A DNA stretch of 64,000 nucleotides, taken from a virus. Each line of letters starts with the position of its first letter. Position 1 is the first letter of the stretch. Below, one piece after another: positions 1 through 64,000 of this stretch. A model generated the notes under the pieces. The model did no database searches and was not told where the DNA came from. It worked only from the letters and a program-made list of their open reading frames with translations. The stretch lies in IMG/VR virus record IMGVR_UViG_3300009128_000002. One strand, written 5' to 3'. A program made the translations under genes and the position numbers.

Positions 1-72
1 AATTATGTTTTATGAGCCAGACGATTATTTATTTGAAAAGATTGTGCCTATTGTATATTCGGAGATTGAAAA

Positions 73-336
73 ATGAAACAATATGAAGTCCCAGGTCAGT
101 CAGACAAAGAAGTACCTTGCGTTAACCACCCAAATGCTCCGCACGGATTTGATAGAAATGCTTCACATAATGCTGACCACTACGTTTGTGAATGTCAAGG
201 ATGGTACGAAGAAATGATTGATGATATTATCCTTGTTATTAATAATCAGATTGAAAGAATGGTACTACTTGATATGGTTATATCAGTTGCTGAATTAAAA
301 GAACAAAGAAAATTTATGGAAGGATTAAGATTATGA
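73..336 (+). CDS. hypothetical protein
   Basis: 87-aa ORF with GGAG SD; overlaps the next ORF by ATGA; contains C-x2-H-P-x-APHGF...HY.CEC, a possible metal site. Confidence 0.7.
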   Translation: MKQYEVPGQSDKEVPCVNHPNAPHGFDRNASHNADHYVCECQGWYEEMIDDIILVINNQIERMVLLDMVISVAELKEQRKFMEGLRL

Positions 337-548
337 ATAAAGTCGCACAGAGAATTTTAAAAAAGGTTGATGCATTACGTAATACCAGAGGTCCAGTAAT
401 TTCGCTTATCATTCAAGTAACTAAAGAAGATGGTATTACATACCAAGGAATGGTTGATGATTGGAGCCAAGAATTGATTGACGAGAACAGATTAATCGAT
501 TTTGAGAATATGATAGATAGTATGTACAATGTAGGAATTTGGGAATGA
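333..548 (+). CDS. hypothetical protein
   Basis: 71-aa ORF translationally coupled (ATGA overlaps) to both neighbours. Confidence 0.65.
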   Translation: MNKVAQRILKKVDALRNTRGPVISLIIQVTKEDGITYQGMVDDWSQELIDENRLIDFENMIDSMYNVGIWE

Positions 549-754
549 ATGTAGGAATAACAATTGATTTGAATGGAGATGAAACAATCTTTTTATCTAT
601 GGATGAAGCAAGAGAACTTTATAAAAAACTAAGAACATTGTTTGATCCACCGTTAGTTAATGAGTTTCCTAATATGGTAAAGACACCATTTCCAGAACAA
701 AATAAACTATGGCCTGGCAATCCAGGCGATGAGTGGAAAGCAACAGAGGTATAG
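545..754 (+). CDS. hypothetical protein
   Basis: ORF track gives 539..754; ATG at 545 overlaps the upstream TGA and is the more likely start. Confidence 0.6.
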   Translation: MNVGITIDLNGDETIFLSMDEARELYKKLRTLFDPPLVNEFPNMVKTPFPEQNKLWPGNPGDEWKATEV

Positions 755-757
755 ACA

Positions 758-1273
758 ATGAGATTTAAAGGAAAGAAACCAATAGTAAGTTATGACGACA
801 CATATAACTTAGATGCTACGTTATCCCCAATTATTGCTGAAGGATTGAAGAAATATAAAGAAGTTATTATGGATGACAACAACTGTGCTGGTTATCCATT
901 ACAAGTTGTTGATGATGAAATTGTAGATCCATTACAGCAACACTCTCAGCCAGGTTTAGTGGTTGACGATGAACACGGAGTAGCAAGAGACCCAGATTAT
1001 AATAAGATGGAAGATGAATACTTCAAGAAGTGGATTGGTGTTATTGATAAAATGATTTATGCTTTTGACTCTGATGAACCTGAAGTACCTGATGGCATCT
1101 TTGGTGATTCTACGTTTGGTGAACCAGATGAAGATGGCAATAGAGAATGGCATATGAATATCAAAGACCAAGACAAGTATGATAAACATAGAATAGATGA
1201 AGAACAACATTGGAAAAGAGTTGACGAAGGTTTAGAATTATTTGGAAAATTTTATAGGAATTTATGGTGGTAG
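758..1273 (+). CDS. hypothetical phage protein
   Basis: 171 aa; DTYNLDATL..II...L and C-terminal GLELFGKFYRNLWW pattern typical of uncharacterised myophage proteins. Confidence 0.75.
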   Translation: MRFKGKKPIVSYDDTYNLDATLSPIIAEGLKKYKEVIMDDNNCAGYPLQVVDDEIVDPLQQHSQPGLVVDDEHGVARDPDYNKMEDEYFKKWIGVIDKMIYAFDSDEPEVPDGIFGDSTFGEPDEDGNREWHMNIKDQDKYDKHRIDEEQHWKRVDEGLELFGKFYRNLWW

Positions 1274-1277
1274 AAAC

Positions 1278-1306
1278 TTGACTTTTGCTCATAAGTAACG
1301 TATAAT
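1278..1306 (+). promoter_or_regulatory. sigma70-type early promoter
   Basis: TTGACT-N17-TATAAT. Confidence 0.8.
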
Positions 1307-1313
1307 AGGTACT

Positions 1314-1550
1314 ATGAAAACGAATAAAGAATCAATAAAAAAACTAATTGATAATGATATGGAACTCAACCAACGAGTGGTTATGTTAACCGACCTTGTT
1401 GAAGCAATGATTCCATTACAACAAGATATGTACAACAAGATTCAGTTCCTCGAGAAACGTATTAACTTGATTGAACAAGTTGATGACTACCAAGATAAAG
1501 AATTAGAAACACTATGGAACAACACAGAAAGGAATGAAAAATTCAAATGA
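1314..1550 (+). CDS. hypothetical coiled-coil protein
   Basis: 78-aa ORF directly after the promoter; heptad-like composition. Confidence 0.65.
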   Translation: MKTNKESIKKLIDNDMELNQRVVMLTDLVEAMIPLQQDMYNKIQFLEKRINLIEQVDDYQDKELETLWNNTERNEKFK

Positions 1551-2269
1551 AACTACACATAATTTCAGACACGCATACTAAACATAGAGAATTAGACTTG
1601 CCTGGTGGTGACGTACTTATTCACGCTGGTGACTTTATGAGTTCTGGTTATAGTACAGACGAACTAATTGACTTTCTTAATTGGTTGGAAGTACAACCAT
1701 ACGAACATAAGATTTACATTGCTGGTAATCACGATAGGATATTTGAAGACAATCCAGCAATTGGTGATTTGATGAATGTTGTATATCCTTCACTTACATA
1801 TTTACAAGATAGTGAAGTGGTTATTGATGGAGTTAAGTTTTACGGAAGTCCTTGGACACCAGAATTTATGGGTTGGGCGTTTGCTTTACCTAAAGATGAA
1901 CGTAGTGCTGATGAACGTTTCAAATTAATTCCTGAAGATACTGATGTTGTAATTTCTCACGGACCTGCTTTCGGAAAGTTAGACCAAGTTGACAGACTAG
2001 GTGTACTCGGAGAACATTTGGGATGCCCATCACTATCACGGAGAATTGAGGAAATTAATCCACAACTACACATTTGTGGACATATTCATTCTGGTCGTGG
2101 GGTGATGGATGGATATGGACAAATCACAACACACATCAACGCAAGTTGTTTGGGTGAAGATTATATGTTAGTACAAGAACAAAATTACATTGAATGGGAG
2201 ATTAAGAGTGACGAAGATAAAAGACAAGATACACGATTGGACATCGAAAAAGTGGCACAAGACACATAA
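1547..2269 (+). CDS. calcineurin-like metallophosphoesterase (MPPED/239FB-like)
   Basis: motifs ISDTH, HAGD, AGNHD, SHGP, CGHIH. Confidence 0.92.
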   Translation: MKLHIISDTHTKHRELDLPGGDVLIHAGDFMSSGYSTDELIDFLNWLEVQPYEHKIYIAGNHDRIFEDNPAIGDLMNVVYPSLTYLQDSEVVIDGVKFYGSPWTPEFMGWAFALPKDERSADERFKLIPEDTDVVISHGPAFGKLDQVDRLGVLGEHLGCPSLSRRIEEINPQLHICGHIHSGRGVMDGYGQITTHINASCLGEDYMLVQEQNYIEWEIKSDEDKRQDTRLDIEKVAQDT

Positions 2270-2354
2270 TTGGAGAACTGGCACAGGCAAGTTTTTGAAG
2301 AAGATTATGAATAGAAAGATTAGACATGAAAAGATTGACGTGGAGACGAAATGA
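2208..2354 (+). CDS. small basic hypothetical protein (48 aa, not in ORF track)
   Basis: GGGAG SD at 2196-2200, GTG start, (M)TKIKDKIHDWTSKKWHKTHNWRTGTGKFLKKIMNRKIRH; TGA overlaps the thioredoxin ATG. Confidence 0.5.
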   Translation: MTKIKDKIHDWTSKKWHKTHNWRTGTGKFLKKIMNRKIRHEKIDVETK

Positions 2355-2647
2355 GTAAAGATGTAATTAAAATGAAATTTAACACAGTAACTAGAATAAC
2401 AGCATCGTGGTGTGGCCCTTGTAAAATGTATGCTCCTATTTTTGAAGAAGTAACTGATGGATTTATTGATGATTGGACTGTTGTTACATTAGATGTTGAT
2501 ACAGAAGAGGGTAAAGAGTTTGCACTTAGACATGGTTTACGTAGTGTACCTGCAACAGTTATTGAACGTAAAGGTAAAGATCCAGAAGTATATCGTGGTG
2601 CATTAAAAAAACAAAAGTTAGAAGAATTATTAGATTTAACGAATTAA
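2351..2647 (+). CDS. trxA: thioredoxin
   Basis: WCGPC active site, DVD, cis-Pro motif SVP. Confidence 0.93.
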   Translation: MSKDVIKMKFNTVTRITASWCGPCKMYAPIFEEVTDGFIDDWTVVTLDVDTEEGKEFALRHGLRSVPATVIERKGKDPEVYRGALKKQKLEELLDLTN

Positions 2648-2660
2648 TTCATATAATTGC

Positions 2661-2689
2661 TGGACATTTGGTGTATTTTGTTGTATAAT
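2661..2689 (+). promoter_or_regulatory. sigma70-type early promoter
   Basis: TGGACA-N17-TATAAT. Confidence 0.65.
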
Positions 2690-2714
2690 ATATACGTAAA
2701 TGATTGAGGTGTAA

Positions 2715-3275
2715 ATGACAAAAGATAAAATAAAAACTGCAATTAAATATGCCACTACTGCCCATTTAGGTCAGACAAGAAAAGGTGGTAAAAATATACC
2801 ATACATATCGCACCCTATTGCCGTTATGAATATAGTTAAAAGTAAAGGTTATGGTGCTGAGGTGCAAATGGCGTCCGTTCTACACGATGTTGTTGAGGAC
2901 TGCGAGGGTTATACGTTAAATGATTTATCTAACGAATTTGGTACTGCTGTCGCCCTTATGGTGGATTATGTAAGTGAAGCAGATAAATCACTAACTTGGA
3001 AAGAAAGAAAGGTTGATTATATTAAACGTTTAAAAGAAGCACCATTTGAAGCGGTTGTGGTTTCTGCCGCCGATAAACTTCATAATTTACGTTGCACACT
3101 TGAAGACTTTAATACAGAAGGTAAAAGTGCATTTAATATGTTTAACAGTTCTGCCGATGGACAGTTTTGGTTTTATGAAAGTTTGATTGAAATTTATAAA
3201 TCACACTTGTTATTTAGTTTTACTGATGAAATGGAATCTATATTAAAAATTGTAAAGAAACAATTTGATGTATAA
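2715..3275 (+). CDS. stand-alone HD-domain (p)ppGpp hydrolase-like protein (SpoT-HD/MESH1 family)
   Basis: AH.GQ.RK, PYISHP, LHDVVED and ADKLHN motifs; no synthetase domain. Confidence 0.88.
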   Translation: MTKDKIKTAIKYATTAHLGQTRKGGKNIPYISHPIAVMNIVKSKGYGAEVQMASVLHDVVEDCEGYTLNDLSNEFGTAVALMVDYVSEADKSLTWKERKVDYIKRLKEAPFEAVVVSAADKLHNLRCTLEDFNTEGKSAFNMFNSSADGQFWFYESLIEIYKSHLLFSFTDEMESILKIVKKQFDV

Positions 3276-3278
3276 ATA
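3271..3278 (+). promoter_or_regulatory. T4-type late promoter
   Basis: TATAAATA upstream of the 3381 ORF. Confidence 0.6.
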
Positions 3279-3380
3279 ATTTAACATTTGGTGTATTACT
3301 AATTGTTAATATATCAACAATGGGAGTTGATACAACCGAGACGTTGTTAAACTATTTTTAATATAACATAGGAGTAAAAT

Positions 3381-3599
3381 ATGTTAGATAAAGTAAATGC
3401 TTGGATTAAGCAAGGTACAGAAACAGGTGTAGCATTGATTGCGTTCGCAATCGTATTACAGGTAATTTTTGGTGGAACAGTTCCATTCGTTGGTGGTGAT
3501 GTAATCGCTACTATCACTGGTATCGTTGCTCAACTTGGTGCTCAAGGTCTAGTTGGATTAGTAGCTGCCGCTGTATTATATAAGATTTTTAACAAATAA
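3381..3599 (+). CDS. small two-helix membrane protein
   Basis: 72 aa, AGGAG SD, two hydrophobic segments. Confidence 0.85.
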   Translation: MLDKVNAWIKQGTETGVALIAFAIVLQVIFGGTVPFVGGDVIATITGIVAQLGAQGLVGLVAAAVLYKIFNK

Positions 3600-3614
3600 T
3601 CTTTTATGAATGAA

Positions 3615-3925
3615 TATCCGACGCCTCGTTCTGCGACGCCTCGGGTCAGTTTTATTAGTTTTTCTGCATAACCCAAAAAACTAAGAACCACTTTCGGTCT
3701 GAGGATCCTCGGGCGATATAATGGAAGATAAGGATTGGCTAAAGTCGGTCGAGTGCTTCCACACAATTAGTTAGCACGGGCGTCATGTTGGGTATCAAAT
3801 TTAGATACTTACCTCCTGCCTTTTTAGCACTTTGGGAGTAGTGTGAGTGCGTATAAAACTCCCCTCGATTCAGTTAAAGGCGTGAGTCATAATCATAGCC
3901 TTTAACTACATCCGAAATGATGTAA
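3615..3925 (+). ncRNA. putative structured RNA / long structured leader (hairpins plus two candidate pseudoknots)
   Basis: GC-richer intergenic region with many complementary segments (detailed in findings); no credible ORF. Confidence 0.45.
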
Positions 3926-3966
3926 AACTATAACACACAATATACACACAACACAGGAGAAGTAAA

Positions 3967-4155
3967 ATGGCAAACAAAACGCCTTATGAGTTAAGATACG
4001 ATATGTACAATACAGCAATGGAACGTTTACAAAACGTTTATTATGCTGATGAAAATTTATTTGCTGATGGTATTATTAAAGAACGTCCATCATACCCAAC
4101 AGTCGAAGAAACAATTGTTGAAGCAAAAGAAATAATGAAATTCGTAAATGGATAA
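3967..4155 (+). CDS. conserved hypothetical T4-like phage protein
   Basis: AGGAG SD; KTPYELR...YPT.EE....A.....FV pattern. Confidence 0.8.
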   Translation: MANKTPYELRYDMYNTAMERLQNVYYADENLFADGIIKERPSYPTVEETIVEAKEIMKFVNG

Positions 4156-4166
4156 AAGGAACTAAA

Positions 4167-4343
4167 ATGAAAAAGAAGAAGATTAGAAATAAGATTCTTC
4201 ATTCCGTCAGAACCCCTTTGTTTAGGCAAAGGGTGTTTAAAGACAAGAAGAAAGAGTCTAAGAAAAACGGAGACTTTATTAATGAAGGTATCATTTCCCC
4301 CGATGGTATCTTCTTTAATAAAGTTTCAAAACCGTTGATATAA
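4167..4343 (+). CDS. ArfA-like small basic protein (58 aa, not in ORF track)
   Basis: AAGGA SD; MKKKKIRNKILHSVRTPLFRQRVFKDKKK resembles the ArfA core PLFRQRV.K.KK; long hairpin in the 3' third. Confidence 0.6.
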   Translation: MKKKKIRNKILHSVRTPLFRQRVFKDKKKESKKNGDFINEGIISPDGIFFNKVSKPLI

Positions 4344-4402
4344 GTTAAAGAACAACATAGCCAAAATATTATTAATAATAACCAGTCCTCTGTAAGAGTT
4401 AT

Positions 4403-4410
4403 TATAAATA
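4403..4410 (+). promoter_or_regulatory. T4-type late promoter
   Basis: TATAAATA upstream of hsp20. Confidence 0.6.
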
Positions 4411-4483
4411 CTATTGAAGACAATAACGTTCTAGAATCATATTTGATTCACTTATTCGGAAGTTTACGGTCTTCCAATAATTT

Positions 4484-4573
4484 GAGTAATGCCGGAAGGG
4501 TTACTTGATGAAACGTGATACTTAATTAAGGTCACACAATTACAACTCGCTTATTATAAGGAGAACTACTATG
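4484..4573 (+). promoter_or_regulatory. ROSE/ibpA-like RNA thermometer leader
   Basis: CTC(G)CTTA-TTA-TAAGGAG hairpin sequesters the SD with a bulged G (U(U/C)GCU motif); upstream hairpin at 4484-4506. Confidence 0.6.
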
Positions 4574-5026
4574 AGCAGAAATATGCCTGGCCTATTGGCC
4601 GACTTCAACCCATTCTTTAATCAAACACTTGGGTTAGATAACATCTTCGATTCACTTGCTGAATTCGATAAACCAAACAACAAATATCCCCCTTACAACA
4701 TTGTAAAAGGCCCATTCAGTTACGCAATTGAAATGGCACTAGCAGGTTGGAAGATGGATGAAATCAATATCGTAATTGAAAAGAATGTATTGACCATTGA
4801 AGGAAATAAAAAGTCTGATGGTCTTAGTGAACACGATAGTTTCGTCCATAAAGGAATTGCTGACCGTTCATTCAAACAACAATTTACTATTGGCGACCGA
4901 GTAACAATCGATGACGCTAAACTAAATGATGGTATGTTAGTTGTTAGTATGAGTGTAACAATTCCAGACGAAGAGCAACCAGTAACAATTCCAATTAGTT
5001 CAAATGCTGAATTGTTAGAAGGTTAA
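4571..5026 (+). CDS. hsp20: small heat shock protein Hsp20 (IbpA-like)
   Basis: YPPYNI, IEMALAG, HKGIADRSF and A.L.DGML alpha-crystallin motifs. Confidence 0.95.
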   Translation: MSRNMPGLLADFNPFFNQTLGLDNIFDSLAEFDKPNNKYPPYNIVKGPFSYAIEMALAGWKMDEINIVIEKNVLTIEGNKKSDGLSEHDSFVHKGIADRSFKQQFTIGDRVTIDDAKLNDGMLVVSMSVTIPDEEQPVTIPISSNAELLEG

Positions 5027-5040
5027 TCTTTGTAATCCTC

Positions 5041-5065
5041 GGGACGACTCATCAGTAGTCGTCCC
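5041..5065. terminator. hairpin between convergent genes
   Basis: GGGACGACT-catcagt-AGTCGTCCC perfect 9-bp stem; no U-tract. Confidence 0.55.
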
Positions 5066-5071
5066 ACCCTG

Positions 5072-5320
5072 TTATTCCATTAAATCACAAACATACATTT
5101 CACGTTCTTCGAATTTGCCCATATGGTCACAAGCGAAAATCGTTCGTTTCTTTGCGTTCGGAATATCTAATACAACTGGTTCTTTGGTAACAGTTTTGAC
5201 TTTAATTGGTTTTGAAGTTAATAGTGTACAAGATGTTATTACTGATGTTGTGGTTAATAACAACATAGCATAGAATACGGATTTATTAAACCACACACTT
5301 TCTTGTTGTTTCATTATCAT
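5072..5320 (-). CDS. hypothetical membrane/lipoprotein-like protein
   Basis: 82 aa, N-terminal hydrophobic stretch ending ITSC (possible lipobox). Confidence 0.6.
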   Translation of the reverse strand: MIMKQQESVWFNKSVFYAMLLLTTTSVITSCTLLTSKPIKVKTVTKEPVVLDIPNAKKRTIFACDHMGKFEEREMYVCDLME

Positions 5321-5446
5321 TCACCTTCTCATTATGTGTCATCATATGTCGCAATTCTTTACGTTCTTTACGTCTCTTTTTTGCTTTCGCCTTTTTCTTA
5401 CTCATTAAACATTTACACCATTAATATAGTTATTGTTGAATCGTTT

Positions 5447-5454
5447 TATTTATA
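5447..5454 (-). promoter_or_regulatory. T4-type late promoter
   Basis: TATTTATA on + strand = TATAAATA on - strand. Confidence 0.5.
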
Positions 5455-5547
5455 GTCACAATTAAGCACAATACAAATACGGAGCCCAATCACAAGTTGC
5501 CATCATCAATGAGCCGTTTATGTACGGCATTAAACTTACGACGTCCA

Positions 5548-5895
5548 TTATAGACTTAAAGGGTTTACACTACCATTAGAAGTTCTTTCATTTCTTTCAA
5601 TGTCTTTTGCCATTGCTTCAATTGTTGCTTCTAAACGTGATAACTTCTCCATAATTTCTGTAAAATTAACCTGACTTTGTTTAGTTTCTAACGCAATAAT
5701 TTTATTCATATTGTCATCCGATAACTTCTTAATCCAAGCATCATCATAAGGTTGAATAGTTTCTACCTTTGCCGTATTATCTTGTATTTGATTCCAAAGT
5801 AGAGCCCCTCCCCAAATAGTACCAGCAATACCTGACATAATAGTCACTACTGCTAGAGCACCTACCTTTTTGCCTTCTAATAATTCATTAATCAT
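5548..5895 (-). CDS. membrane-anchored coiled-coil protein
   Basis: N-terminal TM helix, coiled coil, C-terminal VNPL. Confidence 0.8.
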   Translation of the reverse strand: MINELLEGKKVGALAVVTIMSGIAGTIWGGALLWNQIQDNTAKVETIQPYDDAWIKKLSDDNMNKIIALETKQSQVNFTEIMEKLSRLEATIEAMAKDIERNERTSNGSVNPLSL

Positions 5896-7078
5896 AAAAC
5901 TTTATTTCCTCTATATTATTGTATTTATACCTTTCTAGTATGCCAGAATCGGGTAATGTACCAGAGTCTTCATAAAATGCTCTGTTTTGATACCAATTCT
6001 CGTTATCTTCTAATTCGACGGATTCAGATAAAGATATGCTGGTATAACTAGAAATATCAACAGTATCCCCAAGCACAACATTATTAGATAAGACAGTGCT
6101 TGTAGTTTGTACCATGTCCAAGAGGTTAAGCACTTCTTCTCCGCTAGACAATGTGTCAGACAATCCACCAGTTTCTGTGGTAAATGTATTACCGTCATTA
6201 TTGTTTTGAGTATCATTTGAATCTCCTTCGTTATTAGGTTCATCATTATCTACTTCATTATCATCTGATTCTACATCACTTTCACTTTCTTCGTCTACCT
6301 CATCAATTTCCTCAACTTCGTCATCAACCAATTCTTCTGTATCAGTATCTTCCGATTGTTCATCATCCATGTCCTCAATTTCTTTTTCAAGGTCATCCTC
6401 CACAATTTCGATTATTTCTTCAAATTCTTCGTCTAATTCTTCCTCAAGTTCCACAAAGTAATCTTCAAGGTCTTCTATATCTGCTTCACCTGTCTCAATC
6501 AACTCAAGTAATTCTAAAACATCTTCCTCTACTTGAATTATTAATTCTTCTTCAACAGGATCATATTCAAATGTTAATGACGCATTTCTAAATTGAGGTC
6601 CATAGTTACCTGCCCAATACCCAGTATCTCTGCCATCTAGTATCCACCTTATTGAATTGATTTCAGATAAATATGTTTCGTCTGTATAAGAACCTGAATA
6701 ATTAACCCAAGCAGACCAACCCCCAGTGTCATGGTCTAGAGTTATCCATCCTGGCCCACTTGATGTTAAATAACTATTATCAACATCATAAAATTCAAAG
6801 TAAATAAGAGCCCTATCATCTACACAGTTTGAGTAACACCCAATAGCATTATCATATGACCTTACATCCACACTCCAATCAATACTTGATGGATTACGCC
6901 ATATAGCATCTTGTGGTATAGTATATGTTTCCTCTACACTCGGACCATAATAAGTTGTTTGGTGGTCTAACTCACCATTCTGATTAACTAGATTATCAGT
7001 AGTGTCAGCAAAACTAATTCCAGTTGTGAGTGCCAGACTTAAAAGTAGATTTCTTTTCAAGGCGTTTATCCTTATCAA
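5888..7078 (-). CDS. secreted protein with FBA/CBM-like glycan-binding domain and long acidic linker
   Basis: signal peptide (LSLALTTGISFA); DGRDTGYWAGNYGP resembles the F-box-associated sugar-binding motif; D/E-rich tract. Confidence 0.7.
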   Translation of the reverse strand: MIRINALKRNLLLSLALTTGISFADTTDNLVNQNGELDHQTTYYGPSVEETYTIPQDAIWRNPSSIDWSVDVRSYDNAIGCYSNCVDDRALIYFEFYDVDNSYLTSSGPGWITLDHDTGGWSAWVNYSGSYTDETYLSEINSIRWILDGRDTGYWAGNYGPQFRNASLTFEYDPVEEELIIQVEEDVLELLELIETGEADIEDLEDYFVELEEELDEEFEEIIEIVEDDLEKEIEDMDDEQSEDTDTEELVDDEVEEIDEVDEESESDVESDDNEVDNDEPNNEGDSNDTQNNNDGNTFTTETGGLSDTLSSGEEVLNLLDMVQTTSTVLSNNVVLGDTVDISSYTSISLSESVELEDNENWYQNRAFYEDSGTLPDSGILERYKYNNIEEIKFYD

Positions 7079-7673
7079 TTAGATTACCTTCAGCATCAAT
7101 ATAACCTGCATCAAATAATACTTGTTTATTTCTAACATAATCTTGGAAGTCGGGTCTTAATTCGGGATATGCATTCCAAAATGCGGCCGCATCTTTTCCT
7201 ATTTGACCCTTTGCCGGACACGGAGTACCTGACATAATCATCGCTTGGAATACTCTAGGGTCTTGGCATAGTAAAGCAACACTTGCCACTTTCATACCAC
7301 CCTTTCTTAATTCCCTAGATAATTTGATTCGTTCACAATTAGCATCTGTTACAGTAGTACCAAATGATAATCCAAACATATTTGATTGTGCCCCACCAGA
7401 AACACCTGATACACATACATCTGAATTAGATACAGATACACTTGGTGCTCTTGCTCCACCTACAGGTTGATTCTTATGGTCAACAGTTGAACTTGATGTA
7501 GTATTATTTGTTGAATTACTATTAACTGTCGATGTTGACGTATTAGTAACAGTACTCGTAGATGTCGTGGTATTAGTATTTGTATTATCTACTGCTTCAA
7601 CATTTTCAGCAAATAGTATTAATGCTAAAATCATACCTAACCAACCCCACGCTATCTTTTCTTGTTGGTTCAT
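7014..7673 (-). CDS. secreted/membrane protein with Ser/Thr linker and Cys-containing domain
   Basis: signal/TM, T/S/N-rich linker, APS..SDVC, D.NCERIKLSR, LCQDPRVF.AM...GTPCP. Confidence 0.8.
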   Translation of the reverse strand: MNQQEKIAWGWLGMILALILFAENVEAVDNTNTNTTTSTSTVTNTSTSTVNSNSTNNTTSSSTVDHKNQPVGGARAPSVSVSNSDVCVSGVSGGAQSNMFGLSFGTTVTDANCERIKLSRELRKGGMKVASVALLCQDPRVFQAMIMSGTPCPAKGQIGKDAAAFWNAYPELRPDFQDYVRNKQVLFDAGYIDAEGNLIDKDKRLEKKSTFKSGTHNWN

Positions 7674-7900
7674 TTTGTTACCTCAAGTGCCCTTACTCGT
7701 TCTCTCAAGTTACCAATAACATCTAATTCTTCTCTTAACTCTGCTTCTGTTTTGTGAAGTTGTTCAAGGATAAATTTATTATCTTCTTCTAAAATTGTTA
7801 CGTGATTTTGTACTAGCAATAGCGAAGTAAATAACCAACCTAAAGCACCTAATACAACACCACCTATAATCGTTTCTTTCATTTTACACTCCCTTTCCAA
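7670..7900 (-). CDS. small membrane-anchored coiled-coil protein
   Basis: TM helix followed by a heptad pattern; true start may be the second ATG (7882). Confidence 0.7.
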   Translation of the reverse strand: MERECKMKETIIGGVVLGALGWLFTSLLLVQNHVTILEEDNKFILEQLHKTEAELREELDVIGNLRERVRALEVTK

Positions 7901-8463
7901 TCAGCACCACGTTTTCTATGTCCTTTCCAAGTAACAAAACCACCCAGTCTTAAAGCGTAGTATGCTAAGTAATTAATCATCTTAAAACCGTTTACAGAAA
8001 TATTAATATCTCTAAATGTTTCATCCATTTCTTTTTGTGTCTTTATACCGTTACATTGACCTTTACCTTTCTTCAATAACGTTTGGTATTTGTAACCGTA
8101 GTCGTGTACAAGACCACCAATTAATAATACGCCCATTGGACTTAACCAACTTCTAAAAAACTTAGGAACAGAAGCACCGTCAAATACAAAACCTTTAGGA
8201 ATAACATAATGCTCTCCGTCAATAGAGTATTGAAAGTCTTTAGTGATTTCCCAAGTACGAGTAACCATAATCCAAGTCCAGACGCCACCCCAAAAACCTT
8301 TACCCTTAGTAGGAATGCCAATAGGTTTCATTTCAGGCATACCGTTCGTTTTGAAATCAATCGCAACTGAATCGTCTTTATCGAAATAGTTGAATACTGC
8401 ACCAACTAAAATTAAAAAAGCAACTAACGTAAATTGCCAATAAGTTATTAAAATATCCATCAT
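7879..8463 (-). CDS. DUF1353-like protein with N-terminal TM
   Basis: IPKGFVFDGASVP, VHDYGY, D..F and Y.ALRLGG motifs. Confidence 0.8.
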   Translation of the reverse strand: MMDILITYWQFTLVAFLILVGAVFNYFDKDDSVAIDFKTNGMPEMKPIGIPTKGKGFWGGVWTWIMVTRTWEITKDFQYSIDGEHYVIPKGFVFDGASVPKFFRSWLSPMGVLLIGGLVHDYGYKYQTLLKKGKGQCNGIKTQKEMDETFRDINISVNGFKMINYLAYYALRLGGFVTWKGHRKRGADWKGSVK

Positions 8464-8496
8464 AATGATTTCCTCTGTTTAAGACACTTTGATTCT

Positions 8497-8646
8497 TTAA
8501 TGCATCATTTCCATATTACTCATACAAGTACCGTCGGGCATTGAATGATATCCTTCTTCACATTTATTTTCGTCTATTAACAATATTAATGCCGCTAAGG
8601 CAAATAATACTGACACCATAATTGTTATTGCTTTCATCGTTTTCAT
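8497..8646 (-). CDS. small membrane protein with C..GYHxMPDGxxM motif (49 aa, not in ORF track)
   Basis: AAGGAG SD; MKTMKAITIMVSVLFALAALILLIDENKCEEGYHSMPDGTCMSNMEMMH. Confidence 0.65.
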   Translation of the reverse strand: MKTMKAITIMVSVLFALAALILLIDENKCEEGYHSMPDGTCMSNMEMMH

Positions 8647-8679
8647 CGTTTAACTGCTCCTTATCGTTTAACTGCTCCT
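8645..8679. repeat. tandem 17-bp direct repeat
   Basis: ATCGTTTAACTGCTCCT at 8645-8661 and 8663-8679. Confidence 0.9.
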
Positions 8680-9095
8680 GTACCAAAGTAAAACCCTAGT
8701 ACATTTAAAATTGCGTATGGAAGCCATTCTGGAGTTACTACTCCAATCAATTCTTTCCATACTGGTTCTGTCCAAGTGAAATCCAAGAACCATAATTTGA
8801 ATCCGTGAACTTCTTCTGTTAATACATTTGTTGGTTGTTGAAACAAGATAGGTGCGATTAGAATGAATATTGCCATACCCATTAAGGACATAACAATAAA
8901 TTTTCTTGCCCAATTGGCAGAAGGCGTGTTCATCTTCCTTGCCGACTTGCGAGACTTTTCTTCACCTTTAAGAAGTTTCAATGTCATTAGATTACGTGCT
9001 TGTTCATCAGCACGAGCATCTGCTTTCATCTTCATAAATCCACCAAGTAAGGTGGATGCTAACATTGATATAACTTCTAATGGTATTCCAAACAT
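8661..9095 (-). CDS. putative holin (3-TM, GTA-holin-like)
   Basis: three hydrophobic segments, C-terminal VLGFYFG; first gene after a late promoter. Confidence 0.6.
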   Translation of the reverse strand: MFGIPLEVISMLASTLLGGFMKMKADARADEQARNLMTLKLLKGEEKSRKSARKMNTPSANWARKFIVMSLMGMAIFILIAPILFQQPTNVLTEEVHGFKLWFLDFTWTEPVWKELIGVVTPEWLPYAILNVLGFYFGTGAVKR

Positions 9096-9114
9096 AATGT
9101 ATTCTCCTTAGATA

Positions 9115-9122
9115 TATTTATA
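9115..9122 (-). promoter_or_regulatory. T4-type late promoter
   Basis: TATAAATA on the minus strand, 20 nt upstream of the holin-like ATG. Confidence 0.75.
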
Positions 9123-9128
9123 ACAAGC

Positions 9129-9157
9129 TTGACTTCAATCAAATAGTAGTGTATAAT
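9129..9157 (+). promoter_or_regulatory. sigma70-type early promoter
   Basis: TTGACT-N17-TATAAT. Confidence 0.8.
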
Positions 9158-9189
9158 AGACGTATATTAACAATAAAGGAGTAATCATT

Positions 9190-9465
9190 ATGATGCCATC
9201 TAACCCAGCAGATTTAAAGAAAATTGACGTAGCTCTACAACAGATTTCAGATTCTAAAACTAGAATTGAAGCAGAACAAGAACATATTAAGGAAGTTATA
9301 ACTAAAGTACACGAAGACTTTGATTTGAACAAAAAACTAATTAGACAATTAGCAAAGGTATGGCATATGAGAAATTATGCCGAAGAGGTAACACAACAAG
9401 AAGACTTCCAAGAAGCCTATGAAGCATTAACCTCTGTCAACAATAAGTTAGATGTTATTAACTAA
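9190..9465 (+). CDS. dsbA: T4 DsbA-like double-stranded DNA-binding protein
   Basis: SNPAD.KKI..AL..IS.S.TRIEAE...IKE...K..IR.LAK..H pattern; near gp33/gp59/gp32 as in T4. Confidence 0.8.
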   Translation: MMPSNPADLKKIDVALQQISDSKTRIEAEQEHIKEVITKVHEDFDLNKKLIRQLAKVWHMRNYAEEVTQQEDFQEAYEALTSVNNKLDVIN

Positions 9466-10327
9466 TTGTGAAATGCATTAACATTTCAGAACCAGTATCA
9501 GATAAAGGATTTACAACAGTTGCATAACGGTTGATGATGCCTACTCTTTGTTGGAAAGACTCAACGTGGTTAGATGTTAAGATTTCAGTTTGGTAGTCAC
9601 CCATTACGATAGATGATGCACCAATTGTTTTCTTGTTATTTTCGATAAGACCAACATAAGCAACTGTAGCAGTAGCGTCTGGATTAACGAAGTATTTTGT
9701 TTTACCAATTTTAGAAACAGCAAGACGTTTTTCGTTTTCTTCTTCAGCACCACCTACGTATGTGTTTAGGGCAGTAACAGAAGCAGCCGCTTTATAAGGT
9801 AGAATAACAAATGCGTCAAATGTACGGTAGTTATCTGTGTTCATTTTAAGAACTAATTCTTGAACACGTTGAGTAATTTCAAATAAAGTTGATTCTGCAT
9901 TACCAGCATCTGATAAAGTTAATGTTGGTGTTGAAAGTGAATTAGCATTAAGGAATGTAATTAATGCATCATTTTCTTCTTTATCAACGATACCTTTTAA
10001 CATTGCACCTGCAATATCATAACCATCTTCGCCGTATTGGTTTTTAAGGTCTTGGACTGCTTCAATAGAAAGACCAGTTGATAATGGAGTTGCAGAATTA
10101 GAATTTACTGTTAAGGTTGCTTCTACTGTTTCGTAAGAACCAGTCGCACCATTTCTACGTAAGTTGATTACAGTACCAGTTGACATTTTCATAGGAACAA
10201 CGGCTGCGATGTTTCTTAAAATTGAAGTTGTAGGTAATTCATGGAAGGCATCAATCACTTTGTTAAAACTGAAATCTACTGTACTGATATCAGAATGGGT
10301 TGTTTTCTCATTAATTACTTGTGACAT
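9458..10327 (-). CDS. gp23/gp24-family capsid protein paralogue (vertex-like)
   Basis: VVPMKMSTGTVINLR and SIEAVQDLKNQYG resemble gp23 motifs (PM.GPTG.IFAMR; SIELAQDL.A.HG); C-terminal RY....NP. Confidence 0.7.
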   Translation of the reverse strand: MSQVINEKTTHSDISTVDFSFNKVIDAFHELPTTSILRNIAAVVPMKMSTGTVINLRRNGATGSYETVEATLTVNSNSATPLSTGLSIEAVQDLKNQYGEDGYDIAGAMLKGIVDKEENDALITFLNANSLSTPTLTLSDAGNAESTLFEITQRVQELVLKMNTDNYRTFDAFVILPYKAAASVTALNTYVGGAEEENEKRLAVSKIGKTKYFVNPDATATVAYVGLIENNKKTIGASSIVMGDYQTEILTSNHVESFQQRVGIINRYATVVNPLSDTGSEMLMHFTIS

Positions 10328-10368
10328 GGTGTTATTTCCTTAAAAATTACTAATATTGATATTATTAA

Positions 10369-10376
10369 TATTTATA
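10369..10376 (-). promoter_or_regulatory. T4-type late promoter
   Basis: TATAAATA on the minus strand upstream of the capsid paralogue. Confidence 0.75.
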
Positions 10377-10386
10377 ACAAAAATAC

Positions 10387-10415
10387 TTGACTTAACCATA
10401 ATAGTAGTGTATAAT
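10387..10415 (+). promoter_or_regulatory. sigma70-type early promoter
   Basis: TTGACT-N17-TATAAT; shares ATAGTAGTGTATAATA with the 9129 promoter. Confidence 0.8.
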
Positions 10416-10432
10416 ACGTAGTATATCAAATA

Positions 10433-10669
10433 ATGAAAGGAGTGATTAATATGCCACTAATTAGAAATAAAAAAGAACGTGATGAATATTTAAGAACACA
10501 GAATAGGTTTTATATTGCAGGTTGGTTTGCTTCTGAACTATCAGAACCACCACAGGCATTTACAGGTAGTAATAAAGTGTTCCAAAAATACTATGATGAT
10601 TACTTACGTGGATATGGTGATGAACTTGCAAATGCAGAGTCGTTAGGTGCATCTTCATGTGGTTGTTAA
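10433..10669 (+). CDS. hypothetical protein
   Basis: ORF after a promoter; AAGGAG before the ATG at 10451 suggests that is the real start. Confidence 0.7.
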   Translation: MKGVINMPLIRNKKERDEYLRTQNRFYIAGWFASELSEPPQAFTGSNKVFQKYYDDYLRGYGDELANAESLGASSCGC

Positions 10670-10682
10670 ATTGAATTATTAC

Positions 10683-10711
10683 TCGACATTTCATATATCT
10701 TATGGTATGAT
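10683..10711 (+). promoter_or_regulatory. sigma70-type promoter
   Basis: TCGACA-N17-TATGAT with extended -10 TG. Confidence 0.5.
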
Positions 10712-10717
10712 CTAATT

Positions 10718-11335
10718 ATGGAAAATAGAATTGAAAGTGTTAAGAATAAGGTAGTTGATGTAGAACTTCACGTTGAAGATTTTGCAACCATCGTTCAAGA
10801 AGAATTCGATGATTTAGGTGTAGAAGTTACAGTTAATGAAGTTGAAGATTTCCCCGAAAATATGATGTCGGTTAATGGTTATTTCAATGCATATGAATAT
10901 GACTTGAAGGAAAATATTGAACTTGCTTTAATCGTTGCAGATGAGGACGGTACTATTAATATAAATACTGATAGTTGGAATTTCTTACAACATCAAATGC
11001 GACAAACGTTAGAACACGAAATGATTCATAGAGAGCAAGTTACAGAACGTGATGGTTTGGTTGTTATGCCTGTGTATGACGATAATATGGGTAAGGAAGA
11101 AAAACGTATTGTTTATTTAAGTGACCCTGATGAGATTGGTGCATATGCAAACGATATTGTATTAGATTTATTACGTACATACACTAACTTTGGCGCTGGT
11201 CAAATATTACAAACTGCAGAATTAGTTACTAAGAATGAATCACCAATACTTTATGAATATGTTGAATTATTTGGTAGTGATAGTGATATAGTTAAGGAGA
11301 TTACTTCACTTGCAATGAAAAGAATTAGTAATTAA
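10718..11335 (+). CDS. HExxH putative zinc metallopeptidase-like protein
   Basis: TLEHEMIHREQ plus downstream YL.DPDEI.AYA. Confidence 0.7.
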   Translation: MENRIESVKNKVVDVELHVEDFATIVQEEFDDLGVEVTVNEVEDFPENMMSVNGYFNAYEYDLKENIELALIVADEDGTININTDSWNFLQHQMRQTLEHEMIHREQVTERDGLVVMPVYDDNMGKEEKRIVYLSDPDEIGAYANDIVLDLLRTYTNFGAGQILQTAELVTKNESPILYEYVELFGSDSDIVKEITSLAMKRISN

Positions 11336-11354
11336 ATTTTGAGGGGGTTATATA

Positions 11355-11585
11355 ATGAGTAAATTGAGCAAACAACAAGAATTCCAAATTCTTGTTGAGT
11401 CAAAAGTCAAAGATGGTTTATCTACATATATGGATGTTATTACAGACTACATGGTAGAAAACGACCTAGAAGCAAAACAAATTTCTAAACTTATTTCACC
11501 AATATTAGAAGAAAAGATAAGAATAGAAGCAGTAAATAACCGTTTAATTAATGATGAAGAAATAGGGAGTGCATTACCTTTGTGA
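11355..11585 (+). CDS. gp33: late promoter transcription co-activator gp33
   Basis: F...VE.......TYMD.I..Y..EN.LE.....KLIS..L.EKI..EA; lies upstream of gp59. Confidence 0.88.
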   Translation: MSKLSKQQEFQILVESKVKDGLSTYMDVITDYMVENDLEAKQISKLISPILEEKIRIEAVNNRLINDEEIGSALPL

Positions 11586-12187
11586 CTGGATTAGATGCAT
11601 ATAGGTTATATGTTTCTATAAAACAACATTTTAATATTGAAAATGATTATAATTTTGTTAAGTATAACGGCAAATTGAAATCATTGAATATAGATACATA
11701 TAATAAACGTAAAGATAAATATTACTTTGAAGCATTAGGTTCAAAGAAGGGTAAACATTTATTACAATTTTTAGTTGCTAATTTTGTTGTCGGAGATGGT
11801 CGATATATTGCCGAAATGTATAACCAAGAATCTGAAAAAGTTTACTTTGGTTGGATGAAAGTAATTGAGTCTTTGACGTATTTGTTTGAACAAGATATTA
11901 AACAAATCAAAGAGTTTTTAGAAGAAAGAAATTTGAAGTTTGATGAACTATTCAAAGTAAATGATGGAGGTCACCCAATCATTTTTAGATTCGTTGAACA
12001 GAAAATGATTAAAGTTGAAACGTATATCATAATGGATAAAGTTTTGAACTTTAGCAAAAAGTTTAAGATAGAAATTGAGGACGAGTATATCTATCCTGAA
12101 GCACAACACAAGTTTGATAGATATGCAGAATTTATGAACTTTGATACCAAGAAATATGGGTCAATAATGAAAGGAGTTTTTGCCTAA
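11582..12187 (+). CDS. gp59: helicase loader gp59
   Basis: Y..Y...K.HF...Y.F.KYNGK, KRKDKYYF, GHP.I; synteny. Confidence 0.9.
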   Translation: MTGLDAYRLYVSIKQHFNIENDYNFVKYNGKLKSLNIDTYNKRKDKYYFEALGSKKGKHLLQFLVANFVVGDGRYIAEMYNQESEKVYFGWMKVIESLTYLFEQDIKQIKEFLEERNLKFDELFKVNDGGHPIIFRFVEQKMIKVETYIIMDKVLNFSKKFKIEIEDEYIYPEAQHKFDRYAEFMNFDTKKYGSIMKGVFA

Positions 12188-12405
12188 TGCAAATGCACGA
12201 TAAATTGAATTCAAATATTAATTTGAATAGTATGACTTTGAAAGAAGTTGATATGATTGATGATAATACATTAAAAGTTACTTATATGTTAAACACAGTT
12301 AAGATGTCAAACAAATTAGAATATAATTTATCATCAAATGCAAGATTAGATTATAATTCTATTGTAGAAATGCTTGGTGGACAACCAACTTTTTTAACAG
12401 AATAA
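12187..12405 (+). CDS. hypothetical protein
   Basis: 72-aa ORF coupled to gp59 by a TAATG overlap. Confidence 0.6.
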   Translation: MQMHDKLNSNINLNSMTLKEVDMIDDNTLKVTYMLNTVKMSNKLEYNLSSNARLDYNSIVEMLGGQPTFLTE

Positions 12406-12406
12406 C

Positions 12407-12435
12407 TTGACAAATGAATAGGGGTATGTTATAAT
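12407..12435 (+). promoter_or_regulatory. consensus sigma70 promoter
   Basis: TTGACA-N17-TATAAT with extended -10 TG. Confidence 0.85.
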
Positions 12436-12607
12436 GGAAGGTAATAAACATAGTAAACAAGAGTGCGAAGTCAAGTGCGACGCACTCAAAACAATTTTAA
12501 CTCAAATTCAACAAGAATCTGGTCTAGAACAAAACTATCAAATCAGACACCTTGCCGAATCTGGGTTGGATTTGATTAGAGAATTGAAAAATGAATTTTC
12601 TAGTTAG
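12434..12607 (+). CDS. small hypothetical protein (57 aa, not in ORF track)
   Basis: MEGNKHSKQECEVKCDALKTILTQIQQ...; fills the gap; AGGGG upstream. Confidence 0.5.
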   Translation: MEGNKHSKQECEVKCDALKTILTQIQQESGLEQNYQIRHLAESGLDLIRELKNEFSS

Positions 12608-12610
12608 AAA

Positions 12611-12628
12611 ACTGTTATAAATAACAGT
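12611..12628 (+). promoter_or_regulatory. late promoter inside an inverted repeat
   Basis: ACTGTTAT-AA-ATAACAGT containing TATAAATA (12616-12623). Confidence 0.65.
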
Positions 12629-12673
12629 GTAGTATAAAAGGTAGTATGATATTTTAATATAGGAGAGTATATA

Positions 12674-12919
12674 ATGAGTGAAGAAGTGAGTATTCAAAAC
12701 ACAGTTAAGATTGACGGTAAAGATTATGAGGTAGATGCACTACCTGATGTTGCAAAGATTGCTATTGATCATTTGGTTGCAATTGACAAAGAAGTACAAC
12801 GTCTAGAAATGGCACGTGCTGGATTTGCACAAGCAGTTAAATCGGTAATGGAAGGTGATGAAGCACCTTCACCAGTATCTGAAGATAAAGAAACTGAGTT
12901 TGTTCCAGAAGAAGTATAA
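12674..12919 (+). CDS. hypothetical protein (DUF6447-like)
   Basis: AGGAG SD; TVKIDGKDY..D.L.D.AK.....L...D......L..AR pattern. Confidence 0.7.
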   Translation: MSEEVSIQNTVKIDGKDYEVDALPDVAKIAIDHLVAIDKEVQRLEMARAGFAQAVKSVMEGDEAPSPVSEDKETEFVPEEV

Positions 12920-12926
12920 AACAAAT

Positions 12927-12963
12927 TAGAGGGTTGTGTGATACCTCTATAAAAACATCACGT
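12927..12963 (+). promoter_or_regulatory. gene 32 leader H-type pseudoknot (translational autoregulation)
   Basis: P1 TAGAGG/CCTCTA; P2 GTGAT/ATCAC; followed by an A/U-rich tract up to the SD. Confidence 0.65.
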
Positions 12964-13012
12964 AAAACGTTAAACAGGTAATTATACCTTAAATCAATAT
13001 AGGAGAAGTATT

Positions 13013-13933
13013 ATGGGGTTTTCAGCTCTAAAGAAAAGAAGTAAGTCAAAAAAGAACGTATCTGAAATGATGGATAAATTGAACAAGGCAAGTGGCGCCA
13101 GTTCTAATTCATATGAAGATGACAGATACTGGAAATTGGAAAGAGATAAGACTGGCAATGGTTATGCAATCATTCGTTTCTTAGACGCACCAGATGGTGA
13201 AGATTTTCCATTCGTTAAAATGTATTCACATGGTTTCAAAGGACAAGGTGGTTGGTACATTGAAAATTCATTAACAACAATTGGTAAATCAGATCCTGTA
13301 TCTGAAGCAAATTCAGAACTATGGAACAGTGGAATTGATTCAAATAAAGATATTGCAAGACAACGTAAACGTCGTTTACAGTTTATTTCTAATATCTATG
13401 TTGTTAAAGATTCAAATAATCCAGCAAATGAGGGTAAGACATTTTTATTCAAATATGGTAAATCTATTTTTGATATGATTCAGGCCGCAGGTGCTCCTGA
13501 ATTTGATGATGAAACACCAGTAAACGTTTTTGATTTATTTAATGGTGCAGACTTTAAACTAAAGGCACGTAAGGCAGATGGTTTCATTAAATATGATAAA
13601 TCTGGTTTTGAAGAACCATCTCAGTGGTTGAAAGATGAAGGTGAAATGGAAGAATTATATAATGGTTTATATTCATTGAACGCTGAAGTTGGTGAAGATA
13701 AGTTTAAAACTTATGATGAATTGAAAACTAAATTCTTACGTGTAACAGGTGGTAGTGCAGAAGCATCTACAATGACTGCAGAATCAATTTCTGCACCAGA
13801 AACACCAGTTGCAGATGTTAGTAACCAAACGGATGAAATTCCTTGGGATACAAACGACACTGTAAGTACCTCTACTGCCGATGCAGATGAAGATGACACT
13901 ATGAGTTATTTTGCTAAGTTGGCAGATGGTTAA
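13013..13933 (+). CDS. gp32: single-stranded DNA-binding protein gp32
   Basis: D.RYWK..DK.GNGYAIIRFL, HGFKG.GGWYIENSLTT, FKTYDEL, acidic tail ending YF.KLA. Confidence 0.97.
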   Translation: MGFSALKKRSKSKKNVSEMMDKLNKASGASSNSYEDDRYWKLERDKTGNGYAIIRFLDAPDGEDFPFVKMYSHGFKGQGGWYIENSLTTIGKSDPVSEANSELWNSGIDSNKDIARQRKRRLQFISNIYVVKDSNNPANEGKTFLFKYGKSIFDMIQAAGAPEFDDETPVNVFDLFNGADFKLKARKADGFIKYDKSGFEEPSQWLKDEGEMEELYNGLYSLNAEVGEDKFKTYDELKTKFLRVTGGSAEASTMTAESISAPETPVADVSNQTDEIPWDTNDTVSTSTADADEDDTMSYFAKLADG

Positions 13934-13950
13934 TTAAAAATTAACTTATG

Positions 13951-14008
13951 AAAAGGGAGTCTTTACGACTCCCTTTTTAAAAAGGGAGTCTTTACGACTC
14001 CCTTTTTT
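13951..14008. terminator. tandemly duplicated bidirectional rho-independent terminator
   Basis: AAAAGGGAGTC-TTTAC-GACTCCCTTTTT occurs twice between convergent gp32 and the tape-measure-like gene. Confidence 0.92.
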
Positions 14009-17000
14009 TATCCTCTTGAAGAAACTGAATATTCTAATGAACTACCCACACCATTCGGTAACGAAGGGGAGTGGGCAGTTGACTGTGCGTATATATTATT
14101 AGATGAGGTGTTGTTATTTGTAGTGGTATTATCAATAACAACAGGAGCACTATTTTGTACATTACCACCAAATTGTTCATTAGGTTGTAAGTTAGTTATT
14201 GGTACATAACCATCCATTATAGATTTACTCTGTTGACCAGTCCAACCCATTGCATCAGTTCCCATTTGCAGACCTAACGGTAATAGACCCCATCCAGGCA
14301 CAGCAGAACCAGCAGATAAAGCGGCACCTAAATAGTCATCGTTGTTAATACGGTTTGTCATATCCCAGCCAGCCAAACCTGCACCAAGGCCAGGTAACGC
14401 TCTAGAACCAAATTTAGATATGTTTCTAAATCCAGCAGTTGGTCCAGTTCCTAATGTACCAGATGTACTGAATGCACTTAATGGCCTTAGTGTACTTAAA
14501 CCATTCGCACCAGTTCTAAATGCCTGATTACTACGAGTTAATTGACTAGTTTCATTCACCCAATGTTTTGCCAATGACCACTTTTCTTCGCCAGGAATGT
14601 ATCCCTTATTAAACCATTTACTTCCTTGCATAGCATTGTTACCAATAATAGCAGATTGTGTTGCAACTAATGAAGAATATACAGGTTTATAATCTTCACC
14701 CACTACTGGTGGTGGTGGTGGTGGCTCGCCACGTTTTCTGGCTTCTTCAACATCTTTCATCCATTTTTTGTTGTTTCTACTACCTCTAGCGGCACCTGCT
14801 TTCTCGCCTGGTGATAAAGGTTTGCTCTTTCCTTTACCCCAACCTTTACCATCAATATCATTTTCGTCATATCCGTGATCACCACCACTACCAGTAACTG
14901 CGTTATATATTTTCTCCAACCAAGATTCCGTATGTATGTCATGTACATATGCAGAGCCAGGCTCTGACATCATTTTGTTTACATGGTCTTGCAAGTCTTT
15001 ATCAGCAGTAACACCATCAATCCCCTTAATCAACTTCATTTGTTCATCATCATCAACCGATTTAGAATCTAAAAATGCCTTTTGCTCATCATAAAATTTA
15101 TGCTTTTGAAGTGTATAAGCATCTGACCCTCGTTCTAAACCAGATAAAGACTTATGTTGTCTTGACCTCATTGCTTTATATTCTTTTAACTCATCACCAG
15201 TCAGGATTGCCTCACTTGACCACCATTTCAGACCATTTAAATCATCATGAGCTTTACCAACACCCGAATAACTGTTATTCATACTAGCTTTAGACAAACC
15301 AGAAACTTTTACCTCATCACTAAACTTAGCGGCAGTACCTTTCTTTCCAAATTTTATGTTTTCAAAACCAAACCAACCCCCATCAGAATACGTAATAGAT
15401 TTGCCTTCTAGTTTTGCATTAAGTATATCTTTAAGTAGTTTCTCATCACCATCACTCCAAGTATATTGAGCAATTAACGCTTCAATAGTTTGTGCTGGAA
15501 GTTTTGCAAGTCCTTCTAAATCTTCAATATCAGAAATACCAGAACCAACATCAACTACACCATGAACATTCTCGGCCGCATTTCCTAATTTAGTTGCCCT
15601 TTTCCAATCAATACCTGTTTTAAATTTAGTAGCACCAGTTTTATATCCAGCCTTACCACCATCTTGAGTAAAAAAAGACATCGACGTAGTCCATTTATCT
15701 GCATTACCAAAGGCGTCTGATTGGCTCATTGTATATTTGTCAATCCAACTTGTACCATCTTCTTGGAAATCTGGTGTTATTAGATCAACAACACCTAACA
15801 CACCTTTAACTAAATCATGTCCAGTGTTTATAACTGATTCTGTAACACCTTGTCCTTGTTGCATTTTATCGCCAATTTCAATTGGTGCAAGAATTTTAAG
15901 TCCTGTTTTAGCAACTGTTTTTGAACCTTTAATGACTTTACTCATTGTATTAGCAGTTTTATTAGCAGTTTTTGAATTTACTGGATCAGTTGTAGGTACA
16001 CCATTTGCCGTTGGTTTATTTGGTTTCCAAGAAGATTTCCATTCATTAAGTTTATTTTTACTAAATTTATATGCAGGAATAGAGGCGGCGGCAGTAGCAA
16101 CAGCACCAAGATTACCTTTTAAAAAGTTACCAATAGAGGCAAGAAAACCACCACCACTACCACCACCTTTGCCAAGTAATGCACCTAGTCCACCTTTTTT
16201 ACCACCAGCAAACATAGCATCATTTTTAGCTTCAAGCATATCTTTACGTGCTTGTATATCACGTGCATCCTTCTTTTCCATCAAATCTAAAATAGACGCA
16301 TTAGATAAAACTATTTGTTTTATACTATCACAACAATCAGTACCAGTTGGATTTAAAAGAGCACCAGAACCACCTTCCATAGATAATTGAGCCTGTTCAA
16401 TAAATTTACCTGTTTCTGTATTATATAAACCAGGCGTTTTACCAGACCGTCCTTCTTTTTTGTGATCAAACATTTTATATTTACCAGATGCCAGACCGGC
16501 TTCACCATCTTCTGAAAATTTCCACCCACGTCCACCACCGGCACTGACGCCCATCATAGAAACATTTTTTAAAAAATCAGGTAATGTATGCATATTGGGC
16601 ATGATCATGAGAGGATTACCATTTTCATCTCTCCTAGCCGCAGTTCTTATTACCTCGTCTCGAAGACGATTTTTATTAGTATCGTGTCTTTGTTGATCAA
16701 AACCAGAAACATTTGCCCCCTTTACATACTTATACCCTAGAGGTGACTTTGACTTACTACCATTGCCGGCAGGAATACCTCGACGTTTTACAAACTTTGC
16801 AACAACCTCCGCATCTTTCTTTGAAATTGGTTCAGATTGTGTTTCATTGTATTTGTCCAATGTAACACCATGACGTATTTTTTGAGCATATTTGATCATT
16901 TTTAATGTGTCTTTAGCGTCACCATTCCCCTCACCACTCAACTTCTCTAAATCGGATATAGTCCAGGCCTTACCTTTTAACCCTTTTGCCTCGATAAATT

Positions 17001-17619
17001 TTTCAATACTTTGACCAATTTGTTGCTCTCTTCTTAGATGTCCATGTCGTTCTAACTTCATCTTTCTTATTTCTAAGTCTTTCTGTTCTTTAGTAGAACC
17101 TATCATAGATCCGTGCATTTTAACAATTTCTGTTGCAACTTGGTTAACGGCAACATAGTTTTGCTCCGACATATGTCTCATACCAGCAAATAAATTTGCA
17201 TTGTGTTTAGACACCTGAAACTGATCCCATGCCTGTTTACCTGCAAGTATTGACTGTGCTTTTTGGTGTTTTTGGTCATCTGTCATATGAGTAGACAAAC
17301 CATTAATTGCATCTAGGACTTGTGTTTGAATGGCACTAAAACCATTCAACAAGTTATTATTCATTTTTTCTTGTGTACTCAACAACTTTTTATTTTGTGA
17401 AGTTTGTTGATCAATTTGAAATTTTTGAAATTTAACTATTTTAGATGTATTTTCTGCAGTATCACTATTAGCATTTGTGTTAGATTTTTCATTTTGTGAT
17501 GGTGTTTTGGTTTTATCTTTATCTTTACCCATATCTTCCATCATGCCGCCGAATTTATCTATACCACCTTGAAGTAGTGCCACTTGCGCTGTTAAATTTG
17601 CTAATGTTCCTATACTCAT
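14008..17619 (-). CDS. gp29-like baseplate hub / tail length tape-measure protein
   Basis: 1203 aa; N-terminal coiled coil, Gly/Ala-rich hydrophobic stretches, C-terminal APVVIDNTTTNNN; lies downstream of gp26/gp51. Confidence 0.7.
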   Translation of the reverse strand: MSIGTLANLTAQVALLQGGIDKFGGMMEDMGKDKDKTKTPSQNEKSNTNANSDTAENTSKIVKFQKFQIDQQTSQNKKLLSTQEKMNNNLLNGFSAIQTQVLDAINGLSTHMTDDQKHQKAQSILAGKQAWDQFQVSKHNANLFAGMRHMSEQNYVAVNQVATEIVKMHGSMIGSTKEQKDLEIRKMKLERHGHLRREQQIGQSIEKFIEAKGLKGKAWTISDLEKLSGEGNGDAKDTLKMIKYAQKIRHGVTLDKYNETQSEPISKKDAEVVAKFVKRRGIPAGNGSKSKSPLGYKYVKGANVSGFDQQRHDTNKNRLRDEVIRTAARRDENGNPLMIMPNMHTLPDFLKNVSMMGVSAGGGRGWKFSEDGEAGLASGKYKMFDHKKEGRSGKTPGLYNTETGKFIEQAQLSMEGGSGALLNPTGTDCCDSIKQIVLSNASILDLMEKKDARDIQARKDMLEAKNDAMFAGGKKGGLGALLGKGGGSGGGFLASIGNFLKGNLGAVATAAASIPAYKFSKNKLNEWKSSWKPNKPTANGVPTTDPVNSKTANKTANTMSKVIKGSKTVAKTGLKILAPIEIGDKMQQGQGVTESVINTGHDLVKGVLGVVDLITPDFQEDGTSWIDKYTMSQSDAFGNADKWTTSMSFFTQDGGKAGYKTGATKFKTGIDWKRATKLGNAAENVHGVVDVGSGISDIEDLEGLAKLPAQTIEALIAQYTWSDGDEKLLKDILNAKLEGKSITYSDGGWFGFENIKFGKKGTAAKFSDEVKVSGLSKASMNNSYSGVGKAHDDLNGLKWWSSEAILTGDELKEYKAMRSRQHKSLSGLERGSDAYTLQKHKFYDEQKAFLDSKSVDDDEQMKLIKGIDGVTADKDLQDHVNKMMSEPGSAYVHDIHTESWLEKIYNAVTGSGGDHGYDENDIDGKGWGKGKSKPLSPGEKAGAARGSRNNKKWMKDVEEARKRGEPPPPPPVVGEDYKPVYSSLVATQSAIIGNNAMQGSKWFNKGYIPGEEKWSLAKHWVNETSQLTRSNQAFRTGANGLSTLRPLSAFSTSGTLGTGPTAGFRNISKFGSRALPGLGAGLAGWDMTNRINNDDYLGAALSAGSAVPGWGLLPLGLQMGTDAMGWTGQQSKSIMDGYVPITNLQPNEQFGGNVQNSAPVVIDNTTTNNNTSSNNIYAQSTAHSPSLPNGVGSSLEYSVSSRG

Positions 17620-17631
17620 TTCTATATCCTA

Positions 17632-17865
17632 TTATAGTTTTTGTGCTTCAATACGTTCTTTTTCTTCTTTAATATGTTGTTGTATTAAGTCAACATATAT
17701 TTTCCTTTCAAAAGGGATCATATTTTCTAAATCGTAAAGACTATAATTGTGATGTTGCATAAGTTGGAAGTTTGTCAAATAAAAATTTGACAACGAATCG
17801 TAACTTATGCTAAATCGAAAAAAGCCTCTAACCCCTCGACAATAATATCTTCTGTATAACCACAT
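17632..17865 (-). CDS. gp51: gp51-like baseplate hub assembly protein (possibly expressed as a -1 frameshift extension of gp26)
   Basis: TNF.LMQHH.YSL..LENMIP.ER.IYV motif; start uncertain. Confidence 0.8.
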   Translation of the reverse strand: MWLYRRYYCRGVRGFFRFSISYDSLSNFYLTNFQLMQHHNYSLYDLENMIPFERKIYVDLIQQHIKEEKERIEAQKL

Positions 17866-18548
17866 TCAGAACATTTATATTTAATAATATGTCTTAATGT
17901 AGGTTGTTCATCAAAGAATTTTCTAATGTCACTAAACACGTTTTCATTTAATGCTTCGATAAAGTTTAATAATTCTTTCTTAGGTGTTTCATTACCTTTG
18001 TATATCTTATCTGCATCGAAAATATAATCAATAGAATCTACAATAATTTTGAACATCTTATCAGTTTCAGATGTTTCATTATTATATCTTTTTAGATCAC
18101 CAGCAGATAAATACTTAAATTGAATACCAATTTCATCATCAATCATTACCTTACTATTATCTTCTTCAGGGAATTCGACCTTAATGTCACCAATATCAAC
18201 AGAAACACTATTCGTCGCACCACACATTTTTCCATCAACTTCATTTTGACATACATATGCAGTTTCAATTAATTCACCACGACTTCTAGATCTAATATTT
18301 AAAAACAAATAATCAATATCAAAGTTAGGTAACTTTTCTGGTTTAACTTTACCAAATGTACAGTTTTTAATTATTTGAAATGTAGATTCTGTTATTACAT
18401 CATCTTTATCTTTATCATCTTGTTTAGCACTCTCAAGTGCAAGTAATAGTATCTTTTCTTCTTTTACTAGAAAAGGTCTATATTCAATAACTTCTTTATT
18501 ACTTGGTAGTTCTAGTTTATATTTCGGTGTTTCTATTTGTGGTAACAT
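17805..18548 (-). CDS. gp26: baseplate hub subunit/assembly chaperone gp26
   Basis: LP.I.TP.Y.L.LPS....I.YRPFLVKEEKILL, D..YLFL.IR..S.GE, two Cys pairs, EGL..FF end. Confidence 0.92.
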   Translation of the reverse strand: MLPQIETPKYKLELPSNKEVIEYRPFLVKEEKILLLALESAKQDDKDKDDVITESTFQIIKNCTFGKVKPEKLPNFDIDYLFLNIRSRSRGELIETAYVCQNEVDGKMCGATNSVSVDIGDIKVEFPEEDNSKVMIDDEIGIQFKYLSAGDLKRYNNETSETDKMFKIIVDSIDYIFDADKIYKGNETPKKELLNFIEALNENVFSDIRKFFDEQPTLRHIIKYKCSECGYTEDIIVEGLEAFFDLA

Positions 18549-18595
18549 TTTATTATCATCCTATATCATTATTTAAAATTAATATTATATCACAT

Positions 18596-19138
18596 TCAAT
18601 CAGTTTGTACGCTAACCCAATCACGGAACGCAAGTGTTAATGTAAACGTTGACACTTCGCTATTGTCCCAAGATAATTCAACCTGTCCCATATTATTTGG
18701 CCAAGCCTCTAACAATTGAATAGAATACTCTTCTTTCAACTTTCTATTTAGTGATGTTATTCTCACTGTTGTGTTGTACATATCATAATATAAATTTCTA
18801 TACAGATTACTAGACCCTAAACCAGCTCCATGTATTACAGATATCCAGGCATCAAACCAATCCCTTTCTCTCATATCTTTACTACACATAATAGTTAAGG
18901 GTAATGTATCTACAATCATTTCATTTGCCATTTTAAATTGAGCACCAAACCGTTTTATTTGTTGCTCACCCAATTGCTTCCCTGGCAGTGCGGCCGCCTT
19001 AACCATAAATTTCATGGTATCAGGTATATCTGCACCTGCGAATCTAAGAATAGGGGGTGCAGATATTTCAACTTCAAAAAGATTACTTCTTGCATAATCT
19101 CCACTTTGTAATTGTTTATTGAATTTATCGTAATTCAT
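18596..19138 (-). CDS. gp19/gp54-family tail tube-like protein
   Basis: ARSNLFEV, KAAALPG, R.WF..W, AWP.....LSWD, F.LT.AFR.W. Confidence 0.8.
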   Translation of the reverse strand: MNYDKFNKQLQSGDYARSNLFEVEISAPPILRFAGADIPDTMKFMVKAAALPGKQLGEQQIKRFGAQFKMANEMIVDTLPLTIMCSKDMRERDWFDAWISVIHGAGLGSSNLYRNLYYDMYNTTVRITSLNRKLKEEYSIQLLEAWPNNMGQVELSWDNSEVSTFTLTLAFRDWVSVQTD

Positions 19139-19819
19139 TTATTTGCTCCAAACTTCCTTTGCACTCGCACCAACAAATTTCTGGTATGGAAGATATATTA
19201 CATTCTCCCATTCTCTAGGATGTGACTCCATTAAACTTGTTCTAACTTGACTGTATAGATATTTATGAATCATCTTGTCTGCATTAGGTATTGTTTTAAC
19301 AATATTCCACGTTACATTAAATATTGCTTTATGATCAAATGTTTCAGGATCTCCCTTTTGACTGGCAAATTTTAATAGTTTATTTAAAAACCTCTCTCTA
19401 TCTGTTGGTTTAAGGTAGTGGAAATTTAGTCCAATAAATCCACCTTGATATACATCAAGGACTACAATTAGTGGGAACTTATCCCAATACGGTAATGTTT
19501 TCTTATGTTTTGCATCATACCCAAATGTGTATATCTTTCCAGGCATTAGTTTTGTTTTTTTCTTAAATCCCTTTGCAGACTCACCTACTTTATCTTTAAA
19601 CCAATTACCTGCATTTTTAGTTTTCTTATATTTTGATAATTTCTTTTTTGGCGTTAGAGCACGTTTTGTTAGTCCTTGTGCAATATTCTTTCTTGCCATT
19701 CTACCAGTTTTACCAGTTTTTGTCACCTGACCCCATTGTGCGCCCAACCAACGATAGACTTTTCTATCACTGCCTTTAATTTCGGTTCCAACTGGTATTG
19801 ATGTTTGTTTTTTTGGCAT
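19139..19819 (-). CDS. gp2: DNA end protector protein gp2
   Basis: Y.F.YDAKHK.TLPYWDKFPL, GLNFHYL, H.YL...VR, W.....LP..KF. Confidence 0.9.
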   Translation of the reverse strand: MPKKQTSIPVGTEIKGSDRKVYRWLGAQWGQVTKTGKTGRMARKNIAQGLTKRALTPKKKLSKYKKTKNAGNWFKDKVGESAKGFKKKTKLMPGKIYTFGYDAKHKKTLPYWDKFPLIVVLDVYQGGFIGLNFHYLKPTDRERFLNKLLKFASQKGDPETFDHKAIFNVTWNIVKTIPNADKMIHKYLYSQVRTSLMESHPREWENVIYLPYQKFVGASAKEVWSK

Positions 19820-19820
19820 A

Positions 19821-20261
19821 TTACTTTACTAAATGTTTTTCTGTTAAAATCTTAAATTCCCATTTTCTATCTTTACAAAACTCTTCTGCTTCTTTCCATT
19901 TCGCTTCATTAACTTTCCAAGTCTTTAGTTCTCTTAAATATCTATGTTTACTCTTTGCAGTCTTTCCCATTTTGGGTGGACGGGTTTGTATATCTGGTTT
20001 AACCTCAATCAACGTATGCTTGATGTTGCCATCAGTATCGCGGGTTTTGATAAGAAAATCTACATAATATCTATGCATTTTATTATCAACTGGACTATAG
20101 TATGGTATTACCACTTCTTCACTATTCCAAGCAATCACTGATGGATTATTATCACAATAACGCATAAAGGTTCGTTCCCACAAACTTCGGTATTGTACAT
20201 TATCTACATTACCAACGTATTTGTCGCGGTTTTTAACTTTGTATTTGCCTTTATATGCCAT
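19821..20261 (-). CDS. gp4: head completion protein gp4 (TnsA-like nuclease fold)
   Basis: YKGKY...N..KY.G, YRSLWER.FM..CD.NP, HRYYVDF, IEVKP, N.AKW. Confidence 0.95.
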   Translation of the reverse strand: MAYKGKYKVKNRDKYVGNVDNVQYRSLWERTFMRYCDNNPSVIAWNSEEVVIPYYSPVDNKMHRYYVDFLIKTRDTDGNIKHTLIEVKPDIQTRPPKMGKTAKSKHRYLRELKTWKVNEAKWKEAEEFCKDRKWEFKILTEKHLVK

Positions 20262-20267
20262 CGACTA

Positions 20268-20281
20268 TATTTATATAAATA
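20268..20281. promoter_or_regulatory. overlapping divergent late promoters
   Basis: palindrome TATTTATATAAATA gives TATAAATA on both strands between gp4 and gp48. Confidence 0.8.
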
Positions 20282-20319
20282 GAAGATATAATAATTATCA
20301 CATCAATTAGAGAATAAAA

Positions 20320-21363
20320 ATGGGTGCATTACAAATAATCAATAAGGTCGGCAAGTGGATACAAGATAATAAAGCCGCCTCGGGTGCTTTCGCAGGTGCT
20401 ACTGGAGCTGGTACAATTGGATTAAATGATTTGTTTTCTGGGCCTGATATATTGCCAGATAATTTAAAAGGGGGCGATGTAGTTGTACAGTTCCCTGAGG
20501 ATAATGTTTCGGGTGGTGACTTTTGGACTGAACTTACTTTTTTTAGTTGGAAAAGATCTAAAAATGGTGTACATTTAGACGATGATACATTTGATGGGGT
20601 AAATACACAAAGTTCAACAACCAAAACAGACTTTCTAGGTATATGTAAATTACCTATGCCTTTACAACTATCAACTGGTTATTCTGGTAGATTTTCTGAA
20701 GCAGATAATATGAGTGTAGATAGGGACGGTACTGGTACTATGGGTGATCTTGGTGAAAGGGTTGGTGGTATTTTCACTGGTCTAGGTTTGGAGATCAAGG
20801 CGGCAGGAAATGCGCTTGCAAATCTTAATAATACTGCTAAGATGTCAAATGCAAGTATTAATAATAACCATATGGGAATGCAATATGAAGGTGCAAATCT
20901 TAGAGGACATTCTTTTAGTTGGAGATTGTCTGCCAAAAATGCATCTGAACAGTTGGCAATTCAAAAGGTTATTTTCTATTTAAAGGCAATGTCATTACCT
21001 GCCAATAATTGGGGTGGTGCAGAGGATTTTGAATTCTTTAAACAGACTTTGGAAGGAATGTCAATGTCGGCAGATGAAGGTGTCAAAATTCCAAAATTAC
21101 CATCCGACGCAACTGCAGAATCCACAGGTGGTGGCAGATTAACAATTCCACCAACAGTTGCAATAAGGTTTTTAGATGGTGATAATGAAAATGAATCTTT
21201 ATTTAAGATTAAGGATTCATTCATCACAAACGTTGAAGTTAATTATACATCTTCTGGTACTTGGACACCTCATGTAGACGGTTCACCTATGGAAGTTCAA
21301 ATTAATATAACACTTAAAGAAGTGAAAATGATTACACGTAAAGATGTTTTAGCAGGATATTAA
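20320..21363 (+). CDS. gp48: baseplate tail-tube cap gp48
   Basis: L.MP, Y.G..LR.HSF.W.L, IT.V.VNY, DGSP......TLKE...ITR.D. Confidence 0.8.
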   Translation: MGALQIINKVGKWIQDNKAASGAFAGATGAGTIGLNDLFSGPDILPDNLKGGDVVVQFPEDNVSGGDFWTELTFFSWKRSKNGVHLDDDTFDGVNTQSSTTKTDFLGICKLPMPLQLSTGYSGRFSEADNMSVDRDGTGTMGDLGERVGGIFTGLGLEIKAAGNALANLNNTAKMSNASINNNHMGMQYEGANLRGHSFSWRLSAKNASEQLAIQKVIFYLKAMSLPANNWGGAEDFEFFKQTLEGMSMSADEGVKIPKLPSDATAESTGGGRLTIPPTVAIRFLDGDNENESLFKIKDSFITNVEVNYTSSGTWTPHVDGSPMEVQINITLKEVKMITRKDVLAGY

Positions 21364-21364
21364 G

Positions 21365-21871
21365 ATGAAAAAATACGGAGATCTATTACCAAAACTAGAA
21401 TATAATGGTGTTACTATTACAGACATAACACATAGATTTGTCATGTCGAAAGGTATAGAAAAATATAAAGGTTTATATTTTAAAACCACTATTAAGCAAC
21501 ACCAAACACCAGAAGTTGTATCTCATGTATTATATGGAACAACAGATTATTGGTGGGTAATATGTGCCATTAATAATGTGATGGATCCTTTTTACGATTG
21601 GGTTATGCTTGAAAGTGAAGTTTATGTATATGCAGAAAAGATTTATGATGATATTAATGATATACATCATTGGGAAGATGAAGACTATAATATGTTTGAT
21701 TCTAATAATGCAGAAGAAACTTTAGAACCTATTACTAATATAGAATGGGAAATATATAAAAACGATAAAAAATTGAGAATTAATACAATTAAACCAAAAC
21801 ATATAGAACGTCTTGCACGTGAATTCCAATCACTAACAAAAACTGTAAAACAACAATACCAAGAAGGGTAG
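21365..21871 (+). CDS. gp53: baseplate wedge subunit gp53
   Basis: PE.VS..LYG..DYWWVI...NN..DP..DW. Confidence 0.9.
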   Translation: MKKYGDLLPKLEYNGVTITDITHRFVMSKGIEKYKGLYFKTTIKQHQTPEVVSHVLYGTTDYWWVICAINNVMDPFYDWVMLESEVYVYAEKIYDDINDIHHWEDEDYNMFDSNNAEETLEPITNIEWEIYKNDKKLRINTIKPKHIERLAREFQSLTKTVKQQYQEG

Positions 21872-21875
21872 ATAG

Positions 21876-23159
21876 ATGTCAGATTTAATTAATACGAAAC
21901 AGGCGTCAGAATGGAACGTTTCTATTGTTACTATGAATGGTGAAGAAGTTTCATTAACACCTTTAGTTCAACAAGTATCTATTTATGAATCTGTATATAA
22001 TAATTGTATGTTTGGACATATTATATTCTCTGATAATGTTGGTACAATTGAAACACTTGGTTTAGTAGGTACTGGTGAAGAGAAGATAAAAATATTTATC
22101 GAAACACCAAATTACATGACTGATATGGATACAACTGATTTTGAAAAAACATTTGTATTAAATTCATTATCAAATGTTAAACGTCATCAAGACGGAACTG
22201 GTAGAATGACTTTTAAAATTGGTTTTGTATCACCATTCTTAATTAAGAATAATAATACCAAAATTAGTCGGTCATTTAACTCAATGTCAAGTGATGAAAT
22301 TGTTGATTATATTGCGGCTGAAGTTATGGAATTTGGTGTTGATGGTGATACAACATTAATATCAAATACACCTACCAAACGAACTAAAAATATTGTAATT
22401 CCAAATTGGAGACCTTTTGAGGTATTAAACTTTCTTGCTAAAAATTCAGTTTCTGTAGACGGTGATTCTGATTATATATTTTATGAAAATAACGAAGGGT
22501 TTCACTTTACAACAATTGAAGCATTAAAGAATAAACCTATTACTAGAACGATAACGGTGTCTGAAGTCAATACAGATTTATTTGGTGCCGAAGGTGGTGG
22601 TACATTATCAGGAAATAATGCAGTGAAATATGAAGAAACAGAGAGGTTTGATTTCTCAAAAAACATATCAAAAGGTATGTATGGTTCTAAAATAAACACT
22701 CATAACATTTTAACAAAACAATATGAAACTTATGAAATTGTAAATGAACCATTAGATGTTGTGTTGGGTGATGTTGGTTTTGGTGATGTTTATAGAAAAG
22801 AACAAATACCTAACGCACACGTTGGTTTTATGACTTCTGATTATATTTACAATATGCACAGTAAGGAAGAACGTTCACACTATGCACTTTACGATATGAA
22901 GATGACAAGTTTTAGGTCTAATATTATTAAGTTTGATATTGCAGGTGATAGTAATATTTATGCAGGTGATGTTATTGAGTTGTTAATACCATCAACAACT
23001 GGTGAATCGCAAGAAATGGATAAATATATGAGTGGTTCTTTTCTAGTATCTGCAATACATCATAAACTTAGTAATGCAGAATACGTAATGACTTTAGAAT
23101 GTACTAAAGATGGTTTTGATTTTGATGTAGAAGAACCAATTATATCAGCGAGAGGATAA
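21876..23159 (+). CDS. baseplate hub protein (gp27-like)
   Basis: IYES....MFG, G.E.I, IPNWRPF, FYEN..GFHF..I, G.FLV.AI.H; lies between gp53 and gp5. Confidence 0.75.
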   Translation: MSDLINTKQASEWNVSIVTMNGEEVSLTPLVQQVSIYESVYNNCMFGHIIFSDNVGTIETLGLVGTGEEKIKIFIETPNYMTDMDTTDFEKTFVLNSLSNVKRHQDGTGRMTFKIGFVSPFLIKNNNTKISRSFNSMSSDEIVDYIAAEVMEFGVDGDTTLISNTPTKRTKNIVIPNWRPFEVLNFLAKNSVSVDGDSDYIFYENNEGFHFTTIEALKNKPITRTITVSEVNTDLFGAEGGGTLSGNNAVKYEETERFDFSKNISKGMYGSKINTHNILTKQYETYEIVNEPLDVVLGDVGFGDVYRKEQIPNAHVGFMTSDYIYNMHSKEERSHYALYDMKMTSFRSNIIKFDIAGDSNIYAGDVIELLIPSTTGESQEMDKYMSGSFLVSAIHHKLSNAEYVMTLECTKDGFDFDVEEPIISARG

Positions 23160-23163
23160 TATT

Positions 23164-24210
23164 ATGCAATTTATGGGTTTTGATGGGTTTGTTTGGTTTA
23201 CTGGTGTTGTAGAAGAGCGGAACGACCCTATGCGTCTTGGTCGGGTACAAGTTAGAATTTTTGGTTTACATACTGCAAAGAAAGTAAAAGGTAAAACTGA
23301 AGGAATACCAACTGAAGATTTACCGTGGGCTTATCCAATGCAACCAATAACTTCTGCCGCCATGAATGGTATTGGTACAACACCATTAGGACCTGTTGAA
23401 GGAACGCACGTTGTTGGTTTTTTCAGGGATGGTTCTAATGCACAAGATCCTGTTATAATGGGAACATTAGGTGGTTTTCCAATGGAAGGTTCTGGTGAAG
23501 CAGGTTTTAATGATCCTAATAAATTTTACCCTAAAACAGATGAAGTAATACCAGATAAAGATTATCTAAAAGAACCAGATACCAATAGACGTGCAGTAGG
23601 TGATTTTGAAGATCCAGTAAGTGGTGATTTATGGTTTAGTAAAGATACTGCATTAACAGATAAAGAAGTAAATGAAGATATTGGTGAACGTGTATTTGAT
23701 AAAAAGGTATTAATTGCAGATGGTACTAATTCTGGCATAAACAGTGAATGGGACGAGCCAGAAGATCCATACAAAGCACAATACCCATTTAACCACGTAA
23801 GAGAAAGTGAAAGTGGACATGTTGAAGAATGGGATGATACACCAGAAGCAGAAAGGTTAATGAAGAAACATAAGTCAGGAACGTTTGAAGAAATCCACCC
23901 TGACGGTCAAAAAGTAACAAAGGTTGTTGCCGATAATTACCATATTGTTATGGGAGATGAGTTTATACACATTACAAAGGATGAGGATGATTTTGGTGGT
24001 GATTTATATGTTACCGTTGAAGGTTCTGCACACTTTAAAGTAAAGGATGATTGGAATGTGGAAGTAGGTGGTGACGTTAATATAAACGTTGGTGGTAATT
24101 GGAATGAGGAAATATTTGGTAATAAGACAGTAAACATTGTAGAGAATTATACAAGTGAATCGTTTGCAACAACAAAGATTGTTGGTAACCCTATTCACTT
24201 AAATCCATAA
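23164..24210 (+). CDS. gp5: baseplate central spike gp5 (OB-fold + beta-helix, no lysozyme domain)
   Basis: WFTGVVE.R.DP..LGRV.VR..GLH, DLPWA, YPFNHV.ESESGH.EEWDDTP, VGG repeats. Confidence 0.93.
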   Translation: MQFMGFDGFVWFTGVVEERNDPMRLGRVQVRIFGLHTAKKVKGKTEGIPTEDLPWAYPMQPITSAAMNGIGTTPLGPVEGTHVVGFFRDGSNAQDPVIMGTLGGFPMEGSGEAGFNDPNKFYPKTDEVIPDKDYLKEPDTNRRAVGDFEDPVSGDLWFSKDTALTDKEVNEDIGERVFDKKVLIADGTNSGINSEWDEPEDPYKAQYPFNHVRESESGHVEEWDDTPEAERLMKKHKSGTFEEIHPDGQKVTKVVADNYHIVMGDEFIHITKDEDDFGGDLYVTVEGSAHFKVKDDWNVEVGGDVNINVGGNWNEEIFGNKTVNIVENYTSESFATTKIVGNPIHLNP

Positions 24211-24222
24211 CAGGAGTTTCAA

Positions 24223-26082
24223 ATGGGCGTTCTAGACGGAATAATTGATAATGTAACCAATACAATAGGTGATGTTGTGGATGCAACATCGTCTGAAAAA
24301 AGTTTAACGCCTGGTTTCGATATAAACACACCAGATAGTGGTTATTTTACAGGCGTTGAAGATGCAATGACATCATTGGGAGGTGAATTAAAGTCACCTG
24401 CCTTCGCAAAAGTAGATGAAATGAAAAACGCATCAACTTCATTAAACGTTACAGATAACTTAGATAAATATACTTTAGAGCAAGCCTTTGGTCAATCTAA
24501 TGCTAATGATATGTGGGATACATTAACAGAAGTACAAAGTCTATCTGACGCTTTTGATGAGTGTGGTAATTATGCCCAAGATGCACTATCTTCTGCAACT
24601 ACTGATTATATTAAGAACACTGGTATCCAAGAAGCCGGTAGAGAGTTAGCCAAAAAGTTAGGTCAAGGTTCAGATATGGTTGATTGTGTATCTGGTTTTG
24701 CGACCTTATTCGATTCTGCAGGTGTTATGGACGATGCAATGGGATTGGGTGATTTACCACAAATACAATCTCGAATGCAAAGTGTTATACGTGATGCAAC
24801 AGATCCAAGTAAACTGTCTAATATGCTAATTAACTTAGATGTTGTTAGTGGGTTACTTGATGATTTTAATGGTATGTGTACGGGCATGAAAGATGCATTT
24901 AATAAATTAATACAATCAGATCTTTCTGCTATTAATGCATCGTTGAACAAATTAGCACAGTGGGCAGCCTTTGCAAAGATTGCCAATGCAGATCCTTGTG
25001 CTCTTGTAAATAATAATAAAATGCTTTCACATATATCTGCTCCAGTGATGGATGATATTGTTAAATTATTTAACAAAGCAACTGGTGGTAGTGCCGGACC
25101 AGAAGCCCCTATTATTCCTCTAGGTAATATTTTAGATGGATCTGCTTTACCATCATTACCAACTTTCAACCAAGCACCAGGCTTAGGTTTAGAATCATTC
25201 TCAACATATTTTTCAAGTATTTCAGCTGGGGCCGAAGATGTTGTTGAAGGTATTGCCCCTATGTTTAATTCTGCTGGTGTGTTTTTAGGTAATAGTTTAG
25301 GTGAAATGGGAGCGAGTGTATCATCACTACTAGAAAATAAAGGTGCAGTAGAATTTGATTCTATCTTAAAAGGTAGTAACTTAACAGAGGTTGTTGAAAC
25401 TACTTTAGATGATATGGCATTTGACGAACTTAATTTCGATATAGAAGAATTAACATCTAGTGCAAGTGAATTAACAGATATGGCATTTGACGAAATTGCT
25501 TTAGATACACCAACCATAATCGCAACAAAATCTAAAGTAGTTTCAACATTATCACCAAAAATGGCGGCCGCAGTATCAACATTAAGTAAACCATCATCAG
25601 GTTCGGGTGCCGATAGTGCAACTCCAATTCCTGCTCAACCAAAACCCCATTCAGTATCAAAATCTATTAATAGAAGTGTAGGTAAAGAAAGTGTATATGA
25701 GCCTAGTCCATTTACTGCCGCTTTAGAGGGGTTTAAACAGACTGCAGAAGATGTTGCAGATGAGTGGAGTGAGAAATTTGAAGGAATATCAGATTCATTA
25801 TTAGACAATTCCCCTTGGCCAACTGACATGAAAAGTAATTTCGATTCGCAAAATGTAAAGAAAGAAAAGACTAAAACTTGTAGTTGTGTGGGTGCTTCAG
25901 CCGCGGGTGGTTCTGGTACACCACAACAAGTATGTGCATCTAGAGGGGGTTCATGGAAATGTGTTAGTGTTAAAAAAGATAAAACAGTTAGTGGTAATAC
26001 ATATAACCATAAAAAGAACGTTGAGTTATCGACCACATTACCATCAAGTACACCATTTGATGTAAGTACCATAGGAGTGTAA
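24223..26082 (+). CDS. hypothetical acidic protein between gp5 and PAAR
   Basis: 619 aa, AGGAG SD, internal DMAFDE repeat, C-terminal Cys cluster. Confidence 0.8.
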   Translation: MGVLDGIIDNVTNTIGDVVDATSSEKSLTPGFDINTPDSGYFTGVEDAMTSLGGELKSPAFAKVDEMKNASTSLNVTDNLDKYTLEQAFGQSNANDMWDTLTEVQSLSDAFDECGNYAQDALSSATTDYIKNTGIQEAGRELAKKLGQGSDMVDCVSGFATLFDSAGVMDDAMGLGDLPQIQSRMQSVIRDATDPSKLSNMLINLDVVSGLLDDFNGMCTGMKDAFNKLIQSDLSAINASLNKLAQWAAFAKIANADPCALVNNNKMLSHISAPVMDDIVKLFNKATGGSAGPEAPIIPLGNILDGSALPSLPTFNQAPGLGLESFSTYFSSISAGAEDVVEGIAPMFNSAGVFLGNSLGEMGASVSSLLENKGAVEFDSILKGSNLTEVVETTLDDMAFDELNFDIEELTSSASELTDMAFDEIALDTPTIIATKSKVVSTLSPKMAAAVSTLSKPSSGSGADSATPIPAQPKPHSVSKSINRSVGKESVYEPSPFTAALEGFKQTAEDVADEWSEKFEGISDSLLDNSPWPTDMKSNFDSQNVKKEKTKTCSCVGASAAGGSGTPQQVCASRGGSWKCVSVKKDKTVSGNTYNHKKNVELSTTLPSSTPFDVSTIGV

Positions 26083-26083
26083 T

Positions 26084-26371
26084 ATGCCAGGAGCAGTAAG
26101 GTTAAATGATGTTTGTACAGGTCATGGTTGTTATGGTAGTCGTGGAAACATTTCTGCTTCACCTAATGTGTTTGTAAATAGTCGTGGAGCACATAGAGTA
26201 GGTGATTCTTGGGATAGCCACGGTTGTGCTGTTTGTCCTGACCACGGTGGTTCTCAGGCTTCTGGTTCACCTAATGTGTTTGTAAATGGAATGCCACTTG
26301 CAAGGATTGGTGATTCTATTGATTGTGGTAGTACGAATTCATCGGGTTCGGGCGATGTTATTGTAAATTAA
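26084..26371 (+). CDS. gp5.4: PAAR-domain spike tip gp5.4
   Basis: MPGAVRL.D.CTGHGC, SPNVFVN repeats, RIGD.IDCG. Confidence 0.95.
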   Translation: MPGAVRLNDVCTGHGCYGSRGNISASPNVFVNSRGAHRVGDSWDSHGCAVCPDHGGSQASGSPNVFVNGMPLARIGDSIDCGSTNSSGSGDVIVN

Positions 26372-26381
26372 TTTACTTAAT

Positions 26382-26389
26382 TATAAATA
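26382..26389 (+). promoter_or_regulatory. T4-type late promoter
   Basis: TATAAATA upstream of gp25. Confidence 0.7.
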
Positions 26390-26415
26390 TAGTATATTAG
26401 GCAGGAAGTAATTTT

Positions 26416-26820
26416 ATGAAACCTTTACGTAGGGAAATAGTCAGGAAGTATAAAGATATTGATTTAGATATGATTGTACATCCACATACAAATGACATTG
26501 TTGGAAGATATGATGATGATGCATTGACTGGATCTATTATTAATATTATTAGAACACGTAAAGGTGAAAGGGTTTTCAACCCAGACTTTGGTTCTAATGT
26601 GTATAATTCATTGTTTGAACCATTTTCATCTACAACTAGAATTAGGTTAGAAAAACAAATTGAAAATGCTATTGTACAACATGAGCCAAGAATAACATTA
26701 AATAATGTAGAAATTAAAGCAGAAGAAGAAAGGAATGCATACCACGTTACGATTGCATATACACCAGTCACAACTGGTATTATGTTAGAAATTGAATTCT
26801 TCTTAAATAGATTAAGGTAA
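26416..26820 (+). CDS. gp25: baseplate wedge subunit gp25
   Basis: YKDIDL...HP.T.DI, T.KGER.F.PDFGS, LFEP, EPRI. Confidence 0.95.
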   Translation: MKPLRREIVRKYKDIDLDMIVHPHTNDIVGRYDDDALTGSIINIIRTRKGERVFNPDFGSNVYNSLFEPFSSTTRIRLEKQIENAIVQHEPRITLNNVEIKAEEERNAYHVTIAYTPVTTGIMLEIEFFLNRLR

Positions 26821-26825
26821 TTACT

Positions 26826-28577
26826 ATGAACGACACTAAACAATTAAATATTTCAGATTTAGAGTTTGATAAAATTAAAGGTAATATACGTGATTTCCTA
26901 AAGGGTCAGGACGACTTTACTGACTATGACTTTGAAGGTTCTGGTATGAGTGTTATGCTAGATGTTATGGCATACACAACTCATTATATGGGTTTCCATA
27001 CTAATATGGCAATCAATGAATCTTTCTTAGACACGGCAACACTGAGAAATTCAGTTGTTTCTCATGCGAAGGCATTAGGTTATGTACCCAAATCTGTTAC
27101 TGCCGCCGAAGCAATTATAAAACTAACATTTAACACAGATGGTTATAACCCATCGGTAATTACTATTGAAGCAGGTACTTCGTTTGTATCGACAATTAAT
27201 GGTAAGACACTAAATTTCATTAGTAAAGAAAATGTTAATGTTTTCCCTGATGAAGCTGGTGATTTTTATACAGAAATACGTGTTCATCAAGGTAAATTGA
27301 TGACTGTTGATTTTGGTACATATGGAGATAACACAACCAAACAATTTATTATTAAGGATAAAAGTTGCGATAGGGACACTATTACAATGGATGGTGGTTG
27401 GTATAATGACCAAAACTTGTCATCATTAACACCCACATCACAAACATTTTTTATACAAGAGGGTTTAGATGGTGTAACAGAGATTTATTTCGGTAATGGT
27501 ATTTTTGGTAAAATTCCAAATGATAGTGAAAATATTTCAGTTAAATACTTATCTACTGTTGGGTCCGAAGGTAACTATACATCATCGTTATACGATCAAG
27601 TATTTTCATTAGATACTACTATTGCAGGTGTGTATGATGAAAACAGGGTTATAATTGAAACTGTAAATATTTCATCTTTAGGTTCTAATGAAGAAAGTAC
27701 AGAAACTATTAAAATGACGGCTCCACGTGCATATGAAAGACAGGACAGAGCAGTAACAGCAGAAGATTATAAAACTATTCTTATTGAGAAATACCCTAAC
27801 ATTGATTCTATTTCAGTATGGGGTGGTGAAGATAACGATCCACCACAATATGGTGCTGTGTTTATTTCAATCAAACCAAAACACGGACTTGAGTTGTCCC
27901 CAATTACTAAAGATAAACTTACTAAAGATATTCTTTCTAAGTATAATATGTTGGCAATTAATCCAATTATTGTTGCACCTGAATACACATATTTAGATAT
28001 TGAAACTACAGTTAAATACAACCCATTAAATACATCTAAATCATCTGCATCTATTCAGAGTAAAATTATTGATGATATTAAATTATTTATTGAAAGTGAA
28101 ATATCACAATTTAAAGTTACATTACGTTATTCACAATTAATGAATACTATTGATTCTTCAGATCCATCTATTAGTAATAACCTTACAACTGTTAAGATGT
28201 ATAAGAAGTTTTATATTCAGGCATCTAATACGACAGGTAACTACATATTTAAGTTTAATAATTCTTTTAAGCCAGGTACTGCAGTATCCTCTGTATTTGG
28301 TAGTACATTAAATTCTACTCAATTTGCTTTACTTGATGATGGACAAGGTAATATATTACTTTATGATATTGTTTCTGAAAATTTCTTAAACACTACACAA
28401 GGTACTATTGATTATGATAAGGGTATTATTGAGTTAATTGGTTTTAATCCAACGGTTGATAATAATACAGTTATTAGTTTATATGGTACACCACAAAGTA
28501 ACGATATTATAGCACAACGTGATAACCTACTTGTACTAAATAATAGTAAAGTAACAATGGTTTCACTACAAGAATAA
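26826..28577 (+). CDS. gp6: baseplate wedge subunit gp6
   Basis: FTDYDFEGSG, NESFLDTATLRNSVVSHAK.LGY, Q.RAVTAEDY, VWGGED. Confidence 0.96.
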   Translation: MNDTKQLNISDLEFDKIKGNIRDFLKGQDDFTDYDFEGSGMSVMLDVMAYTTHYMGFHTNMAINESFLDTATLRNSVVSHAKALGYVPKSVTAAEAIIKLTFNTDGYNPSVITIEAGTSFVSTINGKTLNFISKENVNVFPDEAGDFYTEIRVHQGKLMTVDFGTYGDNTTKQFIIKDKSCDRDTITMDGGWYNDQNLSSLTPTSQTFFIQEGLDGVTEIYFGNGIFGKIPNDSENISVKYLSTVGSEGNYTSSLYDQVFSLDTTIAGVYDENRVIIETVNISSLGSNEESTETIKMTAPRAYERQDRAVTAEDYKTILIEKYPNIDSISVWGGEDNDPPQYGAVFISIKPKHGLELSPITKDKLTKDILSKYNMLAINPIIVAPEYTYLDIETTVKYNPLNTSKSSASIQSKIIDDIKLFIESEISQFKVTLRYSQLMNTIDSSDPSISNNLTTVKMYKKFYIQASNTTGNYIFKFNNSFKPGTAVSSVFGSTLNSTQFALLDDGQGNILLYDIVSENFLNTTQGTIDYDKGIIELIGFNPTVDNNTVISLYGTPQSNDIIAQRDNLLVLNNSKVTMVSLQE

Positions 28578-28592
28578 TTCTGGTAAAACAAT

Positions 28593-31500
28593 ATGTCAAA
28601 CGAAAAATTTTCACATAATCCAGCGAAGTTTTTATCAATTTTCGTTGACCGTATGGTGCCGGATTATGTCCGTGAAGACCACCCAATGTTTATCACATTC
28701 ATGCAAAAGTATTTTGAATACTTGGAGCGTGAAACAAGTGTAAATGGTGAATTAGGTGAATATACTCAAATAACAGACCTTATTGAAAATGTAGATATTG
28801 ACCATGCTTTGGATCAATTTATTCCAGAGTTTGAAAAACAATACTTATCAAGTACACCTACAACTGCTATTGACCCAACAGTTCCGACAACTGATAAAGC
28901 ATTTCTTACTAAAAATATTCAACCAACATATAGACAAAAGGGTACTGAGTCTGCATTAGACTTTATGTTTAGACGTGACTTTAATACAGAGGTTAAAGTC
29001 GCATATCCTAAAGAGTTTATGTGGAAGGCGTCTGGTTCAGATTGGTACGAACCACAATGGATAAATGTTGATGGTACTGCAACTAACACAAAGAAATTTT
29101 ATAATAAAAAGATCATAGGTCAAACATCAGGTGCAACAGCGTTTGTTGACATTGATGAAGGTATTTCTATTTCAGATTCCACAAAGTTACTATTAACAGA
29201 AGTTGATGGTTCTTTTATTCAAGGTGAAGAAATTCATGAAGATGTAGGTACATCTGGTAATGCACCAACTACTGCATTTATTACATCAGAAGGAATACGT
29301 TCTGATGGTGAGTGTTCTGTTAATGGTGGTAAATGGACAGATCAGTGGATTAATATTACTGGTCCACGACATGAAGTTAAACACGCAACAAATAATACTA
29401 TTGTTGGTGAAACTTCTGGTGCAACTGCCCACGTTGATGTGATGAATGTAAATTGGACTAGATTTAATATATCAGAAGTTCAAGGTGAATTTATTGAAGG
29501 TGAAAGAGTATATAATACATCTGCATTGAATTATAACCCCGACCCAGAAGGTAATCCATCATGGCTGCCAACTGAAAGTTTTTGTTCATCAAATAATGAG
29601 TGGCCATTAGGTACATTTCTAACTGAAAGAGAATGTACTAATGCCATGCATCCAGAAGCAGATGATCCAACTTCTGTTCATTATGGTGAATCGTCACATT
29701 TATTTTGGTTTCCTTTCCTTACTGTAACTAAAGGGGTACAAACTGTTGAAAATAGTTTTTTAGAAGTAGGAACAACACAACCAACTACACGTGAAGAATG
29801 TTTAAATTTATTAGATCAACCAAACGTAGACACTGCAGTTTGGGTGCCTAATGGTAGTTGGTTAGACTCTTCAGCGTTCTTATCTTCAGACCGTAAGTTA
29901 CAGGATAATGAATATTACCAAGATTATTCATATGTAATTAAGTCAGACGTTCCTATTCAATCTTACCGTGAAGTATTAAAGAAATTAGTTCACCCAGTAG
30001 GACTTAAATTATTTGCTGAATTTGCATTCCAATCGTCAGTAGATATGACGGTTGAAATTCCAACGGATTATGTTAAGTTACAAATTTTCTTATTCTCTTA
30101 TCTTGATGTTGCAATGGATATATGGGATAATGAATCGGAACAGCATGGTACACTTGGACACGCACATGAAGGATTTGGTGTTTATTTAGATAAAGGTTTT
30201 GAAGAATATGTAATCGAAATGATGTCTGCCTTAGAAGCCAGTGGACAATTAATTCCAGCAGAAGATTGGGATAAACCTTCAGATCACTTATCAGTAAACC
30301 TTGAGATTGATGGTGGTATTATTGGTACAACAGTTAGGGAGAAATTGTACACAGTTTCTTGGATGAATGATGATATCCAAAACCAATTGATTGCATTCCC
30401 AGAAACTACAATGCTCGAGTTTACTAAACAACTTAAAGTATTACCTATTGATGAATTCCCACCTGCAACACAGGAATTAGAGATTGTAGATAGTTTAGAT
30501 TCAACTACAGATGGTCGAATGATTAGTTGTGACCTTTGGGAACTTGGTGTATTTAAATCAATGCGTAAGGTATTGGAGTTTATTGACTCTTTCATGCCAG
30601 AGGCAGAATATGCACCTGAAAAATCATATGCTTATTTTGAAGCAAATAGAGAATCTGGAAGAATACAAAACATTTATGGTAAAACAAATGATGTAATTGA
30701 TTCAGTACATATTGGTGCATTTGATGAAGAAGTTGGTAATAGAATTCACTCACACGGTAGAGAAGATGGTTTCGCTCCGTTAGTAGAAACTGTAATTACA
30801 AAAGGTTTAGAACTACCTGTTATGGATGTTGGTGCATCTGCATTCCACGTACATTATTTTAATGGTGAAGAAATTAAAAACTTTACAAGACATGGAAAAC
30901 CAGTAACTGCTCGTGGTATGAACCACAACGAGGCAAGAAGACTAATTGACAGAGATTACTTTGAAATTCCTCATATGCACGGTGCTAACCTTGTATGTGG
31001 TGGTATTATGACTCCGCCTTTATGGGGTGACTGGGTAGATTCACAACAAGACCCACGTTATAATGGTATGGGAGAATGTTTTAATTCTCAATACGATAAT
31101 CCTACAGATTGTATTTCGTCATACGGTGGAAACCCTATGTTCTGGATGCCTCCTATGTGTTCTAATATGAGTAATATGGATCAATCTGTTTGTGAAGATA
31201 TGGGCGATACTTGGGTGGCAAATCCACCTTCTGCTTGTTCGGACGGAACATCACCTGACCATATGCAATGTGAGGCTGCTGGTGGAACTTGGACTTGGGA
31301 AACACCTAGTTATTGTACTTCATCTGAAGCGTCGTGTAATGCAGTTGGCCATTCATGGGGTTACTTCACATTAGAATCGTTACCTCCAATGAAAGGACAC
31401 GTTTCATATTTCGTTAAAGGTGAATTAGTAGACAGACAACGTGGACGATTTGCCGACCCACTTACACGTGAACAAGCAAGACAACTTATTGACGGTGATG

Positions 31501-34500
31501 TTGCTTCGGTTACTCTTTATGATAATGTTGGTTATTTAGACGATGAAGGTCACGTATTTACAGACGAACAAGATATTACTATTGGTGGTACTATTACTAA
31601 CATTCGTGGTGAAATTACAAGTGGTCACTATCACGAATATGAAGTAACTTACGACCCCGATTGGAAAGAACACACAGATTGGCAGAACAATCCACTAACA
31701 CACGGTTTTGTTTACACACCAATAACTACTTGGTTATGTTTTAACTATGACCCATCATTACCAGTAGATCCTACTGTTATGGGTGGTATGGATTTCTTAG
31801 GAAACCCTTGGCCACAGAACGTATTTATGGATGTGCCTGATTCTTATGTTGGTGGTTTCTTAATGAACCCAGATATTACATTACAACATAATCAAGTTTG
31901 GCCAGAGGTTTTAAATCCTAATGTGGACTTTGTTGAAATATATTCATCAAATCATATTGCTCAAGTGCCTGGAGTTGGTGCAACTGGTGATTTAATTGGT
32001 GTTGATTCTTTAGGTACTGATACTGATATTGTGGTTGTAGAAGCATTTCCTTCTTCAGTACAAACAGACACGGTTGCTATTGTTGACCAATCTGGTATCA
32101 TTAAGTTAATGAATGAGAATGATGGTACTAAGACTACCTTTATGGATCTTACTTCATTGCAACATACTATTGGTTTAGGTCCGTTTGCGAACTATGACGA
32201 ACGTGGTGTTCTTGGTTTATGTTTCCACCCTCAATTTGATACAAATGGTAAATTTTACGTTTATTACATGACTGAACAAGGTGGTGGTACAGGCGCTTGG
32301 GGCTTCCCATTATCGACTACTGTTATATCAGAGTTTGTTACTGATGCAGATAAACTTACTTGTACAGATTTATCTACTGAAAGAAACTTATTTACTATTC
32401 CACAACCAGACTTTAATCATAATGGTGGTGAACTAGTATTCGGACCAGACGGTATGTTGTATATCGGACTTGGTGATGGTGGTTCTGCAGGTGATACTTC
32501 TTCAATGGAAGGTCATGGTGGACACGGTGTTTATGGTAATGCACAAAACCCTACAAATTTATTAGGTACTATTTTAAGAGTAGATGTTACAGAAGATACT
32601 GTTAATAGTATGCCGTACACTATTCCTTCTGATAACCCATTTATCAATTCAATTTATAAAGAAGGTCAACCAGAAGCAACTTCATTTAGACCTGAAATTT
32701 ATGCTTATGGATTTAGAAATCCGTGGAGATTCTCATTTGCTCAAGATGGCAAGTTGTGGTGTGCTGATGTTGGACAAGACAAGTTTGAAGAAATCAACAT
32801 TGTAGAAGCAGGTGGAAACTACGGTTGGAGAGTAATGGAAGCATACCACGAGTATGAAGAAGACCAAACAATCATCGACCAAATTGCCATTGATTTAGGA
32901 CACACAAATACATTTGATTACTTAACAAGTTTAAAAGAACCTATTCACGAATATTCACACGGAACTGGTATATCTATATTGGGTGGATTTGTTTATAAAG
33001 GGTCTATTACAGAATTACAAGGTAAATACATATTTGGTGATTGGTCAACCACTTGGACAGGTACAAGTGGTCATTTATACACATTAAGTGAAAATTTTGA
33101 TGGGAACTCTGCCCACTTTAATGTTCTACCGAATGCAATAAATGGGTCAACACATAGTCATACGGTTGACTTGACAGGAGCACACGTACAGTTTCTTAAA
33201 GATAACCCAGGCAGTCCTGTTGTACAAATACAATCAGATACAGTTCATTCAGAATTCTACCTCCATACATTTACTATTATTTGGAGTTCTGAAAATCAAG
33301 AGTTTGTTTTAATTGGTCAAACTAATCCTGAAGGACATGATGTATTAGAATTTGTAGAGTATGGAACTGATTTAACATATGACAGAACACCACTATCTAT
33401 TTGGGATCCGACTACTGAAATTGTTGATTTAACAACAATGGGCGAGTCTATTCTTACTATGGGTGAGACTAATGATGGTGAAATTATATTTACTACTAGA
33501 ACTGGTATTGATACTTTCCAAGGTTCTGGTGTAGGTAATACATCAATGTATAAAATTACAGATTCTTATAATTCTGAAGATATACCTACTGCAAATAACC
33601 AGATACCTTCAACAGAAACTGCTCATATACACGGTTACGAAGTAACGTATGACGAGGAGAATTTATTCCAGGCAGTTGAAGTTTCAGATATTGAAATGCA
33701 AAACTATGATGCATTCTGGCCAATTTGGTCTTGGAATGATCCTGCATCACATATTCATCCAGTAAACAGTGCTTGGAGTGGTGAAACAGATACACAAACA
33801 TTACTTGGTTCTTCTGCAGGTTGGTATTATAATGAAGACGAAGAACAGTGGATGCCATATGATATTGGTGCAGATACGCCTTGGGCACCACCAGTAGAAG
33901 AGGATACTTCATATACGTACATTGAAACTGCTCCATCTGTTGCTATTTTAGGTGCTAACGAGTATGGTGAAAATACACATATACATTACTTCGACTCGTC
34001 TGTATTAGATACTTATGGTACAAACCAAGGACGTCTATCAACACCATTAACTAGATTGCAGGCAGAAGAACTTGCAAACGGTGTTGTTAATGAAGTTACT
34101 ATTTATTCATCAATTAGTGATAGTGGTTCGCATTTACATTACCACGAGTTTAAGGTTTTATGGAATCCTGCAACACAACAATTCCTTGCACAAGAGGTTG
34201 GTGAGTATAGGGATCTTATGGGGACTGGTGAATGGACTATAATTTTAGATGAACAAAAGAACCACGAACACACATTAACTGTAAATGGTATCACTACTAA
34301 CCTTGGTTGGAATGGTACTCCGTTATTTACAGCACCTGATGTTACACTAGGTCTTGCCCACGATTGGGATAACCTTGAAGGTAATAAACCAGATCATTTA
34401 CATTCATTTAACGGTACAGATCTAGATACTATTGGTGTTAATGCAGGACGTATTTCTGAAGCACTGACAGATGAGCAAACAACAGACTTAATTAATGGTG

Positions 34501-36164
34501 ATGTTGAATCGGTTATGTTATATTCTTCAATTGCGAACGGTGATCATTATCATGGTATTAGAGTTACATATGATGATGTTGGTTTAGCATTTATTGCCGA
34601 AGATGTTGAACAGTGGGTATCAGAAGATGGTGCTCAATTTCAATCATTAACACCTAGAACACACGCACATACTACAGAAATATCGAATCAATTATCTATT
34701 AATGGTTTTAACCAAGAACTGAATAGTAACGATTTACCTGTATTTGCTTCGCCTGGTTACCCATACCCTGGCGGTACACACCCTCATTTCCACAACGGAA
34801 CTGTTGTTGGACCATTCGCTTGGAATAATGAAATTGATTATGCCGACGGTTTAAGTGTTCAAAACGCAATGGACTTGATTAATGGTGTTGTAGAAGAAGT
34901 TATTATTTACGATTCTATTGAGGGTGCTCACTTCCACGACTATACAGTTAAGTATGATGATGTTGAAAATAAATTCTATTGTACTAATTCAATAACTTGG
35001 ATTCGTGGTGGTATTGAAGATATTACACAAGATCCATTAAAATATTACGTATCTGTTGTACTAAACGTATCAGAAGGACTTCATTGGCATAACTTGACTA
35101 TTGAATGGAATCCAAACGACGAAACATTGCCTCAACAAACTGGCGGTGCTGTTTATGTGACTAGAGTTGTAACGACTCCAGAAGTATTAACGTCAGACCC
35201 ACAAACGTCTATTGATACTAGTTCTACCGAGTTGAATCCAATCGTAGAGACTCTTACTGATACACCAAATGTAGGAGACACCACTGAAATTACTAAGTTC
35301 TTAGATAACGTAACTACAACAACTACTGTTACTACAACGGTTGTTACTACTGTTACTACTGAAACTTACTATTCAGATGGTACTATGGAAACTGTTGTTG
35401 GTAACCCACAGACTACTACTGAACAAGATACTTCTTCTACAACAGAACAAGTTGAAGATATGGCAGAACGTCAAACTAGAATTAATGGTATATTACAATC
35501 AAACAATGCCCCTATAATTTGGATTCAAGGAACGTTTATTGACGGTGAAGGTACACATGACCACTTATTATACACAGGTTGTACTTTGGATACGGTTGGT
35601 CCATTCTCAGGTAGAATGTGTGAACCTATTACTGTTGGACAGGCAAATGAGTTGATTAATGCACAAGATGTGAATTATGGAATTATTTTCTACGATTCAC
35701 CAAATGGTGCGGATAGTCACTATCACGGATATACAATTAAGTTTAATCCATACATAGGAACAGATGGTGAGTTTGTAGTTGAACCATTAAACCAATATGA
35801 CCAAATACCAGGCACAGGAACTACTATACATAAGTTCTTATTGACTGGTGGTTTCCATGACCATGACTATTGGTTGAGTGTTGCAGAATACACACAACTT
35901 GTTACTGGATCTAACATAACGACTCAACAAAGGGATACAATTCACGCACATTTATATACACACGACGTTACAATTGGTTATTCTGGTGGTCAATATAATT
36001 TATTAAATCAAACTAATAACCTTGATGGTCATAACTTGATTTCATATGTTGGTTCATTAGCTAGTGGTGGACAATGGTCAATTAGTACACAAGGTTCTGG
36101 TCTTGGTGACCATATTCATACAACTATTGTTGATGAAACAAACGTGTGGCCAACAAGTATTTAA
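28593..36164 (+). CDS. gp7: giant gp7-like baseplate wedge protein with inserted glucose/sorbosone dehydrogenase-family propeller, His-pair modules and Cys repeats
   Basis: N-terminal gp7 motifs (P.YVRED.P.F..F...YF, KGT, LQD..YYQDYSYVIKS, HPVG); lies between gp6 and gp8; ERG.LG..FHP.F, NHNGG.L.FGPDG.LYIG.GDGG, G.RNPWR, GGNYGW. Confidence 0.88.
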   Translation: MSNEKFSHNPAKFLSIFVDRMVPDYVREDHPMFITFMQKYFEYLERETSVNGELGEYTQITDLIENVDIDHALDQFIPEFEKQYLSSTPTTAIDPTVPTTDKAFLTKNIQPTYRQKGTESALDFMFRRDFNTEVKVAYPKEFMWKASGSDWYEPQWINVDGTATNTKKFYNKKIIGQTSGATAFVDIDEGISISDSTKLLLTEVDGSFIQGEEIHEDVGTSGNAPTTAFITSEGIRSDGECSVNGGKWTDQWINITGPRHEVKHATNNTIVGETSGATAHVDVMNVNWTRFNISEVQGEFIEGERVYNTSALNYNPDPEGNPSWLPTESFCSSNNEWPLGTFLTERECTNAMHPEADDPTSVHYGESSHLFWFPFLTVTKGVQTVENSFLEVGTTQPTTREECLNLLDQPNVDTAVWVPNGSWLDSSAFLSSDRKLQDNEYYQDYSYVIKSDVPIQSYREVLKKLVHPVGLKLFAEFAFQSSVDMTVEIPTDYVKLQIFLFSYLDVAMDIWDNESEQHGTLGHAHEGFGVYLDKGFEEYVIEMMSALEASGQLIPAEDWDKPSDHLSVNLEIDGGIIGTTVREKLYTVSWMNDDIQNQLIAFPETTMLEFTKQLKVLPIDEFPPATQELEIVDSLDSTTDGRMISCDLWELGVFKSMRKVLEFIDSFMPEAEYAPEKSYAYFEANRESGRIQNIYGKTNDVIDSVHIGAFDEEVGNRIHSHGREDGFAPLVETVITKGLELPVMDVGASAFHVHYFNGEEIKNFTRHGKPVTARGMNHNEARRLIDRDYFEIPHMHGANLVCGGIMTPPLWGDWVDSQQDPRYNGMGECFNSQYDNPTDCISSYGGNPMFWMPPMCSNMSNMDQSVCEDMGDTWVANPPSACSDGTSPDHMQCEAAGGTWTWETPSYCTSSEASCNAVGHSWGYFTLESLPPMKGHVSYFVKGELVDRQRGRFADPLTREQARQLIDGDVASVTLYDNVGYLDDEGHVFTDEQDITIGGTITNIRGEITSGHYHEYEVTYDPDWKEHTDWQNNPLTHGFVYTPITTWLCFNYDPSLPVDPTVMGGMDFLGNPWPQNVFMDVPDSYVGGFLMNPDITLQHNQVWPEVLNPNVDFVEIYSSNHIAQVPGVGATGDLIGVDSLGTDTDIVVVEAFPSSVQTDTVAIVDQSGIIKLMNENDGTKTTFMDLTSLQHTIGLGPFANYDERGVLGLCFHPQFDTNGKFYVYYMTEQGGGTGAWGFPLSTTVISEFVTDADKLTCTDLSTERNLFTIPQPDFNHNGGELVFGPDGMLYIGLGDGGSAGDTSSMEGHGGHGVYGNAQNPTNLLGTILRVDVTEDTVNSMPYTIPSDNPFINSIYKEGQPEATSFRPEIYAYGFRNPWRFSFAQDGKLWCADVGQDKFEEINIVEAGGNYGWRVMEAYHEYEEDQTIIDQIAIDLGHTNTFDYLTSLKEPIHEYSHGTGISILGGFVYKGSITELQGKYIFGDWSTTWTGTSGHLYTLSENFDGNSAHFNVLPNAINGSTHSHTVDLTGAHVQFLKDNPGSPVVQIQSDTVHSEFYLHTFTIIWSSENQEFVLIGQTNPEGHDVLEFVEYGTDLTYDRTPLSIWDPTTEIVDLTTMGESILTMGETNDGEIIFTTRTGIDTFQGSGVGNTSMYKITDSYNSEDIPTANNQIPSTETAHIHGYEVTYDEENLFQAVEVSDIEMQNYDAFWPIWSWNDPASHIHPVNSAWSGETDTQTLLGSSAGWYYNEDEEQWMPYDIGADTPWAPPVEEDTSYTYIETAPSVAILGANEYGENTHIHYFDSSVLDTYGTNQGRLSTPLTRLQAEELANGVVNEVTIYSSISDSGSHLHYHEFKVLWNPATQQFLAQEVGEYRDLMGTGEWTIILDEQKNHEHTLTVNGITTNLGWNGTPLFTAPDVTLGLAHDWDNLEGNKPDHLHSFNGTDLDTIGVNAGRISEALTDEQTTDLINGDVESVMLYSSIANGDHYHGIRVTYDDVGLAFIAEDVEQWVSEDGAQFQSLTPRTHAHTTEISNQLSINGFNQELNSNDLPVFASPGYPYPGGTHPHFHNGTVVGPFAWNNEIDYADGLSVQNAMDLINGVVEEVIIYDSIEGAHFHDYTVKYDDVENKFYCTNSITWIRGGIEDITQDPLKYYVSVVLNVSEGLHWHNLTIEWNPNDETLPQQTGGAVYVTRVVTTPEVLTSDPQTSIDTSSTELNPIVETLTDTPNVGDTTEITKFLDNVTTTTTVTTTVVTTVTTETYYSDGTMETVVGNPQTTTEQDTSSTTEQVEDMAERQTRINGILQSNNAPIIWIQGTFIDGEGTHDHLLYTGCTLDTVGPFSGRMCEPITVGQANELINAQDVNYGIIFYDSPNGADSHYHGYTIKFNPYIGTDGEFVVEPLNQYDQIPGTGTTIHKFLLTGGFHDHDYWLSVAEYTQLVTGSNITTQQRDTIHAHLYTHDVTIGYSGGQYNLLNQTNNLDGHNLISYVGSLASGGQWSISTQGSGLGDHIHTTIVDETNVWPTSI

Positions 36165-36177
36165 TAGGTGGTTTTAT

Positions 36178-36198
36178 TATAAATAAGTCGTATAAATA
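36178..36198 (+). promoter_or_regulatory. tandem T4-type late promoters
   Basis: TATAAATA at 36178-36185 and 36191-36198. Confidence 0.75.
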
Positions 36199-36256
36199 GT
36201 TTCAGTTTTATAAGAAACATTAAATAAATTAAGATTAATTTTTAGGAGTAAAGAAA

Positions 36257-37252
36257 ATGGGTGCTATTGTAACCAGTAAATTCAGAACACAAAACTTGAT
36301 GGTGTTCATTGACCAGTTCAAAACTACTGGTAATGTAGCCACAGATAATTACTTATACCTTGGATTTGGACGTTCAAATGCTTGGGCAGATGATGCTCAA
36401 GGTAATGACGAATCTTCAGGTCAATTCACACTACCCGATCCATTAGATGAAGATGAACATCAGTATTGGTTGGATATTGTTGGTGCAAAGCGTATTCAGA
36501 ATGATGATATTTCGCCTGTACTTCCACGTGTAGACTGGAGTGTTGGCGATACACTTGCGTTTGATGGTGATGTTGCCAATGGTATTACTGGTATTGATGA
36601 GCCTGGTCGTTCTTTCGTATCAAAAACAGGTTCACACTCAACAGTAATGAATTCAAATTACCTTATTTACCAATGTGTTGGTGAGCCTTCTACTGGTAAA
36701 TGTTATATTGGTGGTGTTTATGATAGTGGTACTGCATCTTCTCGTGCTGTTTGTGAAGCAACTACTGGTGGTCTTTGGTTACCTACTGGTGCTTCTGAGG
36801 AACCTACTGGACATAACAATGGTGCAGATATTTCAACTTCAGATGGTTACGTTTGGAAATATCTATACACTTTAGAATTAAATGACATTATTAACTCAAC
36901 TACAAATGACTGGATGCCAGTTATTACAGGTAGTGCAGTGTTACCAGATTCAGACCAATCATTATACGGTGATGTTGATGCAATCTTTACTGCTAAATGC
37001 CACCACGGTCTAATTCACGTTAGATTGGAAACTTCAGATGGTTTCCCAGAAAACGATGACTTCCGTCAAATTGGTTTATTACGTAATCCAGAACTGACAG
37101 GTGGTGGTACACGTGCTCAAGGTTCAGTATATGCAAATGCAGATACCCAAATGGAGACAGACTCAGGTCAGTTAATTTACCTTGAAAATAGACGTGCTAT
37201 TACACGTGCCGCTGACCAGATTGAAGATTTGAAACTTGTAGTTGAATTCTAA
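36257..37252 (+). CDS. gp8: baseplate wedge subunit gp8
   Basis: AIVT.KFR, Y.G.GR...W, DGYVWKYLY, DFRQIGL..NP, SG..IY.ENR..I.RA.DQ.ED.K.V.EF. Confidence 0.92.
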   Translation: MGAIVTSKFRTQNLMVFIDQFKTTGNVATDNYLYLGFGRSNAWADDAQGNDESSGQFTLPDPLDEDEHQYWLDIVGAKRIQNDDISPVLPRVDWSVGDTLAFDGDVANGITGIDEPGRSFVSKTGSHSTVMNSNYLIYQCVGEPSTGKCYIGGVYDSGTASSRAVCEATTGGLWLPTGASEEPTGHNNGADISTSDGYVWKYLYTLELNDIINSTTNDWMPVITGSAVLPDSDQSLYGDVDAIFTAKCHHGLIHVRLETSDGFPENDDFRQIGLLRNPELTGGGTRAQGSVYANADTQMETDSGQLIYLENRRAITRAADQIEDLKLVVEF

Positions 37253-37269
37253 ATCTGCTAAATAGATAT

Positions 37270-37294
37270 AAGGTGTTCATATAGAGCACCTTTT
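37270..37294 (+). terminator. rho-independent terminator
   Basis: AAGGTGTTC-ATATA-GAGCACCTTTT. Confidence 0.6.
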
Positions 37295-37322
37295 AATGAT
37301 TTATTGATAGGAATAGAATAAA

Positions 37323-40300
37323 ATGAGCTACAATTTCAATACAGCACCATATTACGATGATTACGATGCGAATAATAGATTCTTAAAGATTCTATTTAAT
37401 CCAGGCAGAGCAGTTCAGGCCCGTGAATTAACGCAAATTCAATCAATTCTTCAAAATCAAGTTGCATCAGGCGCCAATCATATTTGGAAAGATGGGGCCA
37501 ATGTGTTAGGTGGTGAAGTTTCAATTAACCATAGAGATTGGATACAATTGGCTTCTGCAGATACCTCTTGGTTAAACCGTGTGGTTTATGGAACAACTTC
37601 TAATGCTGTTGCTGTAATTGAGCAATTACATTCTGATGAAACACAACCAATTTATTATTTTAGAACTTTATCTGGTACTTTTGCAGATACAGAAGCACTA
37701 GCAACATATGACACAGTATGTAATGGTGGACAGGATGAGTTTGGTGGGTGTTTAGATAACTCGTGGTATGACAATTCATTAACTGTATTAAACGGTTCTA
37801 TTGTTGCTAAAGGTAAAGCACTTGAAGCCAAGATTGGTAATGGTATTTATTGGATTGATGATAACTTTATTCCTGTATTAGCACAAACTATTTTCTTAGA
37901 TGATAATTCAGCAACACCTACTTGTAAGGTTGGTTTTGATATTGAAGAAACTATTGTTGCTTCTACTACCGATGCAAGTCTTTTAGACCCTGCTTCTGGT
38001 TTTTATAATCAGAATGCTCCAGGCGCTGATAGATATCGCATTACATTAAACCTTGTAAAAGAAACAGATTCATTAGAAGCAAATAAATGGGTTTGGTTGA
38101 TGGATGTTGAAAATGGTGCGATTACTACACAATATGAACGCACTGATTACTCATTACTTGCAAATGAAATTGCTCGTAGAACACACGATGAAAGTGGTAA
38201 TTATACACTAAATCCATTCCCACTGGAATTAAAAAATAACCTAACAGATGATTCATTATACAATATTAAAGTTGAACCATCAAAAGCATATATTAGTGGT
38301 TATGAGCATGAATTATTAGTACCAGTTGAAGTTTCTGCAAATAAATCACGTAGTACAAAAGCAGTAGCAAATGATCACATTACACCAGAATTTGGACCTT
38401 ATTTTGAAGTAGAAAGTGAAAACGATTTTCATGGTGTATTTGATGTATTACATAAAGAGTATGTTATATTTGTAACCAACTCAGACTATACAACTGCAAT
38501 GGCTACACCAGATACTATTGGTGTTGCAAAACGTATTACCCATGTAACAATGGTAGGTACAACATTTAGAATTTATTTAGAAAACGATGAAGGTTTAGAT
38601 GCAATTTCACCTGCTAGATTTATTGTTTCTCAAACAGACCCTTCAGTATATGCAAAATTACATATACCAACAGGTGTTGCAGTACGTAAAGGTGTTAATA
38701 AACCGTGGTTATATGAATTGACAGATGTTGTTTCTTCTGTTACTTCTGGTCAGGTAACATTCTCTACCCAAAAGAACTTCACTGCTCAAATGACTGGTAG
38801 TCGTATTGACGTACCTGCCGGACCAGTAGGTTTACATTTTGAGCGTATATTATATATCTATAATTCAACGTCTGGTAATATTGTACCAAAAGCAGGTACA
38901 ACATCAACCTCAACAGTATTTTGGACTGAGGATTTAAGTGGTAATGATTCTGCTCTTATAACTATTGTGAATTCTAGTGGTGTGGAAGTTACAGATCTAA
39001 ATGGTGATTTCTTACATATTATGTCAGATATGTATCAATCAGATGCAGTATGGAGAAGTATTTCAGAAAATGATACAACTGGTACTTTTACATTATTAAA
39101 TGAAGTATTAACTATACCACATGGTGTACAAAATATTATATCAGTAATTGCACCTGATACAACTGATGTTACTTCTAGTTTTACCTTTGATGATGGTGTT
39201 ACAGATACAACATATAAAGATGGTACATTAACTTGGACTGATACAGTTAATGCATCACAGCCAGGTACATACACAGTAACATTTAAGGCACACACTTTTG
39301 GTGATATTGCAACTGCAACATATTTTACAGTAAATTCTAGAACAACTGCTGGTATTAATTATTCTAATATTGGTGTGTATCAAGGCGACATTAACCAAAA
39401 AGTATATAGACTTTCTGACTGTTTAGATTTTAGAACTTCTGATGAAGATTACTTAACAGGTACATACTTACCATTACCAGAATCTAATATATCTTGCTCA
39501 TATGAATTTTACTTACCACGTAAAGATAGATTGACTATTGACGATGATGGTATTATTAATATTAAAGAAGGTTTCCCATCTGAAGATCCAATATTACCTA
39601 CAGAGTTAGATAATGAGATGACTTTATATGAATTATATGTACCACCATATACATATGATGCAAAAAACATTAATGTAACACACGTTAAAAACAAACGATA
39701 CACAATGCAAGACATTCGTGCTTTGGACGAACGTTTAAATAATTTAGAATATTATACTGCATTAAACTTATTAGAACAAGATACTGCAGCCATGCAGGTA
39801 ACGGATGAGTTAGGTTTTGAGAGATATAAAAATGGTATTTTAGTTGACCCATTCCACGATCATGGTATTGGTGATATCACAAACGACGAATATTATGTTT
39901 CTATTTTCCCAGAAGCAGGTATTTGTACTACCCCATTCACAATGACTGGATTAGATTTTGAATCTGGTACAATGAATGGTATGAAGCAAAACAATTTAAC
40001 ATATACATTAGACTTTAATGTTATTGAGGGTTGGATTTCGCAAAACAATGGTTCACAAGTTATAAACTTAAACCCTTTCGCAAGAAAATCTTGGGTCGGT
40101 TTTGTAACAATTTCACCTTCAACAGATACTTGGTTTGAAGAACTATACGTTCCTGATGTTATTGTTCAAAACGAAAATAACAATTCAGTAACACAACAAC
40201 GAATTGATTATGGCACACAGACACGTTGGAATGCGTGGCAGACAACTTGGAATGGTTGGAGAGATACTGGTGGACGTGAAAACGCATCTGGTTCAGAAGT

Positions 40301-42719
40301 TATTTCTAGTTCTGGTAATGATTGGCAGTGGTCGACTGGTACTTGGAGTACACGTAGAAGTGGTATTACACGTCAAAGACGTATTTGGAGAGAAATACAA
40401 ACAAGAGGTGCATCTTGGGATCAAAGACAAGTACAACAAACTAACCAAGTTAGAACTGGTGAAAGAAGTTGGATAATGACTAACGATATTAGGTCTGAAG
40501 TTAGTGATCTAGTTATTGATACTTCTGCTATTGAGTGGATGCGTTCAAAAGATATTACGATTGAAGCACATAAACTAAAACCAAACACACAAATGCATTT
40601 CAGATTTGATGGTGTTGATGTTGATAATTATGTAGCCCCTAGTGGTGGTGCATATGCAGAACCTGTTGTTACTGACGCATATGGTAAATTAGAAAATGTT
40701 AAATTTACAATTCCATCAGAAGGTGGTGTGGATGGTGTTAGGTTTAGAACTGGTTCTAAAGTTTTAGAAGTTATGGATTCGTTTGATTCTAATATGACTA
40801 CACAAGGTAATGCAGTATTTACATCTGCAGGAACTTTAAAAACAAGAGAGAAAACAATTCTTTCAACATTAGAAAATGTAACAGTTACTGAAAATTTGAC
40901 ACAAAATCAGACTCTATCTGGTGGTACAAGAACAGTTAGACGTGGTGGACAAGTAACCACTACAAGTGAATCACGTACAGTAACAGAGTGGTATGACCCA
41001 GTTTCAGAGTCATTCTTAGTTACAGATTCTGATGGTGGTGTATTTGTAGATTCAATTGATTTATACTTCTGGTCAAAAGATGCAGAAGGCACACCAGTAC
41101 GAGTTGAAATTAGACCTATGGAAAATGGATACCCTACACCTACAGAAATTCCAATGGCATCTGTTATGTTGTATCCTGATGATGTTGTTACATCTAATGA
41201 CGGTAGTGCAAATACTAGATTCCAATTCGCAGACCCAATTTATTTAATGAATAATACAGAGTATTGTTTTGTTGTTATTTCAGATTCATTAAATTATAAC
41301 ATTTTCATATCAGAATTAGGTGAAGTTGATCTTATTACTGGTGATAGAATTAGTTCACAACCATATCTTGGTTCAATGTTCACTTCACAGAATAATACAA
41401 CGTGGACACCAGAACAAAATAAAGATATTAAATTTAGAATTAATAAATGTTCATTTGATACTGGTACTGAAGGTACAATACAAATTAATATGAAGGGATT
41501 TGAAGGAACTAAAAAAGTTACTTCATTTACACCATCTTTCGCACCAATGACATTACAAGGTACTGATGTTACATTAGAAGCAATTATTAATGGTGATACA
41601 AATAACACTATTACTGGTGTGGTTGATAGAGAGGATGTTGTTCTAGAACAACAAGTAACTCTAGATGGCTCACATACTATTGACGCTGGTTACCAATATA
41701 CACCTATTTCGTATATTGCAAAATACACATCAAGTAATAGTAATATTTCACCAGTTATTAATGCAGAAAGAATGAGTACGGTTGTACAAAATAATGTAAT
41801 TTCAGATGATGATGTATTATTAAAGAATCAAAAAGGTATTTATGTTTCTAAGTTTGTACAATTAGCAAATCCTGCTGAAGATTTAATTATGTGGTTATCT
41901 ATTCAAGAAGTACCTAATACTTATGTTAAGGTATTTTACGATACAGGTAAAGTTATTCCACGTTATATTGATATTATACCATATACAAATACAATTACTC
42001 ATGGCGATTTTGATGTTAATGATTTCGAGGAAGAATATAGTTACATATACCCTGCAGGAACGTTTTCACCAGAAAATATTATCACAAACCAAAATGCACC
42101 ACAAAATAATTGGAATGGTGTAATTGGTGCCACTGGTAGTGGTTCTACACACGTTTCAACGGCATATGTAGATGGTGATGATGAACCAACCAACTTAACA
42201 AGAATGCATTTGGTTGATATGTCTAACATGAAAGGAATTAAACAAGGTTGTTTCATTTCTAGATATGATTTAGATGGTGTAACACATGATATAACATCGT
42301 CAGGTGTTGGTACTGATATTTCTAATTATGAAGTGGATGATATTTGGTTTGGTACATGGGATGATGATTTAGATAGAAAGTTCTGGAGAAAGGTTTTATT
42401 ACCTAATGGTACATTTAGTAAAGAACCAGTTCCTATTTTATATATCGATTCAATTGTTGATGCAGACCATGAAGATTATGGTTCAGGACTTGCCGTTATT
42501 GAAGAAGAACCTATCGAGTGGAGAGAAATGAAAGATAGTGGTGTTTCTATTTCTAACAGTACAGTTGTTACTAATATGGAATTTATAGAGCACACATTCA
42601 AACCTTTAAAGAAAGTTGTAGATGAGTTCGATTCATTTAGAATAAAAATTGAATTACATACAACCAATCCTTGTTATTTACCTGCAGTACGTGAATTACG
42701 TGTACTGGCAATGACATAA
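37323..42719 (+). CDS. VrlC/DUF4815-like virion structural protein
   Basis: N..PYYDD.D....F..ILF.PG..VQARELTQ.QSILQNQ, APGADR, ARRT.DESG.Y, RYTM.DI..L..R..NLEYYT.L.LLE, DP...SF. Confidence 0.9.
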   Translation: MSYNFNTAPYYDDYDANNRFLKILFNPGRAVQARELTQIQSILQNQVASGANHIWKDGANVLGGEVSINHRDWIQLASADTSWLNRVVYGTTSNAVAVIEQLHSDETQPIYYFRTLSGTFADTEALATYDTVCNGGQDEFGGCLDNSWYDNSLTVLNGSIVAKGKALEAKIGNGIYWIDDNFIPVLAQTIFLDDNSATPTCKVGFDIEETIVASTTDASLLDPASGFYNQNAPGADRYRITLNLVKETDSLEANKWVWLMDVENGAITTQYERTDYSLLANEIARRTHDESGNYTLNPFPLELKNNLTDDSLYNIKVEPSKAYISGYEHELLVPVEVSANKSRSTKAVANDHITPEFGPYFEVESENDFHGVFDVLHKEYVIFVTNSDYTTAMATPDTIGVAKRITHVTMVGTTFRIYLENDEGLDAISPARFIVSQTDPSVYAKLHIPTGVAVRKGVNKPWLYELTDVVSSVTSGQVTFSTQKNFTAQMTGSRIDVPAGPVGLHFERILYIYNSTSGNIVPKAGTTSTSTVFWTEDLSGNDSALITIVNSSGVEVTDLNGDFLHIMSDMYQSDAVWRSISENDTTGTFTLLNEVLTIPHGVQNIISVIAPDTTDVTSSFTFDDGVTDTTYKDGTLTWTDTVNASQPGTYTVTFKAHTFGDIATATYFTVNSRTTAGINYSNIGVYQGDINQKVYRLSDCLDFRTSDEDYLTGTYLPLPESNISCSYEFYLPRKDRLTIDDDGIINIKEGFPSEDPILPTELDNEMTLYELYVPPYTYDAKNINVTHVKNKRYTMQDIRALDERLNNLEYYTALNLLEQDTAAMQVTDELGFERYKNGILVDPFHDHGIGDITNDEYYVSIFPEAGICTTPFTMTGLDFESGTMNGMKQNNLTYTLDFNVIEGWISQNNGSQVINLNPFARKSWVGFVTISPSTDTWFEELYVPDVIVQNENNNSVTQQRIDYGTQTRWNAWQTTWNGWRDTGGRENASGSEVISSSGNDWQWSTGTWSTRRSGITRQRRIWREIQTRGASWDQRQVQQTNQVRTGERSWIMTNDIRSEVSDLVIDTSAIEWMRSKDITIEAHKLKPNTQMHFRFDGVDVDNYVAPSGGAYAEPVVTDAYGKLENVKFTIPSEGGVDGVRFRTGSKVLEVMDSFDSNMTTQGNAVFTSAGTLKTREKTILSTLENVTVTENLTQNQTLSGGTRTVRRGGQVTTTSESRTVTEWYDPVSESFLVTDSDGGVFVDSIDLYFWSKDAEGTPVRVEIRPMENGYPTPTEIPMASVMLYPDDVVTSNDGSANTRFQFADPIYLMNNTEYCFVVISDSLNYNIFISELGEVDLITGDRISSQPYLGSMFTSQNNTTWTPEQNKDIKFRINKCSFDTGTEGTIQINMKGFEGTKKVTSFTPSFAPMTLQGTDVTLEAIINGDTNNTITGVVDREDVVLEQQVTLDGSHTIDAGYQYTPISYIAKYTSSNSNISPVINAERMSTVVQNNVISDDDVLLKNQKGIYVSKFVQLANPAEDLIMWLSIQEVPNTYVKVFYDTGKVIPRYIDIIPYTNTITHGDFDVNDFEEEYSYIYPAGTFSPENIITNQNAPQNNWNGVIGATGSGSTHVSTAYVDGDDEPTNLTRMHLVDMSNMKGIKQGCFISRYDLDGVTHDITSSGVGTDISNYEVDDIWFGTWDDDLDRKFWRKVLLPNGTFSKEPVPILYIDSIVDADHEDYGSGLAVIEEEPIEWREMKDSGVSISNSTVVTNMEFIEHTFKPLKKVVDEFDSFRIKIELHTTNPCYLPAVRELRVLAMT

Positions 42720-42732
42720 AGGAGAATGTAAT

Positions 42733-42936
42733 ATGAAAGAATTAAGATACAAAAAAGATCCTAACACTGGTGCAGTTGTGTTTATGGATGCAGATGCATA
42801 TTCTGCCCGTAAAAAGGTTTTAAGAAATCAAAAAAACACAATTCAGACACAGAAGGATTCTAAAAAAGTTATAAATAGTTTAAGAAATGAAGTTTCTGAA
42901 CTAAAGAAATTAGTAAGGGATTTATTAGAAAAATAG
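42733..42936 (+). CDS. small conserved virion-associated protein following VrlC
   Basis: KDP.TGAV...D..AY......, C-terminal coiled coil. Confidence 0.8.
   Translation: MKELRYKKDPNTGAVVFMDADAYSARKKVLRNQKNTIQTQKDSKKVINSLRNEVSELKKLVRDLLEK
42870..42877 (+). promoter_or_regulatory. T4-type late promoter (inside upstream CDS)
   Basis: TATAAATA about 70 nt upstream of 42946. Confidence 0.5.
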
Positions 42937-42945
42937 AGGGTTATT

Positions 42946-43149
42946 ATGGCTACTACTGAAACTGGTTTTACACAAATTCCATATGTTAGAAAAGATGACA
43001 CGTTTAAAGAGTGGAGAGAGCGTACTAACCTTATGATTCAGCAACAAAATAACTTCGTTAAGATGCAAGAATTTGATATGCTTGGTGTTAATGACACGTG
43101 GGTTAGAACTTCAATGCAACTGAATTATTCTGGTGAAACAGAAGAATAA
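42946..43149 (+). CDS. small protein resembling a tail-fibre N-terminal anchor
   Basis: V.KDDTFKEWRERTN motif. Confidence 0.7.
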   Translation: MATTETGFTQIPYVRKDDTFKEWRERTNLMIQQQNNFVKMQEFDMLGVNDTWVRTSMQLNYSGETEE

Positions 43150-43176
43150 TAATTAATATTTAAGGAAAGAACACCA

Positions 43177-46100
43177 ATGGCACATTACACTGGACATACG
43201 TTCACACTGACTGAACTTAATACTATTGAGCAACAAAAATCTGATTTTTTAGATTCTTTGAATATTAAATTATCTTCACCTGACCTTTTGGTTAAGGATT
43301 TAGCACTTATGTTAAAATCTTTAGAGGTGATGGAAAATTTAGAGCACCTTCAAGAATATAAAGATTTCATTATTAATGTTGCACAAAAATCTGCTGAGTT
43401 TGTTAACCCAATTGAATTAATCACTAACGGTGGTTTTGATGTTACATATAACACAACCAACCTAGTTCAAAACTCTTCTTTTGACAATGACGCATTTGAA
43501 GTTGAATTAGTTAAGAACTCTGGTTTTGATGTTCCTGTAGACCTTGCACGTCCTTGGGCGAATGGTATTGCATACTTATTTGATATTTTTACTACTGAAG
43601 GAACTGAAGTTATTCGTGCATATACTGATGGTCAACAGACTGCAGTTGCATGGTTTGAAACTGTTCTTAAACCAAACACTCAATATAAATTCTCATACGA
43701 CCTAACAATTAATAATGTAAATTGGGATTTACCTAACGGTGGTTTCAATATGGTTGATATTCCATCTACAGATAAAATGGTGTTTTCTGAGGCAGGTGGT
43801 GGTCCAGACCCACAACAAATTGTTATTTCAATTATTGAAGACGAGAATTTAGTTCTTCCGACTTGTAATGGTGAAGTGGTAGAATGGGATAACACTGTTG
43901 ACTACAACCTTGCACTTGGTGAAATGGAAAATGCCTGTAAAGCAAACGATGCCGTATGGAACTACGACCCTGTCTCATCTTCATTCTATTGTGATGATGA
44001 TGGTGATGGTTACCCAGGCAATGGTGCAGTTGATCAGGCGGCTTGTTATGCAAATAACGCCGTTTGGGATGAGGGCGAATTAACTAACCCTAATACACAA
44101 CAACACGACATTGTTCCTTATCACGTAGAAGCACGTGAAGGTGATACACTTATCTTTACTAACCCAGTTGGTAACTATTTGGTACACAACGCAGTATCTG
44201 ATGATAACATTTCATTCACTTCACCAGATTTAAACCCAGGCGAAACATGGAATTGGGTTGTTGATGGATACCACGACATTTATTACCATTGTACTTTCCA
44301 CCCTCTTGAAGAAGGTAGAATGACCACAAAAACTAATCATAGATATGTTTACTCTATTGACCACGGATTGAATCCAGGCGATACTGTTAAAATGGCAATT
44401 AACTATGGTTCTATGGTTTCGTTACCATCATTATCTAACTCATACTTTATTAACTTATTATTACCTAATACACTTTCAACTACTGGTGGTGCGCCATATA
44501 CTGCTGTTGAATCATTATACCACGATTTATCTATTGGTAATGTTATTAGTATGCAATCGGGCGATGTAGAAACTAATCCAGAAGCAGGTGTACCAATGAT
44601 TGTTACTTTTGCCGGAGGTGTTGACGCAGAAACCATTTCTGCAACTGCTTCAGCAAATGTTACTGCTGGTGTAGTAAGTGGTTTAGAATTAACTGCAAAC
44701 GGTCAGAATTATACATCTAAACCACTACTTTATATCACTGGTGGTGGTGGTTCTGGTGCTACTGGTACATTAGAATTTGATGGTGGATTGTCGGGTATTG
44801 AATTAAGCGAAGTGGGGGCCGGTTATCAATCAACACCAACAATTCAAATTTCTGCACCAGATGTTGGTCAATTAGGTCCAGATTCTTCATGTACAGATCC
44901 TACATACACAGATCAAACTTCTTGTGAAACTGCATTAGAAACTTGGTATGAAGTTATTAATACTATTCAAGCAGAAGCAAGTTGCACAATTACACCTACA
45001 GGTGAAATTGATACAATTACAGTTACAAATATGGGTTCGGGTTATCACACACCACCAACTATTACTTTCATAGGTGGTTCACCAACAGTAGCCGGCGCTG
45101 CTAATGCTATCATAGATGGTTCTGTATATTCAGTTACATTAACTTCGGGTGGTTCTGGTTACGGTTCTGGTGATGGTTCTGTTGGTGTTGGTGAACGTCG
45201 TTGGGAAGATTATATTATTACTGCTGTTGCAAAAGGTAATGAAAGAGTAGATGTATTCTTTGATGATGTAAATCAAATTGGTCATACTCATACTGCCGAA
45301 ATCACACCTGCAGAATATGTTCAAATTCAAGCAAGTACAGCAACTATGATTGTTACTTCTGAAGATGCAGGTCATACTCATACTGCAACTTTTGATTGGG
45401 ACGCAAGTGCAAATAATGGTGGCGGTGCAATGTTCCTTGTTGGTATGACAGGTTCACATACACACGGTATGGAAAATTATTACGATATTACTGGTGGTAC
45501 TAAAGTAGAATTAGTAAACTTTGGTCACTATCATGAAATATTAATTACTGAAGCCGATGAAGCCACACTAAAAGCCGCTCCTTTACAAAATGTAACACAA
45601 GATATTGATGGTACTTGGAGTGCAACTTCTGGTAATACCATTATTAGAACTTCAGACTTTGGTACTTCAGATCCACAACATTTCCATACAGTAGAATTTG
45701 GTTGTTTAGACCCTGCTACTGATACATATTTAATTATTGAAGTTGACCAACATATCCACGATATGGGTAGAGTTTGGTATCCAGGCAGTAACCAATTCAC
45801 TGTTGGTAAATATGACTTCGCATTGGGTGGTGATGATTTAAACCCATCTGCTATTGCAACACCATTTACTGATATTAATGGTTATGTTAAGAAAGAAAAG
45901 GGTATTGAGTCAGACGCTCATGGATTAATTCCTGGCGATAGAGTACACTTTGAAAACGTATATAACGGAATCCACCACGGTAACACAAACTACTGGGTTG
46001 ATTATGTAATCGATGCAGACCACTTCGCATTAACTGAAGTAGTTATTTACCCACTAGAAAATTCTGCCGGTACTACCCCAACAATCCATAATGTTATTGA

Positions 46101-49100
46101 AGAGTATGAAGTGGTTGCCGATTTGGCATCTTACAGATTCCAAGTTGACCGTGATATTACTAATCATATTGGTTCGCCTTATGTTGAAGGTATAGAAATT
46201 CTTTGGAGTCGTCCTAATACAGTTAAATCAAACAATCATGGTTTATCTGTTGGTGATATTGTACAGTTGCCTTCTGGTGAACAACCATATACACCATCTG
46301 AATTGCCTGGTGCTATGAACGACCATACGGTTGTTGCTTTAGGTGATGGTTATGGTCCGACAGATAATATGGAAATTACAGTAGATACTAACACTACTGT
46401 AACTTGGAACGACCCTACACTTACAACAGTTGAAGGTGCTCAAGACTCGCCTTGGTTATGGTCTTGGTGGGATCATACTGCAGATTCTTACTTCCCTTAT
46501 CAAAGAGCAGGTGCCACTTATGACAACTTCGGTGGTAATGATGGTATTAACGGTGGTTTTGAATTATTCCGTGGTGGTACATATAAGTTTACTAATAATG
46601 CTTGGAATCCATCTGGTCATATTACATTAAACGACCCAGTAACTGGTAACCCAACACCTATGTATATGCACGCCGCTGGTGTTAAAGCAATGCTTGGTGC
46701 TGGGTGGGATAACCTTGTTCAAGCAGGTATGGTACAAAACGATGGAAACAATTGTGTTTCTATGAGAGCAAATCACGGTCTAACAATTACTGCTGGTGAC
46801 CATAATGACTTCGTTAATACTGAAGAAGAGCCAGGAACGTGGGTAGGTTCAGAACCATTCCCTGTTTGTATGGGACTAGGTGGTTGGTGTGAAGAATTAG
46901 ACGTTGATGGTTGGTATTATAATGGTGAAGACGTTAAATCTAACTGTGAAGCACTTAACCCTACTAATGACCCAGGCTTAGCACAATGGAGAGAATCACA
47001 ATTTATTGGTAACTTCTCAAAAGAATTTACTTGGACTATTCCTGAAGATTTCGGTTTGACAGGTTCAGATGGTGCAACTGGATTAGGTCCTTTTGTACCA
47101 CCTGGCGAGGTTAATGGTGCTTACCATATGACACATGATGGTGGTTTATACCGTTTTGATAAATCTGGTATGATTGAAGGTACTAACAGAACGATTAATT
47201 TATATCGTGGTGGTACATACACGTTTAAGATTAACTCTGCTGGACACCCACTTTACGTTACAACAGATGACGGTTCGCATTTCACGCCAGGTGCATACTT
47301 TGGTGAATACTTATTAGGTGTTCAAAACTCACGTGCAGAAGAAGGTGCTGGTGTTCAGACTGAAGGAACTGATATGTGGGGTAATGACGATTCTGGTGTT
47401 CCAAAATACGAAGAGTTAGTATGGACTGTTCCAGAAGTTGCGCCAGATACTATGTACTATCAGTGTGCATGGCACGCTTCAATGATGGGACAATTCAATA
47501 TCCTTGATATGCCTGTTATTAACGCTGGTGATGATATTGTTGTTTACTTCCATCACGGTCAAGACAATATGTACACTCCATTACATATTAAGGATAAGAT
47601 TGTTGTTGATAATGGTACATCTACAGATTACTTCCAAGTACAACCTGCCCCAGAAAATGCGTTCCCAGTAAAAGGAACTCAAGCAGATATTTTAGGTACT
47701 AATAATGCACTTACTGCTACTGGTCCTGGCGCTGTACCAGAAATACAGGCAATGAATATTGAATTAGGTACTGTATCTTATATCGACCCTCTTGCGATGG
47801 TGCCAGGTATTGGTTCTGAGCAATTCCTTGTTACTAATGATATTGGTGGACTTGCTAAAGTTTACTTCAGTGTAGATATTGATCAACGTTCTGATATTAT
47901 TTTAGACAATGTAACATTTAAAGAAGTTGTATGGACTGAAACAGGTTCTTGGCAGATTCAAGGTGGTTCTGCATTTACTAATACTACAGATGCCGCTTAT
48001 ATTGAGCAGATTGTGACTGGTTCTATTTCCGAAGGTGTTACATACGAAGTTAAATACGATATTATTGAATCATTTAAAGACCAATATGGTGCTGAAATTG
48101 GTTCTATTACTGCAGAATTGCGTGGTGACACGATAGTTCAAGGTATTTCTAACACTTTAGTTGGTCATTATTCTGAAACTCTAGTTGCTCCTGCAAATAC
48201 TACTATTCTTAGATTAGTTAATAGTGGTAAAGGTAAGATTGATAACATTTCTATTAAAGAACGTGTTACTGGTCAGAATGCTTGGTCTATGGGTGAAGGT
48301 TGGACATCTGATGGTGCAAAAGCATATTTAGATGGTTCTATTGCTTCTTCTACTGAAGTTTCTCAAACAGTTTCTATTGATACTGGTAAACTATACGAAG
48401 TTAAATACTCACTTGCAGATGTAGATAACGATAATAATGGTATGACTGGACGTATGAGAGTAACATTGGGTACTAACCCAAATCAGTTAATTTCTAATTG
48501 GAACTTCGATATTACAGATACTGATTTAGTTAATTGGACTAATTCAAGTGATACTGTTCAAATTATCGATGGACAACTGATATTTAACTCTGCTTCTAAT
48601 GATACTTCTACTTACACACTATCTAACGCATTAGTTGGTGGTGTTAAATATGAATTAACTATTGATTGTGATTTAATTGAAGATAATATCCTTAACTTCC
48701 AAGTTGGACCTGGCCCTACTGGTACACATCCACACACTTTCCAAATGACTGAGTCGCAGGGTCAATGGTTACAAGAAAGCACAAATAACAGTTTAACATT
48801 CGAGCAAACCGATGGTTATCATGCAGAAACATATACACACGAATTTACAATTAAGTGGTTAAATGTTGGTGGTATTAATCAATATACGATAACAGAACAA
48901 TCAAATCCTGAAGGACACGATGAATTAACGTTGGTTTCTACTACTATTAATACACCTAGTATTGATTTTGTAATCAACGGAAACACAATGGGTACTATTA
49001 ATAAGTCTGGTATTCGCCATATTAACTTTATTGGTGAAATTACTACAGATTTAGTATTAAATATGAACGATTCTGGTGCTATTAATAGTGTTAAATTGGT

Positions 49101-51141
49101 TGAGGAAGATATTCCTGTTATTGATTACGATACTACTGGTTTAAACCAAGAGGGTGAGAAAGTATATCACGTTCGTGCTGGTTCATATGATCAAAAGATT
49201 CACTTTATCGGTGATGTTGATAATAACAACCCAGAGGAAAATAACCCATACTATTCTAATGTTGGTTTTGAAGGTTCTATTGATAATGTTTCAGTACGTG
49301 AAATTATTGAAAATTGGACGTTTGCTTCACAACAAGATGGTGTTGCATATGTTGATCAAAATACTAAACAAATTTATACTTCTGGTACTGGTCCAAACAA
49401 CCGTGGTATTGCACATATCAATTTCGAAATTGAAGCCAATATGAGTTACAAGGTTGCAGTTAAAGTTGACAGACCTACAGATTCTATTCTTAAACTAGGT
49501 CCAACTCCAGATAGTTCGGAGTATGGTTCTTTAGTTATAGAAGATACTGACACTAATGGACTATTCGACGAAGCACGTGACTTTGTATTCAAATCACCTG
49601 TTGCTGGTACTTGTTACTTGACACTTTCTACTACTGGAAATGGTTACACATATTGGGACGATGTTTCAGTTAAGACAATTCCTAACCTTTCATCTGACGA
49701 GTATTTATTACTTGCTCGTTCTATGAATGTTATGGGTGTTCCAATTGGTGGTGAAGAAAGATGGAATTCTAATCATTTAGATATGGAAAACGCAGACTAC
49801 ACTGGACAACCTATTTGTGGTCATAGAACTATGGAATCATTCGGTGAGTCTGTAATTGAAGATTACTACGACGTTAATAGACGTGGTAACGAAATTATGA
49901 ACCCACCTATTTCATTATCTACATTTGATGTTACTACTGGTCACAGAAGTGTTGCTTCTATTGTTCCTTCTTGTACTACTAATTTTGGTACTGAAGAATA
50001 TACAATTAAAGCCGCTTGTGAACAGATTGTTGGTGTTTGGTATCCTACAGACCCTGCTCATTGTAGTAATATAGATTACACAACTCAAATAGATTGTGAA
50101 ACTGTATTTGGTTGGTGGACTGTTGCAACGCCAGGTTCGTGTTCTGACTCGTTATATACATCTGAATATAGTTGTAATGGTGCTGGTACTTGTTCTGACC
50201 CTTCGTACTCGTTTGAATATACTTGTACTGCCTCTGGTACTTGTTCTGACCCAGTATATAATGATAACCAATTAGGTTGTATTGATTCTGGTGGTTCTTG
50301 TTCTGATGGAACTTCTACTACTTCTGGTGAGTGTTACGAGACGAACGGTACTTGTTCCGATGGTGTTAGTACAACTAATACTGAATGTGGAACTGCTGGT
50401 GGTACTTGGACACCAACTAACGTTTGGACTGCTCTAAATACTTGGACTAATGCTGGTAATACTTGGACGTCTGCAGGTAATACGTGGACGCCTGGTGACC
50501 CAGGCTATTGTTCTGATGGTATTCAAACATCTCAAGCAGTTTGTGAAGGACCTAGAGGAACTTGGATTGAAGAAGACTTCGAGCATTGTACTACTGATAT
50601 ACCATTCTTAACGGTTAACAATCAAACAGATTGTGAAGCACCTCGTGGTACATGGGATGTGACTGTTGTTGATGAAATGGGTGGTCAATGGGTAGAGATT
50701 GTTGGTGATGGTATTGATATGGATTACACAGTAATTTTAGGTGGTGTTGAACAAACTAACGTTCAGAACATCAACTTACCATATAAGATTAAGTTTGAGG
50801 TTGCTCCAACTACACCACTTGGTGAACAAGTATTAACTGTTACTAACTCTGACGGTGATACTGCTTCATTTACTGATGCACCATTTACAGTTACTGATCA
50901 ATTGCGTATTATTACGGTAGTTGATATTAATACTATTACTGGTGCTGGTTTTGTTGCAGATACGGTAGTTGAGTTTATTTCATCAGGTACTACTACGGTT
51001 GCTGATACACCTGCCGTTACGGTAGTTGATGCAAATAACATTACAGTTTCACCTACACTTAGTGCAGGAACTTACGATGTTAGAGTAACAAACTTAGACG
51101 GTCAAACGTTTACTGAAGTAACTGCATTAACAATTGTATAA
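43177..51141 (+). CDS. giant virion/fibre protein with CBM-like, cupredoxin, His-pair, Cys-repeat and C-terminal IPT/TIG-like domains
   Basis: 2654 aa; ELI.NG.FD CBM-like starts, HN...YHCTFHP, GHP...YYQCAWHASM, G.GY...P repeats, GTYDVRVTN.DG. Confidence 0.85.
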   Translation: MAHYTGHTFTLTELNTIEQQKSDFLDSLNIKLSSPDLLVKDLALMLKSLEVMENLEHLQEYKDFIINVAQKSAEFVNPIELITNGGFDVTYNTTNLVQNSSFDNDAFEVELVKNSGFDVPVDLARPWANGIAYLFDIFTTEGTEVIRAYTDGQQTAVAWFETVLKPNTQYKFSYDLTINNVNWDLPNGGFNMVDIPSTDKMVFSEAGGGPDPQQIVISIIEDENLVLPTCNGEVVEWDNTVDYNLALGEMENACKANDAVWNYDPVSSSFYCDDDGDGYPGNGAVDQAACYANNAVWDEGELTNPNTQQHDIVPYHVEAREGDTLIFTNPVGNYLVHNAVSDDNISFTSPDLNPGETWNWVVDGYHDIYYHCTFHPLEEGRMTTKTNHRYVYSIDHGLNPGDTVKMAINYGSMVSLPSLSNSYFINLLLPNTLSTTGGAPYTAVESLYHDLSIGNVISMQSGDVETNPEAGVPMIVTFAGGVDAETISATASANVTAGVVSGLELTANGQNYTSKPLLYITGGGGSGATGTLEFDGGLSGIELSEVGAGYQSTPTIQISAPDVGQLGPDSSCTDPTYTDQTSCETALETWYEVINTIQAEASCTITPTGEIDTITVTNMGSGYHTPPTITFIGGSPTVAGAANAIIDGSVYSVTLTSGGSGYGSGDGSVGVGERRWEDYIITAVAKGNERVDVFFDDVNQIGHTHTAEITPAEYVQIQASTATMIVTSEDAGHTHTATFDWDASANNGGGAMFLVGMTGSHTHGMENYYDITGGTKVELVNFGHYHEILITEADEATLKAAPLQNVTQDIDGTWSATSGNTIIRTSDFGTSDPQHFHTVEFGCLDPATDTYLIIEVDQHIHDMGRVWYPGSNQFTVGKYDFALGGDDLNPSAIATPFTDINGYVKKEKGIESDAHGLIPGDRVHFENVYNGIHHGNTNYWVDYVIDADHFALTEVVIYPLENSAGTTPTIHNVIEEYEVVADLASYRFQVDRDITNHIGSPYVEGIEILWSRPNTVKSNNHGLSVGDIVQLPSGEQPYTPSELPGAMNDHTVVALGDGYGPTDNMEITVDTNTTVTWNDPTLTTVEGAQDSPWLWSWWDHTADSYFPYQRAGATYDNFGGNDGINGGFELFRGGTYKFTNNAWNPSGHITLNDPVTGNPTPMYMHAAGVKAMLGAGWDNLVQAGMVQNDGNNCVSMRANHGLTITAGDHNDFVNTEEEPGTWVGSEPFPVCMGLGGWCEELDVDGWYYNGEDVKSNCEALNPTNDPGLAQWRESQFIGNFSKEFTWTIPEDFGLTGSDGATGLGPFVPPGEVNGAYHMTHDGGLYRFDKSGMIEGTNRTINLYRGGTYTFKINSAGHPLYVTTDDGSHFTPGAYFGEYLLGVQNSRAEEGAGVQTEGTDMWGNDDSGVPKYEELVWTVPEVAPDTMYYQCAWHASMMGQFNILDMPVINAGDDIVVYFHHGQDNMYTPLHIKDKIVVDNGTSTDYFQVQPAPENAFPVKGTQADILGTNNALTATGPGAVPEIQAMNIELGTVSYIDPLAMVPGIGSEQFLVTNDIGGLAKVYFSVDIDQRSDIILDNVTFKEVVWTETGSWQIQGGSAFTNTTDAAYIEQIVTGSISEGVTYEVKYDIIESFKDQYGAEIGSITAELRGDTIVQGISNTLVGHYSETLVAPANTTILRLVNSGKGKIDNISIKERVTGQNAWSMGEGWTSDGAKAYLDGSIASSTEVSQTVSIDTGKLYEVKYSLADVDNDNNGMTGRMRVTLGTNPNQLISNWNFDITDTDLVNWTNSSDTVQIIDGQLIFNSASNDTSTYTLSNALVGGVKYELTIDCDLIEDNILNFQVGPGPTGTHPHTFQMTESQGQWLQESTNNSLTFEQTDGYHAETYTHEFTIKWLNVGGINQYTITEQSNPEGHDELTLVSTTINTPSIDFVINGNTMGTINKSGIRHINFIGEITTDLVLNMNDSGAINSVKLVEEDIPVIDYDTTGLNQEGEKVYHVRAGSYDQKIHFIGDVDNNNPEENNPYYSNVGFEGSIDNVSVREIIENWTFASQQDGVAYVDQNTKQIYTSGTGPNNRGIAHINFEIEANMSYKVAVKVDRPTDSILKLGPTPDSSEYGSLVIEDTDTNGLFDEARDFVFKSPVAGTCYLTLSTTGNGYTYWDDVSVKTIPNLSSDEYLLLARSMNVMGVPIGGEERWNSNHLDMENADYTGQPICGHRTMESFGESVIEDYYDVNRRGNEIMNPPISLSTFDVTTGHRSVASIVPSCTTNFGTEEYTIKAACEQIVGVWYPTDPAHCSNIDYTTQIDCETVFGWWTVATPGSCSDSLYTSEYSCNGAGTCSDPSYSFEYTCTASGTCSDPVYNDNQLGCIDSGGSCSDGTSTTSGECYETNGTCSDGVSTTNTECGTAGGTWTPTNVWTALNTWTNAGNTWTSAGNTWTPGDPGYCSDGIQTSQAVCEGPRGTWIEEDFEHCTTDIPFLTVNNQTDCEAPRGTWDVTVVDEMGGQWVEIVGDGIDMDYTVILGGVEQTNVQNINLPYKIKFEVAPTTPLGEQVLTVTNSDGDTASFTDAPFTVTDQLRIITVVDINTITGAGFVADTVVEFISSGTTTVADTPAVTVVDANNITVSPTLSAGTYDVRVTNLDGQTFTEVTALTIV

Positions 51142-51147
51142 AATAAT

Positions 51148-51169
51148 TGAGGGTGAGCAATCACCCTCA
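51148..51169 (+). terminator. stable hairpin after the giant gene
   Basis: TGAGGGTGA-GCAA-TCACCCTCA (GNRA loop); weak U-tract. Confidence 0.55.
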
Positions 51170-51190
51170 TAAAGAATTAGAAAATAGAAT

Positions 51191-51222
51191 AACTATTATA
51201 AATAGTTGTATTATTATAAATA
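51191..51222 (+). promoter_or_regulatory. tandem late promoters
   Basis: TATAAATA at 51197-51204 (inside the inverted repeat AACTATT-ATA-AATAGTT) and at 51215-51222. Confidence 0.7.
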
Positions 51223-51260
51223 TTATTAAATAAGAATTAATTTATTGGAGATAACGAACA

Positions 51261-54200
51261 ATGTCTGTAACACTATCAACCATATCAACGCAAGTTGACC
51301 AATTTAACGATATTCCAGATATCACCTTTACTGGTATTGATATTACAGAGTTCGTTGAAGAAGTAGAAATTTATACTAACACCCCTGCAGTGATGATTCC
51401 AACTAAGTTGAACGCTATGGCGGGCAACATGAAGGCTTGGTTAAATTCAAATGTAACTACCCCATTAGAAAACCAACAAAATACGTTTAAAGATGAAGTT
51501 GTCGTAAGAACAAATACTGCTATGAATGCTGTAGAAACTTACATGAACGATGAAGTTGCTGGTTTTATTAATACTGTATTTGTTCCTTGGGCAAACGATG
51601 CCGGTACTACATTATCAACTGCTTCTAACTTATTAGAAACAAATGTAACTACTCAAATGACGCAGTTACAATCAGACTATACTATCCACGTACAGAATCA
51701 AGATGCAATTATCCAACAGGCAATTGATGATATGATTCTTCAACTTTCACAGTACACTTCTGGTGCTGCCGATTCAGGTTACTCTATCCATCAAACGAAT
51801 TTATTGATGTCAGATCTAACAATGACACGTGAGATTGGGTTTGCAGACTACAAATATACTAAAGATGGTCAAATCGCATTTGCAGAAGAAGGTGCTAATA
51901 AAACCCATCACATTGCTTACGATAAGTCAGGTAATATTATATCTTTTGGTGAGTCTATGCAAATTGACGGTGAACCACGTCCATTTGTTCAGCATCTTAA
52001 ATTGGATAAAGAATTAGGAACTGGTTCTACTTCAGTTGAAAAGGTTAAGGCATATAGTATATTTAAATCAGTTTCAGAGACTGGTATTGAATCTTTTAGA
52101 GCTACTGCTCATGAGACAGACGGTGCGCCAGGTGTTGATCTAACTATTTTGAATAATACATCAATTGCAGATACAGATAACCCAGAATTAATTATTCGTC
52201 GTGGTAACTCTAATGCATTATTATTTGATGGTATTGACGCTGGTGATATGGTTAAAGTTTCTAACCTAGATGGTACTATTTACAACGATGGTATTTCTGG
52301 TCAATATGCAGAGGATTATGAAACAGTTATGTTTACACCACATTCTTCTTACTGTCATGATGGTCTTTCTTCTGTGACAGGTTGGGGTGTTGTTGTATCA
52401 GACGGTGCATCTGGTATCGATTCAGACGGTAGTGATTTTGATGATCCAACCAAATGTGAGAACTATTCAAATGCATCTGTATCATTATTAGACGACTTCA
52501 GTAGAACTTACGAGTATGATATTGTTGGCGAGTCTTATGATACAGACCTTTCTGATGGTCTTACATATAAAGTTTCTATTACAGATGATTCTGGTGTTGT
52601 TGATACTTACGGTTATACTATTGACGCAAATAAAACATTAGGTACTGGTGCAATTTTAAATGCAGTTTATGACGATGGTGTTTCTGATGTAAATATTACT
52701 AATGGTGGTTCTAAATATTCAGAAAACACATTCGCTAGAGCATTTGATTTGGGTGCTGTTGACGTTACAGGTTCTACAGAAACTAAAGCAGAAGCGACAT
52801 TCACGTTAAGAAATGGAATGGTTGATTCTATTAAGGTAGTTGGTGGTGGTGCTGGGTATCAGGGTTTCTGGAACGTTGTTGTACCAGACGGTGGTAACGG
52901 ACACACACATAACTTACAACTTTCACAAGCAGAAATTAATACTATTAAGTCTGGTACTACAGTAGTTTCTACTACAGTAGAGGGTGGTCATTCACACGAT
53001 ATTACAATTTCATGGAATTCATTTACTGAGAATTTTGTATTTGATTCACAAGTTGGTGCCCATGATCACGGTAGTGTTGCAGATTCATATCAAATTAACC
53101 CTTCTATTACAGTTGATTTCAGTGCTGGTCTTGGTGGTAACGCAGTTGCTCATGTATTACTTACAGAAACTAATGAATTAGATAAAGTTGTTGTTACAAA
53201 CGGTGGTTCTGGTTATTTAGTAACAGATATAGTTTCTATTACTGGTGGTAACGAAACTACTTCTGGTGCAATTCAAGTATCATATGCAGACGGTGGTATT
53301 GATTCTATTTCATTAACTAATCAAGGTACTGGTTATACAGATACAACACCTAAGACAGTTTCAGTTGCTATTCAAAATAATGCATTTCAACCTTCAATTA
53401 TTTCTGCTAACGTTGGTGATACTGTTGAATTTACTAACTTAGATATAGGTGCTCATACAGTTACTAATGAAGATGGTGCATTTGATTCTGGTGATATTCC
53501 ACAGAATGCTGTGTTTAGTTACACTATTGTAGATGACACAGAATTAACAAAAGAATATAAAATTACAGATACACAGACTGGTGGTGGTGCAACTCTATGG
53601 GTTCGTGAAAATACAGTATTTGTAGATATGGTAACTTCTACTGGTGGTGGTATGCGTGGTATTGCTACGGTAAATGCTTCTGGTAATATTATTGACATCG
53701 CAGTTGACCGTCCAGGCAAAGGGTATGTTGCCACTGACACAGTTAAACCAATCGACGTTTCTGGTCCTGGCGAGGGTGCATATGCAGATGTAGTAACAAA
53801 CCGTTCTATTGATACAATTACAGTTGACAGTATTGGTTCTGGCTATTCATTAGATACAGAAATTATTATTTTCGACCCAACTGGAACACCAATTTACGAT
53901 GATTTGGGTGTTGAGATTGATCGTGTATATGGTTCTGGTGCGAGTGCAACAGCAACTATTTCTTTAGTTACAATTCCTGCCTTCTGTTCTGATGCATTGG
54001 TTACTGACGAACCTACTTGTACAACGACTGGTAATACTTGGACTGCTGAAGTACCACAAGGTGCTATTACAGAAGTTTCTGTAAACCGTGCAGGTAGTGA
54101 CTATGTAGATATAGAACTTATTATCAATGACCCTCAAGGAACTGGTTCTGGTGCTATATTAAGTACAGGAATCAACAATGTGGTTAGTGATATTAACTTT

Positions 54201-54833
54201 ACTTCACGTGGTGCAGATTATGACGAACCTTTAGTTCTAGTAACAGACCCTTCAGGAACTGTAGGAACAGATTCTACTAATACTGTTGGTGGTGGTTTTG
54301 AAGGAACTGTTGGTCTTAATAATGGTATTGGTGCAGTTACAATCGTTGAAGATTGGCATGATTATATTAACGGACAAACACGTGTTATTGTAGTAGACGC
54401 TCATCCTGAGCCTACTGGTTATGGTGCATCGGGTGTTGCTTCATTAGGTGGTGCTGGTAATGTTTCAAACGTACAAATTGATAATCCAGGCAGTGCATAC
54501 AAAACACCAGTAATTATTGTTGCTGGACCTGTTACATATACAGGTGGTTCTATTAATGCTGCCGATACAGATTATGCATTATTTGGACCAGAAGGTAATA
54601 CTGATGATTCACCATTCTCTGCTAACAATTCTGCAGGTACAAACTTTAAGAACGGTATTTTAGTACAATGGCAATCATACCAAGGTCACTCATTAAATGA
54701 CTCTTGGGAATTTACTACACAATCATGGAAGAAAGGTACACCAGATTCGTTAGTGTATGAATCTTCTAGGTTTAACGGTTCTACAAACAACATGAAAGGT
54801 GTTATTACATTGAAAGATGTTTGGGACGTATAA
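51261..54833 (+). CDS. large virion/fibre protein with G.GY repeats, His-pair module and degenerate cupredoxin fold
   Basis: 1190 aa; N-terminal coiled coil, repeated I.I.N.G.GY, IQNNAFQPS.I...VGDTV.FTN.D...HTVT. Confidence 0.85.
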   Translation: MSVTLSTISTQVDQFNDIPDITFTGIDITEFVEEVEIYTNTPAVMIPTKLNAMAGNMKAWLNSNVTTPLENQQNTFKDEVVVRTNTAMNAVETYMNDEVAGFINTVFVPWANDAGTTLSTASNLLETNVTTQMTQLQSDYTIHVQNQDAIIQQAIDDMILQLSQYTSGAADSGYSIHQTNLLMSDLTMTREIGFADYKYTKDGQIAFAEEGANKTHHIAYDKSGNIISFGESMQIDGEPRPFVQHLKLDKELGTGSTSVEKVKAYSIFKSVSETGIESFRATAHETDGAPGVDLTILNNTSIADTDNPELIIRRGNSNALLFDGIDAGDMVKVSNLDGTIYNDGISGQYAEDYETVMFTPHSSYCHDGLSSVTGWGVVVSDGASGIDSDGSDFDDPTKCENYSNASVSLLDDFSRTYEYDIVGESYDTDLSDGLTYKVSITDDSGVVDTYGYTIDANKTLGTGAILNAVYDDGVSDVNITNGGSKYSENTFARAFDLGAVDVTGSTETKAEATFTLRNGMVDSIKVVGGGAGYQGFWNVVVPDGGNGHTHNLQLSQAEINTIKSGTTVVSTTVEGGHSHDITISWNSFTENFVFDSQVGAHDHGSVADSYQINPSITVDFSAGLGGNAVAHVLLTETNELDKVVVTNGGSGYLVTDIVSITGGNETTSGAIQVSYADGGIDSISLTNQGTGYTDTTPKTVSVAIQNNAFQPSIISANVGDTVEFTNLDIGAHTVTNEDGAFDSGDIPQNAVFSYTIVDDTELTKEYKITDTQTGGGATLWVRENTVFVDMVTSTGGGMRGIATVNASGNIIDIAVDRPGKGYVATDTVKPIDVSGPGEGAYADVVTNRSIDTITVDSIGSGYSLDTEIIIFDPTGTPIYDDLGVEIDRVYGSGASATATISLVTIPAFCSDALVTDEPTCTTTGNTWTAEVPQGAITEVSVNRAGSDYVDIELIINDPQGTGSGAILSTGINNVVSDINFTSRGADYDEPLVLVTDPSGTVGTDSTNTVGGGFEGTVGLNNGIGAVTIVEDWHDYINGQTRVIVVDAHPEPTGYGASGVASLGGAGNVSNVQIDNPGSAYKTPVIIVAGPVTYTGGSINAADTDYALFGPEGNTDDSPFSANNSAGTNFKNGILVQWQSYQGHSLNDSWEFTTQSWKKGTPDSLVYESSRFNGSTNNMKGVITLKDVWDV

Positions 54834-54838
54834 ACTAT

Positions 54839-54846
54839 TATAAATA
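54839..54846 (+). promoter_or_regulatory. T4-type late promoter
   Basis: TATAAATA. Confidence 0.7.
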
Positions 54847-54882
54847 ATTAAAAAATATATTTAAGAAGGACAAAGAAGAACT

Positions 54883-55860
54883 ATGGATATTTTAACACTT
54901 GGTAAAATGAACCAAATGGCAAAAGACTTAGACCAAACGATGGAATTCCTAGCAAATTCTACATTTGAAACTCTAAAGGACATTTGCGATACACAATCAG
55001 ACATCATAACAACTCAAACTGGTCAAGTACAATGTCTTGAAGACACAACTCAAGCAGGTGTTGACGCTTTAGCTGCTGCTGGTGGTGGTAGTATGGGTAT
55101 GAATGAGTTTATGTTATATAACACTAACCATTGGTCTGTTACCAATGGTGGTTGTTGTTTACATTGGACTGTTCCAGAGAACGTTAAAACTATTAAATTT
55201 GAAGTTTTAGGTGGTGGTGGTCCTGGCGGTTCTTCTGGTGGTGACCATGAAGTTACTGTAGGTGGACAAGGTGGTGGATATGCATCCAAAACCATTTATG
55301 CAGAACAAGGTCATTTCGTGCCGGGTTCATCAGCATACACTTTATGTGCCGCTGGTACTTCACAGTGCTCATGTTGTTGCCAATGTTGTATGTCACGTAG
55401 ACAGGGTTGTACTTCATACGCTACTGGGCCAGGTTTAAGTAACTTCTGTGCCGTAGGTGGTTTAGGTGGTTCAACACCATGGGATAAGATGTCAAATTGT
55501 TATGATTGCCATATGGGTCATATTCAATGTTGTGCATCAACATATGATAGTTCTTGGTCTACACAGTCTATTCATACACAGTTTTATGGTGCAGATTACG
55601 GATTTACAGGTACTACAGGATCATATACAAGAGGTTACAACTGTTGTAATGAGGTAAGAGGTTACTCTGGTGGTCCTACAGGCCCATTTGCAGTTTCTGG
55701 AACTGGTTCTGGTGGTCATGCTTGTACACAATGTTCAGGTTGTCGTGGTGGTCATTCTGCCTTCCCTGGCGGTGGCGGTCAAGGTCATGCGACTGCTTCT
55801 GGATCAGGTTGTTGGGGTGGATTTGGCGCTGGTGGTTTAGTTAGAGTCACTTACGCTTAA
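54883..55860 (+). CDS. Gly/Cys-rich tail fibre/adhesin-like protein, copy 1
   Basis: GGCCLHWTVP, FEVLGGGG.GG, GG.GG.Y..K, terminal GAGGLV.V.Y glycine-rich domain. Confidence 0.75.
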   Translation: MDILTLGKMNQMAKDLDQTMEFLANSTFETLKDICDTQSDIITTQTGQVQCLEDTTQAGVDALAAAGGGSMGMNEFMLYNTNHWSVTNGGCCLHWTVPENVKTIKFEVLGGGGPGGSSGGDHEVTVGGQGGGYASKTIYAEQGHFVPGSSAYTLCAAGTSQCSCCCQCCMSRRQGCTSYATGPGLSNFCAVGGLGGSTPWDKMSNCYDCHMGHIQCCASTYDSSWSTQSIHTQFYGADYGFTGTTGSYTRGYNCCNEVRGYSGGPTGPFAVSGTGSGGHACTQCSGCRGGHSAFPGGGGQGHATASGSGCWGGFGAGGLVRVTYA

Positions 55861-55874
55861 TAGGAGAAAGAATA

Positions 55875-56612
55875 ATGGAAAAATTAATTACATATAAAAT
55901 TCCAAATGAACGTTATGGTACAGACGATTCAGAAGGTAAAACGTCAACAGTATCATATAACGGACCAGATAAATTAATTTGTTGGGTTATTAATAATGAA
56001 GATGTGACTAGAATTGTAGATGCATTCGCAGAAGATGAATTACCTGATAGACCAACACCAAAAAACTACACTGTGGTTGAAATTGATGCAACAGAATCAG
56101 ATGAAAATGCATTAAGAATTGCACTAATTTATGGTGGTATTCCATCACAAAGACAACTTGAAGTTGATAATGGTGTTGCAGAATTACCAAATCCTGCAAT
56201 TGCAGATCCAATGCATTTAAGGGAAGTTTATTCACTACCTAAAGCAATGGATAATGATTGTATTAATTTAGATACAATGGAATGGAAACCATTAGAATAT
56301 AGAACTGGTGATACTGCAGATAGGGATGATGCTTCAGTAAGAACTATTAGGGATGCATTATTACACCCTACAGATGGTAAAATTGCTGAAGATATGCCAG
56401 AATCTTTAAAACAAGAATGGTTAGACTTTAGACAACAATTAAGAGACTTGCCATCTTTAACTACCAATATCCCTAACAATTTAATAGGTTATCCTACTGC
56501 ACCTGATCAACCAGATGGATTGGATTTAATTGAAGACCTTGTTAGGATTGCAGATAGAACACAGTCAGATCAAGAATCAATTGATCTACAGTTACCAGAT
56601 AACATTACATAA
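55875..56612 (+). CDS. tail fibre assembly chaperone-like protein, copy 1
   Basis: R..RD.LL..TD....DMP....W..FRQQLRDLP motif. Confidence 0.8.
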   Translation: MEKLITYKIPNERYGTDDSEGKTSTVSYNGPDKLICWVINNEDVTRIVDAFAEDELPDRPTPKNYTVVEIDATESDENALRIALIYGGIPSQRQLEVDNGVAELPNPAIADPMHLREVYSLPKAMDNDCINLDTMEWKPLEYRTGDTADRDDASVRTIRDALLHPTDGKIAEDMPESLKQEWLDFRQQLRDLPSLTTNIPNNLIGYPTAPDQPDGLDLIEDLVRIADRTQSDQESIDLQLPDNIT

Positions 56613-56641
56613 TATAATTTATTTAGAATAAGGAATAACAA

Positions 56642-57622
56642 ATGGATATTTTAACACTTGGTAAAATGAACCAAATGGCGAAAGATGTCGACCAAACGTT
56701 AGAATTTCTAGCGAATACGACTTTTGAAACTTTGCGCGATGTTTGTACAAAACAGGGAGAAATTGAAGCAACTCAAACTGGTCAAGTACAATGTCTTGAA
56801 GACACAACTCAAGCAGGTGTTGACGCTTTAGCTGCTGCTGGTGGTGGTTCAAAACCATATAAAGAATTTATGTTATATAACACTAACCATTGGACTGTTA
56901 CCAATGGTGGTTGTTGTTTACATTGGACTGCACCCGAAGGTATCAAATCAATTAAATTTGAAGTTTTAGGTGGTGGTGGTCCTGGCGGATCAGGTGGTTA
57001 TGACCACGACATTGGTGTTGGTGGTTGGGGTGGTAACTATGCCTCAAAAACACTTGAAGAAGGTGTAGATTTTACTGCTGGTGTATCGGCATACACTTTA
57101 TGTGCCGGTGGTACTTCACAATGTGCCTGTTGTGGACATTGTCAACCTTGTCATACTGGTTGTACTTCATACGCTACTGGGCCAGGTTTAAGTAACTTCT
57201 GTGCTACTGGTGGAGAAGGTGGTTGGACTGCTTGGGATAAGCTAAGTTCTTGTTATGATTGTTCTATTGGTGCTCAATGTACAATCGGTCATGTGGTATC
57301 TGGTGGTTGGGGTCAATGCCAATCTTGTACTCCAGGCTTCTTCGGAGCAGACTATGGATTTACAGGTACGCCAGGAATGATTAATAAAGGATACTCATGT
57401 TGTTCTCACTTATCAACAACACGTGGTGGTCCAACTGGTCCATTCTCTGGCTCAGGTTCGCAAGGTCAGGATACTAACCATTGTACAACCACAGGAAGGG
57501 GTTGTTGTAGGGGTCATGCATATTTCCCTGGCGGTGGTGGTGCCCATGGTGGTTTTTCTGGTGGATCAGGTTGTTGGGGTGGATTTGGCGCTGGTGGTTT
57601 ACTTAAAGTATCATACCAATAG
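56642..57622 (+). CDS. Gly/Cys-rich tail fibre/adhesin-like protein, copy 2
   Basis: paralogue of 54883..55860 sharing identical DNA blocks. Confidence 0.75.
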   Translation: MDILTLGKMNQMAKDVDQTLEFLANTTFETLRDVCTKQGEIEATQTGQVQCLEDTTQAGVDALAAAGGGSKPYKEFMLYNTNHWTVTNGGCCLHWTAPEGIKSIKFEVLGGGGPGGSGGYDHDIGVGGWGGNYASKTLEEGVDFTAGVSAYTLCAGGTSQCACCGHCQPCHTGCTSYATGPGLSNFCATGGEGGWTAWDKLSSCYDCSIGAQCTIGHVVSGGWGQCQSCTPGFFGADYGFTGTPGMINKGYSCCSHLSTTRGGPTGPFSGSGSQGQDTNHCTTTGRGCCRGHAYFPGGGGAHGGFSGGSGCWGGFGAGGLLKVSYQ

Positions 57623-57641
57623 AATATTAGGAGTATAGAAA

Positions 57642-58412
57642 ATGTCAGAATTAACAAAAACAATTACATATAAAATTCCAAATGAACGTTATGGTACAGA
57701 CGATTCAGAAGGTAAAACGTCAACACATACATACGTTGGTCCTAGCCATTTGATGTTATTCATGGATAAAGAAACACATATGGTTAAGGAAGTACAAGAT
57801 ATGGACAACTTATGTGAACAACCTACACCACTAGATTTTTACGAATTAGTATTAGATTGTGATGAATCTGTTGAAAATTGTATTAGATGTACTTTAATTG
57901 GTCCTGTAGGTTATGATAAACCAAAAGTTTATGAGGTTGCAGTAGGTCCAGAAAATCAAAAAAATAATGTAATCAAAGACCCAACACACATTTCAGAAGT
58001 TTATGATCAAAATTCAGTTGCCGAAGGTTACAACGGAAGTGAGTGGGCAGACTTGACTTATGAAACTGGTCGTTGTGGTGACGATTTCCCTAACAACGAA
58101 TGGGGTAGGGATAATTGGAATATGGAGTTTATTAGAGGTGTTAGAAATGATGATTTAGAGGCATCAGATGCAGCTACATCTGAAGATATGCCAGATAGTA
58201 TAAAACAAAAGTGGATTGATTATAGACAACAATTACGCGATCTTCCAAACGATTGGGACGGTGTACCTGCAGATTTAATTGTTATTCCACAGGCACCAGA
58301 TGAAGCAGATGCTTCAGTATTTGCAGATCCTGATGTAGATGTAATTAATATTAGTGATAGAACTGGCGATGATGATGTAGTGGTCGCTCAATTACCAAAT
58401 AATGTAAATTAA
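57642..58412 (+). CDS. tail fibre assembly chaperone-like protein, copy 2
   Basis: RN..L..SD....DMP....W..YRQQLRDLP; N-terminus shared with 55875..56612. Confidence 0.8.
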   Translation: MSELTKTITYKIPNERYGTDDSEGKTSTHTYVGPSHLMLFMDKETHMVKEVQDMDNLCEQPTPLDFYELVLDCDESVENCIRCTLIGPVGYDKPKVYEVAVGPENQKNNVIKDPTHISEVYDQNSVAEGYNGSEWADLTYETGRCGDDFPNNEWGRDNWNMEFIRGVRNDDLEASDAATSEDMPDSIKQKWIDYRQQLRDLPNDWDGVPADLIVIPQAPDEADASVFADPDVDVINISDRTGDDDVVVAQLPNNVN

Positions 58413-58439
58413 TTAAAGTATCAAACACTATAAAAAATT

Positions 58440-58463
58440 AAACCCCCTTAATTGGGGGTTTTT
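58440..58463 (+). terminator. rho-independent terminator closing the fibre operon
   Basis: AAACCCCC-TTAATT-GGGGGTTTTT. Confidence 0.85.
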
Positions 58464-58512
58464 GTGTTTATATATATTAATGAAATTTTATATTATGATA
58501 GGTATATGAACA

Positions 58513-60102
58513 ATGAAAAGTATTAAAAAAGTAGTTATAGTAGGTGGTGGTAGTGCCGGATGGATGACTGCATCTAGTTTAGTGAAAAATTTCCCAGATT
58601 TAGAAATTACAGTAATTGAATCAACAGATATCCCCACCATAGGTGTTGGTGAATCCACCATTAATTCAATTAATATATTTTTAAAAGACTTAGGTCTTAA
58701 AGATTCCGACTGGATGAAGAAGTGTAATGCCGTATATAAAACATCAATAGATTTCACTAATTGGGACGGTAAAGGTACAAGAATACGTTATCCATTTGGT
58801 GAATCTAATTTCTTTGATGATTATATAGCTGCAGATTGGTTTACTAAAAAGGCATTGATAGGTGCAGATAAAGATGAATTTACATCATTTGCACTTGGTT
58901 CTGATCAAATGATTAGAAATAATAAATTAACTAGAGATTTTAAAATACGTGGTTGGAATTTTGATAAAGATACAGCATATCATATGGACGCAGGTCTATT
59001 TGGTGATTATTTGAAAAAATATTACTGTATTCCAAAAGGGGTTACACAAACAATAGATACAGTAATTTCAGTAACCCAAAATGAAGATGGCGATGTGGAT
59101 AAATTAATTCTATCTGGTGGTGATACTGTTACTGCAGATTTGTTTATAGATTGCACTGGGTTTAGATCATTACTACTAGATGGGGTATTAAACGAACCTT
59201 ATATTTCATTTACAGATAAACTTCTTAATGATAAGGCAATTGCAATAAGAATACCTTATGTTAATAAAAACGAAGAACTTGAACATTCAACAAATGCAAC
59301 TACATTAAGTTCTGGTTGGGTATGGAATACCCCACTGTGGGATAGGATAGGCACAGGGTACGTGTATAGTTCTAAGTTTTTAACTGAAGAAGAAGCAGAA
59401 AATGAGTTTAGAGAGTATTTGATTAATGATAGGGATATTAAACATAGTAGAGAGGAAATAGAATCAATTAAAGCAATGCACGTTGATATTAATCCAGGCA
59501 TACGTGAACGAAGTTGGGTTAAAAACGTATGTGCTATTGGTCTATCAAACGGTTTCATAGAACCAATAGAAGCAACTGGTTTAATGTTGACACATAATAG
59601 TATATTTGCACTAATACAAACATTACAAAGACGTAATTGTGGTGTAAATGGTTATGATAAAGAAATTTTTAATAGAAATATTAGAGTTGGAATGCAAAAA
59701 TTCACTTCATTTATAGCAGCCCATTATGCTATGTCAGAACGTGATGATACACCATATTGGAAATATGTAACTGAAGATATAAAATATACTGATGATTCTT
59801 CAGACGAGTGGAAAGGTTTAATAGATTATGTACCTGAAAAGATAACTCTATATTCAGATTGGTCTGGGGAAACACCAAGAAAAAATGGTATGTCTTTTAT
59901 CATGGCAGGATTTGGATATAACCCAATAACTAAAATGGGTATAGAAATGTTTTATGGTGAAGATAATATGAATGTTCCATATTCTAGGTCTAAAGAAATT
60001 GAACAACTAATATCTGAAGAAATAGAATTAAACAAAGATTATATCAATTCATTACCTACACATTATGAATTCCTAAAACGTACAATTTATAGTGGTGTAT
60101 AA
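58513..60102 (+). CDS. flavin-dependent (tryptophan-type) halogenase
   Basis: GGGSAG, IGVGEST, catalytic-Lys context YKTSI.F..W, FIDCTGF, W.W.TP, FIEPIEATG. Confidence 0.92.
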   Translation: MKSIKKVVIVGGGSAGWMTASSLVKNFPDLEITVIESTDIPTIGVGESTINSINIFLKDLGLKDSDWMKKCNAVYKTSIDFTNWDGKGTRIRYPFGESNFFDDYIAADWFTKKALIGADKDEFTSFALGSDQMIRNNKLTRDFKIRGWNFDKDTAYHMDAGLFGDYLKKYYCIPKGVTQTIDTVISVTQNEDGDVDKLILSGGDTVTADLFIDCTGFRSLLLDGVLNEPYISFTDKLLNDKAIAIRIPYVNKNEELEHSTNATTLSSGWVWNTPLWDRIGTGYVYSSKFLTEEEAENEFREYLINDRDIKHSREEIESIKAMHVDINPGIRERSWVKNVCAIGLSNGFIEPIEATGLMLTHNSIFALIQTLQRRNCGVNGYDKEIFNRNIRVGMQKFTSFIAAHYAMSERDDTPYWKYVTEDIKYTDDSSDEWKGLIDYVPEKITLYSDWSGETPRKNGMSFIMAGFGYNPITKMGIEMFYGEDNMNVPYSRSKEIEQLISEEIELNKDYINSLPTHYEFLKRTIYSGV

Positions 60103-60118
60103 ATAATTTCACAAAAGG

Positions 60119-60147
60119 TTGACTTTTACATAAAAATAGGGTATAAT
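60119..60147 (+). promoter_or_regulatory. sigma70-type early promoter, preceded by a late TATAAATA at 60098-60105
   Basis: TTGACT-N17-TATAAT. Confidence 0.8.
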
Positions 60148-60187
60148 AACTCTATTATGATTATATTATTAACAAGTGAGGTGAAAA

Positions 60188-61249
60188 ATGAGCAATCGCT
60201 CTAAAGCGTTTTTTATAAACGGTGGTGCAGGACGTGTTCTGTGTTCAATTCCAGCATTGAATAAATATGCAGAAGAATCTGGTGATGATGATTTTATTAT
60301 TGTTTGTGAAGCAGGTATGGACTTCTATAGGGGACATCCAAATCTACACAAACGTGCTTATGAATCATGGCATAAAGGTTTATTTGAAAACCACCTTAAA
60401 GATAAAGATATAGTATCACCTGAACCATATAGGGTTAATGAATATTTCAATCAGAAGTGCAATTTAGCACAAGCGTTTGATATAATAATTAATGAGTTAG
60501 TCGAACCAAGGGTTTTACCAGATCCAATTATAAAACTAAATAAAAATGAATTAATTCAAGGTCACCAAACAATACAAGAGATGAAGTCATCTATTGGGAA
60601 AAATAAGGTAGTAGTAGTTCAACCATTTGGACGTTCTATTTCAAAAATGGGTGATTTTTTAGTAGACCAATCCAGCCGCTCTTTTGAATTACAAAATATT
60701 ATTAACATTATTGAGAAACTAAGAAAAGAGTATTTAGTTATTGTAATGAGCGAATACCCAATAACAGTATCTACAGATGAGAAAAATATGGTAGCATTCC
60801 CACAAATACCTGATATTAGATTATGGGCATCCATTATTAATTCTGCAGACCATTTCTTAGGGTGCGACTCTGTAGGTCAACATATCGCAAAATCTCTAGG
60901 TAAAACTGCAACGGTAGTAACAGGGTCTACATTCCCAGAAAATATTAGTTACCCAAACTTTGATGGGTTTGATATTGTAGATATTGGTAAAGATAAAAGG
61001 GTTTATTCCCCTATTAGAGTTTCTATAGATGATGAACGTGATCGTGGAAATGATGAAGTAATGATGATGGACGAAGAACAAGAGCAACTTGTAGTTGATT
61101 CTGTAGTTTCGTTTCTAGGTAAAGGTGAAAGGTTTGAAGGTTCTTTTACACCAACAGAAGAGTGTGGTGGTAGTTGTGGGTCTATTCCTGCAGGTAGTAA
61201 TACACCAGAATATAAATTTAATACAAAGAACCTTTTAGGAGAATTATAA
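60188..61249 (+). CDS. GT9/heptosyltransferase-like glycosyltransferase
   Basis: GGAG....SIPA; V.VQPFG; I..AD.FLGCDS.GQHIA..LGK...V..GST. Confidence 0.7.
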   Translation: MSNRSKAFFINGGAGRVLCSIPALNKYAEESGDDDFIIVCEAGMDFYRGHPNLHKRAYESWHKGLFENHLKDKDIVSPEPYRVNEYFNQKCNLAQAFDIIINELVEPRVLPDPIIKLNKNELIQGHQTIQEMKSSIGKNKVVVVQPFGRSISKMGDFLVDQSSRSFELQNIINIIEKLRKEYLVIVMSEYPITVSTDEKNMVAFPQIPDIRLWASIINSADHFLGCDSVGQHIAKSLGKTATVVTGSTFPENISYPNFDGFDIVDIGKDKRVYSPIRVSIDDERDRGNDEVMMMDEEQEQLVVDSVVSFLGKGERFEGSFTPTEECGGSCGSIPAGSNTPEYKFNTKNLLGEL

Positions 61250-61250
61250 T

Positions 61251-63032
61251 ATGAGTCAGTGGATTGCAGGTATTGCTAGAGGACATAACGGTGGTGTATG
61301 TCTATTAAAGGATGGAGAGGTTGTTTTTGCTATTGAGGAAGAGCGTTTAAGTAGACAGAAATATGATGGTGGACCATATGCTTCTATGGTTAAGATTTTA
61401 GACTACACAGATAAGTTAGATTATCTTGTAATTTCACATACACAACCAGATGATTCTAGAGTTGATTTTAGTGGTGATAGTGTTTATACTGGTCTAGCAC
61501 GTAAATTACGTTTAATTGATGACCCAGAAAATCAAGTATTAGATTTACACAAATGGCACCATAAGTCACATTCTGCCTGTGCATTTTACCGTTCTGGTTT
61601 TGAAACTGCAGTATCAGTTATTGTAGACGGAGCAGGTACATTCATTCCAATGAATATTAATGGTAATGAAGAAATGACTTGGGAATTAGAAAGTATTATT
61701 AATTGTAAATATCCTGCAGATTTTAAAACGTTATATAAACACCAAGGTGGTAGAGGTCCATGGCAAGGTGCTCATTTACCAGAAGTTTCTAGTGAACGTG
61801 AAGGTGAAGAAGGAACACATGAATTGATTCTTGATGATACTGCAGGTATTGTTAAGTCATATGAAGCAGTTACACAATATTGTGGTTGGTCACCTATTGA
61901 AGCAGGAAAGACAATGGGGTTATTTCCTTACGGTAAACCAAATGATAAATTCCCTAATATCTATACAGATGCAGGTGGTGAGTGGAAAACGGCAGATAGA
62001 AATGTAATTATTCCAACATATCCGAATGGTGCATTAGTTAACTTTGGTAAGTATAAGTATTTAACTTCTAGTGAAGAACAAATATCAGGTGACGTAACAT
62101 TACTACAAAACCGTAGAGATATGGCATATGCAGTACAGACTGAATCTCAACAAATGGTATTAGATTTAATCCGTAAAGCAGTTAAAATGAGTGGAGAGAA
62201 GAACGTTGTTATTTCTGGTGGTTACGGTCTTAACTGTGTAGCAAACTATTGGTACTTAGAACAATTGAAAGATGAGGACATTAACATTTATGTAGAACCT
62301 ATTTCTAATGATGCTGGTACAGCAATGGGAGCCGCCATGTTGGTACACCATTCTATTAATAAAGATAGTAAAGTTAGAGATTTTGCAGAATCGTTATATC
62401 TTGGTCCTGTACAAAAGAATACTACTGAAGAAATTATTGAAATTGCTAAGAAATATGGTGCGACTGGTGTGTTTGATGAACAGTACTCCACTGATGCAGT
62501 TAAGTTAATTCTAAAAGGTAATATTGTTACATTATTCCAAGATAGATGCGAAAATGGTCCTCGTGCTTTAGGTAACCGTTCTATCCTATTCGATCCACGT
62601 ACACTTGATGGTAAAGACTATGTGAATAAAGTTAAACGTAGAGAATACTTTAGACCTTTTGCAGGTTCAATATTACACGAACACGCACATGAGTGGTTTG
62701 ATATGAGAGGTCTTGAAGAGTCACCACATATGATGTATGCTATGAATTGTTCAACTGATGAATATGCAGAACAAATTCCAGCAATCATTCACGTAGATGG
62801 TACTTGTAGAATTCAGACTGTAAAAGAACATCAAAATCCAGTTTACTATGAAATGATTGACCACTTCTACAAAGAAACTGGAGTGCCAATTTTATTCAAT
62901 ACATCTTTCAATCTTGGTGGCGAACCACTTGTTGAAACTATTGATGACGCCATTCGTACACTTGCCAATAGTGATATTGAATATCTCTATATTCCAGATA
63001 ATAATTTAATAATTGAGGTTAAAAATAAATGA
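61251..63032 (+). CDS. carbamoyltransferase (NodU/CmcH family)
   Basis: GHNG, EEERLSR.K, HH.SH, VDG.G, GKTMGL.PYG, GG..LNCVAN, E.GPRALGNRSIL, KRRE.FRPFA, HVDGTCR.QTV, NTSFN. Confidence 0.95.
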   Translation: MSQWIAGIARGHNGGVCLLKDGEVVFAIEEERLSRQKYDGGPYASMVKILDYTDKLDYLVISHTQPDDSRVDFSGDSVYTGLARKLRLIDDPENQVLDLHKWHHKSHSACAFYRSGFETAVSVIVDGAGTFIPMNINGNEEMTWELESIINCKYPADFKTLYKHQGGRGPWQGAHLPEVSSEREGEEGTHELILDDTAGIVKSYEAVTQYCGWSPIEAGKTMGLFPYGKPNDKFPNIYTDAGGEWKTADRNVIIPTYPNGALVNFGKYKYLTSSEEQISGDVTLLQNRRDMAYAVQTESQQMVLDLIRKAVKMSGEKNVVISGGYGLNCVANYWYLEQLKDEDINIYVEPISNDAGTAMGAAMLVHHSINKDSKVRDFAESLYLGPVQKNTTEEIIEIAKKYGATGVFDEQYSTDAVKLILKGNIVTLFQDRCENGPRALGNRSILFDPRTLDGKDYVNKVKRREYFRPFAGSILHEHAHEWFDMRGLEESPHMMYAMNCSTDEYAEQIPAIIHVDGTCRIQTVKEHQNPVYYEMIDHFYKETGVPILFNTSFNLGGEPLVETIDDAIRTLANSDIEYLYIPDNNLIIEVKNK

Positions 63033-63895
63033 AAAATATTATAGTAACAGGTGGAGCAGGGTTTATTGGTAGTAGGGTTATTAAAAAACTCAATGATAGT
63101 GGGGTGACTAACATTATTTTAGTTGATGACCTAACAGACGGAACTAAAATTAATAATATTAAAGATCTTCAGATTAGTGATTATATTGATAAAGAAAATT
63201 TTATTGAAATTTTATCAATATTAGCAGAAAACGACATGGTTTCAGAAATATACCATTTTGGTGCTGAGTCATCAACAACTTGCAATGATGGTAAATACTT
63301 AATGTCTAACAACTATCAATTTACTTGCAATATAATGAATATATGTGCTAAACATAAAATTAATTTATTATATGCATCATCGGCATCTGTTTATGGAAGT
63401 GAAGAAGAATATTTCCATGATGAAAAAGACAACTACCAACCAAACAATATGTACGGTTTTTCAAAACTACAGGCAGATAAATATGCAAGACCTTTAATGA
63501 AGAAATGTAAAATGATTGGTCTTAGGTATTTTAATGTTTATTCTGATGGTGAATTCGAAACACATAAAGTTGGTATGAAATCACCAACTGCTTGGATGAA
63601 AGAACAATATGTGTCTACTGGTAAAATTAAATTATTCAAGGGTTCTGATGATTATAAACGTGATTTTATTCATATAGACGAAGCAGTTGATAAAACAATA
63701 CATTTAATGGAAATATGTAAAAGTGGTGTATATAATATTGGTACTGGCGAAGCAAGATCTTTCCTTCAATTAGCAAAAGATGAAATTGGCGTCAGTGATA
63801 GTGATATTGAATATATTAATATGCCAGATGAACTGCAACAACACTATCAAAAATACACCAAGGCAAATATGTCGTCATATGAACAAATCATATGA
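63029..63895 (+). CDS. rfaD: ADP-L-glycero-D-manno-heptose-6-epimerase
   Basis: IIVTGGAGFIGS, VDDL.DG.K, H.GA.SSTT, YASSA.VYG, YG.SK, GLRYFNVY, YQ.YT.A. Confidence 0.9.
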   Translation: MKNIIVTGGAGFIGSRVIKKLNDSGVTNIILVDDLTDGTKINNIKDLQISDYIDKENFIEILSILAENDMVSEIYHFGAESSTTCNDGKYLMSNNYQFTCNIMNICAKHKINLLYASSASVYGSEEEYFHDEKDNYQPNNMYGFSKLQADKYARPLMKKCKMIGLRYFNVYSDGEFETHKVGMKSPTAWMKEQYVSTGKIKLFKGSDDYKRDFIHIDEAVDKTIHLMEICKSGVYNIGTGEARSFLQLAKDEIGVSDSDIEYINMPDELQQHYQKYTKANMSSYEQII

Positions 63896-64000
63896 CCTGA
63901 CTATCGCCAGGTCTAATACGATAGTTATCGGATGATTCGTCTTTACTAGATGATTCCATAACTATCGTATTATCTTCTAAACAAGTTACTTGATGTGGTT
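63888..64000 (-). CDS. 3' end of a cupin-fold (sugar isomerase-like) protein, truncated by the window edge
   Basis: minus strand reads ...PHQVTCLEDNTIVMESSSKDESSDNYRIRPGDSQVI*. Confidence 0.6.
   Translation of the reverse strand, partial: PHQVTCLEDNTIVMESSSKDESSDNYRIRPGDSQVI

What the first reader, a model, noticed from the sequence alone, without database searches (positions are those of the whole stretch)
28593..54833. Candidate virion-borne metallo-redox system: dehydrogenase-family propeller, cupredoxins and His-pair modules built into tail proteins
Seen: three late structural genes (gp7-like 2523 aa, plus 2654 aa and 1190 aa proteins) share a toolkit of non-structural domains: a glucose/sorbosone dehydrogenase-family propeller (about 32070-33570), cupredoxin folds (about 44100-44330, 47190-47510, 53355-53610), about 10 His-pair modules and many Cys-pair repeats. 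Known: bacterial quinoprotein dehydrogenases pass electrons to blue-copper proteins (amicyanin, azurin), and HxH pairs bind Fe in the T4 gp37 tip. Inference: the free virion may display an enzyme/electron-carrier/metal-scavenging surface for sensing or oxidising host-surface sugars, mimicking metal-uptake ligands, or redox-triggering the baseplate. A simpler alternative is that these folds are re-used as inert adhesins or decoration. I know of no described phage with this combination, but cannot search to confirm that.
Basis: partly seen in the sequence, partly recalled or inferred. Interest (0 to 1): 0.92.

Follow-up and report, generated by a model that had tools for sequence, protein, structure and literature searches.

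The report
Metal-site domains on phage tail proteins
An uncultured ocean phage builds a sugar-dehydrogenase-type propeller, blue-copper-type domains and about a dozen histidine-rich metal-site modules into its baseplate and fibre proteins; the metal-binding residues are strictly conserved, so the particle probably carries bound metals, but nothing shows that the parts form a working electron-transfer chain.

Summary
The window is the baseplate and host-recognition block of an uncultured T4-like marine myovirus.

- **gp7-like protein (2523 aa):** it holds a GSDH-family propeller (Pfam 1.9e-32). The family's catalytic His, Arg/Asn pair and calcium-loop residues are invariant in 35 phage homologs. 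The two C-terminal arginines that hold PQQ in E. coli YliI are absent.
- **2654-aa fibre:** it holds two cupredoxin domains with invariant ligand sets. One is His/Cys/His/Met; its model matches azurin and rusticyanin. The other is His/Cys/His with Glu in the axial slot.
- **1190-aa fibre:** it holds a cupredoxin-like domain without ligands.
- **His modules:** ten full copies of an unnamed ~70-130-aa module each carry six invariant ligands (3x HxH, or five His plus Glu/Asp). Relatives are small secreted bacterial proteins.

The redox-chain reading is not supported. The same copper-type module sits in 185 cultured cyanophage records, and no phage record there has a GSDH domain. No heme, PQQ supply or docking evidence was found.

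My best reading is a modular host-recognition apparatus with real metal sites that act as staples or binding surfaces. The propeller probably binds sugars and may oxidise them.

This scan found the cupredoxin module before on other phage DNA. The GSDH propeller and the His module are the newer parts.

The parts
28593..36164 (+). gp7-like baseplate wedge protein, 2523 aa. The gp7 core lies in the first ~500 aa; the rest is a ~2000-aa extension carrying the modules below.
   Evidence: phrog_17744 baseplate wedge 1.4e-52 (aa 12-232) and Pfam PF23786 at 40 bits against a cut-off of 27 (aa 424-476). It lies between gp6 (26826-28577, phrog_219 1.7e-156) and gp8 (36257-37252).
32070..33107 (+). GSDH / HHIP-like six-bladed propeller, blades 1-5
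   Evidence: Pfam PF07995 1.9e-32. PDB sequence hits: HHIP 6e-25, sGDH 1.6e-13 to 2.6e-13. Catalytic His, Arg/Asn, Ca-loop Gly and Glu are invariant in 33+2 phage homologs. Mean conservation is 0.70 against 0.64 for the C-terminal region as a whole, aa 1142-2523.
33132..33368 (+). Type II His module (five His plus an invariant Glu) inserted in the propeller before its last blade
   Evidence: It aligns with the other nine module copies. It is absent from cellular GSDH and from phage clade B. H1521, H1523, H1552, H1558, E1580 and H1582 are 100% conserved in 28 homologs.
33390..33587 (+). Last blade of the propeller. Ser/Leu stand where YliI has Arg-x-Arg.
   Evidence: Alignment with E. coli YliI and 86 cellular relatives.
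33957..36077 (+). Five further His modules: 33957-34292, 34374-34691, 34758-35111, 35535-35885, and type II at 35835-36077. Two more HxH lie at 33600-33782, and partial units at 30726-31001 and 31449-31664.
   Evidence: Alignment A1. All HxH pairs are 100% conserved. His is the most conserved residue type, 0.91 against 0.625 for non-His.
31158..31367 (+). Three Cys-pair units (C...C...W)
   Evidence: Regex hits against shuffles.
37323..42719 (+). DUF4815 / VrlC-type baseplate protein. It marks the start of the host recognition cluster and carries none of the metal modules.
   Evidence: Pfam PF16075 6.9e-59. One HxH only. The role of VrlC is described in PMC7029224.
43177..51141 (+). 2654-aa fibre-like protein of the host recognition cluster
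   Evidence: 25 homologs at 57-79% identity, on contigs of up to 153 kb.
44098..44331 (+). Cupredoxin 1: His337, Cys372, His375, with invariant Glu378 in the axial slot (motif HCTFHPLEEGR)
   Evidence: 9cck E 6.6e-5 and 5fc9 E 0.0022, with ligands aligned. Invariant in 26 sequences. No match in GenBank phages.
45262..45780 (+). Two type I His modules (3x HxH each)
   Evidence: All twelve His are invariant. The model has pLDDT 65 and is alpha/beta, with no fold match (best Z 3.7).
47149..47532 (+). Cupredoxin 2 with a complete type-1 set: His1357, Cys1430, His1433, Met1436 (C-x2-H-x2-M)
   Evidence: The Foldseek top 50 are cupredoxins. Ligands are invariant in 26 sequences. The same module with the same ligands is in P-SSM2, S-SSM5 and P-SCSP2.
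48706..48942 (+). Type II His module (five His plus invariant Glu1912)
49954..50646 (+). Cys-pair repeat array, the least conserved part of the protein
   Evidence: Conservation 0.32 against 0.62 overall; regex hits.
51261..54833 (+). 1190-aa fibre-like protein
   Evidence: PHROG structural hits. Homologs P0170 and P0188.
52881..53096 (+). Type I His module (GHTH, GHSH, HDH)
   Evidence: First row of alignment A1.
53355..53609 (+). Cupredoxin-like domain 3. It keeps the N-terminal His but has no Cys/His/Met loop.
   Evidence: Pfam Cupredoxin_1 0.0038; 9cck 8e-4. It is also ligand-less in homologs.

Best explanation
These three proteins form the outer baseplate and fibre apparatus of an uncultured T4-like marine myovirus. 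They are built from modules of kinds also found in secreted and surface proteins of bacteria.

The metal sites are real.
- The two ligand-bearing cupredoxins most likely hold copper.
- Each His module most likely holds one six-coordinate ion or two three-coordinate ions (Fe, Zn, Ni or Cu).

Because virions assemble in the cytoplasm, metal loading and the disulfides of the Cys-pair units would be completed after lysis, in oxic seawater. This step is inferred.

The metals mainly act as structural staples that keep small extracellular domains folded, and possibly as part of the surfaces that touch the host. The GSDH propeller on gp7 works as a sugar-binding host-contact domain that uses the family's conserved pocket. 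Whether it also carries a cofactor and oxidises the sugar is open.

Shown: the domain identities, the invariance of the ligands, and the distribution. Inferred: which metals bind, the stapling role and the lectin role. The parts do not need each other as a redox chain.
For: - **Context:** baseplate synteny, with position after VrlC in the host recognition cluster.
- **Copper ligands:** invariant in 26 homologs.
- **His modules:** His is the most conserved residue type in the gp7 extension, 0.91 against 0.625. In type II modules the slot of the fifth His holds an invariant Glu or Asp, which keeps six ligands.
- **cup2 fold:** cupredoxin.
- **cup2 is a general tail module:** it occurs in 185 cyanophage records, in proteins annotated tail spike, gp9 or fibre, and a GSDH search matched none of those phages.
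- **Cellular GSDH relatives:** many of those in the searched length range (1387 aa and more) carry FN3, Calx-beta, PKD or T9SS sorting domains.
- **Nearest solved relative of the propeller:** HHIP, a binding protein rather than an enzyme.
- **Relatives of the His module:** small bacterial proteins with Tat or lipoprotein signals, so the module is extracytoplasmic.
- **cup3:** it is kept without ligands, so the fold is also useful as plain scaffold.
Against: - A type-1 copper site is an electron-transfer device wherever it has been studied. A purely structural role for a His/Cys/His/Met site has no well-known precedent (my own knowledge).
- The propeller keeps the whole catalytic set that HHIP has lost (Arg/Asn pair), and it is among the better conserved parts of the protein. 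That fits an active enzyme as well as a lectin.
- A second phage lineage (P0045, P0048) has cup2-like domains and GSDH in one gp7-like protein. This could mean a functional link.
- No metal content was measured, and no structure with metal is available. The His-module model is of low confidence (pLDDT 65).
Confidence: 0.58

Rival explanations
1. The GSDH propeller is an active, cofactor-bearing sugar dehydrogenase on the baseplate. It acts alone on a host surface glycan, as an oxidative counterpart of the hydrolase, lyase and esterase domains known on phage tails. It does not need the cupredoxins.
For: - The catalytic His, the Arg/Asn pair, the Ca-loop Gly and the Glu are invariant in 35 phage proteins and 86 cellular relatives. 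Their roles are described in PMC6881810 and PMC6881789.
- The same subfamily includes members fused to cytochrome c (P0059, P0075, P0077, P0080, P0122). The subfamily is therefore redox-active even though it lacks the YliI Arg-x-Arg.
- Conservation is 0.70, above the protein's mean.
Against: - The Arg-x-Arg that binds the PQQ carboxylates in YliI and sGDH is replaced by Ser/Leu.
- The host and its PQQ supply are unknown.
- A dehydrogenase needs an electron acceptor, and none is evident on a free virion.
- The conserved residues are also the family's core motifs, so they may be kept for folding or sugar binding.
- No phage enzyme of this kind is described in the library searched.
Confidence: 0.2
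2. One reading: a virion-borne relay in which the propeller oxidises a host sugar and passes electrons to the fibre cupredoxins and His-bound metals, to sense the host or trigger the baseplate.
For: - All three kinds of site are under strict conservation.
- 5 of 5 IMG/VR contigs with the fibre homolog also hold the GSDH gp7.
- An unrelated gp7-like lineage joins cup2-like domains and GSDH in one chain.
- A loose precedent exists in fungi, where the PQQ pyranose dehydrogenase CcPDH (a six-bladed relative) carries its own cytochrome domain (PMC6881789).
Against: - cup2 modules are common in phages in which no GSDH was found, so co-occurrence is expected by chance in marine myoviruses.
- The domains sit on different proteins, with no evidence of contact.
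- No heme or other relay motif was found.
- Amicyanin and azurin partner TTQ enzymes, not this family (my own knowledge).
- cup3 has lost its ligands.
- The phage A and B GSDH grouping has support of only 30, so independent recruitment is not shown.
Confidence: 0.07
3. Metal display as bait (the Ferrojan Horse idea). The His modules and cupredoxins present bound Fe or Cu so that host metal-uptake receptors bind the fibre.
For: - The virion proteins carry twelve or more six-ligand sites, far more than in the published cases. T4 gp37 has seven Fe, and Alteromonas phage R22Y has six HxH per chain (PMC11705849).
- The setting is marine.
- Homologs of the module are secreted bacterial proteins.
Against: - Sites with six protein ligands leave no free coordination position and do not resemble a siderophore complex (inference).
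- Most modules lie in gp7, a baseplate protein, rather than at fibre tips.
- No receptor is known.
- The hypothesis itself is untested in any phage.
Confidence: 0.08
4. Inert re-used folds without metal: the motifs are relics of the donor proteins.
For: cup3 shows that the fold can persist without ligands. Pfam cupredoxin models do not reach their cut-offs.
Against: About 70 ligand positions are 100% invariant, while neighbouring positions and the middle residue of HxH vary freely.
Confidence: 0.05

Closest known systems
Soluble PQQ sugar dehydrogenases (A. calcoaceticus sGDH, E. coli YliI/Asd) and the HHIP propeller; Pfam PF07995
   Same: Same family by Pfam (113 bits). Same catalytic His, Arg/Asn pair and Ca-loop Gly/Glu as sGDH and YliI. 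The nearest solved sequence is HHIP.
   Different: - It sits in the C-terminal extension of a phage baseplate protein.
- It lacks the C-terminal Arg-x-Arg of YliI.
- A His module is inserted before its last blade.
- Unlike HHIP, it keeps the Arg/Asn pair.
- No GSDH domain was found in 50,697 GenBank phage records, apart from four Acinetobacter contigs annotated yliI.
Cupredoxin modules of cyanophage tail proteins (P-SSM2 PSSM2_298 'tail spike', S-SSM5 gp9, P-SCSP2); small blue copper proteins (azurin, amicyanin, rusticyanin)
   Same: cup2 shares 39-42% identity and the invariant H...YYQC..H..M.G pattern with the cyanophage copies, and the fold with azurin and rusticyanin.
   Different: - The domains are embedded in giant structural proteins rather than being free periplasmic carriers.
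- cup1 has Glu in the axial slot and no relative in GenBank phages.
- No paper in the library links cupredoxins with phage tail fibres.
HxH metal sites of T4 gp37/gp12 and P2 gpV; Ferrojan Horse hypothesis
   Same: Paired histidines occur on phage host-contact proteins, with six ligands per site (PMC11705849).
   Different: In those cases three chains of a trimer give one HxH each, along a fibre axis. Here three HxH (or five His plus Glu/Asp) lie within one ~70-130-aa alpha/beta module of a single chain, repeated ten times or more. Homologs are small secreted bacterial proteins.
Unnamed family of small Tat/lipoprotein-signal bacterial proteins with tandem NHGH / GHxH / GHxH repeats (for example P0160, P0164, P0169); YmaF (PF12788) as an untested lead
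   Same: Profile hits reach 1e-13 to 1e-10, with the same spacing of three HxH and the helix between them.
   Different: No Pfam or NCBIfam model covers them and no function is known. YmaF is only an Atlas feature hit at 0.88, and no Pfam YmaF match was found.
Quinoprotein-to-carrier pairs (methylamine dehydrogenase-amicyanin; the fungal PQQ pyranose dehydrogenase CcPDH with its cytochrome domain)
   Different: Those pairs are shown biochemically and act in the periplasm or the secretome. Here there is no evidence of contact, cofactor or acceptor.

Membership tests
GSDH / PQQ-dependent soluble sugar dehydrogenase (PF07995) | Match to the family model above its curated cut-off | tested here: met
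   113.3 bits against 25, aa 1166-1482.
GSDH / PQQ-dependent soluble sugar dehydrogenase (PF07995) | General-base His (sGDH His144) and the Arg/Asn pair at the PQQ ketones (Arg228/Asn229) | tested here: met
   NHNGG and FRNP are invariant in 35 phage and at least 83 of 86 cellular sequences. Roles are taken from PMC6881810.
GSDH / PQQ-dependent soluble sugar dehydrogenase (PF07995) | Active-site calcium loop (sGDH Gly247-Pro248, backbone ligands) | tested here: inconclusive
   Gly is kept and Pro is replaced by Gln throughout the subfamily. The ligands are carbonyls, so sequence cannot decide.
GSDH / PQQ-dependent soluble sugar dehydrogenase (PF07995) | C-terminal arginines that bind PQQ carboxylates (sGDH Arg406/Arg408; YliI R-I-R) | tested here: not met
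   Ser and Leu/Met stand at these columns in phage clade A, and Thr/Ile in clade B. The arginines are also absent from the nearest cellular relatives, including those fused to cytochrome c.
GSDH / PQQ-dependent soluble sugar dehydrogenase (PF07995) | PQQ binding and sugar oxidation | not testable with these tools
   Needs protein and assay.
Type-1 blue copper proteins (cupredoxins; PF00127, PF13473) | Greek-key beta-sandwich fold | tested here: met
   cup2: the Foldseek top 50 are all cupredoxins, prob 1.0, TM about 0.5. cup1 is supported by sequence only (9cck 6.6e-5). cup3 is weak.
Type-1 blue copper proteins (cupredoxins; PF00127, PF13473) | Ligand set His ... Cys-x2-His-x2-Met | tested here: met
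   cup2 has all four, invariant. cup1 has His/Cys/His with Glu378 in the Met slot. cup3 has none of the loop ligands.
Type-1 blue copper proteins (cupredoxins; PF00127, PF13473) | Match to the Pfam models above cut-off | tested here: not met
   The best is cup3 at 17.7 bits against 27. cup1 and cup2 have no cupredoxin-family Pfam hit; cup2's only hit is PF25489 at 19.4 bits against 27.
Type-1 blue copper proteins (cupredoxins; PF00127, PF13473) | Copper bound, with ~600-nm band and small EPR hyperfine splitting | not testable with these tools
   Needs protein.
T4 gp37/gp12-type HxH metal sites | HxH pairs conserved on a tail protein | tested here: met
   34 HxH in the three proteins. Those in the regions aligned with homologs are invariant, apart from two extra overlapping HxH readings.
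T4 gp37/gp12-type HxH metal sites | Site formed on the threefold axis by one HxH from each chain of a trimeric fibre | tested here: inconclusive
   Here three ligand pairs recur within one short module of one chain, with predicted helix and strands. The oligomeric state was not tested and the model confidence is low.
T4 gp7 baseplate wedge | Family model match and position between gp6 and gp8 | tested here: met
   PF23786 at 40.2 bits against 27; phrog_17744 1.4e-52; synteny.
YmaF (PF12788) | Match to the Pfam model | tested here: not met
   No hit, even at E up to 10. Only an Atlas feature score of 0.88.

The most novel reading that the evidence does not exclude
The free virion is a metallo-enzyme particle. 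The gp7 propeller holds PQQ or another quinone and oxidises a host surface sugar on contact. The electrons reach copper and His-bound metal centres on the fibres, and the redox change either signals 'host found' to the baseplate or drives oxidative attack on the host glycan. That would be a mode of phage host recognition or entry with no known precedent.
Probability: 0.07. Interest if true: 0.95.

Novelty: new variant of a known kind. Interest (0 to 1): 0.68.

Why it matters
Modular phage tail proteins and HxH iron sites are known. Three things here are not described in the phage records or papers searched:
- a quinoprotein-family propeller on a baseplate protein;
- a six-ligand His module that recurs ten times or more per virion protein set and defines an unnamed protein family;
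- blue-copper-type sites kept intact on fibres.

If the sites are loaded, each particle of this lineage could carry a large number of bound metal ions. The lineage is represented by dozens of metagenomic protein clusters on contigs of up to about 150 kb. This bears on how much trace metal in seawater is held by viruses, and it offers a concrete test of the Ferrojan Horse idea.

The modules are small and conserved, so they should be easy to express, and the question is directly testable. The cup2 module can already be tested in cultured cyanophages such as P-SSM2 and S-SSM5.

Tried and rejected
- **Nucleotide search of gp7 against GenBank phages:** no match.
- **Window's own genome:** none is held.
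- **Papers on YliI and sGDH structure** (JBC 2006, EMBO J 1999): not held. Residue roles were taken from PMC6881789 and PMC6881810 instead, and E. coli YliI was fetched as the reference sequence.
- **Pfam and NCBIfam scans of the His modules and their bacterial relatives:** nothing above noise.
- **Fold searches with the His-module model:** no clear match. VIA wide gave a best Z of 3.7, and Foldseek PDB gave nothing at E <= 0.001. With pLDDT 65 this does not show a new fold.
- **Gene neighbourhoods of four bacterial His-module proteins:** three contigs were too short and the fourth (72 kb) was uninformative.
- **NCBIfam TIGR03606:** it scores both the phage propeller and genuine YliI far below its cut-off, so it does not discriminate.
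- **GSDH tree:** phage clades A and B join, but with support of 30 and a long-branch warning. Single versus independent recruitment is undecided.
- **Host assignment:** gp6 is about 35-36% identical to pelagimyophages, Melnitz, a Desulfovibrio phage and cyanophages alike. No host can be named.
- **Not run:** a complex prediction between the propeller and a cupredoxin, because I do not claim that they bind and transient carrier pairs rarely pass. The third large homolog search was not spent.

Full report
**Context.** The window (GC about 35%) carries a T4-type baseplate block on the + strand. In order it holds:
- gp48-like, gp53-like, a tail protein, gp5, an unknown 619-aa ORF and gp6 (26826-28577);
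- the 2523-aa gp7-like protein (28593-36164) and gp8;
- a 1798-aa DUF4815/VrlC protein, then the 2654-aa and 1190-aa proteins;
- two fibre-plus-chaperone cassettes and sugar-tailoring genes.

In pelagimyophages and cyanomyophages the stretch after VrlC is called the host recognition cluster (PMC7029224). No cultured phage is close. gp6 is 35-36% identical to pelagimyophages, the methylophage Melnitz, a Desulfovibrio phage and cyanophages alike, and the gp7 DNA has no match in GenBank phages. The host is unknown and no whole genome is held.

**The propeller.** Pfam GSDH matches aa 1166-1482 of the gp7-like protein at 113 bits, against a cut-off of 25. The gp7 core matches (PF23786, phrog_17744) lie in the first 500 residues. 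The propeller is therefore part of a 2000-residue C-terminal extension and is not inserted into the wedge fold.

Among solved structures, the nearest by sequence is the Hedgehog-interacting protein propeller (6e-25). Soluble glucose dehydrogenase follows (1.6e-13 to 2.6e-13), then the archaeal and E. coli aldose dehydrogenases.

I aligned 33 homologs of this phage lineage, 2 of a second lineage, 86 cellular relatives and E. coli YliI.
- The general-base His, the Arg/Asn pair that flanks the PQQ ketones, the Gly of the calcium loop and the following Glu are invariant in every phage sequence. Their roles are given in PMC6881810 and PMC6881789.
- The Arg-x-Arg of YliI, which is equivalent to the sGDH arginines that hold PQQ carboxylates, is Ser/Leu in the phage. 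It is likewise absent from the nearest cellular relatives.
- Several of those relatives are fused to cytochrome c domains, so the subfamily is probably redox-active by some other cofactor contact.
- HHIP has lost the Arg/Asn pair. The phage domain is therefore more enzyme-like than its best structural match.
- The propeller is among the better conserved parts of the extension, 0.70 against a mean of 0.64.
- A 79-residue His module is inserted before the last blade.

**The cupredoxins.**
- **cup1 (aa 308-385 of the 2654-aa protein).** It matches the C-terminal cupredoxin domain of a copper nitrite reductase (9cck, 6.6e-5) and a Nitrosopumilus blue copper domain (5fc9, 0.0022), with Cys and both His aligned. 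Glu378 stands where 9cck has the axial Met. The motif HCTFHPLEEGR is identical in all 26 family members. The Met four residues later varies between Leu and Met, so it is not a ligand.
- **cup2 (aa 1325-1452).** It has no sequence match in the PDB. Its model (pLDDT 74.6) finds only cupredoxins in the Foldseek top 50. His1357, Cys1430, His1433 and Met1436 are invariant.
- **cup3 (in the 1190-aa protein).** It resembles the N-terminal half of plastocyanin-type domains only weakly. It lacks the ligand loop, as do its homologs.

**The His modules.** HxH occurs 24, 7 and 3 times in the three proteins, against about 3, 1.4 and 0.35 in shuffles. Ten stretches of 72-118 residues align as one module, with five invariant His columns.
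- Type I has three HxH.
- Type II has HxH, then H-x5-H, then (Glu/Asp)-Gly-His.
- The carboxylate in the slot of the fifth His is invariant in all 26-28 homologs, as are all the histidines.
- In the gp7 extension His is the most conserved residue type, 0.91 against 0.625 for the rest, while the middle residue of HxH varies freely.

This is the signature of a six-ligand metal centre, or of two three-ligand centres.

The model of two adjacent modules is alpha/beta but of low confidence (pLDDT 65), and it matches no solved fold clearly. A profile search of 1.84 billion representatives gives only 279 hits. Apart from the phage proteins, these are mostly small bacterial proteins. Those I read have Tat or lipoprotein signals and tandem NHGH / GHxH / GHxH repeats, and the ones scanned have no Pfam or NCBIfam family. 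YmaF is an untested lead.

**Distribution.**
- The GSDH-bearing gp7 architecture (PF23786 plus PF07995) is found in about 32 metagenomic clusters at 54-78% identity, on contigs of up to 153 kb. Two proteins of a second lineage match at 39%.
- The 2654-aa protein has 25 homologs.
- Five of five IMG/VR contigs with that fibre also carry GSDH in a 2357-2785-aa ORF.
- The second lineage (P0045, P0048) has cup2-like domains and GSDH in one chain, but no His modules.
- No GenBank phage among 50,697 records has a GSDH domain, apart from four Acinetobacter contigs annotated yliI.
- By contrast, the cup2 module occurs with its four ligands in 185 cyanophage records. Examples are the P-SSM2 tail spike, S-SSM5 gp9 and a podovirus. 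It also occurs in many BFVD models of cyanophage fibre proteins.
- cup1 has no relative there.
- Earlier reports of this scan describe the same cupredoxin module on other marine phage DNA. I re-derived that here independently.

**Reading.** The further claim of an enzyme-to-carrier chain is not supported.
- The cupredoxin module lives on phage tails in which no GSDH was found.
- The parts sit on different proteins.
- There is no heme motif.
- The propeller lacks known PQQ carboxylate contacts.

My best reading, at about 0.58, is a modular host-contact apparatus. Its copper and His sites stabilise small extracellular domains or form part of binding surfaces, and its propeller binds a host sugar. 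An active stand-alone sugar dehydrogenase gets about 0.2, the full relay about 0.07, and metal bait about 0.08. Which metals bind, and when they are loaded, is inferred and not shown.

**Novelty.** Metal-bearing phage fibres and borrowed binding domains are known kinds. The GSDH propeller on a baseplate protein, the single-chain six-ligand His module and the axial-Glu cupredoxin are new variants. No paper in the library links cupredoxins with phage tail fibres or sorbosone dehydrogenase with phage baseplates.

Noticed in passing
window 49954-50646 (aa 2260-2490 of the 2654-aa protein); also homologs P0027, P0029, P0031, P0035: The Cys-pair array (GxCSD...C openers followed by runs of NxWT closers) is the least conserved part of the fibre, at 0.32. 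In gp7 homologs the same kind of array appears as large insertions of up to several hundred residues, including one placed just after the His module inside the propeller.
   Followed up: partly
P0010 (gp7 homolog), inside its GSDH domain: One homolog carries an extra insertion of about 130 residues within the propeller, between the LRVNV and IPTDNPF motifs. Propeller loops therefore seem to be preferred sites for module insertion.
   Followed up: no
window 54883-58412: Two consecutive cassettes, each of a ~325-aa protein (phrog_4205) followed by a ~250-aa protein with tail-fibre-assembly matches (phrog_9740, phrog_4912). This is a duplicated fibre-plus-chaperone pair.
   Followed up: partly
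window 58513-63895: Directly after the fibre genes come a tryptophan-halogenase-like protein, an unknown conserved protein, a Nol-type carbamoyltransferase and a nucleotide-sugar epimerase. These are the tailoring genes typical of a host recognition cluster.
   Followed up: no
window 14008-17619 (- strand) and 24223-26082 (+ strand): A 1203-aa ORF on the minus strand, and a 619-aa ORF between gp5 and gp6, have no PHROG family match.
   Followed up: no
P0045 aa 1972-2199 (second phage lineage): The two cup2-like domains look nested. An EHPF half at about aa 1990 pairs with YYYCHNHAAMGG at about aa 2182. A complete second copy (GHPF ... YYYCTAHSEKAG, with Lys in the Met slot) lies between them.
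   Followed up: partly
P0158, P0159 (hits of the His-module profile): Two ~330-375-aa proteins with two tandem His modules followed by a beta-rich C-terminal domain look like short phage fibre proteins. The module may therefore be used by other phages as well.
   Followed up: no

What the first reader, a model, noticed from the sequence alone, without database searches (positions are those of the whole stretch)
30840..53075. Repeated His-pair module with three HxH per copy: possible single-chain six-His metal site
Seen: a 60-110-aa unit HxH..LT..Q...L..G.V..V....S....HxH...V.(W/Y)...HxH recurs. In gp7: THIH/HYH/HEH (about 33975-34270), DHLH/DHYH/THAH (34390-34670), HPH/HFH/HWH (34776-35090), HDH/HYH/HIH (35553-36120, with another copy nested inside). 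In the 2654-aa protein: HTH/HTH/HTH (45280-45465), HYH/HFH/HIH (45523-45760) and a variant at 48724-48920. In the 1190-aa protein: HTH/HSH/HDH (52900-53070). Known: in T4 gp37 one HxH from each of three chains gives octahedral Fe sites (basis of the Ferrojan-horse hypothesis). Inference: three HxH in one chain could build the same geometry without trimerisation, giving many metal sites per virion.
Basis: partly seen in the sequence, partly recalled or inferred. Interest (0 to 1): 0.78.

Follow-up and report, generated by a model that had tools for sequence, protein, structure and literature searches.

The report
Unnamed six-histidine domain in phage baseplate
Three giant tail and baseplate proteins of an uncultured marine T4-like phage carry about ten copies of a small, uncatalogued domain in which the only unchanging residues are six histidines. 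It is most likely a metal site built by one chain rather than by three, but metal binding and geometry remain unmeasured.

Summary
His-x-His (HxH) pairs are 5 to 10 times over-represented in gp7 (24 seen, 3.1 expected), the 2654-aa protein (7 vs 1.4) and the 1190-aa protein (3 vs 0.3). They lie in a recurring 69-117-aa unit.

- **Conservation:** in 50 non-redundant copies from this phage and 57 related IMG/VR contigs, the only invariant columns are the six histidines.
- **Variant form:** it has five His (HxH / H-x5-H / GH) and is related to the canonical form (hhalign probability 90-94%).
- **Known families:** Pfam, NCBIfam, PHROGs and PDB sequences give no significant match. A profile search of 1.84 billion proteins found 11 hits, almost all orthologues.
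- **Fold:** AlphaFold2 gives a compact strand-helix-three-strand domain (pLDDT 78.5, core above 90) with no fold match (best Z 4.0).
- **New here:** the one outside hit led to about 95 small lipoproteins of Polyangia and Bdellovibrio-like bacteria with twin-arginine-type signals. They carry the same three pairs in circularly permuted order (hhalign 95-97.5%; shuffled controls at most 35%).

Best reading: a single-chain metal-binding domain that is not a relative of the trimeric gp37 site. Metal identity, number of ions and geometry are untested, because the tools gave no coordinates. The scan had already noted this module on related phage DNA.

The parts
28593..36164 (+). gp7-like baseplate wedge protein, 2523 aa; carries most of the modules in its C-terminal third
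   Evidence: PF23786 Baseplate_wedge E 3.5e-10 and PF07995 GSDH E 1.9e-32; phrog_17744 E 1.4e-52; lies between gp6 (26826-28577, phrog_219 E 1.7e-156) and gp8 (36257-37252, phrog_977)
33960..34292 (+). Canonical six-His module gp7-A (aa 1790-1900; HIH / HYH / HEH)
   Evidence: HMM domain score 101.3; alignments A1 and A4
34377..34691 (+). Canonical module gp7-B (aa 1929-2033; HLH / HYH / HAH)
   Evidence: HMM score 93.5; A1, A4
34761..35111 (+). Canonical module gp7-C (aa 2057-2173; HPH / HFH / HWH)
   Evidence: HMM score 102.9; A1, A4
35538..36140 (+). Canonical module gp7-D (aa 2316-2516; HDH / HYH / HIH), split by a nested variant module between pairs 2 and 3
   Evidence: domain envelope 2316-2515
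35838..36065 (+). Variant (five-His) module nested inside gp7-D (HDH / HAHLYTH / GHN)
   Evidence: Alignment A2; HMM score 110
33135..33362 (+). Variant module in gp7 (aa 1515-1590; HSH / HSEFYLH / GHD), directly after the GSDH propeller
   Evidence: A2; HMM score 131
30828..30992 (+). Partial copy in gp7 (aa 746-800; HVH, helix, HMH); the second pair is not kept in relatives
31380..31682 (+). Decayed copy in gp7 (aa 930-1030). The first pair reads H-V-S here but HVH/HQH in L007, L012 and L013. The second pair HYH is kept.
33606..33782 (+). Half copy in gp7 (aa 1672-1730; HIH...HIH, matching pairs 2 and 3); both pairs are kept in all relatives
43177..51141 (+). 2654-aa tail/fibre-region protein carrying two canonical modules and one variant module
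   Evidence: phrog_460 E 3.6e-11
45265..45486 (+). Canonical module (aa 697-770; HTH / HTH / HTH)
   Evidence: HMM score 55.1; all His invariant in 27 orthologues
45508..45780 (+). Canonical module (aa 778-868; HYH / HFH / HIH)
   Evidence: HMM score 86.2; AF2 topology strand-strand(HxH1)-helix-strand-strand(HxH2)-strand(HxH3), block pLDDT 63-89
48709..48936 (+). Variant module (aa 1845-1920; HPH / HAETYTH / GHD)
   Evidence: A2; HMM score 124
51261..54833 (+). 1190-aa tail/baseplate-region protein with one canonical module
   Evidence: phrog_460 E 3.7e-17 and phrog_438 (baseplate wedge subunit) E 2.2e-06
52884..53090 (+). Most compact canonical module (aa 542-610; HTH / HSH / HDH); the copy that was modelled
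   Evidence: AF2 pLDDT 78.5, pTM 0.64; helix 15-22, strands 27-33, 36-45, 50-61

Best explanation
The repeat is an uncatalogued, independently folding alpha+beta domain: about 60 aa at its core, up to 117 aa with loop insertions. Its function rests on six histidines arranged as three HxH pairs. Pairs 2 and 3 lie at the start and the end of the two strands of a hairpin. Pair 1 lies on a further strand in the tandem model, but in an unstructured N-terminal stretch in the compact model. The most likely reading is that one chain folds so that the three pairs form one metal-binding cluster. That cluster could hold one six-coordinate ion or two ions with three His each. The metal would be loaded in the host cytoplasm and would act as a staple that stiffens these accessory domains of the baseplate wedge (gp7) and of two neighbouring giant tail proteins. 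It works like the HxH 'histidine cage' of phage fibres and spikes, but it is built within one chain and on an unrelated fold.

Shown here: the module, its conservation, its predicted topology, its absence from catalogues, and its permuted bacterial relatives. Inferred: convergence of the His pairs, metal binding, and a structural role. If each complete gp7 module bound one ion, gp7 alone (six chains per T4-type baseplate, my knowledge) would carry about 36 ions per virion.
For: 1. The six His are the only invariant columns in 6 window copies at 17-31% identity and in 50 non-redundant copies from 57 related contigs. All 12 His of the tandem pair are invariant in 27 orthologues.
2. HxH excess over shuffles: 24 vs 3.07, 7 vs 1.44, 3 vs 0.29.
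3. AF2 gives a compact domain, pLDDT 78.5 with blocks of 93-95 in the core. The same strand order appears independently in a paralogue.
4. Spacing between the pairs varies from about 20 to over 100 aa, and one module holds a whole nested module. This fits loops of a globular domain, not an in-register trimeric fibre.
5. Remote relatives are about 95 small bacterial proteins. The 12 in GTDB genomes have an RRxFL/RKxFL signal, a lipobox Cys and a Gly-rich linker, then one roughly 80-aa domain with three His pairs.
6. The phage and bacterial profiles match at hhalign probability 95.4%, E 2e-8 over pairs 1-2. The match rises to 97.5%, E 7.9e-12 over all three pairs once the phage pair-3 segment is moved to the N-terminus. 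Reversed or shuffled controls score at most 25.3 against 47.1 and 62.9, with probability at most 35%. All three pairs survive a circular permutation, which is what one composite site predicts.
7. Export by the twin-arginine route is typical of proteins that take up a cofactor before export (established knowledge).
Against: No metal, no coordinates and no His-His distances were obtained, so convergence of the six side chains is not shown. In the compact model the first HxH lies in a stretch without regular secondary structure at lower confidence (first 10-residue block pLDDT 61). The tandem model is poor overall (pLDDT 53.4). Some copies have lost a pair while the domain persists: gp7 aa 930-1030 reads H-V-S here, so the site is dispensable in places. 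The twin-arginine signal was read by eye; the NCBIfam scan gave no signal-model hit. The neighbours of the bacterial genes are unrelated housekeeping genes and give no hint of metal handling.
Confidence: 0.6

Rival explanations
1. Inter-chain sites as in T4 gp37, gp12 and the P2 gpV apex. The host proteins would be trimers, and each HxH would meet its two symmetry mates, giving three separate six-His cages per module rather than one site per chain.
For: The GxHxH motif is the same, and PF03335 (phage tail fibre repeat) gives weak hits (E 0.012) in 2 of 6 copies. The oligomeric state of the 2654-aa and 1190-aa proteins is unknown. Inter-chain HxH cages are the only documented use of this motif in phage tails (bioRxiv 10.1101/2023.02.25.529910; PMC11705849).
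Against: gp7 is a single chain per wedge in T4 (my knowledge). The predicted fold is a helix plus a three-stranded meander, not an extended intertwined beta structure. The spacing between pairs is highly variable and includes a nested domain. The relatives are single-domain lipoproteins that keep exactly three pairs through a circular permutation.
Confidence: 0.1
2. Single chain, but not one octahedral site. The six His would form a two-metal centre with three His per ion, as in type-3 copper or di-zinc sites. That centre might be redox-active or ligand-binding rather than purely structural.
For: Three His per ion from neighbouring strands is the commonest His-only geometry in beta proteins (textbook: carbonic anhydrase; the HxH motifs of multicopper oxidases). 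The variant subtype has five His plus a conserved Q-[TS]-D, which fits 3+3 as well as 6. Two cupredoxin-like segments with H...C-x2-H...M ligand patterns lie in the same 2654-aa protein (by eye). Twin-arginine export is common for copper proteins (established knowledge).
Against: Nothing distinguishes one ion from two. The cupredoxin-like segments do not reach Pfam thresholds, and their co-occurrence with the module is no evidence of coupling.
Confidence: 0.2
3. The histidines are not metal ligands. They would serve receptor or glycan binding, pH sensing or catalysis, or they would be buried packing residues of a purely proteinaceous domain.
For: No metal has been measured. Some copies have lost a pair. 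The domains sit on host-facing baseplate and fibre proteins, where binding modules are common.
Against: Six invariant His as i, i+2 pairs at strand ends, with everything else free to vary at about 25% identity, is the signature of a metal site rather than of a binding surface. The same six are kept in non-viral lipoproteins of unrelated bacteria.
Confidence: 0.1

Closest known systems
Inter-chain HxH 'histidine cage' of phage fibres and spikes (T4 gp37 needle with seven Fe, T4 gp12, P2 gpV / phi92 gp138 apex, R-pyocin fibres)
   Same: Both are HxH pairs, often preceded by Gly, on beta strands of extracellular tail proteins. Both have six His per presumed site, with conservation comparable to that of a catalytic site. 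The likely role is a structural metal staple.
   Different: The known cages take one HxH from each of three symmetry-related chains in an elongated trimer. Here three HxH lie in one chain of a small predicted alpha+beta domain. There is no significant sequence match (PF03335 only E 0.012) and no fibre appears among the fold hits. The host protein gp7 is not trimeric in T4.
Unnamed family of small three-HxH lipoproteins with twin-arginine-type signals in Polyangia, Bdellovibrio, Pseudobdellovibrio and Oligoflexia (found here; no Pfam, NCBIfam or PDB entry)
   Same: The three His pairs are the same, as is the helix motif L-T-x-x-D/Q-x-x-x-L-x-x-G and the strand before pair 2. hhalign probability is 95-97.5% with clean controls.
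   Different: The order is circularly permuted: the third pair is N-terminal in the bacteria and C-terminal in the phage. The bacterial domain adds a conserved Cys near each end. The Bdellovibrio-type branch has H-x3-H in place of the first HxH. These are free-standing exported proteins rather than modules of a virion protein. Their function is also unknown.
YmaF family (Pfam PF12788), small uncharacterised proteins of Bacillota
   Same: The ESM Atlas places two YmaF clusters next to the compact module by language-model features (0.90 and 0.87), beside an unnamed Myxococcota cluster at 0.91.
   Different: hmmscan gave no PF12788 hit at E up to 10 for any phage or bacterial copy. The Atlas recognition value was low (1472). 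A second module gave no usable named hit. This is a lead only.
HxH-based His clusters of beta-sheet metalloproteins (carbonic anhydrase zinc site; HxH motifs of multicopper oxidases; Cu,Zn superoxide dismutase)
   Same: All are single-chain sites in which an HxH on one strand and His residues on neighbouring strands hold the metal (textbook knowledge, not tested here).
   Different: The folds are unrelated and much larger, and they are enzymes. No sequence or fold similarity was detected here.

Membership tests
gp37-type inter-chain HxH histidine cage / Pfam PF03335 Phage_fiber repeat | G-x-H-x-H motif on a beta strand of a tail protein | tested here: met
   All canonical copies carry three HxH, often as GHxH; strand assignment comes from AF2
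gp37-type inter-chain HxH histidine cage / Pfam PF03335 Phage_fiber repeat | Significant match to the family profile | tested here: not met
   PF03335 matched only 2 of 6 copies, best E 0.012 in a scan run at max E 10. A whole-protein scan at E 0.01 listed no such family.
gp37-type inter-chain HxH histidine cage / Pfam PF03335 Phage_fiber repeat | Each site is built from one HxH of each of three identical chains | not testable with these tools
   The oligomeric state cannot be read from sequence. Indirect arguments (gp7 stoichiometry in T4, variable spacing, a nested domain, single-domain bacterial relatives) speak against it.
gp37-type inter-chain HxH histidine cage / Pfam PF03335 Phage_fiber repeat | Elongated intertwined beta fold like PDB 2XGF | tested here: inconclusive
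   The AF2 model is a helix plus a three-stranded meander. No fibre appears among the Foldseek or VIA hits (best E 0.3; best Z 4.0), but absence from these lists does not exclude a fold.
gp37-type inter-chain HxH histidine cage / Pfam PF03335 Phage_fiber repeat | Bound Fe or Zn in octahedral six-His coordination | not testable with these tools
   No coordinates and no metal modelling were available.
Three-HxH lipoprotein family of Myxococcota and Bdellovibrionota (unnamed) | Profile-level homology covering the His pairs | tested here: met
   hhalign 95.4%, E 2e-8 in native order over pairs 1-2. It rises to 97.5%, E 7.9e-12 over all three pairs after permutation. Controls reach at most 35%. A first, cruder comparison gave 70.7%.
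Three-HxH lipoprotein family of Myxococcota and Bdellovibrionota (unnamed) | Same linear order of the three pairs, twin-arginine-type lipoprotein signal, flanking Cys pair | tested here: not met
   The phage modules are permuted, are internal to giant proteins, and lack the Cys pair.
YmaF (PF12788) | Match to the Pfam profile | tested here: not met
   No hit at E up to 10. PF12788 also found nothing in the Bdellovibrio genome that encodes a homologue.
T4 gp7 baseplate wedge protein (the carrier protein, not the module) | Profile match to the gp7 family, and position between gp6 and gp8 | tested here: met
   PF23786 scored 40.2 bits against a cut-off of 27. phrog_17744 gave E 1.4e-52, with the gp6 and gp8 families on either side.

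The most novel reading that the evidence does not exclude
The module and its bacterial relatives would be a new single-chain 'His6 cage' fold that binds a trace metal stoichiometrically. Virions of a widespread uncultured marine T4-like clade would then each carry dozens of protein-bound metal ions (at least about 36 from gp7 alone). The lipoproteins of predatory bacteria, with their twin-arginine-type signals, would be a previously unseen class of periplasmic metalloprotein. The circular permutation would give a natural example of one metal site rebuilt from either chain end.
Probability: 0.35. Interest if true: 0.75.

Novelty: new variant of a known kind. Interest (0 to 1): 0.6.

Why it matters
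HxH metal cages in phage tails are known only as three-chain sites, and they underlie the idea that marine phages hold a share of scarce trace metals. A one-chain version could be placed on any protein, trimeric or not. It could also be multiplied in tandem, as it is here, which would change how metal load per virion is estimated from sequence.

The module is small (about 60 aa) and its relatives come from bacteria that have cultured members (Bdellovibrio). The claim is therefore directly testable by expressing the domain and measuring its metal content. The domain is absent from Pfam, NCBIfam and PHROGs, so it currently goes unannotated in marine viromes.

Tried and rejected
- **Nucleotide and translated BLAST:** the gp7 module region found nothing among 50,697 GenBank phage records.
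- **Family and sequence scans:** Pfam, NCBIfam and PHROGs scans of whole proteins and of single modules, and PDB sequence searches with two profiles, gave only chance-level hits. These were a His-tagged MurE-type ligase and designed Kelch proteins sharing 'GHTH'.
- **Fold searches:** searches with the 69-aa model in PDB (Foldseek), 48,161 PDB representatives (VIA-align) and BFVD gave nothing above background. Best values were E 0.3, Z 4.0 and E 0.059.
- **Complex prediction:** three copies of the module with Fe riding along returned 'no answer' (score 0.01, mark 0.42). This is neither for nor against trimerisation.
- **The search for homologous proteins with the 50-copy profile:** it added only fragments of orthologues.
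- **YmaF lead from the Atlas:** it was not reproduced with a second module, and no profile match was found.
- **Gene neighbourhoods of bacterial homologues:** three loci showed no shared or metal-related partners (SDR, lipoate ligase, deaminase, SnoaL, aminotransferase, S1/P1 nuclease).
- **NCBIfam:** it gave no twin-arginine signal hit for the bacterial proteins, so the signal is read by eye only.
- **His geometry:** I tried to deduce it from the strand registers in the DSSP strings. I dropped this because the two models imply different registers and the parity cannot be fixed without coordinates.
- **Chance or composition:** rejected by the shuffles.
Full report
**Setting.** The window is part of an uncultured marine T4-like myovirus.
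- The ORF at 26826-28577 is gp6 (phrog_219, E 1.7e-156). Its nearest cultured relatives, at only 35-36% identity, are Pelagibacter phages HTVC008M and Mosig, the Methylophilales phage Melnitz, and cyanomyoviruses.
- Next come a 2523-aa gp7-like wedge protein (28593-36164; PF23786 and a GSDH-type propeller), gp8 (36257-37252), a 1798-aa DUF4815 protein, a 2654-aa protein (43177-51141) and a 1190-aa protein (51261-54833).
- No whole genome is held for the window.

**The observation.**
- HxH counts are 24 in gp7, 7 in the 2654-aa protein and 3 in the 1190-aa protein. Shuffles of the same proteins give means of 3.07, 1.44 and 0.29, and 0, 2 and 7 of 5000 shuffles reach the observed count.
- The other 31 long ORFs of the window hold 0.39 HxH per 1000 residues, against 9.5 in gp7.
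- Six copies cut from the three proteins align at 17-31% identity, and the only invariant columns are the six histidines (A1).
One copy is nested between pairs 2 and 3 of the last gp7 module. Its pattern is HxH / Q-[TS]-D-x-x-H-x5-H / [ED]-G-H-[DN] (A2). It is related to the canonical form (hhalign 90-94%, E 1e-6 to 1e-7).
- gp7 also holds three partial copies. In one of them the first pair reads H-V-S in this phage but is an intact HxH in three relatives, so sites can decay.

**Conservation in relatives.** Pattern scans of IMG/VR returned 57 related viral contigs covering the three genes.
- All 116 full-length canonical copies keep at least three HxH.
- After removing copies above 85% identity, 50 remain. 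Again the only invariant columns are the six His, at a mean column identity of 33% (A4).
- In 27 orthologues of the tandem pair in the 2654-aa protein, all 12 His are invariant.

**Is it a known family?** It is not.
- Pfam, NCBIfam and PHROGs do not cover the module, either in whole-protein scans or in scans of single copies at E up to 10.
- The only thematically related hit is the phage tail-fibre repeat PF03335, at E 0.012 in 2 of 6 copies. That reflects the shared GxHxH motif.
- PDB sequence searches with two profiles gave only chance hits.
- A profile search that read all 1.84 billion representative proteins found 11 hits at E up to 0.001. Eight are orthologues or fragments of the three phage proteins, one is a 4352-aa repeat protein without HxH, one is a 919-aa orthologue fragment, and one (P0014) is a 175-aa bacterial protein.
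- BLAST against GenBank phages found nothing.
- I found no paper describing a three-HxH single-chain module. The literature treats HxH only as an inter-chain cage.

**Predicted structure.**
- With the 50-copy alignment, AlphaFold2 models the 69-aa copy of the 1190-aa protein at pLDDT 78.5 and pTM 0.64, with 10-residue blocks of 93-95 in the core. An N-terminal stretch carries pair 1. Then come a helix (15-22) and three strands (27-33, 36-45, 50-61). Pair 2 opens the second strand and pair 3 closes the third.
- A 267-aa model of the tandem region is poor overall (pLDDT 53.4). Within its second module, 10-residue blocks range from 63 to 89, and the order is the same: strand, strand with pair 1, helix, strand, strand starting with pair 2, strand ending with pair 3.
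- No solved or predicted viral structure resembles the model above background.
- The tool gives no coordinates, so I could not measure whether the six side chains meet. This is the main gap.

**Bacterial relatives and a circular permutation.**
- P0014 led to 95 small proteins, mostly from metagenomes. Twelve lie in GTDB genomes of Polyangiaceae/Polyangia, Bdellovibrio, Pseudobdellovibrio and Oligoflexia.
- They begin with RRxFL or RKxFL, a hydrophobic stretch and a lipobox cysteine, followed by a Gly-rich linker. Then comes one roughly 80-aa domain: C...H-x-H-P-L-T-I-P...Y-x-L-E-D-G-G-T-G-H-T-H-T-x-x-L-T-x-x-D-x-x-x-L-x-x-G...S...G-H-x-H-x-C-x-I-x-C.
- The phage and bacterial profiles match over phage pairs 1-2 and bacterial pairs 2-3 (95.4%, E 2e-8). 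When the phage pair-3 segment is moved in silico to the N-terminus, the match extends over all three pairs (97.5%, E 7.9e-12).
- Reversed, column-shuffled and triplet-block-shuffled controls reach at most score 25.3 and probability 35%, against 47.1 and 62.9.
- P0014 has two domains in tandem, which shows how such a permutation can arise. It also explains why only P0014 was seen by the phage-order profile.
- One composite site predicts that the third His pair can be supplied from either chain end while all three pairs are kept. Export by the twin-arginine route would fit cofactor loading before export. However, I read that signal by eye, and the NCBIfam scan gave no signal-model hit.
- The gene neighbourhoods are uninformative.

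**Interpretation.** I read the module as a single-chain metal-binding domain (0.6). It would act as a structural staple on accessory domains of baseplate and fibre proteins. It is analogous to the inter-chain HxH cage but not related to it.
- Within that reading, one octahedral ion and two three-His ions cannot be told apart.
- The inter-chain alternative (0.1) is disfavoured by gp7 stoichiometry in T4 (my knowledge), the globular prediction, the variable spacing with a nested domain, and the single-domain bacterial relatives.
- A non-metal role (0.1) fits poorly with six invariant His in an otherwise free-running sequence.
- Iron in particular, and any role in iron acquisition or the Ferrojan-horse idea, has no support here.

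**Earlier notes of this scan.** Notes on related phage DNA describe the same module and reach a similar verdict. I checked their core claims independently here. The bacterial permuted family is, as far as those notes show, an addition.

Noticed in passing
window 44083-44349 and 47134-47520 (2654-aa protein); 53349-53612 (1190-aa protein): There are cupredoxin-like segments. The first two show blue-copper ligand patterns by eye (VHNAV...YYHCTFHPLEEGRM; GHPLYV...YYQCAWHASMMG). The third lacks the Cys/His/Met end. Only the third gets Pfam hits, and both are below threshold (PF13473 E 0.0043, PF00127 E 0.0078).
   Followed up: partly
window 32088-33038 (gp7 aa 1166-1482): A glucose/sorbosone-dehydrogenase-type beta-propeller (PF07995, E 1.9e-32) is inserted in the gp7-like wedge protein. 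It lies immediately upstream of a variant His module.
   Followed up: no
window 49969-50660 (2654-aa protein aa 2265-2495); 31074-31365 (gp7 aa 828-925); 53979-54060 (1190-aa protein): All three giant proteins hold Cys-rich low-complexity stretches with a recurring pattern such as 'C-S-D ... T-W-T' (for example GTCSDPSYSFEYTCTASGTCSDP). They could be disulfide-knotted linkers.
   Followed up: no
window 44668-45170 (2654-aa protein aa 498-665) and 52695-54510 (1190-aa protein aa 479-1083): There are repeated units of about 45 aa ending in a G-G-x-G-Y-like motif (ITNGGSKYSE, VTNGGSGYLV, LTNQGTGYTD, DSIGSGYSL...). They match phrog_460 and phrog_438, and the single His module of the 1190-aa protein sits between two of them.
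   Followed up: no
L058-L069 (bacterial loci), e.g. L064:5788-6204, L067:5797-6204: In the Bdellovibrio/Pseudobdellovibrio branch of the lipoprotein family the first pair is H-x-x-N-H (H-T-P-N-H-T-L) instead of HxH. A Cys near each end of the domain is conserved, so the ligand set differs between branches.
   Followed up: partly
window 31380-31682 vs L007, L012, L013: The gp7 copy at aa 930-1030 has lost its first HxH in this phage (G-H-V-S-Y), but three relatives keep it (HVH or HQH). This is a natural series of decaying sites, useful as built-in controls.
   Followed up: partly
window 37323-42719: A 1798-aa DUF4815 protein (PF16075, E 6.9e-59; phrog_358 score 1026) lies between gp8 and the His-module proteins. 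It has one HxH, which is no more than chance predicts.
   Followed up: no

Follow-up and report, generated by a model that had tools for sequence, protein, structure and literature searches.

A GSDH/HHIP-like beta-propeller within the baseplate wedge protein gp7 of an uncultured marine T4-like phage lineage

Background

Some lectin and hydrolase domains of phage tail proteins are known to have been borrowed from cells. Two of the known tail propellers are the six-bladed sialidase of K1F endosialidase and the five-bladed propeller of staphylococcal phi11 Gp45. The phage domain described here is, like these, a cellular-type propeller on a tail or baseplate protein that presumably meets host glycans, but it belongs to another propeller superfamily.

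The closest described relatives are cellular. Members of Pfam family PF07995 include prokaryotic HHIP-like proteins annotated as "PQQ-dependent sugar dehydrogenases," as well as HHIP, HHIPL1 and HHIPL2. These are secreted cellular proteins, whereas the phage propeller is embedded in a baseplate protein. The surface of the HHIP propeller binds heparin, and its blade-3 loop binds Hedgehog (PMC8660895). We found no characterized enzyme in the HHIP-like branch. Soluble PQQ dehydrogenases include Acinetobacter calcoaceticus sGDH (1C9U), Escherichia coli YliI/Asd (2G8S), P. aerophilum Asd (3A9G) and S. coelicolor Adh (3DAS), and the Arg pair with which they hold the PQQ carboxylates is missing in the phage propeller. 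In sGDH, His144 is catalytic and the PQQ ligands include a conserved Arg-Asn pair; the counterpart of this set in AA12 enzymes is His363/Arg430/Asn431 (PMC6881789). The fungal AA12 enzyme CcPDH, which joins a PQQ propeller to a cytochrome and a CBM1, is likewise modular and extracellular: its six-bladed PQQ-type propeller, its electron acceptor and its binding modules are separate domains. It is PQQ-dependent, yet lacks the bacterial PQQ ligands (PMC4133262, PMC6881789). The Deinococcus SOD-propeller was also considered, but as a member of the SGL lactonase family it has no bearing on the phage propeller.

Results and discussion

A gp7-like protein in a T4-like baseplate module

The window (the whole stretch of 64,000 nucleotides that was analyzed, from IMG/VR record IMGVR_UViG_3300009128_000002) carries a baseplate module in the order gp48, gp53, gp5, PAAR, gp25, gp6, gp7-like ORF, gp8. 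No tRNAs were found within this 64-kb window. The features that concern us first are:

26826..28577, + strand: gp6-like baseplate wedge gene, directly 5' of the gp7-like ORF (phrog_219 baseplate wedge subunit, E 1.7e-156)
28593..36164, + strand: gp7-like giant baseplate wedge ORF, 2,523 aa in one open frame
28593..30092, + strand: conserved gp7 core, aa 1-500 (phrog_17744 and Pfam PF23786)
31992..33563, + strand: six-bladed GSDH/HHIP-like beta-propeller including a nested module, aa ~1134-1657
36257..37252, + strand: gp8 baseplate wedge gene, directly 3' of the gp7-like ORF (Pfam PF09215 Phage-Gp8, E 4.8e-34; phrog_977)

A first-pass annotation, made from the sequence alone, had described a clear gp7 N-terminus between gp6 and gp8, and profile searches bear this out. 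Within the core, aa 12-232 match phrog_17744 "baseplate wedge subunit" (E 1.4e-52) and aa 424-476 match PF23786 Baseplate_wedge (40.2 bits; cut-off 27). Matches of the core in tblastn include genes annotated as gp7 or baseplate wedge in Caulobacter Cr30, Sinorhizobium phiM12 and Synechococcus S-RIM8, and the gp6-like gene is ~35% identical to gp6 of Pelagibacter, Methylophilales and Synechococcus myoviruses. An above-threshold N-terminal core HMM and the order gp25-gp6-gp7-gp8 both indicate a protein of the gp7 family. With aa 1-620 as the query, phmmer did not match the solved T4 gp7 chain among PDB sequences.

The protein shares with T4 gp7 and with the giant gp7 proteins of marine T4-like phages both its position between gp6 and gp8 and its conserved N-terminal core. 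Other marine gp7 homologues are likewise giant and modular (1,400-4,250 aa), and the ORF is collinear with 16 full-length metagenomic homologues. The propeller lies in a lineage-specific extension of ~2,000 aa that follows the core, with His modules on both sides. Downstream of the propeller, no gp7 homology was detectable in the ORF, and Pfam searches of aa 480-1130, 1480-1620 and 1660-2523 returned nothing significant and no YHYH match.

The propeller belongs to the HHIP-like branch

The propeller is real and complete. The GSDH-family propeller that the first-pass annotation had reported inside this protein is recovered by Pfam GSDH PF07995 over aa 1166-1482 (113.3 bits; cut-off 25; E 1.9e-32), and the predicted fold closes on itself with all six blades, as expected of the GSDH family. 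That annotation had named the soluble PQQ sugar dehydrogenases and the HHIP-like proteins together; the family stands, and the placement can be narrowed. A profile search of PDB gives E 1e-78 to HHIP versus ~1e-30 to the PQQ enzymes, and the top structural match is HHIP (7pgm/7pgn). The score against NCBIfam TIGR03606, which represents the sGDH/YliI subfamily, is 83.1 bits versus a cut-off of 434.55, although this model is so narrow that YliI itself reaches only 109.6 bits. Judged by these sequence and structural comparisons, the propeller is a member of the HHIP-like branch of GSDH and not of the sGDH/YliI branch.

The viral propellers are only ~45% identical to their cellular relatives. The latter are extracellular and built of several domains, with fusions to lectin, CBM, FN3 and T9SS-sorting domains. 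Of the columns that are at least 85% conserved in cellular relatives, the phage propeller keeps 108 of 128 in one alignment and 75 of 85 in another. For the latter set of 85 HHIP-like invariants, viral propellers range from 72 to 77, the cellular mean is 81.8, HHIPL proteins keep 77-79, and YliI shares only 36. In the aligned part of the window's propeller, all but 2 of 37 conserved polar positions are kept. The propeller is also the best-conserved part of the gp7 extension (mean identity 0.67 vs 0.51-0.61 for its flanks). The phage-specific insertions are a blade 2 loop, an HGGHG loop, a helical hairpin that separates blade 4 from blade 5, and a five-His module in blade 6.

Two sites correspond to active-site residues of the PQQ enzymes:

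32418..32420, + strand: His1276 codon (NHNGG), equivalent of the general-base His of sGDH/YliI
32715..32720, + strand: Arg1375-Asn1376 codons (GFRNPW), equivalent of the PQQ-contacting Arg-Asn

The initial reading placed the His of HNGG and the Arg of RNP at active-site positions, and these do align with NHFGG and IRNPQG of YliI. The equivalent of His1276 is invariant in 32 viral sequences and present in ~99% of cellular relatives; Arg1375-Asn1376 is invariant in 76 of 76 rows of our alignment A2, and all 32 viral sequences keep both the His and the Arg-Asn. Human HHIP has His-Asp in place of Arg-Asn, so that the phage propeller differs from HHIP in keeping Arg-Asn, as it does in keeping a GDGG(S/G)AGD motif. 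Also as first read, the C-terminal PQQ-binding Arg pair is absent: RIRDV of YliI corresponds to SILTM in the phage and to (R)(I/V)LSF in cellular HHIP-like proteins. In sGDH this pair is Arg406/Arg408 and binds the PQQ carboxylates; its position in the phage propeller, and that of Lys377, are provisional assignments from motif alignment. The warning in the first-pass annotation that HHIP-like members can be non-catalytic still applies.

His modules within and around the propeller

The first-pass annotation had also seen a His-module within the propeller (about 33140-33360). The insertion is confirmed, with somewhat wider limits, and related modules recur in gp7 and in other virion proteins:

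33129..33443, + strand: nested insertion of ~105 aa with a five-His module in blade 6 (core aa 1516-1592)
35844..36062, + strand: second short five-His module at the gp7 C-terminus, aa 2418-2490 (BLASTP to the nested copy 37 bits, E 5e-7; aligned in A5)
31398-31670, + strand: long-form His module, gp7 aa 936-1026
33972..35750, + strand: array of long-form His modules in gp7, aa 1794-1866, 1934-2002, 2061-2130 and 2320-2386
48724..48936, + strand: five-His module paralogue in a 2,654-aa virion protein, aa 1850-1920 (BLASTP 54 bits, E 5e-13)
52878-53117: weaker five-His module copy in a 1,190-aa protein (BLASTP 36 bits, E 1.6e-6)

Paralogue scores of 36-54 bits compare with a maximum of 28.5 bits for shuffled sequences, and the long-form modules were detected by iterated HMM with domain E-values of 2e-21 to 6e-28. 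The nested insertion occurs in all viral relatives, and neither YliI nor any of the cellular homologues has it; its five His residues are invariant across 28 copies. Paralogues of the five-His module occur in three virion proteins and almost nowhere else: a profile search of 1.84 billion representatives returned 19 proteins in all. Pfam was uninformative for 8 of these 19, and an ESM Atlas feature search with gp7 aa 1785-2010 gave no usable match. The nested module and the surrounding His modules might be metal-stabilized spacer or adhesion units. A five-His module within a propeller within a structural protein is a natural case of nested domains.

Possible roles of the propeller

Our leading, though tentative, explanation is that the propeller is a head that engages sugars of the host surface, with binding under selection and turnover absent or incidental. 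An ancestor of a widespread lineage of uncultured marine T4-like myoviruses acquired the propeller once, from a cellular gene for an HHIP-like "PQQ-dependent sugar dehydrogenase," and the domain has since been a permanent part of the long C-terminal extension of gp7. If, as in T4, each of six wedges has a single gp7, six copies would lie at the baseplate periphery. The ligand of the conserved top-face pocket may be a carbohydrate or another small molecule of the host envelope, and binding it could assist in anchoring or orienting the baseplate ahead of contraction. No recognizable gp9-gp12 were found in the baseplate module of these phages, and the propeller offers a handle on host recognition by phages without the T4-type proteins.

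Several observations point toward this sugar-binding role: the pocket-forming invariants of the cellular branch are kept, the gene lies in a gp6-gp7-gp8 baseplate context, 33 protein clusters and 19 IMG/VR contigs share the architecture, and the cellular relatives are extracellular and joined to the domains listed above. HHIP is a precedent for binding by the same fold (PMC8660895), and vertebrate HHIPL1 and HHIPL2 retain most of the 85 invariants with no known catalysis. However, receptor-binding tips are usually hypervariable, whereas the propeller is as conserved as the structural core; its conservation fits an invariant ligand, catalysis or internal docking equally. Nothing would oblige a pure lectin to keep the His and Arg-Asn, the latter of which HHIP has lost, yet all 32 viral sequences keep them. 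As a member of the branch that is carried by a phage and is under strong purifying selection, the propeller provides a simple setting for asking what ligand the conserved pocket holds, and this bears on the function of the HHIP-like branch, including vertebrate HHIPL1 and HHIPL2.

That same retention is an argument for a catalytically competent, carbohydrate-oxidizing virion enzyme, which we consider rather unlikely, if plausible. It would use PQQ and Ca as in sGDH/YliI, or a chemistry of the HHIP branch, and would modify a host-envelope sugar or sense a sugar through turnover. The His and Arg-Asn are the minimal triad of all known six-bladed PQQ enzymes, and they persist at the low viral-cellular identity given above, whereas HHIP, which is not an enzyme, has lost Arg-Asn and other invariants. 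The lack of bacterial-type PQQ ligands does not rule out PQQ use, as illustrated by the AA12 enzyme CcSDH, which uses PQQ despite missing them (PMC4133262).

Electrons from such an enzyme may pass to type-1-copper cupredoxin-like domains of neighboring fiber proteins, one of which lies in the window:

47155..47517, + strand: cupredoxin-like domain in the 2,654-aa virion protein (not gp7), with the His/Cys/His/Met set GHP ... YYQCAWHASMM

This domain has a type-1 copper ligand set in the canonical order (His ... Cys-x2-His-x2-3-Met). The set is kept in 23 of 24 close relatives, in the remaining one Asp replaces the second His, and the set is missing from distant relatives. In cells, the HHIP-like branch appears to be wired to copper redox partners, because 23 of 95 long relatives of the propeller are fused to cupredoxin (PF00127/PF13473) and one to a multicopper oxidase. 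Within a set of 248 proteins, the viral cupredoxin-like profile also detects the N-terminal domain of one cellular GSDH fusion (P0186, 33.9 bits), and all six long viral contigs with the cupredoxin-like domain carry the gp7 propeller. A phmmer search of the segment against PDB sequences returned nothing meaningful, and the score of a predicted complex between the propeller and the cupredoxin-like domain (0.00; mark 0.32) counts neither for nor against binding. Genes of the pqqC type (PF03070) and PqqD (PF05402) were not found in five partial lineage genomes, which are fragments and so give no evidence of absence.

An extended proposal, which we rate as improbable, is a baseplate metallo-redox device in which a cofactor-loaded propeller dehydrogenase (PQQ/Ca or similar) would pass electrons to the cupredoxins, with the five-His metal modules alongside, and host recognition or triggering would proceed through sugar oxidation. 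If it proves real, it would be the first known example of a virion that carries a redox enzyme system, and the propeller and nearby cupredoxin-like domains together make redox chemistry in a virion a testable hypothesis.

T4 gp7 is the organizer of the wedge, and the propeller could analogously be an internal docking hub, that is, a rigid platform for the giant 1,798-, 2,654- or 1,190-aa fiber proteins or for neighboring wedges, with no host contact. The whole 2.5-kaa architecture, propeller included, is collinear and evenly conserved across the lineage, as expected of a structural part. Beta-propellers are common protein-protein platforms, and HHIP binds its protein ligand through a loop (PMC8660895). 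Docking nonetheless gives no reason for keeping the polar invariants of the cellular branch, and the lineage-specific loops and insertions suggest an exposed, evolvable surface; we consider a docking role unlikely.

Distribution and origin

The combination of PF23786 and PF07995, counted above in clusters at 90% identity, comes from many metagenomes. Assemblies with a propeller-bearing gp7 derive from ENA, JGI, Logan, NCBI and Tara, in contigs of up to 152,906 bp, and one sequence is from a Tara mesopelagic sample. All gp7 homologues with at least 53% N-terminal identity have the propeller; among those listed at or below 37%, none has it, and many carry PF14240 YHYH domains. The propeller is a fixed feature of a whole lineage of uncultured marine T4-like phages, apparently an abundant one.

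The gp7-like gene had no megablast match in phage records. A tblastn search of 50,697 deposited phage records with the propeller found no GSDH-type propeller of a phage, and GSDH-like viral proteins in BFVD come only from giant viruses (Pithovirus and Marseillevirus LC bins), with no phage entries. To our knowledge, a GSDH/HHIP-like quinoprotein-type propeller with the family-invariant polar residues has not been described in any phage. The only tblastn matches were four contigs named "Acinetobacter phage MD-2021a" with yliI-like genes of 25-27% identity; they look bacterial and are unrelated to baseplates.

Viral propellers group into one clade (100*) whose stem measures 0.6-0.7 substitutions/site, and because of this the trees indicate one old capture followed by vertical inheritance, rather than a chimera. 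Propeller junctions produced by chimeric assembly or by mis-joining of a cellular gene, in a phage without such a domain, were among the cases that the first-pass annotation named as fatal to its reading; this one is refuted for practical purposes, with nothing found in its favor, by the same ORF architecture in all the contigs and clusters counted above, by the absence of a compositional break (GC 0.34-0.40 over nt 31500-34000) and by the distance of the viral clade from all cellular sequences. The phylogeny suggested at that stage as a way to the donor yielded the single capture, but not the donor, as neither FastTree nor IQ-TREE gave the viral clade a supported close sister. FastTree joins it to P0116 (support 83, with a long-branch warning), and IQ-TREE does not reproduce this. 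Proteins named as Thermoplasmatota are among the best BLAST matches.

Sugar dehydrogenase-like propeller in a baseplate wedge protein

A T4-type baseplate module occupies the plus strand of the window. Its genes encode, in order, a gp48-like tail-tube cap, a gp53-like protein, a tail protein, the gp5 hub/lysozyme, a 619-aa ORF, a PAAR protein, a gp25-like protein, a gp6-like protein, a 2,523-aa ORF and gp8, and downstream of gp8 are three giant ORFs of 1,798, 2,654 and 1,190 aa. The central features are as follows.

26826-28577, +, gp6-like gene (phrog_219, E 1.7e-156)
28593-36164, +, ORF of 2,523 aa at the gp7 position
~31992-33563, +, propeller, from the GSDH match and alignments to the model
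36257-37252, +, gp8 (Pfam Phage-Gp8, E 4.8e-34)

The N-terminus of the 2,523-aa ORF matches the "baseplate wedge subunit" family phrog_17744 (E 1.4e-52, aa 12-232), Pfam Baseplate_wedge (PF23786) is detected at aa 424-476 (40 bits versus a cut-off of 27), and tblastn matches to the N-terminus are genes annotated as gp7 or baseplate wedge in Caulobacter, Sinorhizobium and Synechococcus myoviruses. We therefore regard this ORF as the gp7-position wedge protein. The closest cultured phages by gp6 are Pelagibacter, Methylophilales and Synechococcus myoviruses, at only ~35% identity, and megablast of the gp7 gene against 50,697 phage records gave no match. The phage therefore belongs to a deep, uncultured marine T4-like lineage.

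The first-pass annotation placed a GSDH-family propeller inside this protein, and both the observation and its interpretation hold. The motifs it quoted are all in frame (aa 1202-1484), and Pfam GSDH matches aa 1166-1482 (113 bits, E 1.9e-32). Alignments on both sides of an internal insertion cover model residues 7 to 537, so the propeller has all six blades and a closed ring.

Elsewhere in the window, the 619-aa ORF (24223-26082), between gp5 and the PAAR gene, belongs to no PHROG or Pfam family. After the fibre cluster, 58513-63032 contains tryptophan halogenase-like (phrog_2928) and Nol-type carbamoyltransferase (phrog_1601) genes, placed as in marine cyanomyoviruses and pelagimyoviruses.

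Family branch and active-site positions

The propeller belongs to the HHIP-like branch of the family, as judged from profile, identity and model scores. A profile of our 76-row propeller alignment matches HHIP chains at E 1.5e-78, and proven PQQ enzymes at only 2e-32 to 8e-26. Identity over the propeller is 43-47% for the best cellular relatives, which, where named, are "PQQ-dependent sugar dehydrogenases" from Thermoplasmatota, Bacteroidota and other groups. Vertebrate HHIPL1/HHIPL2 reach 39-42%, and the NCBIfam sGDH-type model TIGR03606 scores 83 bits, below its cut-off of 434.55. No biochemically characterised enzyme of this branch was found in the PDB sequence set or the literature searched.

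Alignment with E. coli YliI (MG1655 record), a soluble aldose dehydrogenase, agrees with the active-site His and Arg proposed earlier: His1276 (NHNGG) corresponds to YliI NHFGG, and Arg1375 and Asn1376 (GFRNPW) to IRNPQG. The equivalent of His1276 in the A. calcoaceticus PQQ enzyme sGDH, His144, is its catalytic residue, and an Arg-Asn pair belongs to the set of PQQ ligands that even the fungal AA12 enzyme retains (PMC6881789). The C-terminal PQQ-binding Arg pair is indeed missing, as had been noted, with YliI RIRDV aligning to phage SILTM; in the same alignment it is largely missing from cellular HHIP-like relatives too. This loss does not exclude PQQ use, because the AA12 enzyme CcSDH is PQQ-dependent while lacking, like HHIP, several bacterial PQQ ligands (PMC4133262).

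The window phage keeps 108 of the 128 alignment columns that are at least 85% conserved in cellular relatives. By HMM match columns conserved among 217 cellular sequences (85 in all), it keeps 75, compared with 72-77 over 32 viral sequences, 77-79 in vertebrate HHIPL1/2 and 36 in YliI. All but 2 of 37 conserved polar positions are kept within the aligned part of the domain, a count that leaves out three conserved last-blade polar columns beyond the extracted domain. In contrast, human HHIP, the one member known to act solely through binding, has His-Asp in place of the Arg-Asn that the phage keeps, and also lacks GGAGD and the flanking Asn residues of NHNGG. The phage domain is thus not a decayed pseudo-enzyme, but its retained positions do not prove turnover, since the HHIPL proteins, which are not known to be catalytic, have kept them as well.

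Possible roles

We tentatively propose that the conserved pocket could bind a sugar or other ligand on the host surface. The propeller-bearing baseplate protein is a variation, in a new combination, on the modular receptor-binding proteins already known from phages.

Genuine catalysis, possibly wired to cupredoxins, we consider somewhat unlikely. Pfam cupredoxin domains are fused to 23 of 95 long cellular propeller relatives, in parallel with the phage propeller and the cupredoxin-like domain (47155-47517) of the neighbouring 2,654-aa virion protein, and a profile of that phage domain matches one cellular GSDH fusion in its N-terminal domain. By analogy, a quinoprotein-cupredoxin pair on the virion is possible. 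However, a single phage lineage accounts for the co-occurrence, and no pqq genes were seen in its partial genomes. A role for the propeller as an internal docking hub seems improbable.

The cellular fusion (P0186; 1,198 aa; CHRD+Big_7+GSDH) has at aa 37-143 a domain of the phage cupredoxin-like type (RGQTYTF..HPF ... APDTLFYICSIH), which carries no Pfam annotation.

Distribution and origin

The region is encoded at 66-78% identity on 13 IMG/VR contigs, always with the GSDH motif inside a giant frame (1,489-3,088 aa, some ending at a contig edge) that is flanked, where flanks are present, by a ~590-aa gp6-like ORF before and a ~1,800-aa ORF after. On six more contigs the domain lies within an open frame (1,846-2,450 aa); five of the frames exceed 2,400 aa and one is cut by the contig end. 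In a collection of 5.8 billion proteins, the propeller matches 25 long-protein clusters (54-81% identity); 19 list both PF23786 and PF07995, and the other six are shorter proteins with PF07995 alone. Searching with the gp7 N-terminus added eight clusters, and all 29 PF07995-carrying matches are 53-75% identical in the aligned N-terminal segments. Among the matches listed, those with PF07995 score at least 153 bits and those without it at most 131; many low-scoring matches carry PF14240 YHYH domains instead. Gp7-like giants of other marine phages (P0286-P0348; 2,900-4,250 aa) likewise have YHYH domains and no propeller.

GC content is unbroken at the propeller borders, and the window protein aligns collinearly with 16 full-length homologues. 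Among these, the propeller (mean identity 0.67) is conserved to the same degree as the N-terminal core and more strongly than its flanks. The only large window-specific piece of gp7 is a Cys-rich insert (aa ~800-940). In trees, the viral propellers form one clade (stem, 0.61-0.67 substitutions per site; support 100 in both FastTree, 32 rows, and IQ-TREE, 11 rows), with no well-supported close cellular sister. Given the repeated architecture, even GC, collinear homologues and separate clade, the assembly chimera that the first-pass annotation named as a refutation is not borne out, and the chance of an artefact is negligible. The propeller is a single old capture.

The Cys-rich insert (30990-31412), the one part of gp7 that varies strongly, has a gap fraction of 0.75-0.88 over aa 801-900 among the 16 homologues and resembles the C-x-D...C...W repeats of the 2,654-aa fibre.

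A GSDH/HHIP-like baseplate propeller with a nested five-His module is absent from the 50,697 deposited phage records, and GSDH-like propellers among BFVD viral protein models come from giant viruses only. The latter (A0A481Z5E4, A0A481Z663, A0A481Z6G2, A0A481YUV5) are from deep-sea Pithovirus LCPAC and Marseillevirus LCMAC bins, at 14-25% identity. Four "Acinetobacter phage MD-2021a" records (44-156 kb; CAKLQH020000008.1, CAKLQF020000012.1 and two more) contain aldose dehydrogenase genes of the yliI type and have the appearance of bacterial contigs deposited under a phage name.

Histidine modules and other insertions

Several insertions set the phage propeller apart from all cellular relatives. 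The largest (aa ~1513-1617, blade 6) contains the His-module already recognised within the propeller, and is found in every viral relative. Copies of this ~70-aa five-His module occur in three virion proteins, as follows.

33138-33368, five-His module
35844-36062, five-His module
48724-48936, five-His module
52878-53117, five-His module

Against the nested core, the paralogue in the 2,654-aa protein scores 54 bits (E 5e-13), that at the gp7 C-terminus 37 bits and that in the 1,190-aa protein 36 bits, compared with 28.5 bits for the best of 50 shuffles. Its five His residues are invariant over 28 aligned copies. A profile search of 1.84 billion representatives returned only 19 proteins; the module is thus nearly lineage-specific. 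A longer type of His module occurs at least five times elsewhere in gp7, and both types presumably bind metal.

YHYH domains (PF14240) are possible distant relatives of the gp7 His modules, which Pfam does not detect as such. Some relatives have further propeller insertions (two contigs, L009 and L010, at ~9700-10100; proteins P0140, P0141 and P0144 at aa ~1500-1590). One is a ~133-aa insertion in the blade-3 region, where HHIP bears its Hedgehog-binding loop, and another is a ~87-aa Cys-containing piece directly after the nested His module.
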